Part shown: in pieces, positions 1 through 64,000 of the stretch
Layout: the number at the start of each line of letters is the position of its first letter
Numbering within the stretch: the first letter of the stretch is position 1
Source: Lingula anatina
Taxonomy: Eukaryota > Animalia > Brachiopoda
Assembly: GCA_051362555.1 (NCBI GenBank)
Contig: CM120642.1
Coordinates: 1,116,001 to 1,180,000, forward strand
Reading direction: 5' to 3'
DNA: 64,000 nucleotides
Notes under the pieces: model-generated
Databases searched by the model: none
Told to the model about the DNA's origin: nothing
The model's input: only the letters and a program-made list of their open reading frames with translations
Made by a program: the position numbers and the translations under genes

Positions 1-371
1 GGCAACTTGAGCCGTGAGCCGCAAACAGACTTAGGCCCTATCTATTTCCAATGCCATTTTTTATCACGAAGTTCAGCGGTTGGGGTATGTTCTTGAATAG
101 GGCTGTTGTATAAAATGATTAGATTTCAGATCCCCTAGGTCGTATTTATTTAATCAAGCGTATGGTTTGCCCTTGAATTTCCAGCTTATAATGCTTGCTC
201 ATGAGCAGAGATAACAGGAAAGGTTTATGCAGTCATCTTGTAGGCGGTGCACAGGTAATCTTGCTTGGATCTCTTTTTCCAGCCAAAATATTTCCCCGAT
301 TCAACACCCACAATTAAATAATTATTTAAAGGTGTTCAGATAATCCTAATATTTCTCCTAGGTGACTTTTG

Positions 372-411
372 GGAGGGGGGGGGGGGGGGGGGGGGGAGAG
401 GGAGGGGGGGG
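372..411 (+). repeat. Poly-G/purine tract
   Basis: Long G run with interspersed A. Confidence 0.9.
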
Positions 412-2427
412 CAGGCTTAATCACAAAGTCAATTAATCCGCTCCGCGTGCATTACAATCCTAGCGTACTACAGAGCGTTTCTCGGAGGAGGTCTTCTGAC
501 TAATTAACTGCTGATTAGTTCCATAGCTTATGCTAGTCTAAATAACCAGCGTGACGTACAACCTTGTGCAATGTTGTCTAATTGCAATCGATATTGTTTC
601 CAGCGAGCCGCAATCTTTTCGCTGTCGTTTCTTAGATTCGATGACGTAAATATTTGCCGTGTCGTCGTAGTCAGTTTTTATTAAATCGATGACAACTTGT
701 GACATACAGTTACAAAGCACAAGAACTTAATTAACGTCGGGATGGGGTGGAAGTTGCAATCAGAGCATAAGAAATATCACTCCCGTTTAGTGGATTGAAC
801 AAGGAGTTGACAGTTTCGAAAGTGAAGTTAGATTATGTCCTCTCATGGTAAACACTTCATCAGAGCTGAACAGCTTACTGGTAGATAGATAAGTGACACT
901 TGTATCATAAATACATAAAGATACGGAGATGAATGAAGGTCTTATTCAAAAGACTGGGGTTACTGTATGAGTAATTCGAGTGGAACAGGTGTCTGTACAT
1001 GGTGATCTGTTAAGTCTTTTCTCATCCTATGTAGAGAATTATGAAAAAATGCACACTTCTAGAAAATAATTTTGTGAATTTGTTTCAGATAAAAACAATA
1101 ATCATCTGACTTCGGATAATCCTCTTACCCTTATATTCAGGACGCCGAGGGAAAAACAATTTCGGATTAAGTTTCAATTTCATTTACTGTTTACCTGCTG
1201 TGCCCCACCTACATGTAGCTACTGGTGAGCCATGTCTTTAACCCAGAAGACAATAGAATGTCAAATGCACCTAAATACGGACAGTCCCTCCAACCCCTTA
1301 TTTTCGGGACTCCGAAATATAGCCTCTTTGAATAGGTATTGCTATCCCTCATGTTACAATAAGTGATCGATAGTTTCAACTAACAAGACAATAAAATGTG
1401 ACATTGACGATGACGTTCCTTTTGTTAAGTAACAGGATACTTTTTCAAGTGTGACACAGGTGCGAGGACACGCGCAAAATATCTGTACGACAAACGCCAT
1501 CGCCTAATTTCAAAGAATATTGAGTTACACAATTAAATGATATGATTTTTAAGGTAAAATATTTACTATTTTACTCGATGGAAATGTGGAGAATTCTGAG
1601 GACAGCAGTGAGGACAGAGCTTTGTATCTTCTCATGTGTCAGGTTCACAATATTAAAACAGCTGTCAGATTGAACAAACTCCCCTTAAAAACAGGTTACC
1701 TGGTAATAGAGGTAAGTTCCATAGAATGACTTGTGAATAGTTCACCTCAATCCAACGGGTGGAGCTTCCCTATATAGTCTAAGGTAAAAAGAGCGTCAAG
1801 TCCTTATTTTTAGAATACTGAGGAAATCTAACTGACAGACGTGGGTGATAAGTTTATATAATACATGTCGCGATTGACACCAGGACCTGTTTTACAATAT
1901 AACTTTAGTCCTAAAATTGGTCTTAACTTTCAGGTCAAAATATTAGGCAAATATAATCCAGCAGACGAATTAGAATAAAAACAAAACAATACAGAGATGG
2001 CTAATGATGCACATCAATACAGATACTAACTCCTACCTCATATTGATGAAATACTGAAGCTTTATTTTGAACTGGCAAATTCATGGTTTAAACATTATGA
2101 CTGATTCACAGGCTAATGTTATTTTATCAGACTAGTTCCTGGTTCCTTATAGGTGTAATTTGCTGTACCAAGTATTTTTCATGGAGGTGGATAGATGTTT
2201 TGACCAAAAAGGAAGATTTTCAGACAAAAGCTGGACGTTTGAGAATGGTAATAAAAGGCGTTTTAGAGAAGTAACTGTGAAGTATGTCTACGTGATTTGC
2301 GAATCATAGGTACTGGTACATGTACATGTATAGCCTGTCCGTCCATCTTCAATGTGTTGATACTGTAATTCATTAAACTATAAACACATGGTAACATTAG
2401 TACACCGTGTGATGTATAAACAATTAC

Positions 2428-2508
2428 CTCATTCCCGAGAAAAGAGCCTTCATCTCCACTCTCGTCCGTGGAGTGATCCCTATGATGTAGATCTTCTACA
2501 ATATCCAT
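2428..2508 (-). CDS. Possible first coding exon of an unidentified gene running off the left edge
   Basis: AGGATGG start context after an in-frame upstream stop; 27 codons MDIVEDLHHRDHSTDESGDEGSFLGNE ending exactly at a GAG|GTAATT donor; composition drops to AT-rich immediately after. Confidence 0.45.
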
Positions 2509-2963
2509 CCTCTCCCTAGCCGTCTTCTGTACTATCTATCTATCTGGCTTGTACGAGTCACGCCGAGTAACTAAGTTCAACAGTCCCCTGGGTTGTTGAC
2601 TTTCAAAATGTTTCCTTTTGAAGGACAATGGTCGAGTATTCTCCTCGAGTGGTTTTTACGAATGAGTCGATTCTTGTATACTTTGTCGCTTTTGACTATG
2701 TTCAACGGCTTAAGTTACGTCAACAAGCAAACACAGGTAAACAGAGAGCGTGTGGCAGGTAACAGGTCCAAGGCGATTAATAATCTTTAGTCCTTTTGTC
2801 TTTTATTTCCACAATTAACAAACATATGAATGATGACTGAATAAAAACGATATATTTCTTATCTTAATATGGACCGAACATTGATGATGAGGATATTTTG
2901 AGAATGATATTCGATTAAAAACGTTTGATTTTCTAAACTATCCGTTTCAGGAAGGGACCTGTC

Positions 2964-2976
2964 GTTGCTAGGTGAC
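2964..2976. promoter_or_regulatory. RFX X-box motif
   Basis: GTTGCTAGGTGAC (reverse complement GTCACCTAGCAAC) fits the RFX consensus; a forkhead-like ACAAACAAA follows within about 10 bp. Confidence 0.55.
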
Positions 2977-4420
2977 AGTGTATACAAACAAAGTAGGAGG
3001 TTCACCTTATCGTGGTACGAATCCAGCTCATGAAAATTAACACCTGGGCCGTCCCGCGCGATAATTTATCAGTCGCACTGAGACAAATAATACTTTGTAT
3101 GCATAGCGATTAAAAAGATGTCAAATTTTAAAGTGACATAAGCAAATATCACACGGGGTGCGATTTGTATTACTTAATGCGTACACGTAGTATTTTATGA
3201 TGAGGTGGAGGTAAGATAGGCCTATGTTGTAACTATAACTCTTCGAGGAAAGTTGTTAAAATCGTCTACGGGCGAGAATATTGAACAATTGAAAAAATCT
3301 TGAAAAAAGATAAGAAATTATAAAAGTCCAAAATGATGTTGAAACAAACCGCATTTTTCGTGTGTTTTATAGAGCATCGACGAGAATTTATTAGCCATTT
3401 AGGCATCATAAATTTAATAAACGGTCAATACCACCCAGTTCATTCAGGTTAAAATTGCGCTGGCTGTAGCATATTTATTACAGATAGCAATTTAAGCGAT
3501 ATTGCTGCTTTTATTTCTGATGGCAACTGAAATACTTAGCAACAAGACTTTTTGAAAGGAAAATCACACACAATCTACAATATTGTCAGATATCACATAC
3601 TCGTATATTTCATATAATACAGGAGGTGAACAATAGTATTTTCTGTAAGGATCGGTCTATCGAATAAAAGTTCAGATTTTATTTTATCAAGACTACATCA
3701 TTGATCGTTAAGCTAACAGTTTGATATGCGACGAAATAAATCCAGTGATTTGTCGGCCTAGGTTGGGTACCAACGTAATATTGGCACATTGAAGATATAG
3801 TCGTTTTTCACGTAAAACAAAATCGGATTATTCAAATCAATCTTTCTGAATTCACATATATTACCTGCTTTTGAAGTTCTTTAAGATGACAAGTAGTCGA
3901 CTAAATGTGAGCAGAGATGTAGTTCACGATGTAGGAATGTTGTTACTGTTTCTCAAATGTCGAAATGAATCCTACTGTAGTTGAATTTCTTTAGGAAAAA
4001 AATATGCAGCAGTCACAGTTTACAGTTTGTGGCTGATCGAGTGATTAAATCGGTTTATCTTTTGGCATGCCGACTTTATTTGAGTCATAATAACTAGCAG
4101 AAGTGGTTTAAATGCGTTACTGAGAATCCACGCTCCACTGATGCTGTATTAAAATACACCTTTAAATTGAAATTCCCAATATGAGTTTAACCAAAGCGCG
4201 TTTGTCATTCGTTTCATTAAACTTTTAAAATTTCAAAGGTTGCAATAAGAATGAATAGACAGCATCGCGGACATCACACATGCAGACGAAAAAATGAATA
4301 TAAATGTGACACATTTTCTAAACTTTATCGAAAGGCAAGTGGAGGAAATGTAATGCATCTGCCCTGGCCATCCTTTTAAAATACCCAGATTCCGACCCTG
4401 GTGCCGGAGAGAGCTGTATC

Positions 4421-4450
4421 TGACGTCACCATCCGTACATATTTATATAA
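4421..4450. promoter_or_regulatory. CRE plus TATA-like element
   Basis: TGACGTCA at 4421-4428 and TTTATATAA at 4442-4450 within a GC-richer patch. Confidence 0.35.
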
Positions 4451-4648
4451 CTGCAGTCACTTCAGCATCGTGCCGTCCCTCTGCTGTGGCCTTGTGCTGG
4501 GGTGGTGACGATCCGTTTATAATATAATCCTGCAGCAGCGCACATTTGAGTCCGCTCAACTGTCAGCTCGGCCTGGTATGTGTAACATATGGAGTACGTA
4601 GGGACAGATATAGAACTGAATACATTGGAGATGGTTTTATCAAACGCC

Positions 4649-4653
<5 letters not shown>

Positions 4654-4728
<75 letters not shown>
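4654..4728. repeat. (TA)n microsatellite followed by poly-T
   Basis: Seen directly. Confidence 0.95.
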
Positions 4729-4731
<3 letters not shown>

Positions 4732-5772
4732 TTAATCTGCAAAATAACTTATTTGGTCTACCATGTTTAGAATCATGACTGTATGTAATTCTCGTTTTAA
4801 ACTACGATCTGAAGGAAATGATACGTTTTTTAATATAAATGGGTATATTTTATTGATATGTCTTAACATGCTTGTTGGTGAAAAGATAAAAAAGATTCGT
4901 TCGTGCGACAATATTTATTTCCATATAAGCATTCTGGCAATGGTTGTTATCTGAATCCACAATGTTGTCTTTCAACTCCACCATCAAAAGGAACGGAAAG
5001 TAATAAGTTCGTATAGCAGGGAAGAGCGTTATTATTTTACACCACGTTATTTATCAATTTCCAATTTGCACTCACTTATCACCCTGACCAGATAATCAAC
5101 TAAATCAGCAGTCAGACTGATCAACAGCCTCATTTCCTTCTTCAATTACACATCGTACGCAGTTCACCTTTTCTGTCTCAAGGTTCATCACAAACCACAA
5201 TTTGGCATTAGTTTGGCGTCTGCAAACTAGCGTCCAATTACGAAATTAATTATCACCATGATTTTGCATTGTCTGGGTACAGGTTAGTTATCTTTACTAA
5301 TGGACTCGGTATTACAATGTATATTTTCGCCGTTTCTGTGACTTTTTCTTAGTGTAGTGAATGCCTTTTTTGTTAACAAAAAATAGTAAATTAAAAATAA
5401 AAATAAAAAAACTCGCAGTACATCGCAAGGATGACTGGAGTAGCCGCTATCGTGTGTTTATTTTACAGGTGGGATGTATTTGGTCGCTAAGTATCAAACA
5501 GCAGTTTTTCAATTATCTAAATTCTTAATAGAAAACTCATTCTGTAATGACAATCTATCGCCTGTAAACTTTTTTACTCTCATTAGCTTTACACATAGCA
5601 CTTCAGTATCTTAATATATTTAGCACAAAATTACAGAAACATTTTGTAACAAAATACACCGTTTGTAGGCGCTGTTTATTCTCGGACTGCCCTCGGGAGG
5701 CTGGGAGGGAGCATGGTGTACAGTCAAACGTGCTGTACCTCCTTTCCTAAAAGGAGAACTCAAGAAAAATAT

Positions 5773-5789
5773 GTGCCCCCTAGCGGCGA
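5773..5789 (-). promoter_or_regulatory. CTCF-like binding site
   Basis: Reverse complement TCGCCGCTAGGGGGCAC matches the CTCF core CCRSYAGGGGGCRC. Confidence 0.6.
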
Positions 5790-7330
5790 CGAGGTAGGCA
5801 GTAGATACACCCAGAACAGTCTATTCTATGGGACTCTCTCTGTCACCTGCTTAGTTGTTGGTTCTTTGGTGTCATTCAAGGTCATTTGGCATTTCTCTCT
5901 AAAAATTCAATGTTTCTCGTTGCTTCTTTATCCTTGGCTGCAACTGTTTGTGATACATACTAGTATTTTTCAAAGTCAATACATAAATATAGAAAGCTAT
6001 GTCGTAAGGATGGAGCACTCGGAAACAAAGGCACACGGGACACCACGCCGGGAAATATGTACTGTTACAGGATGACGTCATGCGTGTAGATTTCAATAAT
6101 GTTGCGTCACTACGCCAATCACTGACGTAAGGGTCAGGTCATTACGTCACACAGGTGGATCAGGATAATGAATTATCACCACGTCGTAAGGTTATTTTCA
6201 AGTTTATTGTCACGTCATGCATTTCTAAAGTAATGGCGTAACATACGAGTGACTGTGACGTCATGCATGTTGATCAGGATGACGTGTCGCCACAAAATCA
6301 GTGCTGCATTTATGTCTAATAGGTTCTAGTCGTATTCGTTCACTGTGAGGGTGAGAGCAGTGCAGTGTCGGAAGGGTGACCCCGTAAGGATCGTAAGGCA
6401 CTCTGAAATAGGAGGAAGGGCACATTAGGGTTACGACACATTCTTCGCACAAACAACATTGCAAACGTTATTACTGTAAACTAGGCTGTCATAGTTGGGC
6501 AGTGATGTCATAGTGGGGCAGTGATATAGAATACTGTTCCTAGATTTCACTCGCATTAAGCAACATATTTGTGTCATTAATGTATCAGAAGACCATACAT
6601 CATATAACTTTCTTAATTGAAGAGGGTATTCTTCGACAACAGGTTTTAATACATTTTTTAAAGTACAGCAAGCGTGCAACTTAAATAAATGGAATCACGA
6701 TAGAATAGACACCAAGTTATGTAAAAACAATACAATAAGCATACAAGACATTCAGGAAAAATGTACATCATGTGACGTCACATAAAAATATATGATGTAA
6801 TAATACAGTAAAGAAATATACTGGTAAAGAAAAAGCGTGCAAGGATGACGTTACCGAAAGCGGTGTTGATGACGTCGAACCGAGGTCACGTGGCCTCTGC
6901 GCTCTGGTAAAAGAAAGCATGTGAGTTAAGATCATAAGTGTTTTTAAAACTATATCAATCCGGTTGCCAACTAATTAAGCAGCGGTTGAAAAAACCTACA
7001 GGATACAAAAACTAGCCATGGAATTAATGAACGTAAGGTGTAGGGTTCTAGCCTACAGAGCTTTCTACTAGTAATGACGCAAACTAGACAAAAAGCCCCA
7101 AATTTTCAAACTTCCTGTCGATTTTTCCCGAAAAAGTAGAATAATGTAACTGAGGAGTGACACTTTAATTAATGCAAGCTAAACTAAAAATCTAAACACG
7201 CTGTGAAAATATTTTATCTAGTAAAACTAGTAGAAAGCTGAGGGGGTCTGGAAATAGGAGTAGGATAGTGGCAAGAGGAGACTTAAGGGGGTTGGGTAGT
7301 ATCAAGGGAATTCGGTGTGAAGGGCAGGGT

Positions 7331-7470
7331 TTAGCATGCTTGAGTACTGCTGGTACTAGACACCTTCCGTTCGCCAGCATTGGCCAACAACGCTGCTTTG
7401 TTACTAGCACGGCGTTCTGACACTCGGCTCATCTCCGTGCTTCTGAAACTCCACGTGAATGAGGAACGTC
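7331..7470 (-). CDS. CCKR: CCK-type receptor probable terminal coding exon 4 (Ser/Thr-rich C-tail)
   Basis: Acceptor catcttctgtgtttcag|GAC is in phase 1. Gives GRSSFTWSFRSTEMSRVSERRASNKAALLANAGERKVSSTSSTQAC-TAA; local GC rise. Total CDS 1407 nt, divisible by 3. Confidence 0.75.
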
Positions 7471-7573
7471 CTGAAACACAGAAGATGCAATGTTAAGTGA
7501 TTAACTACAACATCGACTATCCTGCAGCTCTCTTCACACTCAGATGTTTAGGATTTGAAGCTTGAATCACCTA

Positions 7574-7740
7574 GGCCCATTCAGAATAGGGGACTAACTA
7601 GTCCGAGAGTCAAATATGGCCTAGACCAACTTGAATACTTCCCCACTATTCTGTGTCTACTAGCGGATTAGACGGCAAGCTTTGTAGTGGGATGCAATAT
7701 TTGACCCTTGGATTAGTTGTTCCCCTAATCTGAATGGGCC
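7574..7740. mobile_element. MITE (PIF/Harbinger-Tourist-like)
   Basis: About 45-bp imperfect TIRs GGCCCATTCAGAATAGGGGACTAACTAGTCC...GGATTAGTTGTTCCCCTAATCTGAATGGGCC; flanks CTA/TTA resemble a TWA TSD. Confidence 0.8.
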
Positions 7741-8536
7741 TTATACACATCTACCCACCCAACACTGTTACATTAGACAATAAAAGTGTTGGCAAATATA
7801 AACCCACTGTATTGTGCTAATGGAGCAATTTGTCTGATGATTTCGTCCCGAATTTGTGCTCTTGGATTCACATCGGTCTCAATTAAAACTGTGTGTAAAC
7901 GAGCCTTCAGCTATAGAAGCCAATAAAACAACTACAACCAAAAGCTATCTAACAACGATTACTAGTTTTTGCTAACTAGAGAGGCGGTTCTTTTTTCAAA
8001 GCGTTGTGAACATTCTCCTTCTAATAAGCAGCGTAATAAAATAAATCTAAACTGGTTGATTTCACAGTTTTCTTGTTTTCTAGAGCCTACTGAAGCACAT
8101 AAGTTGGATTTGCCGAAAAATCTTTTTAACATTAAAATTGCAATTTTAACAATGAAATTTAGCTTGAAATGGTAGTTTTCTTTAAAATCTTAAAGCACAA
8201 AAATAAATAAATAAATAAATCAAAAGAGTGAAGTTTTACGTTGTTAACATTTTAGGTGCTTTTAAATATTCTTAAATAAGATGCATGTTAGAACGCACTT
8301 CTAATAACATGTAAATCAATAATCATCAATTTTGAATTATATTCAATCTTTATCATAACTTTTCTCCATAAATTTTAAGTTGTGTCTGATTGTTTGTGTG
8401 TGTGTGTTTGTGTGTGTGAAGACGCATTCGAGCAAGTGTGCTCATGTGTGGACGTTGTATTTCAGCGTTTGTACGTGTGTGTATATGTTAATATATATGT
8501 GTGTGGAGGGGCTGAAGTCCATAGCCGTGTACCTAC

Positions 8537-8980
8537 CTGTCGCTGGGGACCCGAAGTCACTATCTCTCCCGCGCTTCATCTGGGGCGGAAGTTTTGGCCG
8601 GATACAACGGAAAGCAGCCAGGAAGCTGTGTCTGAATTTTTTGTTCATGAAACAGTACGTTATAGGGTTACAGCAAGCAGACACATAGGAAAGCAGCTGT
8701 ATCAGCGACCAGCACACTGCCGTCAGGTGCTTGCGGGCGGAGGCCTTGTCGAAGTCAACCCAGGTATAGAGGGCGTACAGAGGTGTCCAGCAGATGAAGA
8801 ACTCGAGGACAATCACGAACAGCATTCGTATCACCCTTTTTTTCGCAGCGAGGCTTTTCTCGGCGTTACTCCGTCGCACTGCCGAATGCTCGAAATCCAT
8901 GCGTTTATGGGAACACGTGTTGCCGTTAGTCGTCACCTCGTCGTCTATGACGTCACGGTTACTGCCGAGCTGGCGAAGTT
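8537..8980 (-). CDS. CCKR: CCK-type receptor coding exon 3 (ICL3, TM6, TM7, helix 8)
   Basis: Acceptor ttttattctccag|AAC is in phase. Contains AKKRVIRMLFVIVLEFFICWTPLY and SACCNPITYCFMNKKFR, the CCK/sulfakinin receptor signatures. Donor ACAG|GTAGGT; 444 nt. Confidence 0.95.
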
Positions 8981-9414
8981 CTGGAGAATAAAACAGAAAA
9001 AGGAAACAGTTTTCTAGTTATTCTCTAATTTACCATAATTTTCTTGGTTTTAATCGTACATGTAACAATTTAGATACAGAAACAATTTTAAAGTTTTAAC
9101 TTTACGCTTTAAAAACGCTTTAAAAAGAATGAAAGAATGCTGTTGTATAAAATGTCGTGGCTTATATTATTAGGCTACCTCTAAATCGTGACACCAGGCA
9201 TCGATATGTTAGCAAAAAATGCTCTCACTTAAATATTGTTTTCAATTTCTATTTCTTCGTAACCAGATCCAGTTAGCCTTCTAACAGTTAGCCTTCTAAC
9301 TGTATCAAAACGCATTTTTCATACTTGGTGAGTAAGATCGGGTTTTTAAGTCCGGTCAGGGAGGCCTGAAACAGATGTTTACTTTGCTGTAAACATGAGT
9401 AAACTGTTCATTAC

Positions 9415-9786
9415 CTTGTTGTCCCTGCATCTCCATCTTAATCCCAATCCACAGCGTCCTAGCGATCAGTCCGTACGCCACCAACATCACCTCTAGGGGC
9501 AGCACCAGCAGCACCACGTCCAGGAACACCGTGTATGCCCTTCTCAGGTCGACCAATTCTCCCCAGTCCTCGTCACACTTGTGGTTCCCATTGGGCAGCG
9601 TCCAGTACTTGTGGACCACGGCGATAGGGATCATGATCACGAGGGCCGTGCTCCAGACGGCCGCTATGGTCTTGTAAGAGTGAGACAGCGTCTGCCAGCT
9701 CCGTGAGTGAAGCGGTCGGCAGATCGCGCAATAGCGTTCCAGAGAGATGGCAACGAGCGTGAAGACGCTGACGGCAGCGGAAACCG
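9415..9786 (-). CDS. CCKR: CCK-type receptor coding exon 2 (TM3-TM5)
   Basis: Acceptor ttgttttgtag|CGG restores the phase-1 codon GCG. Reads AVSAAVSVFTLVAISLERYCAICRPLHSRSWQT...AYGLIARTLWIGIKMEMQGQQ (ERY motif). Donor CAAG|GTAATG; 372 nt. Confidence 0.95.
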
Positions 9787-12268
9787 CTACAAAACAATTA
9801 ACGTGAGAAAATGAATTTTGCATCGCATGTAATATAAATTCATATTTACATATATCGGATTGGCTGGAAAATAATTTAAAAAAACGACAGTTTCATTATT
9901 TAAAGCAAGAATCGTAGCCTTTTCAAATAGTGGTATCTCGCGGCGGGAAACGGGTGACCGCAAAATTTCATTACATATGGAATTCGAATTTAAAGGAAAT
10001 AATGTTTTAATATAATATTATAGACTCGTCATCATATCCATTTTTATATGTATAAATAAATTTATTCATACCATTGTGAAACAGTCTGAATATGCATTCA
10101 CATATACATGAACCAGTATATGCAGTATAATAGTTTATAATGCTATGTAAAGATGGCGATATGAGCGCCGTTGAAACAAGCTTTACCAAGAGGAACGCAA
10201 TCGTTTCCGAAAAGGTTATCGGCTTTGGATACAGCAGATAAGCAATTGATTGTATTCCATTAGTGCGAACAGAGGAGCAAGCTAGCAAACACGTTATGGC
10301 TGTTCTGAGCAGACTTACACAATATGGGACCACAAATAAATGCCTTTTTTTCTAATCTATTATTTTCTACAAGTATTGTTTAACGTTGTCAATTTTAAAA
10401 AAAGACTGGTTAATATTCTGTATGTTGACATGCACTTCCTCTGGGTTGCCTACCAGTATATACGCTATATACATTGTACCTGGTAAGTTATAGTCTTTGT
10501 AGAAATAAAAATAAAAAGCACTTGTACCGAAAAAGGTAAACGAAAAAATCACTGGAATACATCTGCGTTATCACTAAGTCTGTTCTGCTGTCATTGAAGG
10601 TTGTCATTGCTGATGTTGTCATTGTGATGTTATAGATGAGCCATCTAAGGTACGATTCCACAACGGGCGGTACATTTAACTGGGCCGGGCCACTTTGAGT
10701 AATTAAGAACGTTATGACCTCATTACGTCAGGGAGTATCATCAGAATGGAACACAAATAAACAAACGAAAAAAAAAAAAAAAAACACTTGTTGCTCGCCA
10801 TGAAATCATACACCATTTACATTACTAATAGCTGCCCAGCGAATTCGTGTCTTAGTTTGATTTACACTTTCCTCTTCTAAACAGGAATGGTCTCCGTCTC
10901 TCTCTGTCTTGGATAATATGCACAATCGGCAAACTGTTTTACTGATTAGATTTTACGCGTAATCAGGTTCGACAAGGCAGAACATGGAAATGGAGAACGT
11001 GGGCCGGGTTCGTCACGTTCTGATCCGTCTAGACCTCGTTTTCTCACTTTATCATCTGTCATTTCTTTCTGTTCAATTTACTTTTATAACACAATCGGGC
11101 GCTGCTCGATAAATTAAGTAATATATGATATTTATCGTGCTGCCCTGCATAATAGCAGCATAACCAACGACTAATTTCCCTTAAACATTATCTAATGAGA
11201 TCAATAGAAATTAAAAGTAGTGCGAAAGTATTAATACCTTCTCCCCATGGCAGTAATAAGCCAGGTCAAATAGTGCAAAGAACGCAATAAAGTATTAATA
11301 CAAGTACGTTTCCCGAATGCAAAATACGCGGTGTAATATCCGGCGCTGTCAACTAATGACTTATTTATTGTTTCGAGATAAAATGGCAGACAGCGCAGAT
11401 CAAAGCGCAGCTTTTCCTGCCTCCACTGCAGGTAGCCATTTTCCATCAAGCATGCTTATAAAATGTCCATCGTTAATTGATACTTTATGATTTACTGATG
11501 CGTAGGTTTAAGTGAAATCATAGTTTGATCCATTATTTCTTGTGTAATATTATTGTTTCGGATCAGTATTGACTTAATTGAAATATATTGAGTTTAATGT
11601 CCGACGCCTTCGCCGTGCCTGTGATGAATACGATATCAAGGCTAAATGGCGTAAACACCCCTATTCAGCATTCACTTTATAAGGTTTCCACAGAATGTCT
11701 GGCCCCATAACTGTCTTTTGATTTTGTGACTAATAAACTGACAACTGTTTTGTATTCAACGGTAGAACCTTGCCTTCAGATTTAGTTTTGATCATTTCCT
11801 TTGCGCCAATTCCTAGCAAAACCCATTCCCTTTTCGTGGAATGTTCAGCTAAGCAAGCTAACTATAATCACATGAAAACAAATGGAAGTGTAGTACGGTT
11901 AAACAGGTATTTTTACAAACTCTCTGTTCCACATATTGTTTTTAAATTTTTGACACATAAATGTAGAATATTGATAGACGTTGCAAGTCACAATTTCAGC
12001 CTACTATGAAGTTTTGCGTCTAGGTGTGGAGCAGATTACCGCGCGAAAGCCTCGTTTTGAATGTCATAGCTGCGGGTGTGTTTTGAACTACATGCTTAAC
12101 ACGCAATCCCGTAGATCAGAGCGTATGGTATTCCTTTCAGCTGTTGGGATAAACTTTAGACCCTGACACAAATCGGCTATCATCTATCAAGATTCTAAAT
12201 TATGGAGTTCCTTTTCTAATTGGACTTGAATTTGTAATCTAGATGTGTCTGTCGACCATAAAAAACGA

Positions 12269-12304
<36 letters not shown>

Positions 12305-13108
12305 ATCAAACGAGATCAGACCCAACTTCAATTATGCATATTATGCGTCACAGCTCCATATCTCATACATATCGAGACGTTTCATTTGGTTTCATTCCCA
12401 ACTCGTACTTGGCCTCGACCACCAATCTTTTTCTCTTATCCGTGCCACAAAAGATTTATAAATTGCAATGTTTCTAATTTGCATGAATGAGTTTCCAACG
12501 ATACGAGCTTATATATCTTTAACTTTGATTACAAAGACAATCTGAAAAATCGAATTATTGGACAGTTTTGATTCAAAGGATGAAATAACAGATATCGTTT
12601 TTGTGCACAATAATAACGGGTCGATTGCATACATACTGATTTTGTTTACAGAATCTGAACTTTAACAACTGCAAAGTCAACACCCAAACTACAAATCTAT
12701 TTCATCTCAATTTCCCGCAGATTACTACTTGTCAATGCTACAAGAGCAAAGTTTTGCAATAGTGTCTCTGAGTCACGTCCGGTCAAACCATCCGACAAGT
12801 CTTAGAAAGAAGGTGTACATTTCAGAGTTCCCAGAAGAGCAATTATAAGAAAAATGTGGAAAATACTTCATGTCAACTTAAAGAAAACGTCAAATCCCAG
12901 CGTTTTATTTGATGTTAGAAATCCCACAAGGACAGCAGCTCGGCCTTCTTGCTTACCAGGATTGTCTGGTTGGTTGCAAAATGTGTTTGACCTTTTCCTA
13001 AAAGTACTGTATCTGCCCAGGAAGCTTTTGGCCAGCAGTTGTTAGGGTCGTTGCCCCAGTCTTCGTTATCGTGATATAGTATGTTCCCTACTCCCACACA
13101 CGTGTGCA

Positions 13109-13216
13109 CCCAGCAAACACGTCACGTTCGGATCACGTGGCTAGCACGTTGCTACCACATTATGACGTCATAGCGACGGATTAACCACGTGGTACCAACA
13201 TCACGTGTTTGCTGGA
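13109..13216. mobile_element. Short non-autonomous DNA transposon (CCCAG termini)
   Basis: TIR CCCAGCAAACACG...CGTGTTTGCTGGA, with CA on both sides (2-bp TSD). Confidence 0.7.
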
Positions 13217-14361
13217 CACCTTTAAGAATCTTTGCAACAAAAAATAAGTAAATAGAATGAAAAATGACCTAGATACCACAGAAGCTGAGACATTATATTG
13301 ATAGTTATAAGACCACTTTAGGACGCTCACTTTATTCATTTTAATTAAACTATCATCTTTGATGATTCCTTCATTTCATAAGCCAGAGAAAACGCTTGAT
13401 TTCTATTCCTGTTGGGAGCAATTAATCAGAAGAAGGCGAAGTAAACACTAGCTCAGGCAATAACTTATTACCGTTATAAATCATAGGAATAAAAGAAAGT
13501 GACTACTCTGCTTAACTCTAAGTGATATGTCACGAAAGTATCAGATTGTCATTGGTATTAAATCACATTCATATGATTAACAGACCACAAGTGCATTCTT
13601 AACGCTGTTAACGCATTCACCTCGGATCACCACGGTTAAATTGTTCTCCCCATAGGTTAGTGGAAGTCACATTAACACGCAAATAGCTTCGTAGACTGCC
13701 TTGTCTTGCAGTTTGTCTGTGCCAGCGCTAGGTTGTTCTGTGTTCCTCAAATAACTTTATTCATCTTCATTCACGTTCTAACGCTCGGTTGCGCATGATT
13801 AGGTACAAGAACATATTGTCCAATTATAAACTGAGCGTTATGAATATAAATGCATTGTGTATGCGATTTACATCATTTACAAATGTTCTCTTAAACTGAA
13901 AGTTAAGCACGGGACGCAGGGGATATTAATCAAAAGAAATCAGACGCGCTAGAGTCAATAATTTTGTAAAAAGCCGCACGAATTGACAAATGACAAGTTT
14001 ATTCAATCGAGAGACGGTAACCCCAGGAGGATAGGACGTAACCGGGGTTACCGAGCTTCAACTTCAGCTTGCCCTGCAGATAAGATTTACAACAGCTTTT
14101 ACTTCATTTCACTGTTATAATGAATGCAATGTGACAAATATATGGTAAACACAACGAAAATAGTAAAGACTTACTTTTTATATAATAAAAAAGTGACAAT
14201 GCATTCTGAGTAAAATTTGATAAGATTTAGGCAAAGTCCATTTGAGGGTACGTGACCTCCTCAAAATGTGATACAGTGTGTGAAAGAATTCTACAAAAAT
14301 CTCCAGCTGGTGTCCCGTGTAAATAATTGTTTGTTGTTCCCCACACCCGTTGGCATCATTT

Positions 14362-14597
14362 TGTAAGATTCGATTTTAGGTTCACAGATCGAGAAGAAGT
14401 GAGCAACAAGAGTCGTGGATTTCCAAACAGCTTTATTCCCACTACCTAACTTGTTCTCTCTACCCACCACCTGTTCTATTTATATCTACCTTAATGTCTC
14501 CTTATAATAATACCTTATCATAAATCTTTCTAGGCGCGGGCGCCGCGACATCCTAGGGGCGTGGGACATGCTAAGGAGCGCCACCGCGTCCCTTACA
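14362..14597 (-). mobile_element. Solo LTR (Ty3/Gypsy-like)
   Basis: TGTAAG...CTTACA termini, perfect 4-bp TSD ATTT/ATTT, minus-strand TATAAAT (14478-14484) followed by AATAAA (14432-14437); 236 bp. Confidence 0.8.
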
Positions 14598-17539
14598 ATT
14601 TGATAGATTCAATGATGTTTCATCTCTCTTTCTCTCTCTCTCTCTCTCAGGACAACCATTCCTGTCACACCGACTAATCCTAACCTGTACTAATCTTGTA
14701 GGATCCCGGAATTCCATCCCTAAGACTACCATTTCTGTCACACCGGTAGTTGAAGCTCAACTGTCGGATTGAAGAAGTAAGGGATATAGGGGTGAAATAC
14801 TCTCCCGGCAGCCCACGAAAAACGCCATCCAACACACTGGACGGAATCACTGGACATACACACCCAGAGCCTTATAATTAGTTTTACAATATTATCAAGA
14901 ATGTATTACCATATATATTACCAAGCAAGTGTGAGACATTAGCGTGCACTGCACCGTAAAATGCTTCCAAATTTTCAAGATAAAAGATTGTTTATTTTCA
15001 TAATATGGACCTATAGTACAGAAAAAGATACTTAAGTAATAAAAATCAAATAAATGCATATGCGTGTGTTTGTCCCATAGAGTATTTACTGTCTTCTAAA
15101 ATTATTTTGAAAGTGCAGTTTTCGAAAGGAAATTTGGATGCGGACGAAAATATCTTGGCAGCCATTTGTCTCTTAATTCTATATAACAACATCTGAGCAG
15201 TAAAATTTAATGATACTTGATTTGATTTTGTATGAGGAAAAATCAGTTTTTTTACAAGAATAAACCCGATGTTATAATGAGGCTGATAGATTGAAGGTTT
15301 ACATTATAAGATAACGTCATGAACAGAGTATCATGTTTTCATTTAAATCGTTCTGATCAGTCGGTTTTCATTTACCGATAAACAGTAGCTAGAGTTTGAT
15401 TTAAGCAAAGCATGGCCAGTTAATCATTAGACCTCTCCTACTATGTTGTTTACGATGATCTCTGCAGCGCTACCCGCTCGTAAATCACCAACTTTCTTTA
15501 AGTCATTGTATGCAAATGAGGGAGTACTTTTATACAGTTAAAAAGTCCCCTGACATACAGGGGTATAATTACGATAAACGACAATTGAACTGCACAATCC
15601 CAGAGGGCAACTTGTATCTTTAATTTGCCAATTGCTTTTACCATTCTTGAAACTACCAGGGAGCGTTGGGAAATCTTTTCTCTGCATTATGGTATTTAAA
15701 CCTCGGCGCAGTTCACCTTTGATGAATAAAAAGAACGTTAGCAGAGCTGAAGGTGCCGTCCTCCCTGATTTGACAAGGGCTTATCATTGGTTAATGTCAT
15801 AATCGAACGTGGATGGCAATTCTGACACTTTTTTAAAGAAACTATTAATTGAATTATAATCTGACTTTGAGTAGTTAGCCTATGTAATTGGAAGATCACC
15901 CCAATATCATGTGACTCTCTGAGACCCCCCGCAACGCCTTTATTGGCAAAGGAGCCTTTTTAGTTTCTTGTGCGTATAGTCAAGGTCATTCTAATAACTT
16001 ACTGATAACAAGCATAATAATAAATAATAATATAATAATATAACATATCTAACTCGTATCGCCTTTTCATTTGAAAATAAACATTTTATGCACTTTCTTA
16101 TTCATATCTTTAAGTATTAAATTTGAAAATGTATTTTTGGAGATAATTACTGACTGGAAAACATGATTAAAATTAAAATTCTGCCTTGAATAATGTTTTA
16201 ATCATACGCGGTTATACAGCTTAAAATACTAATCTGACAGCTGATCATTATGAAATGGTCGCTTATGTTTCGGTTAAAAAGCCACACTGTTCATATTTGC
16301 ATGTCATGAAGAGTCCGTCATGCTTACAATTCTCTACATTTTACATGACAAATGACCTGTGACACTGACTTCTTCACAAACCTTGTTATTTTTCCCTAAT
16401 ACTGAATAATTACTTTAGTGGAATCGAGTAGATATGCGTTTCTATTAGTACTATAAAAACTATAAACTGCTCGCTGAATAATTCACTACATCTGATATCC
16501 AGTCATTTATCATTGTTATATGTCATTAATACCCTGTTTGTTTCCTGTTGTCCTTAGAGCGTAGGTCTTTGGTAATTTCATCAGACATTACGTGCAATAA
16601 GCATTACGCCTTATTAAAAAGACATGCAAGTCTTGAATAAAACACTCGTAATGTTTCATTAATCCTTGTTTTCATAGCTATCGACAATATGCCACGAACC
16701 TGGGGCGCGCAACCGAGGCTGCTGTCCCAAAAGTAAATTTTTCATATTGATTCACGCAAAGGGCAGACAAGCATGGAAAATTTGTTGCGCAATATGTCTT
16801 TTGCTTTATGCAGCAGAATAATTCTTCAAATAATGCAGGCGATAAAGAATAAGACGAACTGATGCCGGCTATTTGAAACACTGGTATATTAGCTACATGG
16901 TAGAAACTGACGAAGTGAGTTCATACAAACTCTTGCAGTTTAACCTTTTCTCTGGTTCAAATTGAAAGAGCCATTCATTCATTCAGTCATCTTTCTCTGA
17001 GCACTGTACCGTGTAGTTTTTTCCCGGCGACTTTCATATCAAATTACTGCGGCCATAATGGACTCAATCAATCGATATCTGGACAGACAAATTACTCCGC
17101 CCTTGCGTTGAACGTTTAACTCGTGGAAAATCCCTTTGATATGATGATAATTCTTCGCGAACTATTTCGGTAAAAGATATGATAACGGCCTTAGAATACA
17201 CCCATAGTATTACACAGTAACGCTTCTGGTTTTCACACCGTTATCTGCACAAAAATTGTGTTCACCGTTTTCTTTACCGAAAATGATTTATAACAATATT
17301 AAAGCCTACTCAGCCAAAAAAATGGCGGTGATTCAATTATCTTTAAATCTCTTTATGTATTTATTTTTAAAAGCAAATATATTTTTCTTCTTTCATTATA
17401 CGTAGTTAAATATTGACCAAAACTGTTTTAATTTCAAAAACGATAAATGGATTTATATTGTGATGTTTAGGTACATTTACCTCGATCAACACTGATTGAT
17501 TCTAAAAAGACAGGTACAAACACCGGGAAGATTTATCTA

Positions 17540-17541
<2 letters not shown>

Positions 17542-17571
<30 letters not shown>
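17542..17571. repeat. (GT)n microsatellite
   Basis: Seen directly. Confidence 0.95.
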
Positions 17572-17573
<2 letters not shown>

Positions 17574-18169
17574 CGTTTTCATTCACAACTGACTATTGCA
17601 TTATCTTTCACCCTAGAAACCGGGAATAGACATCTTGTTATCCGATTTGTAGGTTCGAATCTTAAGCAAGTGCCACACTGGATTACCTACGAGTTTCCAC
17701 AATAATACTACTAAAGTCCACACATCTTACTTTAAATAAAAAAATTTCAGTTTCAATGACCTAGCTAGAGAAAAAAGCTTGTAAAAGGTATCAGTACACA
17801 TTACCGCTCTCCCCGGCTACCTCAGATCTTGAATGAATTTGTCTTTATTAAAAGTTTACCATACATGATTGAAAATGTCCGAGGACCCTGCAAAGCTATT
17901 ATCTTTCCCTATTCAGACCTTAAAAACGATTAAAAAAAACTCAAATGAAATACCTGATTTCAATTTTTACTTTTGAAATGTCAAAAAACATAGAAGTCTA
18001 AATATCTGGCCAGACTAATTATTTGATTGGAAATGGTATAAGGCATAGAATCCAAGTGCAAGGTGAACAGGTGAACAGGAGAAAAATCCACATGGAAAAT
18101 TCGATTTAAAGCAAAAATCCCAGACATTTTACCTTTAATCGAGCCTAAAATGTGTTACAATAGACTTAC

Positions 18170-18620
18170 CTTGTAAGTAGCGTATCATAATACACATCAC
18201 CTCCCCGAATATAAAATCCCGCAGCAGCGTGGGGATGATGGTGACTGGCATACACAGGACAGCCAGGAGCAGGTCACTGATGGACAAATTTAACAGAAAC
18301 ATATTGGTCACTGTTCTCATCCGCTTGTTCTGGACCAGGGTAGCAATGACCAGGCCGTTGCCAACGACGCTGAGTAGAAAGATCAGGGAGTAAAGCGGAA
18401 TCAGGATCTCGCCGGGAATTTCGGAGGTTTCCGACCGAGTGAAGTTATAGGTTTCATTCCCGGTGTTGTCGGTGCCGTCCATCTCAACTGTCTGAGTGAC
18501 CGCTCCGTCAGGAAAGCTGAAGTCAACTAAGCTGTTTAAGGCGGCCACATGACTGCCGCTATAATTCCACGCCAAGTCCACGCCGTACGCTGATGTATTT
18601 TCGATCTTTTCAAATTCCAT
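18170..18620 (-). CDS. CCKR: Cholecystokinin/sulfakinin-type receptor (class A GPCR), coding exon 1 (N-terminus, TM1-TM2, start of TM3)
   Basis: ORF MEFEKIENTS...IPLYSLIFLLSVVGNGLVIATLVQNKRMRTVTNMFLLNLSISDLLLAVLCMPVT...YLQ carries the GN and RMRTVTNxFLxNLxxSD motifs typical of CCK receptors. N-glycosylation sequons NTS, NYS, NET, NFT. Donor CAAG|GTAAGT at 18170/18169; 451 nt, ends in phase 1. Confidence 0.95.
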
Positions 18621-19373
18621 AACAACAATGAGAGGAACGTTGAAAATCCGTACTTAGAACCTGTGACGCCGTGTTCCAATTAACCCGATGTTTTACTCAA
18701 AGGCCACGGGCAATGGCCGCAAGCTGTGTACTTGATTGTCCGAACTTTCCTCCTTTTTTCATTAAACGTTCTTTTCGTTACTTTCTTTTTCTCGTTAATC
18801 TACCACCACGTGTTTCTCATGTAAACTGTACACGTGTTTTACACAATTCTGCGTGTTGTGTCCGGTACGGTTGTTTACGCCATTAGCAGGTTCCTTCAAT
18901 AATACTATCGATTTGGGAAATGTTTTTTTTATATATATATATATCAGTATGCGAAGAAGTAGTAATTGTCACAGTTGTGTCAGTCCTGCTTATTAAACTG
19001 CCAACACAACAATGTTTTGGTCTTTTTGACTTTGGCCGGTTCTGTCAGACGTGAACTGCGTTGCCTCACCAGGTTGATGCAACAGAAGGGAAGAAGCCAA
19101 GAAACGCAATTAAATTTGAATAATTGATAATAGGCTCGTGCCCGGCATTTATTTCCTTCCGTAGCTTGAGCGGGTAATGGATCCGTATTCATCGGTATTC
19201 AAATCACCGTTAAAAGTTGTTTCCCTGTCTTTTTAGATAAATGGCTTTATTCAGAAAAGCCAATTTGGTTCTTCCATTACCTTGTTCGTTTCTACATTTC
19301 CACTTACGACACTTTGGGTGTCGTCGCCTTAAGAAGTAATGAAAATGCTACGTGACTTTTTAAAGTGACTTAC

Positions 19374-19720
19374 CGGTACTATTTTCTCAAGGAAAACTCC
19401 TCACTTCCTCTTCTTCTTCAACTTTAATTAAGTTGTCTATTCCGTTCTTTTTCTTGTTCCTTTTTTATATCTAACGCATAAAATCACACATTTACATTTA
19501 AAAAATGGCAACGTCCGTCCAAATTGACTTCAAAAATTATATCCAAGCGTGATATATATTTTTATTTCGGAATCAAAAACCAACGCAGTGAAGTCAAGTC
19601 AATAAACGGTATCTTCAGCGCTCTCAGGCCTCGTTATCTGCTAGTTAAGCGTTCGTCCCTTCAGTGAAGTAAATCCTTCTCCCTCTCAACTCCGTGGAGA
19701 TATCAGCACGGCGATTTATA
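19374..19720 (-). promoter_or_regulatory. Candidate CCKR core promoter and non-coding first exon
   Basis: TATAAA on the minus strand at 19715-19720 and a strong donor CCG|GTAAGT at 19374/19373, upstream of the ATG at 18620. The acceptor was not resolved. Confidence 0.35.
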
Positions 19721-21456
19721 GCTTCTCGCAAATTGAGCTCGGGGTTTCGCTAATGATTATAAGCTAGAGTAAAGGTTTTTATATTTCCTGATGCATTACT
19801 CCCTTGTCTAGATTAGACGATTATCCTATCCAGCGTCTTCCCTAATAGATGCCGCTATACGTGAGCAGAACTGTTCTGCTAAGGAAATCCTGATCAATTC
19901 TTGCGTGGGTCGAGCTTTCGTTGTTCCCAGCGACTGCCAAGGTTACTTTAGGGAGCGGCAGCAGAGGCAGCAAACCTTCCCGACCAATGCGTTGTTCGGC
20001 AACGTTGATACAATTACAATTATGTAGGCAACGTGAAATACCTGTAAAGACAAACATAATGTCAATAGAGAGGTGTAATATAGTTGTTCAATGTTTTATA
20101 GCAATACATGTGGACCACTAGACAGTTCCGGCGAATTATTTCCTGCCACTGGTTCTGACGGCTGTACCGTAGAAATAAAATAGTCTGAAAAGGTAAATTA
20201 TCCCTACGGTAAAAATAATTTCCTTGACTGCTGAAAACTACGAAAAACTTTGAATGTAGATAATAGTAACTATATGTGATGTTCGCCTTTGAATACAGTA
20301 CTTAAAACGCTTTTCATAGTGAATTTTTTCTTTGCAGTGCTTCTTGTTCATCACCACCCTGAGTAGTTTGTCGCGATATCGGAACTCTATTCTGACGTAT
20401 TTCGCGCAGCAAGTTCACTTTTTCTTTACTTTTTTCCTCCAGATCTGTTTTCAAGCTAAAATGCATACTTTCATAAAACTGGTAACCGACGTTGCCGAGG
20501 CCCAAGACCCAACAAGAAGCCTTGAGTTTCGTTCAATTTTTTTATCGTTTTTGTCGGTTATGGAGAAGAAACCATCATAAAAATTGACAGATACTTTGGG
20601 TAGTCTGGTGCTCTTATCGTTCCTCTCAGTATCACAATTTCTCTTGTAGTCGTTAACCCGGTTCCTAACGATCATATGTTTCTCACGAGACCCTGGTGGT
20701 TGTTTTTACATCAACTCTTATTAAATGCTTAATATAGAATGTTCAGATTCTCGAGTTCTTATCGCTTTCTCCGATAAGCTTCGAGACTCACTTGATCCAG
20801 AGTAGTTACAAATATATACCTTCCCACAAAAAACTTGTAAGTTTTTTTAGATAGTTTCTTTTTGTTCTTAATTGTTCCTCGACAGTTCTTGTAAAGCCTC
20901 AAGGGTAGAACTGATAGCGACAGTCGATACTTAGCCCTAGTCTAACCCATGTTAACCCTGCCGCACTGAGAGCGGCTTGGAACCTTTTGAACTTGGCGTT
21001 TATCTCTTTCATGCTCAGTGCGCTCTCTCGTGTGCCTTGTGAGGTTATGCATACGATGAACCCAGTCAGTCGTGAAGTCATTCAGAAATCTAAAGATAGG
21101 AACATTTTGGCTCGACGTCTACTTGTAGCAATCGTCAGTGACGACGGGCGTTATTATAAGGGTTAGGACTGTGGTTTATTCCAGACATTTCTTTACTTTA
21201 CCCCAGTAAGGACGCAATATGAAACCGTTTTCGTATCAAGCTGCGAATAAAAGGAAATTCATTCTAAGGTTATTATCATATCAATGCATACTGTCAGATA
21301 TTAAAAACTTCCAAGGCTTTTCGAGTCAGTCGTGTTTATCATCCCTCACCCCCCAAAATAATAATAACGCCATTTCATAAAAGGGAAGACTAATCAATGG
21401 GGGAAATAATGAAAGTCGGGCGCTTACTACGAGTATGTGAACAAACGGGCTTAAGC

Positions 21457-21488
<32 letters not shown>

Positions 21489-22551
21489 CTTCAATATCTA
21501 TAGGTTTATTGGAGAGCAGGGAAGCTTTGCATCTAAAATGACGAATTTGAACGTATATTACCAAATTCTTGTTACTTTTGCTTGCATGACCGGTTTTGGT
21601 CAAGCAGCCAATCAAGTTCATCAGTGAGGCTGGACACGACTCTGTTTTTATTTCACGACTTCGACATCTACATGTAGTTGTTATCCATAATTCCTGTACT
21701 ATTCTGTGTGGAATGAAGCCGGCTAGCTGACAGTTCACTTACTAATATCACGTCTATCTTGAGATTAACGTGAATATAGCATTGATGTTACAACGGTTTC
21801 TGTTGAGTTACATGTGATAATTCATAATAAGACTACGGATCTTTAGAATCTGCTACCCTGAATTGTCTAAAAAATGCGTTTCCTTCATTCAACTAATGAC
21901 ACCCGAAGGTAGAGATACGGACACACATAAAAAGTATAGGAACGGAAAACCAGCGACCTGAAAATAATGCGATATGCATTCGCTACATAAAAAAGACGGT
22001 TCCTGTGAGCATTCCATGATAGGTTAAAAAAACATGATCATATCTTATATAATTTAGTAACATAAAAAATGTCTACAGATCTATCGAGTTCGTCTTTCAA
22101 TGCACCTCTACCGGGACTTGTGTATTACGTTTCTTGTAAATCCCGAATCAATTTCCGTTATGGTTGTATTTATTGTAACATACGCACACTTACGTGTGAT
22201 ATTTATTAGTCGTTTATTGTTCGGGGATCGATGTTTTCAACTCACGGGGGAAAATTGTCGAGACCCGTGCTTTTAATGTATGTAGTTAACGCACCCATAC
22301 CGGTAGGAGAAATTTCCTGGTTCTCTGTCGGATTTAACAGGGGCAGGGAAAGGGGCATGGATATTACAGAATACGAGGACTACACTACTGTATTATGTAG
22401 GGCACTTAAATGGAAAATTCCTTGATTCTGACTCTTTTTCGCTTGTGTTACTCTTTCAGGGGAGGAATAAGGGAGCAGCTCCGAAATTAAAGTGGAGGGG
22501 GGGACTGTGCCCTCCTGGGACTGCCATTGTGATATGGGGACGACATCTAGA

Positions 22552-22775
22552 CCCCATTCCCATAGATTTAAGATCGATCTATCCCTGTGGGGAGTCTCAA
22601 TAGATTACTGTCAGCTAAGCCGGCTTCACCGTCTGTCCCGCCTACTAAAAGCTGTAAGGGGGTAAATAACTATGGTGCGCGCTCGGCTGACTGCAATTTA
22701 GCGTGAACCCCCAGGGAGTTAGGTCGATCTAAATCTTAATCTCTGGATCGATCTAAATCTCTGGGAATGCACCCC
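22552..22775 (+). mobile_element. MITE family A, copy 1
   Basis: TIR ATTCCCATAGATTTAAGATCGATC...GATCGATCTAAATCTCTGGGAAT; internal sequence shared with 36141-36353. Confidence 0.8.
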
Positions 22776-25700
22776 TAGATAGATAGATAGGCCTAAATTA
22801 TTTCAACATGACCAGAAAGTAAAAAAAAATTATTATAATATACCGTAGTTATTACATGTAAATGTGGTTATATCACAGCTGTAAATACGATCCAATCTCC
22901 AACAGGATAAACTCTAGCTGAATTTAATGGTGTTCCACTTATAATGGAGGGATGTCACCCTCTAAAGCGGTGATTGACCTGTACGTAGAACTGGTAGCGT
23001 TTAATATGAGTGACACGAGATTTGTAGCCAAGTGATTCGGACATTGCAAAGAGGATTGCTCAAAATCCATTAACTTGATGCCCACAGTCATTGAATTGGA
23101 AATTGTAATTTATGGGTATTAGCCACATTGTAAACATAATATTTTATAGTCTTTTTCTTCTTTTTTCTTTTTGAATAACGGATAAGGTCAAATGGGCTCG
23201 GGTATGTTGCAGCATGAAAAGGTCGTACAATTATGCGACAAAAATATTTAAATATTTCATTTTAAGATATTTTATCGCCAGTGCTACCTTTTGGGATGTT
23301 GCTTCAATGCAAATCTAACTAACTCGGCATTAGACACAGCATTTTTTATCTTGTTGAAAATAAAGAAAGTATATAATGAAAGTATAAATTTAGATCATAT
23401 CAAGAACAAAAGGTTGAATTACCTTTTCTTCAAGCAAAGATGACTAAATATCCGATTCGTATGGTGTTTTCATCAAGGATATGTTAATCCAGTCCACGTG
23501 GTGAAGAGACTTGTAGTCTAACGTCCTTTCTCCATGTTCAGGTCTTCACAAAATTATCACAGTTTCATGAAGACAAGTGACAGTCGTGTAAAGAACGACA
23601 GTCAGTTATGAATACCAACCTGTGTGAGCCGAATACTATATCTTTATGAAGTATAACAATACACTCGAAACAGTCTACCATAAAGATCGAAGGGTTATCT
23701 AATATTTTCGAGTTGTGAATAAGTCATCAAATACATTGAATTACCGCGTCTAACGATTTGAAGAAAACACGTGCCTTTTGGCCAGTCGGTCATCCGGGCA
23801 CTAAGATGAATTCCCGGCTGTAAGAAAGTATCAGGCAATTGGAATGATATCAAAATATAGTTTATTTGATTTGTGGGTACGAAAGTTAAGCAAAAACTAC
23901 CAAAAACAGACGTGTATTTTACTTTCAAATCAAAGAGGAACAGTGAATCATAAACAATTTCCTAATTAAAAGAGCAACATAGTGATACATCTTTCGTTTT
24001 ATTTTGGACACTATGTCCCGAGGAAGCATGGATGTACATGTATTTTAAGTAATGGAATTAATTTCTACCTCTGTTTAGAAAGCAATGAATGGATTTACTC
24101 GGTTTCAGCAACATGTATACAAGGACCCGCTACATAAAAAGTTTGAGGTCATTTTTGGGGCTAAACTATCAGCCCAATAAGACTTAGCTGACTAAGCTGC
24201 GTTTTACAAAAAACATAAATGGCATTTTATTTCGTTTTTTTCTGATATTTAAAATAAGTTCTTTGATCAAATTTTGATTGTCTTGAAGGTTTTTTATGTT
24301 ATGTAGCCAATTTTGGTAGGTGAACTATATTGGTCAATTAAATTTGTTGAAGAAAGTCTTAGTTAGGGATCAAAATGCTAAAGAAAGATTTCAGCCAAAT
24401 AAAAGATGAAAATTAAAATAGGTAAAACAGCATAGAACTAACGTCGCAATCACTAACAGTGATATCCAAACATTAACGTCTAAAAAAAACAACAACCATA
24501 CCTATCCGTTTTTCTCAAAGTTCATGGTCAGAGTAAATCGGCCTTGTGTTTTTTTACAAGCGATGATGAAAGACAAATGGCTTTAAATGTATGTATAAAG
24601 GAATCACTGTATTATAACATCAAATAACTTCTGATGTCAAAGACAAATCAGGTTGAAGTGCATGTCGTATTACGGCAGCAAGGAACAAATTGACTTTCCC
24701 TAAAGACGTAATCTTGAGATACTGGGAAGATATTTCCCCAGCAGTCGGATTACCATACCATGATTGCTCGAGCGATTTAACCGGCTCAAGCTGAAGGTCG
24801 AATGTAAATCTAAAAAAGTTCACAAGTGGGTTATTTTCCAGTTGTTCGCAGGACAACTTGCCACCGGATGTAATATGCACACAAACTAAATAGTCATATG
24901 GCGTCTTTACACTCGGGTTTGGGTGGCCCTATCTCGATACATCCTCAATGGCAGATTCAGGATTTTGCTAAATGGGAATTACATTTGTTTTTGCAGGCGG
25001 CAAATATAAAACAATAGACGAGAATAAGTTAACTATAATATGTATCGCTAAGGGATAAAATACACTTAGTCTTCTCTCCTTTGGCTTGGTACATGTAGAC
25101 TGAATTTGTGCCCCCAAAAAAAAAATTTATTTCAGAAGTTTTGTGCAGCATAGCCGAGACTAGTGACAAAATCTTCTCTTGGTTCACTGTGTGTTAAGGA
25201 CATCTCTTTTGTATTTTCTATTACACTGTCTTGGATAAGGACCACATTTATCAACCCAGGTAGCCAATCCCTTATTATTTATTCAAATTTAATCGGTCTC
25301 GACGTCTCTGACACGATATCACAAATAGCGGCGATGTTTTTCAAGGACTGGTGTTGTCTTTCATGATAACATCGCGCTCGCTTGTAACAATTAAAGACAC
25401 GGACTATAAAGAAGACACTAGGTTAGAAAGTAGGGGCATTTAATTGGATAAAAGACCAGTCTCTGTTTTCTGCCAGTGGTCATCGGTCATCCTTGGCGCA
25501 AAAGATGACTTCAGATTAAATATCGACCGATCATTGTACCGCTTCAAAGTTAACAAGTAAAATTACTCGCCGGCTATTCTCCTATGTAGAAAATTAAAAA
25601 AATCACTTTCACCATGCACGTTAATAACTTACTCTGAGGGACATATGGCGTCCAAGTGATTCACTATTATCAAAAGATATGTTATTTAAAGGTATTCATC

Positions 25701-28700
25701 GATGATAATAATGAATGAAGAAGGACAGCCCAGAATGCGGCTAGGACCATTTCCCCTAGAGTCCGCAGGGTCTGCGTTTTTTTTTAAAGCAGAAAGTGAT
25801 GTTTGTACACAAGTTGGTTTATCTTGAACACCACCGCATGGAGTGTTGGATCAGGCAAATAAGAGATAATTATGAGTCGTTTCAAATTCAGATTCACCGA
25901 AAAATGCCGTTCGTAATTATACGAAAGCAATTCATCCCAATCACTTACATCATTATCGGCCTACACAAGGTGTATCTACGTATTTATTTTGGTGTTATCT
26001 ACAATGGCAAGGCTAAACAAATCACTATTAGCTGCACGCTAAGTGATAAATGTTAAAATGTTCATTATCTAATCGATGCTGGACGTTTTCCTAATTGAAA
26101 AACAATGTTAAGTGTCAATTAAATGAATTACTGCAGTTCCTTTTTTATTACAAACGGAATAAATAATAGCCGGCATCGCGCTAGCTATGAGCCACTGTTT
26201 TTCATTTTTAGTAGCTTGTAACAACTGAAATGACGCCTGCTAATATCTGTTCTTCTGCTTACACAAGCTTTCAATCCGTGGCCACGTATTTCTCCACAAT
26301 TTTTAGTAAAATTCTACGGGGATTCGGAGCTCGTAGGTGCTACACGATTTGTTTGGATTTAAATATTTGAACTGTATCTAAGACATCCTTATCGTGGGTC
26401 CAGTCTGCATTTTTTTTTAGTAATTTTATATGTATTTGGATTGGTTTAGAGATTTAAGTTTAAAACTTTAATTAGTTGTACACAGTGCTGCAGAGCGCGG
26501 TTTGTATGAAATCTTATTATTATTATTATTATTATTATTATCATTATCAACAAATGTTTTAAGCCTAATATCACAAAGTAGACGCCTTAATCTACAATGT
26601 ACCTTCCACCCACCCCCACCTCCACCTCCACCCCCACCCCCACCTCCGCCTTCAAACCATCTCGTTAATGAATTAATTGACAAGTCTAATGAACAATAGG
26701 TGAGAACATTGAAATACGGCATCGCGGGGGTGCTGATCAAGCGTCTACTTCCTGATGTCAAAATTGACGGTTTATGATTAAACCATCCTAGTGACCAGTG
26801 CATGGCGGCGGGATGAATGTCCAATGGTACTGACGCAGCTTTTGTTCACGTTTGTTGATCAATTTTAGATATTTTCCCATCTGTATCCTGAGCTTCAAAA
26901 TGATGTGAAGTACTTGGTCAGTTAGGTTTGTGTAACCTCATTCTAGTTGTAGCAGCTTAAAACATAATAATACAAATCAATCGGCGGTGCGCCTTGGTTA
27001 CTCTGTTGTATGGAGGGGGGGGGGGGAGTAGAACAAAGATTCAAAATGAAACTTCAGTAATATCACTCCATTTTCAAACAAAGATTTATAAGACGGGATA
27101 GGGGTGACTGTTCTAAAGAACGTCAGTGGAGCAGATCTTGCTTAAGTCATTGATCAAGTCAGAGATACATGTAAGTCATTGAAATGTTACAGCTTAAAGG
27201 AGAGAGAGAACATGATCTCGTCTGAGAGGATGCGCAGCCATTAGTGTCATGAAATCAGACACAGATCAAACCCATTTTGAAATCTCCAATGTCTAGAACA
27301 GAGTGCAACCAAATGGCACACAGATAGCAATAAGCCAAGGAGAGACATTCCTTCACGCGATTCGAGAGATACAATGTATCCCGTTCATTTTCGCGCTTTA
27401 TCCAGTAAAATTGACTTTATTCCTCCGTGCCAGTGAAGAACGAGAATCCGGCAGACCTAAATCGTTGTAAGACTACCATTTCTAACACCAAGAAGATTGT
27501 ATGGGGTGCACATAATAACATCTGGGTTCAAAACAGTCATAATATTTTCATCTATACACAATTCATGATTAAAAATTATATCTGGTGACTTATTTTAGAC
27601 TGGCTGATTAACTCTTCGATTGTTCAGCCGGGATGCTGTCGGGTTCCTTGAGGTACAATGTAGTCTTAAAACGATCTGTGCTAATACGCTGTTGAATGCA
27701 GCCTTGAATTGATTGACGTTGAATTAGTAACGTGGGATTTCACGCTGTCGTGATCTCTGAAACCATTAGTGTTGCGTTAAATAGTAAATTAGGTGCATTG
27801 ATGAATTAACGCGCTACTTGCCAGCGTCAAGGTTTGTCTGAAAATTCAAATCGAAATCTTATGAACATCAACTCAACAGGAGCCCGTCCCTCTGTAGCAA
27901 CTGCAATTCGCCCCCAAATCACATTTATACCATAAATCTGAACAAAACTGAATATAATCCAGCTTTTTAACCTTGGAAATATTATATTTATATATATGCA
28001 CTATATGACTTAGCCATCATGCAAAAAAGAATTTACACTCATAGTAGTTGTAATTGTGCAGTAAATGCCGCTCATCGCGGGTGCATAACCCTTCAAACGT
28101 GCAAATATTTAGACGTCCCATATATAAGCATTCCCCACCCATAAAGATACCAGTGGCCGTCCAAACTATTGCTTTAGACATATTTTACGGTACCATTTTA
28201 TATAGAGAAGGTCTTACAGCCTTTGTAAACGTGTTTTTGATCAAGGCTCGAACCCGCAAAAATACTTCTTATTACGAAAATCCCACCGTTTGCCCCGAAG
28301 ACTATTTCTGAAAAAATATTTTCCAGTCTCTGCGAATAAAATCCACACAAAAATATCAAGATAAAATGCAAAAAAAAAAAAGCTTTACACAGATATCCAA
28401 ATATTTAGGTTCACTAAGGCGTTGGCCCCTGACACCTCCCCAAACTACCATGTATAACCCCAGATACACCATCTATACAGGTTTTTATCATCTCAGCTCT
28501 CTGTTGATCATACACCAATGGTCAGTTGCGATGTTTTGGTCCAGCGTTCTGGTTTTTAAAGGTCTTTAATCTCCCCAGGTGTTATAACCCAGAAGTGTTT
28601 ACAAGCCTCCCTCCTTGCATGATCATAAAATCAATACCTTGGCCCAAGGTTTATACAAACAAACACGTTTGAAAAAGGTGTGGGTCTCGTCAGCAATCAA

Positions 28701-30377
28701 ATCTCCCAGAATCAACTATACTTTGTAAATGTATATCTTTACAATGGCTCAGAAAGTTTAAATTTACCTGGACAATCTGTCTGCATTAGGATTCAATTAA
28801 ATTAAATACACTGCACTGATCTGTTATATTACCTCCTCGTGTAGCCGCAGTGATAAACCGCTTTTGTACCAGTGTCTTTTTAACAAAAAATTGTATGTAG
28901 ATCTACTCCAGTAAGTTAACGCTTGATTGCAATACCCTCTACTGCATTCCTTTGTTACCCCACCCGAACCTCATTGGACCCAATACAAGTTACAATTAAA
29001 AGGCTTTCTCCTTGAAAACAAAGCATATTGAAATAGTTTGGATTGGATTACTCCAATGAAATGTGTCTTCATCATAGGTTACAACTTAGTTAATACAAAC
29101 AGTGATATATAGGGCATCAAATCAAAGGCATGCCAACATAAAACCATCAAAAATTAGATAAATAGCATCCATTAAAGATAAGGCAGTCGGATAAAGCCAG
29201 TATAACGTACATTTACATGTACGTCCAGGAACCGACCTGAAAAATCTGAAATAATTCAATGTCTGTTAGTGAATCAATTATTTTGAACCATATGATTGAA
29301 ATGCGTGGGATGTTTTCGTTTCCAAAAACTAAAAGACCAAGGGTTTACGAAAAAAACTTTTTTTCGCAGAGATAAGAAAAACATTTTATTTATGCGTGAG
29401 TTTTATCCCAGGTCTCTGTGAAAATAATTCGATCAGTAAAACTGAAAATGCTTGCAGACAGACCATCAACCACTCGGTAACAAATTTAACAATTGAACTG
29501 AGCACAGAATGATGAGTCCTTTGCATGTTAAGGAATATTTCTCAGCAAACTATTTCGGATACGCCCGGTTTAACACTGGTAACAAATGGCCGCCTCTGTC
29601 TACTATGCGGTCTATGCCTCAAATCCAGGTACCTTGGGGAACGCTTACGTGGGATCTAATGACCTTTGACCTACATTAGCCTGATGAAGATGTGACCTTA
29701 TGACAGGATCTGCCTAATTCAATCGCCCCAGATCCCAAGTATGACTGAACTGCCACATCTTGACGTAGAAGAAAGTGCTTGAAAAAATTCTAAAGAAGTT
29801 ACTCTAAAGATACAATATCCTCTTGGAAGGTCAACTCTAATTAGAATTAAGTGGAACGAATGTAGGATGTTATAAATCAGAGATAAAACACCCGTTTTCT
29901 TTGAATTCCTCACTACTGGCGAGGAAATGAGTTTTCTGTTACAAGCACAGCTCGAGTTAAATTTGAGGCTCAAACAACATTTAATGAAATACGGTTTCTG
30001 GTGAAAACCCAACAGGAACGGACATTATTTGAGGGAGGGGGGTCAAAAGGTGTAAAAAGTACGATACAATTTTTAGACCCAAATTGTTGTTAAGACGGAA
30101 AACAAGGTACAAGTTGGTTTAGGGAGTCCACGACAGAATTGACACATTAAACCATCACCTCAAGAATGTCTCTTGGTTTAACAGACATTTCATCTCCGCC
30201 GTTTTACCTGTTGCAAAACTATCCGCATGAGCTAAACGTGGAAGTTAATAAATCATGATAAACCAGAGGTAAAGACACAACGTCCATAAATTTCGCTGTT
30301 TTTCATGGCGAAGAAAATAGTGGTCTTTTGTCACGCAGAACTGTAGAAAACTTCGTGCCGAGAAAACGAGGGTTTTG

Positions 30378-30630
30378 CCAAGATAGCAATGTGGCATTGG
30401 CCCGACGTTGGTAAGCCAATCAGAGGTTGGAGGTCCAAATTAAACCATTTGCCTATCCATCTGCCATTTGGCAATAGGCCAACACCATGATTTTGTTAGA
30501 TTTCCGACGGTTCAACTGCCGACGTTGGCCAAATGTTGGTTGGTCAAAGTAAAAAAATATGGCATCAACCCCATGTTGGTTAAATACCAACCAAACGCCA
30601 ACATTGGGGCAACGCCATTTGGCTATATGG
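30378..30630. mobile_element. Decayed non-autonomous DNA transposon with CCAACGTTGG-type subterminal repeats
   Basis: CCAAGATAGCAATGTGGCATTGGCCCGACGTTGG is inverted against CCAACATTGGGGCAACGCCATTTGGCTATATGG; repeated GTTGG/CCAAC motifs internally. Confidence 0.6.
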
Positions 30631-31173
30631 CTGGCGAGGAGGGGCGGTAAGGCGTACGTCTTACTGAAGAGAAAAGATCAACGCCCTGTTCAGTATGAAT
30701 AATTTCATATCGGGCTTGAATCAGTCCAGTGGCGGAGGCAAAACCAGAATATTTCCGGTCCCTGCACCCTACATGTTATAGTAGAAATGCGCTCGCCTAT
30801 TGTTTTATATTTGTCGAGGGCAGCGAAGATAAATATCAAATTTTGGATCCGTTAGTGTGGTGGTGGTGGGGGGGGGGGGGGGGCGTAGGGAGCTCCTACG
30901 TGACAATCTAGACACTCTCTGATTGCGATACCATACGAAATTAAGTTTCTGAAAGTTTAGTTATAACTACATGCACCTAGCTTGGGTTAGATCTATCCCA
31001 CCTGGGTAATAGAGGCGTTTTAAAAGACTTTCTTTAAAGTGGAGAGAACAAGGTTGATCAGAAAAGGTCATTTCTAAGTGCTTGCGATCGCCTACATTGC
31101 TGCTTACCATATTTTATTACCATGGTCACGTATCTCATCAAATTAGAACAGAAAATCTTTATTTAGTTTGTTT

Positions 31174-31540
31174 TATATTTTACCTTTAGGCGAGATTTTC
31201 TGGTACAGTAATTCATTCTCATGGTTACCGTTAGGTTACCATATAGTAAGTATCTTAAACAATGCATACATGCATGGAAAATTCGTAATAGAAATTGATA
31301 ACTTTCAATAAATAAAAAGTCTAAACCTGGTCTAATGACTTTAGTATACTTAAGTATATCATTAATCTGCACAGGTTACTCTGATCTATGTCTATATTTT
31401 ACCTTAAGACGAGATTTTTGGAAAAATTATTTTCGTGATTACTGTTGAGGAATTATTAAGTATGTACTTTCACACTGGTTTATTATAATGATACTTCGGA
31501 GATGTTAAAAACCAAACTTGGTCTAATGACTCAGTGTATA
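31174..31540 (+). repeat. Old tandem duplication (about 200-220 bp)
   Basis: TATATTTTACCTT.AG.CGAGATTTT at 31174 and 31393; AAAC.TGGTCTAATGACT occurs twice. Confidence 0.65.
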
Positions 31541-31912
31541 ATTAAACTGTTTAGGAAACTCAATATTCATTTTACTTCAACTTTCATGGTACCAAATAAA
31601 AAAGGACAAAGCAGGACTCGTGAAAGTGACATAAACTGCACTGACCGTCTCTCCAGTACTTGTAAGTGAAAACCACTACTTCCCGTGGTCATTTTACACT
31701 TATGGGATAAAGTGGCATTTTAACATTTGTATATATGCATTTTACAAGGAATAATGACCATTGTCTGTTCTCTGAGTCTAGGCACCGATGGTTTCCAGAC
31801 CACGATTTCGTGTCACCAGGGACTGTGAATGTTTTGTAGCTTTAATAATTCATTTGTTAACAGTCTTGTGGTCGGAGGGTGAAAAGCTGCAGACAAAACC
31901 TTTTGTCCAATT

Positions 31913-32205
31913 GTGAGTTGGTGTCTGCGTGTGTCTGGGTGCGTGAAGGGTGCGTGAGTTGGTGTCTGCGTGTGCCTGGGTGCGTGAAGGGTGCGTGAGT
32001 TGGTGTCTGCGTGTGCCTGGGTGCGTGAAGGGTGCGTAAGTTGGTGGCTGCGTGTGCCTGGGTGCGTGAGGGGTGCGTGAGTTGGTGTCTGCGTGTGCCT
32101 GGGTGCGTAAGGGGTGTGTGAGTGGCTGGGTGTTTAAGTGGGTGCGTGACTTGGTAAGTGTGTGAGGAGGTGGGTGCGTGAGTGGGTGCGTGAGTGGGTG
32201 CGTGT
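31913..32205 (+). repeat. 41-bp GT-rich minisatellite (about 5 copies) grading into 12-bp repeats
   Basis: Unit GTGAGTTGGTGTCTGCGTGTGCCTGGGTGCGTGAAGGGTGC starts at 31913, 31954, 31995, 32036 and 32077. Confidence 0.95.
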
Positions 32206-33555
32206 TCGGATGGGGTGAGTGGTAACACCATGCTCACTACTAGGGGCCATATGACGTCATTGCTGAAATTCTAATCAAAATCTCTCGCTGGTCACTGTAC
32301 AGATATGCACACAGAATTAGCCACAGAAAATGTCCTGGCGTAGGGTAGTAACACTCAGCCTCATCGGTAAAATATATATGTGGAAAATTCAAGCAAAGCA
32401 AGTGTCTCACCTATTTAATCTAGCCACGGTCATAATGTGTATGATGTCTCCTATAACTCTTGTTTAATATTTCTCTTGAGGTTCACTCCCGTGCTACTGT
32501 ATAATCTATGCTTTAAATAATGGAATAAAACTTTCACCAAAAGTCAAGAGGGAGGCATTTTACTGGGTGATATTAAGAAACATAAACAGCAATCGAGAAG
32601 AGATAACGACCGGTTATCACACGAGGCCAGCTTGGTTTTTTATTGCGTTTGTATGATAATTTACCGAGGAAATCTCCAGATAATACTTGGAGTCTACATC
32701 TATATGGCAATACACTTGGTGTTATGATCTGGAAACCAAGTTATCCAGTGCAAACACGTTGCACTGGAAAGTGATCCTATTATATATTGAAACACCTGTT
32801 AAGTGGCAATGAGTGAGAGCAGGCTCATTTGTAGATTATATGAAAGATAAGATCTACATTGATGTATCTCATCTTTTTTTTTAATCTGACGGTCACGTCA
32901 GTAATTTTGCCAGAAAACTGTTTAATACGGCTTGTTTCTCTCGGTTATTAATTAATTTATTTATTAATTTATTTATTTATTTATTTATTTATTTATTGGA
33001 ATTCTTTTTACAATTGTTTGTTTGGTCAGTCTTTTGGTTGATCGATGCACTTTGACAGTTTTTTGTTTCGTTGTTTGTTGACAGGATATCTCAATATTTT
33101 TTCAAAATTAAATTAAACCAGGTAGAATGGTTACCACTGGAGGAGGCAATGCTTGATTACATTCTGGTCAAAACGATGGGCATTTCACTTTCACCTTAAA
33201 GTACATGGGCCTTAAACTCAGTCAATGCCCTCAAGCTGAAGACTGATTGCCCTCAAAACGAATAAGTTCCGGTCAATGTCTGATGTATTGGCGCCAACTT
33301 TTACCCTGGTTTGTCCGCACATCTTAAAGTGGAAGCAGCTTTATCATCGAGTTGCCCCTTGAAGTAGCGTAGACAACAAACTGAGAAATTATAATTGAAG
33401 GGCCTAAGCAGCTCAATTTTGATAAAACCTATTTTTGTATAAGGTGATAAGAACATAGTTGACTATGACCAATGCGTGTGAAAGCGTCTTTTTAATCCTG
33501 CCATGTATGAAAAGCAACTTCTGAATCTTTTCGGGCGGACAAAATAAAACATTAA

Positions 33556-34494
33556 AGGACAACTCAGTGGGTTAGATTAATGTATAGAAGCAGGTTCTAT
33601 GTAAAACTTTGATCAGATTTGTGTTTTGGGAGATTGTTTATTATTATATGAATAAGTCTGGGTCACAAAAGTCCTGTTAAGACAACTAGAATAAAGAATT
33701 AGAAAACGAAAACTATTTATCATGATTTCGGAGCACAGCCAGAAGTACTTCCGGCTCAAGGTCACGACCTCGATTTTCCCACGCTTACGACCAATCACAG
33801 CAGGCTTCAGTCAGAATGAGATAGACGTCACGACTACACAGCGAAACTTGTCAGACATGTAAGTGCCGCCTGTCCATCTTTTCGGTACATGTGCCGATCA
33901 AAAACAGAAAACGTAAAGCCCAAAACGCTCTTATACACGTAACCGACTTTGTATGAGCACAAATATTGTCATTTATTGTGAACAGGATAATATGATAATC
34001 AGACACACTTGAGACCTGTGAAGCGCATACTCACGTGTCGAGGAGTAGTTTCGCCATTGCCTCGTATGTGAGTCCTAACTCAGCTTTAAGTGTCTTCCCC
34101 CGCCCCACCTCCCTCCCAACATACACAGTCTGAGTGCTTCTTCGTCTGTCTCTAATTTTCTTTCGTATCTTTCGAACTGGAGTGGCTATTTTCTTTCGCC
34201 CCCTTTTGTCGCTCTCCTGTTCAGACTTGACGCGCGTCTGAGCCATGTTTGCTGTTTTGGCGCCAAATAGTAACATCCGGGTCTCAGCCGTAGTACTTCA
34301 TTCATAGTAAACCGCGAGACTTAGCGAGAAATTGCGCGTTCTGAAGCCGTACTGTGAGGTGGTAGCTGAGTATTTAAGACGAGTCGTCTTTTATTATTTA
34401 ATGGAACTTAAAAACGGTATTAGGTAGCTTCATTTTCTGAACGGTTTTGGATAGGATATACCTTGGTCATTATGGGGAAATTGGTGAGTTTTCC
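33556..34494 (-). mobile_element. Kolobok-like DNA transposon remnant carrying a coding exon
   Basis: TTAA|AGGACAACTCA left end and degenerate TGAGTTTTCC right end; CpG-rich interior; exon 34246->34035 (AAACATGGC start; MAQTRVK...KKIRDRRRSTQTVYVG...LKAELGLTYEAMAKLLLD; GTGAGT donor). Confidence 0.5.
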
Positions 34495-35605
34495 AGGAAA
34501 ATTCATTTTCGTGCTATTTTAAGGGTTTAACGCGCTGAGACTGTCTTAATGTACAAGTAACGACACAGGCACTTCCTCAAAGCTTATTTCAACGCCGACC
34601 AAGATACGGACCGCTTGGAACAATTCTGAAGCTTGTTATGAAGTAACTTCCCTGAAATATCTTCTCTGAATTTACTTCTGTTTTTCCTTGCTTGCTTCAT
34701 TCTTCATTTCTATTTTCTGCTCGTTCATTACATGCGATAACGTTTTACTGGCAGTCGCATCCCATCTATAATTTTATTAAGTGGCCATATGTTTATTATT
34801 GGAATTGGACCTAAGGATCTGATTCTATCAAAGAAAAAAGAATTATCTAGCTAGTGGACCAAACACTTAGGTAAAGATACACAGACATCAAATCAAACGA
34901 AAGCGTAGAGGGAATTGATTGCATGCTCTGGGAAATTCTTACTTCGTCGACAGACGAAAAAACGCAATTAAAAGGGCTCAGTACCATCACCACTTTTATA
35001 TTCCGCTTTAAAACTGCAGGCAAAAGGAAGTCGTTCATTAACTGGATACTTGTAGGAAAACGGACCGATTAGTATCCATTACGCTAACCTTTGTTTATCG
35101 AGGCAAAAACTTTTTTCATCGCCGGGTCGAGCGTTTTGTATGATCAGCGTCTCCCACCCCGCTGGGTGCGTTATGCAGAGAAAACACTTCGTGAATTAAT
35201 GTGGAATTAAACGGGTAGACGAGAGCATGTGAGCTTTGTTATTTTTGTATCACAAAAAGGATCGAGTTGACTCGCAGTGTGTGCCCTTTTTTCACTGATA
35301 AAAACAGAAAAAGGTCTATAAGTGCATTCGCACCATGAGGTTGCCTTTATTTTTTCACTCTCCTTCTAAAGTAATCCTTCTTCATAATCTCTTCAAAAAT
35401 AGCATTTTGCATTTTACACAAAACTATTTCGCCAATTGAAGTTGTTCCGGTCTATGAAAATAGTCCTTATCATATTGACCTAACAAATATGGTATCGATT
35501 AATTGTCATGGTTGATGACGTGATAGTTCAATGAGGAGGTTCTTTATCTTTACCCGAAAGTTGGATTTTGATTGAATTAGTCAATCAGCGAAATAATCGA
35601 TATTC

Positions 35606-35620
35606 TGACGTCACTTCCTG
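35606..35620 (-). promoter_or_regulatory. Composite ETS-CRE motif
   Basis: TGACGTCACTTCCTG (reverse complement CAGGAAGTGACGTCA). Confidence 0.4.
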
Positions 35621-36140
35621 TCATATACGTATCCCCAGTGAAGTTTTGGTATTACGCTACAAATACGAGCTCCCTGACGCTGATAGCTTTAATGAGGAAC
35701 GGTTCTATTGGCAGTCTCTTAGCGAATGGAGAGAGGAAAGAAATACCTCTCAGAAGCAATAAATTGATTCACCTTAATTGACTTTCAAAGTAAATATTTT
35801 CTTAATAAATACCCAATGGATTCAGCTTAGATATTGTCAGACGTTAAAAGTCCACATAATTCAATTATTGTTTAAATTGGTCGCTGAACCATTTTTCACG
35901 AAAACCATTTCTTGACAAAATAAAACAGTGATTGTGTAACACAGAAAAACAAATTGCAGAATAAAAAATGAGAATAACTGATAAAAAATTGAAATTTCAC
36001 AAGACGAATTCATGCGTGTCACTGTTCTGCTATCTTGGTTTGTGTTTGTTGAGATAAGTAAAGAAACATTGTATCATTTAGTTCAAAGCAAATTTCCTGC
36101 GTATCCAACGCGCACGTTACTGAAGGTGCTCGACACCAAG

Positions 36141-36353
36141 GCTCTATTCCCATAGATTTTAGATCGATCTATCCCCGCGGGGAGTCTCACAAGATTACTT
36201 TCAGATAATCCGACTTAAATGTCCGTCCCGCCTACTACAAGCTGTAAGGGGGTAATTAACTTTCGTGTCCGCCCGGCTGACAGCTATTTAGCGTGAACCC
36301 CCAGGGAGTTAGGTCGATCTAAAGTAGGTCGATCTAATCTATGGAAATGGGGT
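36141..36353 (+). mobile_element. MITE family A, copy 2
   Basis: Shares GGGAGTCTCA, GTCCCGCCTACTA, GCTGTAAGGGGGTAA and TTTAGCGTGAACCCCCAGGGAGTTAGGTCGATCTAAA with copy 1; same TIRs. Confidence 0.8.
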
Positions 36354-37092
36354 GTTAGCCACGTGTTTTGGCAGTGTAATGGAAAATTTATATTAGATAA
36401 TTAAGTTAAGTAAAAATGCTGTATATGAGACATTTTATATATCAAAATAAAGGGAAAAAAGAAATTGCACGTGCTCATGGAGCGTATTTTAAAAGGGAAG
36501 ATATCGAGGCGGATTTCGATCAGCCTAAGTTTCGGTGATCACGGAAACTGAACTCTGTCAGAGATGATTTTCTTGTAATCTACCCGTGAAACTCAGGGTG
36601 GTTCTGGTGGTTCTGGTAGGTCCCGGCTCTAAAGTGTGGTTCCAGTCATATACACCCGGCACTTGGAACAAGACACGCAACCATTACCACTCGAGTACTT
36701 AGTACCTGGGATCTCTTGTAGCACCATCGTCTTGCAAGAGAAAAATAACCCCTTGCTCATTTGAGTGAAATATCGAAGTTACCGCTACCGTCAGATGTAA
36801 CAGACACTTATTGGTGCGTGATAAGGAGATGGTGTTTGGCTGGAATTGGACTAATTTTTGTTTGGATCTCTTTAGCTGTTTGTTTATTCTGTTCACGTAT
36901 ACATCTTAACTTGGGTGTTTATTATAAGACGCGAGATGGGCTACAGGCAAATGTTATGTTTACGTAACCTTCCTCACCTGTAATATGATTAAGAGAATCT
37001 TTTTAACCTTCTATGTAAATTAAGAAATGGTTTCGTTATCTTCAGATTCGCTCACTCCATAATTTTTTTGTACTTCTGATAAGGAAAGTAAG

Positions 37093-37093
<1 letters not shown>

Positions 37094-37155
<62 letters not shown>

Positions 37156-37159
37156 TATG
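37094..37159. repeat. Compound (CT)n(CA)n microsatellite
   Basis: Seen directly; followed by a short (GC)n run. Confidence 0.95.
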
Positions 37160-38989
37160 CGCGCGCGCACACACACACAAAAAGCAAGGCAAGTTTTATA
37201 GAGGAACAAAAACTATTACTGGAGCATGAAATAACAGACTTGTTCTTTGCTGTCGTCCAGCGAAGATGACCCTCCGTCCCACTGGGAGTCAGCCAATTTC
37301 CACGCGAAGAAAAATGACGACGTTAGCCACTAAAGACCAACTGCTGTGAATTATAAAGCCAGTCAGCAAAGATCAAAGGCAATGACTTAATCATAGAACA
37401 GTAATGCAAGAAAATAGAAAGATCAATAATTCCATGATTTCACTCGGCGGTACTGCTGCCCTCGTATTTGATATTGATTTTCAAGACAAAAACTCGATTC
37501 GAATCATCAAACGTAAAGATCACAGCAAATCTTTTTTCGCGTAATTTGGCTTGAAAAATCTTCCTCTCGGAAAGTTGTTCTTTATGAAAGCTCCTTATTA
37601 GTCTAAAGTCATAATCTGTGCGCTAAAAGTTAACGAATGGGAACGCTTTAAAAACTGACTTTGGTTTAGCTGCCAACAGGAAGTATTCACTTGATTGCAC
37701 TCCACAAGTCTATGTAAGCTTTGAGTAACCCAATCCTAGAGCTATTGCACTGACAGCATATCCAAGTCATTTTATAGGGTTTACACGCAACCGTTTGTAC
37801 CTTACGGCCGTCTAAGAAACAAATAACACATACCCTCTTTCCCAATCGGCAATTGTCAAATTCATGGGAAGTCTAAATGATCGCCTCAATAAAATTCCTA
37901 CGAGCATCGGGTCTGTTACTTAACATTAAATGAGACGACGCAAACATTAGCGAGAAATAGTGCTTGTCTATTGACTTCAAGCCTCGACTAAAGATGCTTC
38001 AAATGGCAGATGGTATTTTGCGGTAATAGTGGTCTCTGATACAGGTTATTTTACATGTTAACTTTTTGTCTTCCAAAGCTTGTTGAGGCGACCAGCACTG
38101 GGGTTCACACTGGGCAGAAGAAGGGCGAATTTTTTGAAACCATGTTGGTCCGACAAGTTCGACAAGTGCGACTTCATTTGACTTCATAATCAGTGCATGA
38201 AAGCCATTTTGGCAATGTGTTTGGATAATTTCTTTCTGACTAATTATTCTTGGTCACTTTGACTAAGGTTTGACCGTTGGTGAATATAATTTATTAAGTT
38301 TAAATTAATGATTTATGTTCTGTGTCCTTGATTTCTGGGAAATACGCCAACACCGAACCATTAGATATATTCACTAGGCATGATTATATTTCTTACAAAT
38401 AAATATCAAATAAAAAAACAACAACTAAAATCAGTACATTACGGGGCATAAAATAGTATGTTTTAATTGTGATCTTGCGTTATAGGCCCCTATGCATCAG
38501 CAAATAAAATGTAAAAAATATGTTGAGAACTTCGGCCGCAATGCGTAATTCACTGATGGCTCTATTAAGCTAGACAAGGGGGTTAAGTTACCTGGAGTGC
38601 GGAATGAATTACTTTACCTGTCGTTATTAAAAGTTTTATTAAAATACGCAGTTAATCGTTAATGGTTGTGTGGAGAAGCACCTTCTCAATTTCTCAATTT
38701 CTATTTTGATGTCTTTTGTATGGTGAACAAATGTTTGTCTTTTTATCGAAAGAAAATCTTCGTTTTAAAGCGTATCATAGTAGAAAGTTCAAAATACTCT
38801 TTGAGTTCACAGTTGTGACTGACTCGTCGAGAAACTCGCTAAAAGTTCTTATCCTATTTTTAAATTATAATTGAAGCAATTTAGTTGTTCTAAGAGGGCT
38901 TATATCTGAGTGAAAAAAGTTCAGTTATGCTACAGAAAATATTACAACGAACCTGCTGTGAGATTCACTCCGGGCAGCACACGGCGGGG

Positions 38990-39033
38990 GGTCTATCAGT
39001 GCTTGACCGCTGACGACAACATGGTCACTCTCG
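38990..39033 (+). promoter_or_regulatory. TBC1D19: Candidate TBC1D19 first exon/TSS region
   Basis: CpG/GC-rich patch, Inr-like TCAGT at 38996-39000, CAACATGG at 39017-39024, donor TCG|GTAAGA at 39033/39034. Lies just upstream of where CpG depletion begins. Confidence 0.5.
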
Positions 39034-39458
39034 GTAAGACTTAAACTAGTGTTAAAACAAACGCTAGTCTCGCCTTCGTTCGATAAATCTCTCAGACGGC
39101 TCCCTTGTATGTTTATACCCTCTACCTGCTTACCTACTTAAACAACCAATCTCCGAGGAAAACAACACCCCAGGTTTTTAGAGGGTCCATGGCATCTTAA
39201 CCTTTGAAACACGAGAAAGTCCAACGCTGGTCTATTGGTTAACTGTTTGCGTTTTGTGTGTACTTATGATGTATAATGCATAGTTAAGACTTTTGATGAG
39301 AGATTTGTTTAAATTTACTCTGGATTATGTTGTATAATCTCCTAGTAGAATAAGCTCTGTGGTTTTAAAGGGCACATACAAACCACATTTTTTTTTTTTT
39401 GTAATCTCCTAATAAAAAAAGCGGGGGTATATTTATATGCGTCCTGACCTTTCTAAAA

Positions 39459-39618
39459 CAGGGGGGTTCGGGGGGTTCGAGAGAACCCCCATTTTTGCTG
39501 GAAAAAGGCCCACTCTGGGTAAAATTTGACCTAGGTACATGTGGATTATATGGTAAAAGGTCCACTTTTTTTATTAAAAGAACCCCCCCCCCCTTTGAAA
39601 CTGCTGGCTACGGGCTTG
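39459..39618 (+). mobile_element. MITE family B, 5'-truncated copy
   Basis: Near-identical core GGTAAAATTTGACCTAGGTACATG.GGATTATATGGTAAAAGGTCCACTTTT shared with 57492-57657. Confidence 0.85.
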
Positions 39619-40264
39619 TAAAAGTACTATGCTAGGACATTCTCAAAAATCATTTATCAGTAAAATTATTTCATTGACAAATTATACCTACTATCTCCCC
39701 TCATGTGAATGAATATTTTTTAGCTTGAAGACAATTTAAAGTTTTTCAATATTTTTAAATTTTAAAAAATGTGTCTACTAGTAGAAACCTAAGAATGTTA
39801 TTTTAATTTAAAAAAAATTATGTCCAGCATTACAAAATTGCTTTGTCATGCCGACACCCTTAAGCAAAAATAAAAAAAGAAAAGAAGACTTATTTCTTAT
39901 CACGGCTTGGCCTCAGTGTAATAAGAAGCACACAAACACAGATCAGGGACTAGTATATGGCCTGTCTTGGGCTCAGGTGGCGCGCTAATCGATCTGGGCA
40001 GGCGCACTATTGAAATCCAATATGTCGCTGTCTGGATGGGTTTACACGCTAATTTAAAGGAATTTTACTAGTTTGCAGCAAGAAAAAAGTACGTATGACT
40101 TAGTGATGATAAAACTTTTAATTCTGTGCTCAATTAGTAGAAGCCAGTGCTTTAGAAAGTCACTTATATTCTCCATACTTTATGAAAACACACACAATCC
40201 AGTCTGTTGTTAGGGAAGCAATGTTGAGGTACGTTCCATTAGTTCAGCATACCTGGAAGGTTTT

Positions 40265-40579
40265 GGGGCGGTTTCACCAAAAAACGAAAGTCGACAGTTG
40301 GTGTTAACTTTAAAACTGAAAACATTGGTCTATTTCAATGTAGTATAAATCTGTAGTGCCCCACTCAAGAGAAGTAATACTCATTCTAGAGCCTCAGTTA
40401 CACTGCACTAACAATGTTAGTAACACGCTTTTTAACTTCTGCAACATATTTTGGGACGCTTGATCAATTATTTATGCATTTTTTTTTTTTGGGGGGGGGG
40501 GGCAAAGTAGACCAGAGTCATCCTTCTCAAAGTTAAGACCAACCTCGTATCTTTTGAGAAAGTGATTGAAAGTGACCCC
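40265..40579. mobile_element. Old MITE-like element
   Basis: GGGGCGGTTTCA...GTTGGTGTTAACTTT is inverted against AAAGTTAAGACCAAC...TGAAAGTGACCCC. Confidence 0.45.
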
Positions 40580-40833
40580 TGTTTTAGACATCTTTTATTA
40601 ATTTTTTTGTCTCATCGTTAATTGTTAAATAAAAACCAGAATGAATGGAAGGGTTTCTTCGTATGTCCTAGTCAAACGGCTATTTGCTGGATCTTAAATT
40701 TTGCCTTTCTGCATATATTTGCGACATGCCCATTGCATTTTTATTTTATTTTCATAATTTGAAAATTAATTACACAGCCTATGTAAAGTAATAGTAATAT
40801 GAGTATATTTTCTATCACTACAGCAGCCAAGAG

Positions 40834-40929
40834 ATGAGCAGTGAAGATCAGCTCCAAGCATTGGTGCTGGACATCTACAGCCAAATCAAAGGCACTCCTC
40901 TGGAGCTGGAGCTATTTAAACAAGCACAG
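40834..40929 (+). CDS. TBC1D19: TBC1 domain family member 19, coding exon 1
   Basis: MSSEDQLQALVLDIYSQIKGTPLELELFKQAQ resembles the vertebrate TBC1D19 N-terminus. Upstream acceptor tacag|cag (NAGNAG) at 40823; donor CAG|GTGCTC; phase 0. Confidence 0.85.
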
Positions 40930-41267
40930 GTGCTCTTTTTTATTATCTTTCTATTACAAAGACATTGGCAGACCCAGGAGAGCAGGATGGGGGGGGGGGG
41001 GGGGGGGAGGCCCAGTATATTTTGAGCCTCCACCTTGCGATATTAGATAAGGTTTAATTTTAAAGTCCATTAAACACCCAGACATTCAGGCCAGCAGTTA
41101 TACGAAGTTAGCTGGTACTAAGGACCTTTTTGCTGCTCTTAAAATTGTTGCTGGTCCATTGAACACGATTTCCAGCAGGTCCTGAAATGCTTACATGTCA
41201 TGACTGGTAGGACCAGCTGTTTCTGCATTTTTGTGTTCCATTGAAGGGCTGGATATGTCATCTCTTG

Positions 41268-41270
<3 letters not shown>

Positions 41271-41334
<64 letters not shown>
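41271..41334. repeat. (TG)n microsatellite
   Basis: Seen directly. Confidence 0.95.
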
Positions 41335-41335
<1 letters not shown>

Positions 41336-41662
41336 TGGGAGGGTTACTGGATAGAGTCTGTTGCAAATATATCAGCTTAAATTAAGCGGTTTGGAATCAA
41401 TGCTTTTTCAACCTGGATAATCTCCAGCTGATTGCTTTTCATGTAAAGTCCTCAAGATGCACAATAAACATATCTTTGATATATTTAACAACCAACCTTG
41501 AAAAAGTGTAATTTCTAGTCAACCATTTGTAAAATGATTGTGTTCTTTAGTGGTTAATACCACAGTGTTCACATACTCTACCATAAAGCTAACTCCAGAT
41601 TGTTTTTCAAAGCTAAAATGTAATGCTCTTTAATGTAATGCTCTGTTTGATTCTTGTTCCAG

Positions 41663-41735
41663 ATAATATCTCACAACCCGCTGCTAAGGTCCTCAGAGCT
41701 CAAGCAAACTGTGATTGAAACCTTGTCAAAAAAAG
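41663..41735 (+). CDS. TBC1D19: TBC1D19 coding exon 2
   Basis: ttcttgttccag|IISHNPLLRSSELKQTVIETLSKK, G|GTATGA; 73 nt, phase 0->1. Confidence 0.85.
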
Positions 41736-42171
41736 GTATGAGTAACAAAACTGTTTAAGTCTTTATATTCATTGTCTTCCATTTTTTATCAAATGATAAG
41801 ATTTAGTCCATATGTCTACTAATGAGAGAACTTGATACCTTCTACAACTGTTGCTTCAGATCAGTAATTTCTGCAAATTCCTGGGATCCCAACCAAATTT
41901 TATACTAGGTGTATTCTGCATTTCTCTTGGCATATCACTCTGTCTGTTATTAAAAGATCAAGTTTAATCACAAGGACTTCCATCTATCTCTTACCTATAT
42001 TATATCATTAAGAAGTATCTGTCAGTGTTTGTGACAATACAGACATTATAAAATTTAATAAGCTGAATTGATATATTTTACTGCTTAAAATTAATTTATT
42101 TTATGATAAGCTTAACTAGCATTGTTATCTTACTTTGTGCAATTCTATTAATTAAAGCTTACATATTTCAG

Positions 42172-42293
42172 AACATGGCACTCAGCTCAAGAACACAGTG
42201 TACAAGTACTTACAGAAGCGCCCGGCTGTGCCCCACCCCAAGGCAGGACCAGAACACCTCAAAGAACCCCTGACCTACATCAGGAAGGCACAG
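42172..42293 (+). CDS. TBC1D19: TBC1D19 coding exon 3
   Basis: atttcag|EHGTQLKNTVYKYLQKRPAVPHPKAGPEHLKEPLTYIRKAQ|GTGCTT; matches the remembered TBC1D19 motif PEHLKEPLxYxRKAQ; 122 nt. Confidence 0.93.
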
Positions 42294-43497
42294 GTGCTTG
42301 GCAGTTCTGATAAAACACATGTACTAGCATATGTATGCAGCATTAATATTGGACCTGAAAAATATCCATTGTGTAGGAGGGTGTCTACAATACAGATCTG
42401 TCACTTTAGCATGCTTCCTGTCTTGTCCCCAAACATTAATAGCACTCATATTATTAACAACAGCATTTTGAGGTTAATCTATATTTTATCAATTTTGTCA
42501 TTAAGGCAAGTCTGCTGGCAATGTGTTTCTGTCTAAGTGTGATCAGTTTTATTATTTTGTATTTGACTTAAATGATTTTTGCACCAAAAATAAGGTTATT
42601 TTATGATAAGATTGGATAGATTTGCTTTCTAAATTTTTACAACATATGTGTGGATATTTGACTGGGGGTTACTTAATGGTAAACAGTTGAGGCAACAGAG
42701 GGGCAAAGTCAACATTGTTCTACAAGAATATTTACACGTGATGCAAGCTGTGGGCTTGATTGATCTTTAATATGGACCAATGCAGATTATGTTGCATGCT
42801 TTAGGAACATCATGCATAACAACAACATTCATGATTGGAAACAATAGGACTCTCTTGAACTTGTTTCAAATTCAGAAAATGAAGTAAAAACAGGGAAATT
42901 GGAATTCTTAGGTCAGATCATTTTTTTTTTTTTTGATCAAAATAAAGATTTGCTGACATTTGAACATAAATGGTATTAAGTCTACAAGATAATAAGTTAT
43001 TCTTGGTGAATTCAGGATGCGGGGGGGGGGGGGGGGGGGGGGGGGAGTTTTGACAGCTAGCCAGCCCCCTTCCCTTTCTCCCTCTATCCTCTCCTAAGTT
43101 AAAAGAAAAAAAAAATCAGGAATGCGTGGCTATAAAAACTAGCTCAAACCCAGTCACATTTCCTTTTTATTGGTCTGTGATTGTTTAATGTTCTTGTATC
43201 AGGGTACATGGCATTACAATGCAGAACATTAGATTGACTCTGGTTAATGCTCTCCATGCTGTGTGTTATATAACACTGCTGGGAGAACTGTTGCCAGTAG
43301 ACCAGGCTGCTGAGATAAGCACATGTAGCCTGTGGTGAGAGCAGCCAGTGGCTGGGGTTGTGGTTAATGGACTGGTAGATATGGCCTTGCTGTGCTCTAA
43401 CTGCTCTCCCAGGCCACCCAGTTTTCTACTGGAAGTCTAGTCCAGAGGGGGGGGTTTAGGGGAGAGTACAGTCTAGGACTACTAAATGGGGGTGTGA

Positions 43498-43685
43498 CCC
43501 CATTCCCAACACCTTAGGGTTAATACCTGACCCCCACCCCCTCCCACCAACCCCCTACCCCAGCCTCCAGTATATGTGGCCCCACTCCAACACCTTAGGG
43601 TTAACACCCCACTGCCACCCCCTCTCTACCCACCCCCACCCCCCCACCCCCACCCCCCTACCCACCACCCCCCTACCCCAGCCAC
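43498..43685 (+). repeat. C-rich duplicated low-complexity tract (G4/i-motif prone)
   Basis: CCAACACCTTAGGGTTAA occurs twice, each followed by CCCCA/CCCCTA runs. Confidence 0.7.
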
Positions 43686-44406
43686 TATTATATTTTGTTC
43701 TGTAAATTTTAGTATCAACATGCAGTGAAGAAACTGTACATGTAGAGTCATGTCACTGTAATGGCATAATTATCCTAAAGCATTCTCCTGAACCACAAGC
43801 AGAAACAGATCAATAAGAATTTGAAAAAACTCATTTGAAGTATGGATGTGTTTATCCCTGCTGTACATGTAAAACAACACAATTCTAGATATGACTAATG
43901 TTTGTTTTAGCTGTAAGGTGTATTAGACTGAAGTTAAGGGTTTCACATTACAGATTGTTATTTGTAAAGAATCTGCTTAAGAAAATACCTGATGGGGGAG
44001 GGGGGGGGGTTAAGACAGCACCTCCAGTTTTTTTGTTGTTATTTTAAGTTTCGGGCATTAAGTGATCAGTTCAAACATGGTGTAATATTTGAGTAGTTTT
44101 GTCATTATAATACAAACATTCATGCTCTCAAAAATCGAAATTTTTCCTTGTTGCATTATATAATTTAAGTGTACCAAAAGTAATGGAATGAAGATATGTT
44201 TAATGTTGGAATTTTTAAATAAATGATGTGTTAGAGTTTTGACTAATATTAATACATGCAATAATCTTTCAGAACTATGGTTGCTGTTTTTTATTGTAAG
44301 ATGTTGCTATAACTGTTAACACTAAGTATGGGGATTTTAGAAAATCTCTGTAAAAAAGGTCAGAATGGTAGTTTTAACGTCTAATTTGAATGTCTATTTC
44401 TTTCAG

Positions 44407-44481
44407 AGCAATTGGGATAAACGTATTGTGAAAAGTTTAAACAGCATGTGCACTGAGTTAGGAGTCCCTCTCGCAAGAAAG
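44407..44481 (+). CDS. TBC1D19: TBC1D19 coding exon 4
   Basis: tttctttcag|SNWDKRIVKSLNSMCTELGVPLARK|GTAGAG; near-identical to TBC1D19 WEKRILKSLNSMCTELSIPLARK; 75 nt. Confidence 0.95.
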
Positions 44482-44731
44482 GTAGAGAATTCTCATAGGA
44501 TACCGTCAGAAATATTTCCACAAGTTCTTTTGGGTAAACAAATAACATTAGAAATAGTTTTTGGGATACTGTAATAGTAGGCATTTTTTTAGTTCAAATA
44601 CCACGATACTTCGATTGATGTTGGGAGTACACAACAATTATTACTGAAACTAGATACTTTAAACCCAACAGCCATTTTCTGTTTGGATTAATTGATTACT
44701 TTAATTAAATAATATATTTATTTATTTGTAG

Positions 44732-44795
44732 AGAAGTGAGAAGGATCAAAAAGAAGTTATTGTACATTGGGGAGAGCTGGGGACAGCTGCTCCTG
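44732..44795 (+). CDS. TBC1D19: TBC1D19 coding exon 5
   Basis: tttgtag|RSEKDQKEVIVHWGELGTAAP, G|GTGAGT; 64 nt, phase 0->1. Confidence 0.9.
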
Positions 44796-45872
44796 GTGAG
44801 TTTTAACTTTGGATTTAATTTTTTTTCTGGTACTGATTCCCTTAAAACTAGGGTTGGTCTTGTTCATTAAACAACTTTAGCTAACCTAACTTTGATATTT
44901 GATGTATCTAAGTACAATCAATTGGAACAATAACATGTTTTGTGTTAATACAATCCTTTTCCTTTATTTCTTGAAACTTTTGAACGATATCTGGTCTTTA
45001 TACATTTGATATAGTTTACTGTATATTGGATAATGACATCTTGGGAATTTGCTTTGGTGGTTGTTTGAATTGCTAAACTAACTTTTTTTTACGCGGATTC
45101 TGTTATATCAGGGGTATTATGAACATTTACATAGTTTAGGTAATATGTGATATCCGAATCATGTGTGAAATGTGAAATTCAGAGATCTAATTTTGGTTAA
45201 AATATGCAGATGTTGTCAGCTGTTTTATGGGTAAGATGGGGTTTGAAAGAGATTGCAGTTATTTTTGGTTTCAAAGGCAGATTTCTGAAGTGTTTATGTA
45301 TTTGTGTATACTGATTTTTGATATTTATTTATTTTTACTTTTATATGTGTTCTGTTTTTATAAGGTCTCTTAATTGGTGAATAAGTGAAAACTTGCTGAT
45401 AATTTAATTTAATTAAATATCTATAATTGACAGTAGTAAGTGGTGTCATCCTAAAATATTTCATTGAAGGATATAATATGATTGAAATTATCATAATCTC
45501 AGCCACTGGGAATTTTAACACATACCTTTTATTAGTTTTTGATGCAGTGCTATCTGGGTGTGTCACTGTAATTAGTGTTTAAGACCATAATTTTGTTTTA
45601 TTAAAAAGCAGCTTCTTTTTCTATTTCACAAGTTCAAAGAGACCAGTGTGTTCTACTAGTTGTAATTAATTGAATCAGCAGTTTAGAAAGTGCATGTTTT
45701 GACAAAGCATCATCCATGAATAATTCCCAATATAGGTTAAAACCTAGGAGTTCATGTTTAGTATTGATCAAGGAGCAGTTCTAAGATGTATAAATCAAAG
45801 TAATGATTTTCCACCTCCTGTATCAACATAGTACAGTGTTATAAAAACAAGTTGATCTACTTTCACTTTCAG

Positions 45873-45969
45873 ATTTGAGTGCTTTCCGCCCAGTGTATGC
45901 CCCTAAAGATTTCCTGGAGGTGTTAGTGGGGCTGAGGAACCCTAATGCCCACAGCGGGGAGCCTAGCAG
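45873..45969 (+). CDS. TBC1D19: TBC1D19 coding exon 6
   Basis: actttcag|DLSAFRPVYAPKDFLEVLVGLRNPNAHSGEPS, AG|GTCAGT; conserved FRPVYAPKDFLEVL; 97 nt, phase 1->2. Confidence 0.95.
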
Positions 45970-47176
45970 GTCAGTTAGTGGTCACTTATTAGTGGTCAGC
46001 AGTGTTCTTGACCCTTTCACCATCAAGCAGTACACTTAACTGGACAGGTCCACTTTCACAGACTGACAGTTCCATATCCCGGCTACTACCTAAGATGCCC
46101 CCCCCCCAACTGTACATGGCCAAATGACCAAATAGTTAATTTCTGCCCAAACAGTAATCAGCAGACTTGCAAAAATCTTGTAAACTTTGTGAGCCAGTGA
46201 GAAGGTTTTACCAGCTGGTTCATGGATGACAGTTGCACCAAAAAGAGCCAACTCAACCTGTATGTAACCACGCCACACAGGTCACCACAGTGTCACAACC
46301 CTCAGTGCCAGGTTTCATATCCCCTGCATTTAAAATGGAGATTGATGTGTAAATGCCACATATAACAGTGCCACCCTTCAATTTCTCTATACACAAGGGT
46401 CTCTTTAGAAATCACTTTGTAAGTCAATCTCTATGACACTGCAGTGTCAGAATTCAGTTGTTGCCAAATGGAAGTAATGTGGATAGTTTTGGTTTCAACC
46501 CTTCCCTGGTAACTTTTACCATCAATGTTGAAATGACTCTGGTGTTTTTATTGGATTTGGTATCAGAAATATAATCCATCTTTTGGTGTATTTTTTATTA
46601 TTGGAATTTGATGGCATTCTGAAGGGTTATGGGAAGATGAGGAAATTGAGAGTTAGATTTTGTGGTAAATGTATAATTTCATGATTGTCTCAGAATTTGA
46701 TTATGTAGGAAATGTATTTTTTGGAAGGTTTTACATAAGTGCCTGTAGGGCTTCAAGCACAAATGATAAGACAAGGTCAGTTACTTAGTCTTTAGAAGTC
46801 ACTATAGTTTGATTGGATTCCCATTGTACAGGAGTCCAATGTTTTAGGTCAGACTCAGATAAAATTTATTTTAAAAGAATAATATAAAGATTCAAAAGAT
46901 TTATTCTTCATTTTATTTATAATTGGCTTCAATGTTTTGTAAAGCAGTACAAGCCACTAAGATTCCACATTAGATTACTAAGATTTTTTTATATCAAGAG
47001 ACATGACTTTTATCTTGGGAGTCTGTTTCTTGATACTAATGTGAGCTGTAGTCAATTTCACAACATTTTTTTCCAAAGATTTATCCCACAGATAGCCCAG
47101 TCACTCAGAAGAGATTGTCTTTGATTAAAATTGATTATCATTTCTTCAGTTTGTGATTAATGTTTTATTTTTTCAG

Positions 47177-47237
47177 TTTTTCCTCACTGTGGGGGATCAT
47201 CCAAGTTCCCCTTAGAATTAGGAGTATAATGGAACTG
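47177..47237 (+). CDS. TBC1D19: TBC1D19 coding exon 7
   Basis: tttttttcag|SFSSLWGIIQVPLRIRSIMEL|GTAAGT; conserved GxIQVPL; 61 nt, phase 2->0. Confidence 0.93.
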
Positions 47238-50200
47238 GTAAGTACACACTTAGGATGCTTTCCCCATAAAACTAGTCTTCTACCAAGATGGATAATTTTA
47301 TTGGGCACCTGCCCACAGTGTTTGAATTATCTCTTTCCTCTGTCAGTGAGGGAAATGTTTTCATGAACATTGGTTTGTTTGGCAGACATCTTCAGATGTT
47401 CTTCTCAAATTTTGATGAAATTACCAAGATAGACAATTATTCAGGAGGGAAAAAAGTAATTGCAATTTCTTATATTTTTAAAAAGATTTTTAGTGTCTTT
47501 TTTCGCTGGCAGTCTGCACTCTAGGGGTGTTCTCAAGTTATACATCTACCTGAAGCCAGGCAGCCACCTAGCTGTCTTTTGGATCCTCTCTTTCAAAGTT
47601 CTGGCTAAACTACTGATGTGAAGACACTCCCAGTTAAAGAAAGTTCTTCCCAAATACTTCAGAATAGAAATGTCCCTAGAAATGACCTGGTGTAAAAACA
47701 TGACAGGATTATTGCTTGAGATTATTGCTTATTGCTTGAGTTAATTCTGTGCAGCACAGAGAATACAATACCCATTATATATATATATATATATAATTAG
47801 TGTGGCTTGGAAATAATCCATTTGACCCCAGTGTGTGTGTATCTTGATGTTGTGTGGTGATATGGTGTACAGTTATATATCAGTATTACAATATCCATGC
47901 AGGAAATTAAACATATTTGACTTCTTGGGTTTCAGCAAAGCTTTTGATAGGTAATTGTTATATGTTGTTGTGTTGCCAGACAGTTTAAGGACTAGGAAAC
48001 AGAATTATGATGTTAAATTAATCATCCAGTTATATGAGATAAGCAATTTCAAAACTGTCAAACAGAATTTTGTAAAAGTTGTTGTTCATAAAAGATGCTT
48101 AGCAGGCATTAAATAACATGTGATATGATATAACAAGTGATATGAGGTGCTTTTCCTCAACTTTTCAGCCCCATTCATTTAAACTTATATAGCATGCTTT
48201 TATGTTTTTTTGTTGTTTTTTTTGTTTTTTTTTTGAATATACGTTATTTATTTGTATTCTGTTTTTAAAAGGATTTGATTTAATACAAAAGTAAAATTGG
48301 TATTGCTGAGTCTGCCTCTATGATGACCATGTAAAACATTTCATAAAGCTTAATCTCAAAATTTAATATAATTATTTTAAGTTTTATATTTTAAATTAAT
48401 AACCTAATGGCTCAAGAATGTCAGGCACAATTCATATAGTAAAGATGACAAATGACTACAAAATGAAAAATTTAAACTTGCCGAGAGTGCAGACTTTTAT
48501 TTAATTGATTGGTTGGTTGATTAAACAAATGATCACCAATGGAAGTTATCAAATTTCTGAAAGTTTTATCCAAATCCATCCATAACACTTTGAGTTGGGT
48601 TGTTCACAAACAAAACCAAGAAAGGCAATCAGTGAACCTCCGTGGAGATTAATGGAAATAAAACTGCAGGTTGGGATGACCCATGAGAACAACGCTGATG
48701 TCAAACGCATTAATGCATTTTGTATCGCTGACTTTGTTATCTAATAAGAGAAGCTGTAGGAAGCCCCAGTCCTATAATTGGAGTAAAGGGGAGAAAAAAT
48801 AACCTCCAGTTTTAGTTCACGCTTACTTTACCAAGTAATCAGAAAAGCTGATTGTTGTGGAAATATGCATATATATATTTAAAAAAAAACATAGAAATTA
48901 GACCAAAAAATTAGAAAATCTGACTAAGCTGAACTTCATTGAAAGCCATACTCTCATACTGCCACCTGTATCACACAACATATTGAATTAAATTTAAATA
49001 CGTAGATGCTGTAACAACTGCAACATAAAATGAAAATTATTTTATAAACAGTAAAATAATGCGAACTGTATTTTCATCAAACCTCTGCTTTAATTACAAA
49101 CCTAACACCTGCAAAGAAAAAAAAAGATGATAAGGAAAAACAAGAGCACATTAAGCCACACATACCTTTGGATCAGACAAAAACTGTCACCAGTGAATAA
49201 ATTTGTCCAACTATTTTCACATTGAAAGTCCCACCATTTCCCTAATCTGCGGTAATTTGTTTCATGGATCAGAGCACTTCCCACTGTGCTGGTTGTGGTT
49301 TGAACTGGTTGATTGTTTTACCCCTCGCAGCCTTTTATATCTTCATCTCTCCTGCATACGTCAGTTCTGATTACCACTCGGGTTTTGGTTACATGATTGG
49401 ATTTACCTATCCCTGTGGAAAAATCCCCTTGCAAGGCATAGTTTTCATCCGTATGTACGTGTGCAGGACCTGCCTCCGTTAGCTTGCAATCACAAATGTT
49501 GGCCTAGAACTTGAGCTTAGAAAAGAATTCCCATTAAAGAAGCAGCTTAAGTTAGCTATTTCATGGTACATTTGTATAATCTTGCAATAGATTTTTGTGC
49601 ACTTAGCAAAGTGGAGGCCGATCCTGCAGACAAGGTATTGGTTTTCTTCAGGCACGATTTGGAGTGAGGTTCAATTTTTAGAATTCTTAGAATTTTTTAT
49701 AATGGTCTTGCTTGATGTTTATATTTTGTATGTTGTGTTGGCCATGTTAAGTCTGATCATTTAGCACACGCTGCTATTTCATCCTGTAGCGTGTAATTAG
49801 ACTATTTGATGCACATTAAACAAGCAAGTTTCAGCATGGGGTAAAGCAATCATGTGCATGACACTTGTAAATACCTCACTGGAATGTTATCGAGTAATGG
49901 GCATGACACAAATTTTTTCGTAGAATTTTTGAAAACTTTTTTGCAACAAAGTGAATTCCCACACTGAGATAAGTTTTAAAAGTAGTTGAAGAGTTGTGTG
50001 TATTTCAGGGAATTTCTTTTTTTCCCCTGAAAACAGCGGAGTGAATTCTAGGTATTTCCTGCAAAAGACCTGTAACATTTTAAAAAGACATCTTTTAAAC
50101 GGTTTCCGGGAAGAAAGCAGCCAAATGTCAGATAGAACATAAATTACATAATACATTTCTTCAGGATAATCAGGAGGCAATGAGTTTAGTGAAACTAGAA

Positions 50201-52446
50201 AAGTAATAAATCTTAAGTGAATATGACATTTTGAGTAAGATTATTTTGATCATCACCCATAAGGCGTACTGTGTACATGAAGATCTCGGCTGATAATGTC
50301 GTAGAAATTCAGAAATACTATGTAGAGCATTTTCTCAGAAATTCTAGGATTTTTTCAATTATACCAGGTGAAACATTGCCCCCCCCCCCATCCCCATTCA
50401 AACCATGACATCAAGTATAATGAATTAACAATGTTATAAATATAAATATTAATTGTAATTATGTAATATTTTCAGCAACTTCTGAAGAACATCTTTTTGA
50501 ACATTTTGATAAACTATTTATGAATGTAATTAAATTTTATAATTTTGGTATAATTTCACATAATTTTAGAACATTTCCAAGCAGACCAAAGTGGATGAGT
50601 GTTCAGTGCCAGTGTAAATAACTTCAACTCATATCTTGGTATCAGTAAATCAGCCCTGCATAAAAACAATAACTATAGGTCATTTATTTGTTTGTTTATT
50701 TATTTGTTTACAATGCTATCATGTTATCTTTGAGGAATTTTGGGAAAAGAAAACCAAACATTCTTCCTCCAGACCTCACTGCCACTTTCTTCAAAACACC
50801 TCATTCTTTTGGACAGATATCTGAAAATGGGTTTGTTTATGGTTTTAATTTACTTACTGGATTACTGATTTCTTCCTAATCCTTCTTCATTACTAAGAAG
50901 TGTTCATTAATCACAGTCGCAATTAAACCATGAACTTGAAAGTAACGTGATAGATTCTCTTCTACTCTCAAAACTTTGAAAAAAAGTTAATTGCTTGGAC
51001 ACATGCTGTGCTGTAACAAGCTTGATTTCAGTCAACAACTTTGTGCCAAAGTTTATACAGTTTATTTTGATGCAGGTGTAATTGAAATAATTATAGTTTG
51101 CATATGCCTGTACTACTACGTACCTGTAGCAACATATATCTGACAAGAAAAATCAGCACCAATGTTAATCTTATATACCTGTTAGCTTTATGGAATTTTT
51201 GGGAGAAAACATTAAAGGTCTGATTTCTTTCCTTTCCTTGCCCTTTATAAACCAAAGACTCTTATTGCCATACAAGTCATAACAGTCCCTTCTTGAGGGA
51301 TGATATACAAATATCAGGTGAACGTATTTTAGGACATCTATTGTAGTGACCAACCCTATCAAATAAAGCTCCAACTGTTCATTTTCCTTCAGAGAAGAGC
51401 AGAAACACATCCATCAGATCTAGTATTCAGACAGAGCATCATGGCAGATAATGAGGGTTAGTGCTCTTTAACTTGGTGTGATTAGGACGACAAATTAAAA
51501 GATTCCAGGTTAATTGAGTTAATTGTAGAGATTAATTGAATTTGAATTGCAGTGGTGTTTGGAACATCATATCTCCTTGGCTGTAAATTAACACCCAATT
51601 TAGCCTCATTATTCACTGAGAGTGAGTGCTACCTGCTCTCTTCTGGAAGCTGGTATATCCCGTTACGTACCAATAGGGGGAGGAGAAGGGGAGGAGGAGA
51701 GAGGGGGGGGAGGCACTGGGGCATCTTCATCTTCGGCAATGTATTTGGCTGTTTTTCATGGGGAGAAATAATAGTCAGAAAATAATTAGTTTTAACTATT
51801 TTATCAGCGTTCCAACAGAGCTAAATTCAATGGTAACAGGAGTTTCAAGTCGACATTAATATTTCATGGTTTCCCTTAATGAACAAGTTTGGTGTTAGTG
51901 AACAACAATGACAACGTAGACAGTACATTGTGGATAAGACACAGTCCAGTCACTTCCTAACACTTCACTGTGATCCAAATGTTATTTATACAAACTGCTG
52001 ATTCTGATTTTGCCTGGCATAATCACTAAAAAAAAGAATAAAATTTAAAATGAGAGAGAAATAAGAAATCACCAACTTAAATGGTCACTTTAAAGGGCTT
52101 TACAGAATACAGATCTAGGTCCAGTCCTGTAGATAATATACTATTAGTCACTTTAGCTGATATCTACAAAACAACAGACAGGCCTGTGAGGAATTATTTT
52201 GTTAACTCATTTTGAGGAAAATATTCTACATCTATTAAAAATTTATGATCAGAACATCAAGTTTAAACAAGGTAATTCAGTAATCTATATAGCATTGTAT
52301 CTTGTCAGTGCATATAGTGAGAACTATAAAAGTTTGGTTGCATTCTTAACTTTTTAACTTGAGAGACTTCAACAATGGAGATTTGTTCTATAGTGAATTA
52401 AGCCTTAGAAATGTCTAGTCTAATTTGTATCTTTATTCCTAAGATA

Positions 52447-52690
52447 AGTGTATATTTCCTAATCTGATGTTATTGTTAAAATTTGTTTTTCATTCTAGAT
52501 AAATCAGTAAGCTTTGAACTGAAACATGAAACAGTCTAAAAATATATCACCACAAAAGTCCATAATTCACTCAGGTTTTACATTGATTTTCCTCTAAAAA
52601 AAGTGTATGATATTATTTCCTCTCATCTGGTGTTATTGTGAAAATTTGTTTTACATTCTGGATAAGTGAGGAAGCTCTGAGCTGAAACAC
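52447..52690 (+). repeat. Diverged tandem duplication (period about 164 bp)
   Basis: TCTG.TGTTATTGT.AAAATTTGTTTT.CATTCT.GATAA...CTGAAACA at about 52463 and about 52627. Confidence 0.75.
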
Positions 52691-53134
52691 CCATAAAATA
52701 AACTGCAACAAAACTACATAAATCACTAAAAGAGCATGTTCAAGTTGTGTTGATTATATGTGATAAATGTTGCTGCGCGTCTCGGATGTCAATTTTTATC
52801 CCATTTCTTCATAACTGGCTGACAACCCGCGAACATCTGGTAGCTCCACAGTACAAATCAATTACTGTGATTGCTCTTTGGCAGTAATCTCCGACCTTCT
52901 GAGGACAGACGATGTGTCTGTAGATAATATGTCCATCTTTTCCACAGTACTGAATAGCACTCAACCTTTGGGAAACTCACCTCTGAGAAACTCGTCCAAA
53001 CCGTTCCATTATGTTTTGAATGGCAAAATGGCATTTGAGTTTAAAATGTGTAAAAATGTGAACTATTTCTCAAACAGCAACATTTACATGTATTCTCTTT
53101 CTATGTCAGACATGCATGCACACACATGCACCTG

Positions 53135-53138
<4 letters not shown>

Positions 53139-53177
<39 letters not shown>
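53139..53177. repeat. (CA)n microsatellite
   Basis: Seen directly. Confidence 0.95.
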
Positions 53178-53179
<2 letters not shown>

Positions 53180-56100
53180 ATAGCAAACCTTTGTATTCTA
53201 AAATGCACTATTATCAGATGGATAGTTAAGAATGATGACCAGCATAAGCTGAACCCTGGAAAAAATTCAGTACTATTTCAACTTCCTGATTTCTTTTCGG
53301 AGTACGTAATTCTAAGCATTCAGCTTTATTTTTTGGAAAAAAACAATCAACCATTACTTTAATTCTCTCTGTTCCTCCAATGGTTAGTATATGAAGCACC
53401 CAAAGTTTCCCATTTTCTTTTACTATTACTATTGTGGCTACGTCAACATTGCCAGTGTATCCATACAACACACTGGCTGAATGTGATTAAAAATTGATTT
53501 GAAAAGGAAACAATTCCTCTTCCATCTATTATCCACATCAATTGTGTCCCTGTCCTGGTGTTTACTGTAGAAAATTGAGTTTAGCTTTGATGGATTAGAA
53601 ACAGCAGCAGGGCATTCAGTGTAAAGTAGAGTTTTTCTTGGTCACACATATGACTGATAAATTGAAGGGATGAGGGTTGAGGGGTGAAATAAATTGGGTC
53701 GAGGCTGTAAATTATTGGAGTTGGAGAAAGTAAAATAAGTAGGGGTTGGGGGGGGGGGTAGGATATTTGGGGATCTGGTAGAAAAAAAGGAAGGAATAGA
53801 ATAAGTGGGTGTTGAAGGTAGAATATATGGGGGGGGGGGAATAGAATTAGTGGGGGTGGTAGTGAAATAATATAATTGGGGGTAGGGGAGTAAAATAAGC
53901 ATGGTGGGAGTTAACCAAACACCTTCCTAAAATCCACACATCATCAATTCTTGTCATTTAGACTTTTCTGACCATGACCATATACTCACTACACTTTTAT
54001 TTTACAGAAATGTTCCCCCTGCCCTCTTACTTGAACTTATTAATCTAATGGCCTGCTCTCTCCTAGCTCCCACCAGGCCACGCCAGGAAGGTCAAACATG
54101 GATGACCCGCGCTAATTGGATTGAAATGACTCTGGGGTTTGCTAGAGTGTGATGAACTTCATTTCCAGTCTCAGCATCTGTGAGGTGAACCCATTCTATT
54201 GGATGATTTCACTGCACTGATCACTGATCACATTGCCCTGCTGGGTTCAGGCCTTGTCCAGTAGTAACCAGATTAGCTGTTTTGGATGAGATACTTGTTT
54301 GTTATTTATCCTTTCACGGTGATCCTTAAACCTTGTTTTGATGGGAAATTTATTTATGAACCAGAATATAAGGATGTATTTTTTTTTTCAGTATTATTTC
54401 TTTTATGAATATTTTTTAAACAGTTTGATTTTAGGATTCAGACATGCAAACACATCTGTAAGCAATATGTAGATTGTACCCTGTTCAGTGTTATGATGTT
54501 ATCAGCACGTTTTGTTTTTCAAATAACTGGGAATACTGTTTATTTATAGAAATGAATATTCAACTGTAAAATTTGGCATTGATTTTAAAATAAATATATT
54601 GCCATGTATATTTTGATTGAACTGCAAAGCCAAGCACTGTCTGTCATCCAGTAGACCCAGTTTTGAATCAAATTCCTCTCTGCTAAATAACACCCAACCT
54701 AATTTTTTCAAACTTGTTTTCATTGTCGTGAAATTAGATATGTTTGTAGAAAATACAAGTGTCAGCTTGTAAGGGATCTAAAAACAGCACATATTTAACC
54801 CTAAGGATCTTATAGACCCCCAGGCTCCAGCAACTAATTATTAATAAATTTGTTTTTACTGTAGCAATTATTTTTTGAATTAATCTATTTTAGTTCAAGG
54901 GGTAAAAGGTGGCCAGGGTGCGTGGAGAAGGAAAGGAGCGTGGCCGTCTCTGGAACAGAATGGTAGCAAAGATCCTAAAATATCAACTCTAGCGACCCGA
55001 GCATTTACTGCATGCTGCTTCAGATTGGTAGCTTGAACTGTGCGGTTTTAAGACGTCAGATTTAATTACCAGTCTAAAACTTTGATCAGTAGAAAAAAAT
55101 GTGGTTTTGGATCTAGCTACTGGCACCATGAAATTTCAGATTATTCAACATTGTCATGCTGTCAAAAACAGCCAAGTTGTATGTTGATTTGGTCAGTGTT
55201 TATTTTGTAGTGAAAAATGTAGTTTTATGGATTATTATCTTACACAGAGCATAGGATTGTATTGATTGTTTGCACTGTTAAGTTATGAAAATATGAATGT
55301 TTTTCTAATGAAAATTTAAAGATTACAGAAAAGTATTTTAATGATGAGCTTTTTCCCTTCTTTTTAGTTTAACACCTATTACTGGACTGAACTGTTCAGT
55401 TAAATCTCAGGTGACAAAAATGTGTGGAATAAAAAGAAAAATAATACTCTTTTTAAGCCAAATGTGATCCTATAACTTACCTTTAGTTGAAGTTGGCCAG
55501 CTTTTGCTTTCTTATCAGGAAGATGTGGGAGTGGTCTATCAGTGAGCCCTCAGTCAAGTTTTCAAAGAATAATTAGTAGGAGCTAATTAGCAGAAAACAT
55601 CCGAGTCTGCAAAACCGTCCAAAGAAAAACTCCGTCCTCAGCCAAATGTCTGTCTTTGTAACAGTTAATTCCTATTCTTCTCAGTCTCAAGAGAGAAACG
55701 ATGTGTTTATTAGGTGCAACAGCTTGGTTGAAAAAATCAAGGAATTTTAAAAAAAGAGAAAGAAAGAGGAAGCGTGATGCTTCACAGACATTTTGACGTC
55801 AGTTTTTTAGTTGATGCATTTGGTAATTGTTTGGTGTGAACCCACAGGGAACAGGACTGCCTCCACAGGGAACAGTTCTGGTGATAACATTGTCCACCTA
55901 TGTGTGCAATATCTATTATAGTTTCTCTTGTTTTTTCAAGCAATAAGTAGTCTTTCCCCCTTTCAGTAATATAGAGTTTTGTCACCTGTCCAGGGTTAAT
56001 GGTACTTTAAAAGTAAGGTTAGAAGCACTTTTTATTTGTAAATATATTAATTAGTCTGATGCTTTTCTTTTGTATAACTCATTTTAGTTTATGAAGGGGA

Positions 56101-57491
56101 AAGAATAATTTGATTATTTATCTAAGTCACAAGAAATGATTTGGAAAGAAAATTGCTATTGATCATAGGTTTTTTTTTTTCACATCAGGAAGGACATCTC
56201 TTAGAACAAAAACAATAATAAAAACATTAGAACTTTCTTTAGAGTGACAGCCAATCGCCTTAACATAGCTGCATGTAGAAAACCAATTTCAACTGAAAAC
56301 AGTAAAAACTGAAAATATTTTTTGTTAAACAAACAATCTCTGCTTTAAAGCCTTTCATGAATACGTGAATTTATAGCCAAAAAAAAAAAAAAAAAAAAAA
56401 AGCAGAATAAGAACTTCCTTGAATAATGATGAATGGCAATGAATAAAAAAAATTGATAAAGTTTTTATTGCAGATTCCATCCTTTTCTCCAAGTGGCTTT
56501 TGTTTGCGGTTTTCGGGTCTATTGTCATTGAACCTGTGGTTTCCATCTGGTTTGGTGGCCATGGTTTTTTTCTTGGCTTGGTTTGATTAAGTAAGGATAT
56601 GTATTGATTCACCCCAGGACCTGTTTGCTCTCACTGTTATTAGCTGCAGCACTGGTCTGGTTTTTCTTAAAGAAAGTTTAGACGAAGTGTGTTAAATCTG
56701 CAGTGAACTTAAGTTACACTGAGTCTCTGAATTTAGACAATTTTAAAATGCAACAATTATGCCACAATTGTAGGTAATACTGGTCTGTGCCTAGAATGAC
56801 TAAACAGTCACTTTTTCTACTACCAGTACTAGACCAGTAGGAAAATCCTTCATTCTTGATTTCTTTTTAAGTCTTTGATATTGGAATTAAATTTCAAATA
56901 TATTTCTTGTTTTAAGTTAAACATATGAGTGCTATGCATTGAAGAAATTAAGTAGAACAATATTGTTAAAATTATTAGTCTGTAACTTCAACGCATGCTT
57001 GTTCTGAACAATAACTCATTAAATAATATCATTATGATATTAAATAATATCATAATATCATGAAATAGATAAAATAAAATGAAATTTTAAAAAATGAAAT
57101 TAAGTGAAAAAAAACAAAATTAAATTTCAGTTTAGTTCATAGTCAACTCCTCAACATGTTGTGTAAACATTCCTTTATATCAGGAGCAAGAATTTGATTT
57201 CTGCCGTAATGGGCAGATGAGTGTAGATTTACGTTCTTTGTGTAGGTAGAAGGCAAAAGTCCCCAAGGAATTCTTTGATCTGGATGTTTTTTCAATAATG
57301 ACCGCTTGTTACTGACATGTTTGTACTCAGATAGTATGTAATTGGAACTTGATTCATGTGCAGAGAGTTACCTTCAACATACTGATTGATTACGGGACAA
57401 TTTCTTTGTTTGTTTTTGTTTATTTGTTACAAATTATTGATTACTTTTGTTTGATGATTTCAAGGTTCTTTTTACTTAGCACTAAACTATG

Positions 57492-57657
57492 CAGGCCCGT
57501 AGCCAGGGGGGGTTCGGGGGTTTCAAAAGAACCCCCCTTTTTTCTGTTAAAAGGTCCACTCTAGGTAAAATTTGACCTAGGTACATGGGGATTATATGGT
57601 AAAAGGTCCACTTTTCAGAAAAAGAACCCCCCTTTGAAATTGCTGGCTATGGGCCTG
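57492..57657 (+). mobile_element. MITE family B, intact copy
   Basis: TIR CAGGCCCGTAGCCAG...CTGGCTATGGGCCTG with a perfect 5-bp TSD CTATG on both sides. Confidence 0.9.
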
Positions 57658-57670
57658 CTATGCTTGCTTA

Positions 57671-57672
<2 letters not shown>

Positions 57673-57718
<46 letters not shown>
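57673..57718. repeat. (GT)n microsatellite
   Basis: Seen directly. Confidence 0.95.
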
Positions 57719-57722
<4 letters not shown>

Positions 57723-58382
57723 GAGAGAGAGGGGAGAGTAAATGTTGTTATTATGAGAAGTGTTTTTGTACATTGGGATCAAATAAAAATCAACATTTCT
57801 CTGGTCATCAAAAGAGAAGACATGCCATTCTGAATAACTTGATTGATATTACTTATCTGAATTTGATTGAAAGCCTAAAACATCCTTTGAAATTTATTGT
57901 ATAAAAAGATCATTCATGCCGGGTCAATTGCAAGTGACTTAAAGCGAAATGTCTGTTATTGAATTCCAGACAACATACTATCAGACTTTGTAAGACATTA
58001 TGATACGGAGCCAGTTTAAAGAGTATTTCTTTCATTCTTCTCATGACTTATACCCTGTTTTCCCAGCTTAGATGGATTGTATGACATGCTTTGTGTGCAT
58101 CAGAAACACTCCATTGCCATTGTTTTCAGGGTGCTTTTCAGGGTCATCAGGAAATGTCTAGTCTTCTTAGCTTCTTTGAAGTATATTTTGTCAGTGATCA
58201 GTACAAGCCAGTAGATTAGAAACTTAGAATTCTTAAATCTGTATAAAAATAATATTTTTTGATAGTTTAGCATGTAATATACCAAGGTGACAAAAAGAAA
58301 TAGTGTTGAAAATTCCAGGAAAAGTAAAGTTTTGTTGTATCAAAGTCCTGTTCTCATTCTGTGACTATTTTTGTGATTTCAG

Positions 58383-58494
58383 AGGCTCAGATTCAATGAA
58401 ATGTCCATCAACCAATGCCAAACTGGTGTTGATGATAACCCAGACATCCCTCCTGAACTCTTTGATAATGACAGATCAAAGTTGGCCAAGAAAG
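58383..58494 (+). CDS. TBC1D19: TBC1D19 coding exon 8
   Basis: gatttcag|RLRFNEMSINQCQTGVDDNPDIPPELFDNDRSKLAKK, G|GTAGGA; resembles QLGIDD...PPELFENE; 112 nt, after an 11.1-kb intron. Confidence 0.93.
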
Positions 58495-58651
58495 GTAGGA
58501 TGGATAAAAGCTTTTTTGTTTATTATGTAAAAGAGGAAATCCTACAAATTTCACCTGACTTCAAAGCTTGGTGAATTCCAATTTGATCAAACTATTAAAA
58601 TGGACTACAGGATATGCAAAATTGAATATTAATAAAAAAAAAAAAACATCT

Positions 58652-58806
58652 CGGGCCTGTAGCCAACAATTTCAAAATGGGGGTTCTTTTTCTGATTTCA
58701 TCCTTTATAATTGTGATCCAACTTGAGAAATGGCATGGAATCTAGGTAAAATTTTTGATTCAGAGGAAACCTATTCTGGTCAGAAGGGTGGTTCTTTTGA
58801 ACACCC
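58652..58806 (-). mobile_element. MITE family B, diverged inverted copy
   Basis: CGGGCCTGTAGCCAACAATTTCAAAATGGGGGTTCTTTTTCTGA is the reverse complement of the right end of the 57492 copy. Confidence 0.7.
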
Positions 58807-59988
58807 AAGACTTCTACTAAACTGTATCTTCAGTATGGCAATATTAAAATGTTTAGTTCGTGTCAGTGCACCCTGTTTTCTCAGCTTGGTAGGCTCCTCC
58901 TGTGTGATTTGCATTGTATGCATCAGAAACGCTCTATACCCATTGTTTTCAGGGTACCTGTCAATGTCAGTCAGGGAAAATTCCAGCCGTCTCAACTTTG
59001 ATTCTGGCTGACAGAAATCAAATTATCCGTCTCATCCCAGTATTATGAAAAGGAGACCAACTTTCTTCTTTAAGACCCAGAGGTTTTATGAATCTTCTCC
59101 TAACATGACATACACTATACGTACTGGTATTGCGTGCCTTAATGAAGCAGTATATTTGACCCATCTGTTGTGGTTTTGTGGGCAATACATAATAGCAAAG
59201 CACCACCATACAAGTTACCAGCTCTTTATACTTATACTAAGGACATGTGTTTTCAGCTTTAATTCTGTTTGTTATGCCTTGTTATAAGTATCCTTTTGGG
59301 TATTTTCAAGCCAAATCCTTCATCAAAATTTTCTCCTACACAAGAATCTATCTGACTGTGCACTTGGATTTGACATTTTTCTTCAATTTTAATTGAATAA
59401 TTTAACTTAACCCAAATTAAGTGCACAAATGTAGACCGCCAAGTTTCCTAAAGTTGCACCAGGAACTGTCAACATCGGGTACTTATATTTGAGGGGGGTT
59501 ATCATTTTGAGGTCTGAATTGAGACATATTTAATAATTATATAAGTAGCTTTTCAGGATATGTAGACATAGAATTATGACTTTTAGACTAGCACTATGCC
59601 TTTCAGTGGACCCACATATTATGATGAACAGCCTATAGCCCAACTTCAGCTAATTTATCAGCTACACCTGCCAAAATGCTAATTTGATGCAGATTTTTAA
59701 GAGAGAATTATTTCATGCAGATGAGGTCTGCAACAAATTAGTAAGAATCAGAAGATACTATACTCTTGAAAAGTTGAGGCAAATTTGTTGCTAATTTTCC
59801 CCTTTTTTGCAATCTCATGGAGACTATTTTCAGAATCCTGCAAATTGTATAGTTTGTGGCAAATTTGCATTGCATTTGCTGCAAAATTTTCATTTTGTGA
59901 AGGGTTGGTTTACTAATAATATAATCATATTCACAACTAAAACTTAAATTATCACCTTTGTAAGTATGGTACCTGTCTTTTAAGTTAT

Positions 59989-59991
<3 letters not shown>

Positions 59992-60048
<57 letters not shown>

Positions 60049-60057
60049 TGTGTGTGT
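59992..60057. repeat. (GT)n microsatellite
   Basis: Seen directly, shortly upstream of the exon 9 acceptor. Confidence 0.95.
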
Positions 60058-60142
60058 ACATTAAGAGGTTAATCAAATTTCTTATTTTCTTCATAATTAT
60101 AAAAAATATATTACCACAAGGTACTGTATTTGATATTTCCAG

Positions 60143-60255
60143 TGCTGAACAACAAGCATAGTCCGCTCAGTCAGGAGTTTCTGAAGAAAGGAGCGCCCCC
60201 TGGTGTCCGCGCTGAACTCTGGAAACAAACTCTGGGAGTGGATGTAGACCAAATA
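60143..60255 (+). CDS. TBC1D19: TBC1D19 coding exon 9 (start of TBC domain); gene continues beyond the window
   Basis: atttccag|VLNNKHSPLSQEFLKKGAPPGVRAELWKQTLGVDVDQI|GTAAGT; the GxPxxxRxxxW TBC-domain start motif; 113 nt. Confidence 0.93.
60192..60208 (-). promoter_or_regulatory. Exonic CTCF-like site
   Basis: Reverse complement GGACACCAGGGGGCGCT, one mismatch from GGCCACCAGGGGGCGCT; lies inside TBC1D19 exon 9. Confidence 0.4.
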
Positions 60256-61518
60256 GTAAGTGTGGGTGCCTTAAATACTTAAGTTGGATTTTAACCCTTA
60301 GCCCATACAGCAGATGGCATGGGGAAGTGTGCCCCCCCCCCCCCCCCACACACACACACACACACTGTGACACACACGCACACACCTCAAGATCAGCCCC
60401 ATTGTGTTTGGTTATATAGCACTTGGTCAACTTTAGGGCAGTAGAGAGTTTGTATTTGTATCAGCTGTATACACTAATAATAAAAGTTTTTAAAGTCTCA
60501 GCAAGTGTTAAATCATTGTAATATATTACCTGTATTACATTAGACCTTCCAAAGATGATACATTAGATATTCTGGTTGTGATGAGAAAAAAATATATTTG
60601 TGTGTCTCTATAAAAAGCATTCAAGAACTCCAAGGTCTTGCTTTTTTTCTAACCAAATGATTCATTAAAGGAGGATTGTGCTACTTCTAAGAAACTGAAA
60701 CAATTGAAGTTCAAGGTATTGCTAAACAAAAGTGAAAAAAAAAGAAAAGAAAAACACTTCTGGGAAATTTTAAAACCATGTCCTTAAGAGGACTTATAAA
60801 AACAAACATGTTTTAGTCGAAAGAAGTTCAAGTTGCATCATGGGGGCTCTTGGTGCTTTATTCAGTGGAAAATGCTTTCAGGATAACAGATTAGTTCCCA
60901 ACAGAAACGAGGACATGATTGCATAAAAAGCAATTCGAACTAGTGGCAAATGTGAAAGGATTCCTGCGGCTTTGAAGAAAACCTCCCTCCTCCTTCCTGG
61001 CCAGATATCCTCCTTTTCAGGTTGAAAATCATGTCTGATAGAAGAATTGTGAGATGTTTTGAAATGTTGAATAACAATGGGATGTCAATGGTAGTGAAGG
61101 GAGGTTGATGTTTTTATAATCTTAGAAACATTTTGCATATTTTTACATGATATCAGGGTGCCAGCAAGAACAAGGATGTCATCTTTTCAGTTCCATGCAT
61201 GTAAATATAATGTATATTTCATAAAGTCTTGTAAACCCAAAAGACAAAGAATTTCATATACATGTACACATGACACTATATGTTAGGATGAATAAAATTA
61301 ATATGATGTTGGACACCTGATTGTATGAAAACTTTGGTAACTTGGAGTCACCTGTCAAGATGTTGCCTACTGCTGAGCTGAAGACCATCTGACTGCATAT
61401 GTCACTGACCTGGACTAAATGCAAAAAAAAAAAAAAGATTTCATTATGCACCAAAGTGAACATACCTGTACGTGTTGGTGGTATTATTTGCAGTCCTATG
61501 GGGAATGACAGTAAAACT

Positions 61519-61772
61519 GACAGTGAAGGAGTAAAATGTTATCAATATTACTGGGCACTATTCCTACTTAGATCTATTGACACTAAAGGAGTAAAATGTT
61601 ATCATTTTATCAATTTACTGGGCACTATTCCAACTTAGATCTTTTGACACTAAAGGAGTAAAATATTATCAATTTATCAATTTACTGAGCACTATTCCTA
61701 CTCAGATCTATTGACACTAAAGGAGTAAAATGTTATCATTTTATCAGTTTACTGGGCAATGTTCTCACTTAG
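61519..61772 (+). repeat. About 67-bp minisatellite, about 4 copies
   Basis: GACACTAAAGGAGTAAAATGTTATC...ACTATTCCTACTTAGATCTATT units at 61519, 61579, 61646 and 61713. Confidence 0.9.
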
Positions 61773-64000
61773 CTCTTTGTGGCCTGAAGGACAGAAACAC
61801 TGAAAAGTTTTTTTTTTCCCAAAGACCATGTTTGTGTGCACATGTGGTTCACCAAAAGCATGTTTTAAGGCAAATTAAGCAATCAATTAAGAAGCTGCTT
61901 CCCCGAGTTTGCCCCCGGTGCAGTTCAATTTGATAATTGTTCAATTAACTTCAGCCAGTTAATATCCTGGCAACAAAATGGATTAGTATAAAGGTGGTCA
62001 GTGTTTTATTTTGGATTTAGAGAAATTGGATTCTGATCCATCATTGCCTACAAAATGGAAAATAAAATGTGTGGAATTGTATGAGATCATAATATCCGTC
62101 AGGTCAATGAAAAATGCATTTAGAGACCAAAAAAAAAAAAAAGATATTGTACATCAGGACAAAATAGTCTTTGGCATTACCAGATGATATATGTAGATAG
62201 TTATGTAGACTGCGGTCTGTTTTGAGCAGGGTCTTCTGAGAAATTGAAAATCACGGCTTATGCATGCAGATTCACATACACATGCACATGCATACACATA
62301 CTTTCATACTCACACTATCATAAAAGTTTTGAAGTGCTTTAAACTTGTGGGAAAACCTGGATTGTTATGATTGTATAAAATTAATTATGTAGGCAATATG
62401 TCACTGATTCCACAAAATACAACTTGACTAAACATTGTATTCAAGATTCAAACTAAAATTAAATATACGGTAGCAGAAGTAAAAATCATTGTTGAGTCAG
62501 TTTTTTTCTTCCTCACACATTGATTTCTCCGTACAGCTGGTACAAGGAGAAAGACACATTCTCATGTATTACATAATATATTGATTGGACAAGACTGTAA
62601 ACGAAATCCCCTGACATATATCAAATATGATTATTAGGCCAATTGACATCAAAGAAAAATTAAGAGTGTTTTTCTTACCTGAAAGCCACTTTCCTAATTT
62701 CATTTTCTTTGGCAATGTAAGATGACGCAGTGGCAAAATTACAGGGGCAAATATAACTGTCTCTATGTCTGGATTTTCCTCTTTTATTTTTCAGGTACAT
62801 AATTTTAAAAACATTAAAAATATTTTTCTGTGTAACATCTGTAGTGCTTTTTCTGTATACAGTAGAACTATAAGGTAGCCTGTTTATCAGTTTTGTTGCT
62901 ATTACACAAAAGAAATGTTCTAACTTTTTTTGACTTGAATTTATGACTTGAAAAAATACAATATCTGTAAAATTCATAATTTTTCCTCATTGAAAAGATT
63001 GAGTTATATGATTTGTAGAGCATAAAGACATTAACAGACAATGAGGATGATTAGTACTGTTTCTTGGGTGGGGGGGGGGGGTGACACATTCATTTTTTAT
63101 TGTCAAATTAATTTGGCAAGCTCAGGAAATATGTTCAGACCCAATTTGACTTTGTAAGATGACCTAAAAGGGCTCAGACATCAACTAATTACGCCATCTC
63201 ATTTACTTTAGCCCAGTTGTTTTTATCTATCTCCAGATCAAACATGATGACTTGCCAAGTGCCAGCAGAAAGTAAATTCTTTCTGCTTTGATCACTGAAA
63301 TTAAAGTGATTGAAATATCAGGCCAAATGAATAGACTGTTGATCATGTTACATGTATATTGAGGCTGGTAGCCAGGGAGTTAATACTGAGTGGCATTTAT
63401 CCTCATTAGGGGATGGTGGTTATAGGCATCAAGAGACAGTTTGATTTGTTTTTCATGTGTTTCATAAATCCAGACATTTTTCAGTAATTGGACATAGCAT
63501 AAAGAATTTATTACCTAAGTTTTTTTGTTCATTCTTTTCTTGTTTGAGAATGAGTACTTGAATGGTAAAAGATGTTGTATTTTCCTGTGAACAGTGAATT
63601 AGGTTGTGTGATAATGAATGAAATAGAGTCTAGATTATATATTAAAAGGACCATAAAGGTATATTAGCAGAAATTATACCATTATTAAATTCCCTTATAT
63701 TCCTTAATTTGTTTAAGCTCTATAATACTAACAAGTCATTACAGGTGGTCAGATGAAAAAAAAATGATGCCCTTTTATTATTTGAAAGACCATATTCAGA
63801 TAATAATTTTTTTTTTTTTTTTGCTCCTTATGACTTAAGCCAAATAAATTACCATACAATTTATAAATTTGAACATTACTGATGAATTGATGCCCATACA
63901 TAGTGATATATAGGAAATCTGTTTACAAATATGTGGGAAAACACTAAATATATTAGTATACAGTTCTGTGGGGATTAAAGGATTCACGTCAAGGAAATCT

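Follow-up and report, generated by a model that had tools for sequence, protein, structure and literature searches.

About 600 conserved ancestral microsyntenic pairs (CAMPs) have been catalogued (Irimia et al. 2012, PMC3514665). The pair described here, a cholecystokinin (CCK)/sulfakinin-type receptor gene and TBC1D19 in the brachiopod Lingula anatina, is a new example of this already known class. As in the CAMPs, two non-paralogous genes (a 7tm_1 GPCR and a TBC-family member) lie 5'-5' in slowly rearranging genomes; CAMPs show tight linkage in at least four major lineages, and the present pair is linked in five, namely the brachiopod and a metagenome contig of unfixed phylum (L027) by DNA, vertebrates by a published gene order, and hemichordates and an echinoderm by an accession proxy. 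The differences are that 'TBC1D', 'receptor' and 'GPCR' have no match in the main text of PMC3514665 (Supplemental Table S2 was not covered), and that brachiopods are not among the lineages named in its accessible part. Outside vertebrates the pair was not found in the literature, the supplementary catalogue table of PMC3514665 apart, and searches of the supplements of the Lingula and hemichordate genome papers gave no match, in files where the naming of the genes may differ.

[quoted passage not shown] A survey of 49 genomes (PMC8851819), the blocks of which require three genes, classes SMIM20-RBPJ-TBC1D19-STIM2 (block 3522) as 'Vertebrata novel', CCKAR not being among the rows listed. A further parallel is the Isl-Scaper regulatory block, in which a gene of restricted expression has an ancient linkage to a broadly expressed, intron-rich neighbour (PMC3514665); in Lingula the candidate target is a peptide receptor and not a developmental transcription factor, its enhancers are putative, and comparison with L027 gave no conserved non-coding element.

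As for the two genes themselves, the Lingula receptor has class A motifs like those of SK/CCK-type receptors such as human CCKAR/CCKBR, Crassostrea CCKR1/2, Asterias ArSK/CCKR and Drosophila SKR1/2 (PMC8428848). TBC1D19 belongs, as a subunit, to the tubulin poly-glutamylase complex, is needed for cilia and controls the entry of ARL13B and INPP5E into them (PMC13376646); it is thus more than a generic Rab-GAP, and its earlier description as a housekeeping bystander falls short in the first word, while the second survives as a candidate role. The weight of one more pair is limited: hundreds of ancestral pairs are known and the orthology of the receptors is already accepted.

The two genes and their shared upstream region in Lingula

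The window, that is, the whole stretch of 64,000 nucleotides analysed, contains a receptor gene with four minus-strand coding exons, AG/GT at all junctions and a product of 468 aa with one terminal stop.

18170 to 18620, minus strand: receptor coding exon 1, with the ATG at 18620; N-terminus to the start of TM3; phase-1 GT donor
9415 to 9786, minus strand: receptor coding exon 2, TM3 (ERY) to the end of TM5
8537 to 8980, minus strand: receptor coding exon 3, with ICL3, TM6 CWTP, TM7 NPITY and the proximal C-tail
7331 to 7470, minus strand: receptor coding exon 4, carrying the stop of the 468-aa form (7331 is the stop)
6264 to 6904, minus strand: alternative 3' exons (about 6854 to 6904 and 6264 to 6412) of isoforms X1, X2 and X4, placed by tblastn of the L. 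anatina isoforms

The protein shows 99.3% identity with its L. anatina counterpart (98% for coding exon 1 against the L. anatina cholecystokinin receptor); the genome is a brachiopod's, as the expectation of an invertebrate had it, and a chordate origin of the window was rejected. An internal donor in exon 4 yields the annotated isoforms X2/X3, and the annotated isoforms reach about 6264, which slightly corrects the earlier end at 7331. Pfam 7tm_1 matches all three of the large exons tested, and TM1 GN, TM2 LxxxD, TM3 E/DRY, TM6 CWxP and TM7 NPxxY each occur once. Among solved structures, CCKAR/CCKBR rank at the top, with 84 against 45 bits to the next family for one exon and 106 against 51 bits for exon 3, a clear lead over orexin, QRFP, NPFF and NPY receptors; the name of another receptor family does not appear among the 120 homologues listed of 347. 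In a quick tree (69 rows, no outgroup) the window sequence and the L. anatina protein come out as sisters, and no larger set is starred. The departure from the family lies in TM6, where Y and V align to the peptide contacts N333 and R336 of CCKAR, at positions which vary widely among 98 homologues. By its nearest relatives, both structures and named homologues, the gene is a CCK/sulfakinin-type receptor, as had been proposed; activation by a sulfated CCK/sulfakinin-type peptide is a prediction from the sequence.

On the opposite strand, the TBC1D19 model comprises nine coding exons between 40834 and 60255, with AG/GT junctions and 271 aa without a stop; its exons and start site are defined by homology and splice signals, not by RNA.

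38950 to 39033, plus strand: predicted non-coding exon 1, from sequence and CpG profile; its 5' end is placed approximately and its GT donor lies at 39034
40834 to 40929, plus strand: coding exon 1, with the likely start ATG, by homology
41663 to 41735, plus strand: coding exon 2, by splice signals and frame, within the aligned model
42172 to 42293, plus strand: coding exon 3, 122 bp, equal in length in L027
44407 to 44481, plus strand: coding exon 4, 75 bp, equal in length in L027
44732 to 44795, plus strand: coding exon 5, 64 bp, equal in length in L027
45873 to 45969, plus strand: coding exon 6, by homology
47177 to 47237, plus strand: coding exon 7, by homology
47238 to 58382, plus strand: intron of 11.1 kb, CpG o/e 0.27, the sole intron above 10 kb in the part within the window
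58383 to 58494, plus strand: coding exon 8, by homology
60143 to 60255, plus strand: coding exon 9, the window's final one (60255 is its last base)

The window takes in only the N-terminal half; the Rab-GAP TBC domain (residues 377-501 in Glandiceps TBC1D19, about 371-501 in relatives) is encoded further 3', past the window end. This half has 46% identity with Glandiceps TBC1D19 (residues 1-256, E 2e-75) and is collinear with all eight named TBC1D19 proteins compared (43-47% identity, about 250 residues). One 40-residue exon gave no homologue in a word-index search; a different exon found homologues with full HMMER. The span of more than 21 kb compares with an average of 6.7 kb for Lingula genes. 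CpG depletion sets in just past the predicted first exon (39033) and the gene body has an o/e of 0.21, against 0.92 over the receptor; no CpG-rich patch is found in the TBC1D19 introns, the highest 500-bp value beyond 40.5 kb being 0.49.

The two genes are therefore head-to-head, receptor minus and TBC1D19 plus, which we take to be the orientation of CCKAR and TBC1D19 in vertebrates too. The start codons are 22.2 kb apart, and about 20.3 kb separate the receptor ATG from the predicted first exon of TBC1D19.

18621 to 38900, no strand: shared upstream region, about 20.3 kb; CpG o/e 0.90, three high-copy repeats, no gene found

The first-pass annotation, which had drawn divergent neighbours some 20 kb apart with no recognisable gene between them, is borne out in both models, and its ends at 7331 and 60255 are exact. 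Of 128 ORFs of at least 48 aa in the gap, two gave a Pfam match, both low-complexity runs below the curated cut-off, and RNA from three runs, sampled at about 6, 6 and 25%, reached real depth in the gap only on the three high-copy repeats; no GT-AG joint was seen among the 15 joints listed of 55, nor any spliced 5' UTR exon in the reads and joints listed. An intervening gene was rejected on these grounds, in a scan that could miss a gene of short exons and an RNA check made without a known expressed gene as positive control. A simple bidirectional promoter was also rejected, because the gap is about 20 kb, against a start-site spacing of less than 1 kb for such promoters. The first 7 kb of the window showed no third gene (0/34 ORFs with a Pfam match). 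Directly 5' of the receptor, one RNA run has a few reads at a depth of about 1, too thin for mapping the 5' UTR.

Occurrence in other animals and age of the pair

The independent metagenome contig L027 carries both genes head-to-head, with start codons 5.0 kb apart, a predicted TBC1D19 first exon that ends some 3.0 kb from the receptor ATG, and no Pfam match among the 42 ORFs of the gap. Its TBC1D19 is only 49% identical to that of Lingula, and the introns in its available part do not exceed 2.6 kb. The receptor is identical to Haliotis at 68 of 84 positions and to Glandiceps at 49 of 84, and a free tree of TBC1D19 gives a lophotrochozoan placement (99/96), while a grouping with deuterostomes was unrejected in the AU test (p 0.157); from the free tree and the receptor identity, L027 is probably a lophotrochozoan. 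It is the only one of 32 metagenome loci with TBC1D19 to show a receptor exon, and only L027, L022 and L015 include at least 5 kb upstream of the TBC1D19 start codon. The annelid-like L022 (9.4 kb upstream) and L015 (5.1 kb) have neither receptor nor Pfam match in stretches that are too short to mean loss.

In the three ambulacrarians checked, two hemichordates and one starfish, the RefSeq accessions of receptor and TBC1D19 are consecutive: XP_077983708/707 in Glandiceps, on one contig, XP_006814715 and 716 in Saccoglossus, and XP_022079611 and 609/610 in Acanthaster. These are also the three invertebrates among the 120 matches listed of 375 in the TBC1D19 profile search. Consecutive numbers are a proxy for adjacency and do not give orientation, so that ambulacrarian adjacency is likely. 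In each of the four fish pairs looked up, the contigs of the two genes have the same length, one of the four being near-consecutive by accession; in Callorhinchus RBPJ and TBC1D19 have adjoining numbers, which leaves none for CCKAR between them.

Taken with L027, hemichordates and starfish thus appear to keep the pair in lineages intermediate between brachiopod and vertebrate, and the adjacency was very probably inherited from the protostome-deuterostome ancestor. The ancestry proposed earlier is supported, and the term 'pan-bilaterian' overreaches, the lineages sampled including no ecdysozoan (arthropod or nematode) and no xenacoelomorph. The receptor-TBC1D19 core appears much older than the vertebrate block, which makes part of what the survey classes as a vertebrate novelty older than that class implies. 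The argument that adjacency supports the orthology of this receptor to vertebrate CCKRs is sound and brings little gain, since these receptors are already grouped by phylogeny and ligand tests (PMC8428848).

Retention of the pair

Our preferred reading, to which we give about an even chance, joins this ancient inheritance to retention through the regulatory DNA of the receptor. Such DNA would lie scattered through the shared upstream region and reach as far as, and into, the 5' end of TBC1D19; a chromosome break that fell between the two genes, or only just within them, would then cost the receptor its enhancers or damage the TBC1D19 promoter, and selection against such breaks would keep the pair. 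CpG content suggests that TBC1D19 is gene-body-methylated and broadly expressed, and the receptor unmethylated and cell-type-restricted; as these patterns differ, a single shared expression programme is probably not involved. The target/bystander mechanism is plausible as a candidate. In its favour, the genes are head-to-head at the DNA level in two distant invertebrates, Lingula and L027, ancestral pairs most often have, and best keep, the 5'-5' orientation (PMC3514665), and long introns, of which TBC1D19 has one of 11.1 kb in Lingula, typify bystander genes. Against it, the targets of classical blocks are developmental regulators, not peptide receptors; in chicken, the CCKAR core promoter lies within 328 bp and expression-linked variants mostly within 1.6 kb (PMC9222909); the TBC1D19 introns are CpG-depleted and those of L027 short; and the goldfish loss mentioned above, like the extra receptor copies that cannot all adjoin one TBC1D19, weighs the same way. 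Moreover, what blastn of Lingula against L027 matched was coding exons, a microsatellite and a single stretch of 21 nt, and no conserved non-coding element, in a comparison that is weak since enhancers are rarely alignable at such a distance. The 21-nt match was rejected as probable chance (E 0.033, opposite strand, absent from the other 31 loci).

The same absence of conserved non-coding DNA would be expected if ancestral neighbours without any functional tie had simply stayed together because local shuffling is slow, an explanation which we hold unlikely but regard as a serious contender. All the lineages positive for the pair are generally regarded as slow-evolving, as this explanation asks of lineages that rearrange slowly. 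Loss of ancestral pairs follows general rearrangement rates (PMC3514665), and the wider neighbourhood of TBC1D19 is also old: in Acanthaster, Saccoglossus and Capitella alike, the rows listed for the published block 1670 link it to cyclic-nucleotide-binding genes. The explanation is harder to reconcile with a gap that offers a 20-kb target for breaks, and with a pair kept in some five phylum-level lineages despite differing flanks, RBPJ/STIM2 in vertebrates and cyclic-nucleotide-binding genes in invertebrates. Both genes may, again, be passengers of a constrained region whose true target is a third gene, for instance a delta-protocadherin on the PCDH7 side or RBPJ; the vertebrate block does extend to PCDH7 (PMC12069048), and in Capitella a protocadherin that bears the label PCDH11X falls in one block with TBC1D19. 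This is made improbable by the block 1670 rows listed, where no protocadherin accompanies TBC1D19 in Acanthaster or Saccoglossus, by the classing of RBPJ-TBC1D19-STIM2 as a vertebrate novelty (PMC8851819), and by the empty first 7 kb of the window.

Co-regulation, in which common upstream elements would drive both genes in one set of neurons or ciliated cells in which tubulin glutamylation comes together with peptide signalling, draws on the 5'-5' orientation, the requirement of TBC1D19 for tubulin poly-glutamylation and cilia (PMC13376646) and the short distance of about 3.0 kb in L027. The Lingula gap, far wider than the spacing of bidirectional promoters, and the opposite CpG patterns of the gene bodies leave it rather remote, and the paper on TBC1D19 (PMC13376646) has no occurrence of CCKAR in its main text. 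Least probable, and very unlikely, are independent origins or an artefact of assembly or accession numbering. Accession order is a proxy with the fish and Callorhinchus exceptions given above, and no single contig of another run spans the Lingula gap; against this, chance would make the two numbers consecutive in about 1 in 10,000 genomes by our own arithmetic (2 neighbours, about 20,000-30,000 proteins), they were so in 3/3, and the DNA of L027 directly shows the same orientation.

Returning to retention through receptor regulatory DNA, its strongest form, a regulatory block predating the protostome-deuterostome split, with a neuropeptide receptor of feeding control as target and its enhancers in and before TBC1D19 for more than 550 million years, is doubtful, if conceivable. 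Were the regulatory link real, this would be an ancient regulatory block centred on a physiological receptor, and would point to the DNA in which to test for conserved control of satiety signalling; the block would also mark, in each lineage, the receptor copy with the ancestral locus and expression programme (CCKAR, Saccoglossus SK/CCKR1). Independently of mechanism, the adjacency is a sequence-independent marker of the ancestral CCK/sulfakinin receptor locus. Extra receptor copies exist in molluscs and Saccoglossus, and CCKBR is a further copy in vertebrates; such copies cannot all adjoin a single TBC1D19, and the marker picks the one left in place, CCKAR in jawed vertebrates and SK/CCKR1 in Saccoglossus, and is applicable to the tandem molluscan copies. 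In Saccoglossus, the accession of SK/CCKR1 adjoins that of TBC1D19 and SK/CCKR2 is 11 numbers off.

The receptor and TBC1D19 genes of Lingula

The window consists of animal DNA with a GC content of 37%, whose CpG content drops sharply near 40 kb. The following features are distinguished in it:

down to about 6264, minus strand: extra 3' receptor exons of annotated isoforms
18620-18170, 9786-9415, 8980-8537 and 7470-7331, minus strand: receptor exons, with AG/GT ends
31913-32123, 43493-43642 and 61539-61776: tandem arrays with periods of 41, 81 and 67 bp, respectively
ending at 39033, plus strand: non-coding first exon of TBC1D19, predicted from a GT donor and the CpG transition
40834 to 60255, plus strand: nine TBC1D19 coding exons with in-frame joins, 271 residues, no stop

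The four joined receptor exons encode a class A GPCR of 468 residues. When exons 2 and 3 were queried separately against solved structures, CCKAR/CCKBR scored best (84 vs 45 and 106 vs 51 bits, the runners-up being other peptide receptors). With the cholecystokinin receptor of Lingula anatina, exon 1 shares 98% identity, no other receptor family being named among the best 120 of its 347 homologues, and the full model shares 99.3% over 458 residues; the genome is therefore that of a brachiopod, a protostome. Thus, neither a chordate genome nor evidence of a receptor from outside the CCK/sulfakinin clade, both regarded by the first-pass annotation as fatal to an ancient origin of the pair, was encountered. 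The orthology of SK/CCK receptors had already been established through phylogeny and ligand tests (PMC8428848). The annotation gives the receptor four or more different C-terminal tails, produced between 6264 and 7470 by alternative donors and 3' exons, which could affect desensitisation or trafficking.

As regards the plus strand, a 32-residue exon retrieved 20 relatives, and the names of 10 read TBC1D19 in five cases and 'hypothetical' in two, with three nameless. TBC1D19-type proteins aligned to the window with collinear exons, and the 271-residue model shows 43-47% identity to all eight named TBC1D19 proteins; the TBC domain lies past the end of the window. An ATG within the predicted first exon (39020-39033) represents either an upstream ORF or a five-residue in-frame extension via a rarer AAG acceptor. 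The introns hold 91%-identical copies (39461-39569 and 57507-57615) of an interspersed repeat rich in G/C runs.

The two genes are divergent, with 22.2 kb between start codons, and the head-to-head arrangement noticed at first, with no recognisable gene between, is real. Among 128 gap ORFs of at least 48 residues, two gave Pfam matches, both low-complexity and under the cut-off; in three RNA runs, partly read, real depth was restricted to three high-copy repeats, and none of the 15 joints listed out of 55 was of the GT-AG type. The gap looks free of genes, a short-exon gene silent in the sampled RNA being able to escape. A second individual's DNA covered 30/30 gap bins, but the listed pieces are no longer than 1.4 kb and do not confirm the long-range assembly.

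The gap includes two copies (22541-22778 and 36131-36358) of an element about 230 bp long that agree at 86% over 193 nt. This element has a very high copy number, its DNA depth exceeding the single-copy level thousands of times, and shows heavy RNA read-through originating elsewhere; its copies are joined by reads on opposite strands, as expected of a MITE-like element with inverted ends. Another interspersed high-copy element, about 1 kb long (33560-34550), gave no Pfam match and is transcribed elsewhere in the genome.

The pair in other animals

Scanning metagenome contigs for TBC1D19 gave 32 loci. One of these, L027, carries a CCK-receptor first exon (3690-4094, minus) head-to-head with six TBC1D19 coding exons (from 9070, plus), 5.0 kb from start codon to start codon, with Pfam matches in 0/42 intervening ORFs of at least 60 residues. 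Exon lengths of 122, 75 and 64 bp are common to both TBC1D19 genes; the protein identity of 49% and the GC content of 47% indicate a distant animal. At 84 receptor positions, L027 has the same residue as Haliotis in 68, Lingula in 62 and Glandiceps in 49; the tree puts its TBC1D19 apart from the deuterostomes (99/96), and an AU test does not reject the deuterostome side (p 0.157). Judged from sequence, L027 is probably a lophotrochozoan, perhaps a mollusc. No receptor was found upstream of TBC1D19 in L022 (9.4 kb) or L015 (5.1 kb), the only further loci with at least 5 kb upstream, both spans being shorter than the 22 kb of Lingula. A non-coding first exon is predicted for L027 too. In the related contigs L003-L023, the N-terminal half of TBC1D19 has lost most of its introns, about 95 and 105 codons forming single exons, versus six exons in Lingula and L027.

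RefSeq protein numbers commonly track gene order, and consecutive accessions were read as close neighbourhood, orientation not included. Among the best 120 of 375 TBC1D19 matches, which included three invertebrates, receptor and TBC1D19 were consecutive in 3/3 ambulacrarians with both accessions: Glandiceps (XP_077983708 and 707, one 27.5-Mb contig for both), Saccoglossus (XP_006814715 and 716) and Acanthaster (XP_022079611 and 609/610, within the run 598-614 on one scaffold), the two hemichordates not being independent. By our own arithmetic, chance would make the two accessions consecutive in about 1 in 10,000 genomes. As a control, four fish pairs had both genes on equal-sized contigs; accessions were near-consecutive in one (611/612 vs 614) and 31 apart in another, and two GenBank sets gave spacings of 163 and 668. 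The RBPJ and TBC1D19 accessions of Callorhinchus follow each other directly, leaving no number for CCKAR between them. The proxy therefore overlooks genuine neighbours and can pass over a gene.

Human CCKAR and TBC1D19 presumably share the divergent orientation. From fish to mammals, the order RBPJ, CCKAR, TBC1D19, STIM2, PCDH7 is reported as fixed, one duplicate block of goldfish having lost TBC1D19 (PMC12069048). The adjacency was very probably present in the protostome-deuterostome ancestor, since it is found in Lingula, in the probable lophotrochozoan L027, in hemichordates, in the echinoderm Acanthaster and in vertebrates, in a sampling without ecdysozoan, xenacoelomorph, or named mollusc or annelid assembly. 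The main inference of the first-pass annotation thus survives, and intermediate lineages, where absence would have told against it, appear to have the pair (L027 by DNA, the ambulacrarians by accession).

About 595 ancestral pairs of unrelated genes, mostly 5'-5', have been catalogued, and this one may be among them (PMC3514665). In a 49-genome survey of blocks made up of three genes or more, TBC1D19 occurs in at least seven entries, with no gene named CCKAR alongside among those listed, and the human SMIM20-RBPJ-TBC1D19-STIM2 block is classed as a vertebrate novelty (PMC8851819). Its block 1670 (supplement 4) joins Capitella TBC1D19 to a protocadherin labelled PCDH11X, echoing vertebrate TBC1D19-STIM2-PCDH7; these rows bear the label 'Capsaspora owczarzaki', an apparent table error. 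The pair was not found in the accessible supplements of PMC4595640 and PMC4729200. Literature naming both 'TBC1D19' and 'cholecystokinin' comprised vertebrate studies, and no description of the pair in animals other than vertebrates was found, subscription papers being outside the scope.

Possible reasons for its retention

The pair is a real feature, with a mechanism that is only putative. The CpG o/e amounts to 0.92 for the receptor, 0.90 for the gap and 0.21 for the TBC1D19 body; under invertebrate gene-body methylation, such a contrast is expected where a broadly expressed gene neighbours a restricted one. Constraint directed at the receptor as target, with TBC1D19 as bystander, would hold the pair together; to ancestry and such constraint jointly we assign a probability of about 0.5. 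The CpG contrast and a TBC1D19 intron of 11.1 kb fit this proposal, the mean Lingula gene size being 6.7 kb (PMC4595640). Against it count the fact that Lingula and L027 share no conserved non-coding DNA except a 21-nt match (E 0.033), the lack of a CpG-rich patch in the TBC1D19 introns, the short introns of L027, the compact chicken CCKAR promoter (PMC9222909) and the additional receptor copies of molluscs and Saccoglossus, which cannot all adjoin TBC1D19.

Neutral retention of the pair is a rather unlikely but serious alternative, and a block whose constraint serves a third gene is improbable. Co-regulation of both genes is less probable still: the opposed CpG levels and the 20-kb gap argue against a single shared promoter. 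TBC1D19 belongs, as an integral subunit, to the tubulin poly-glutamylase complex required for cilia (PMC13376646), so that the two genes may yet be co-regulated in neurons or ciliated cells. Convergence or artefact is highly improbable.

Finally, molluscan CCK receptors occur as two or three copies per contig (proteins P0040/P0096, P0044/P0087, P0093/P0111 and P0028/P0038/P0049), in Patella (consecutive accessions), Mizuhopecten (950-kb scaffold), Lottia and Liolophura, and look like local duplicates.
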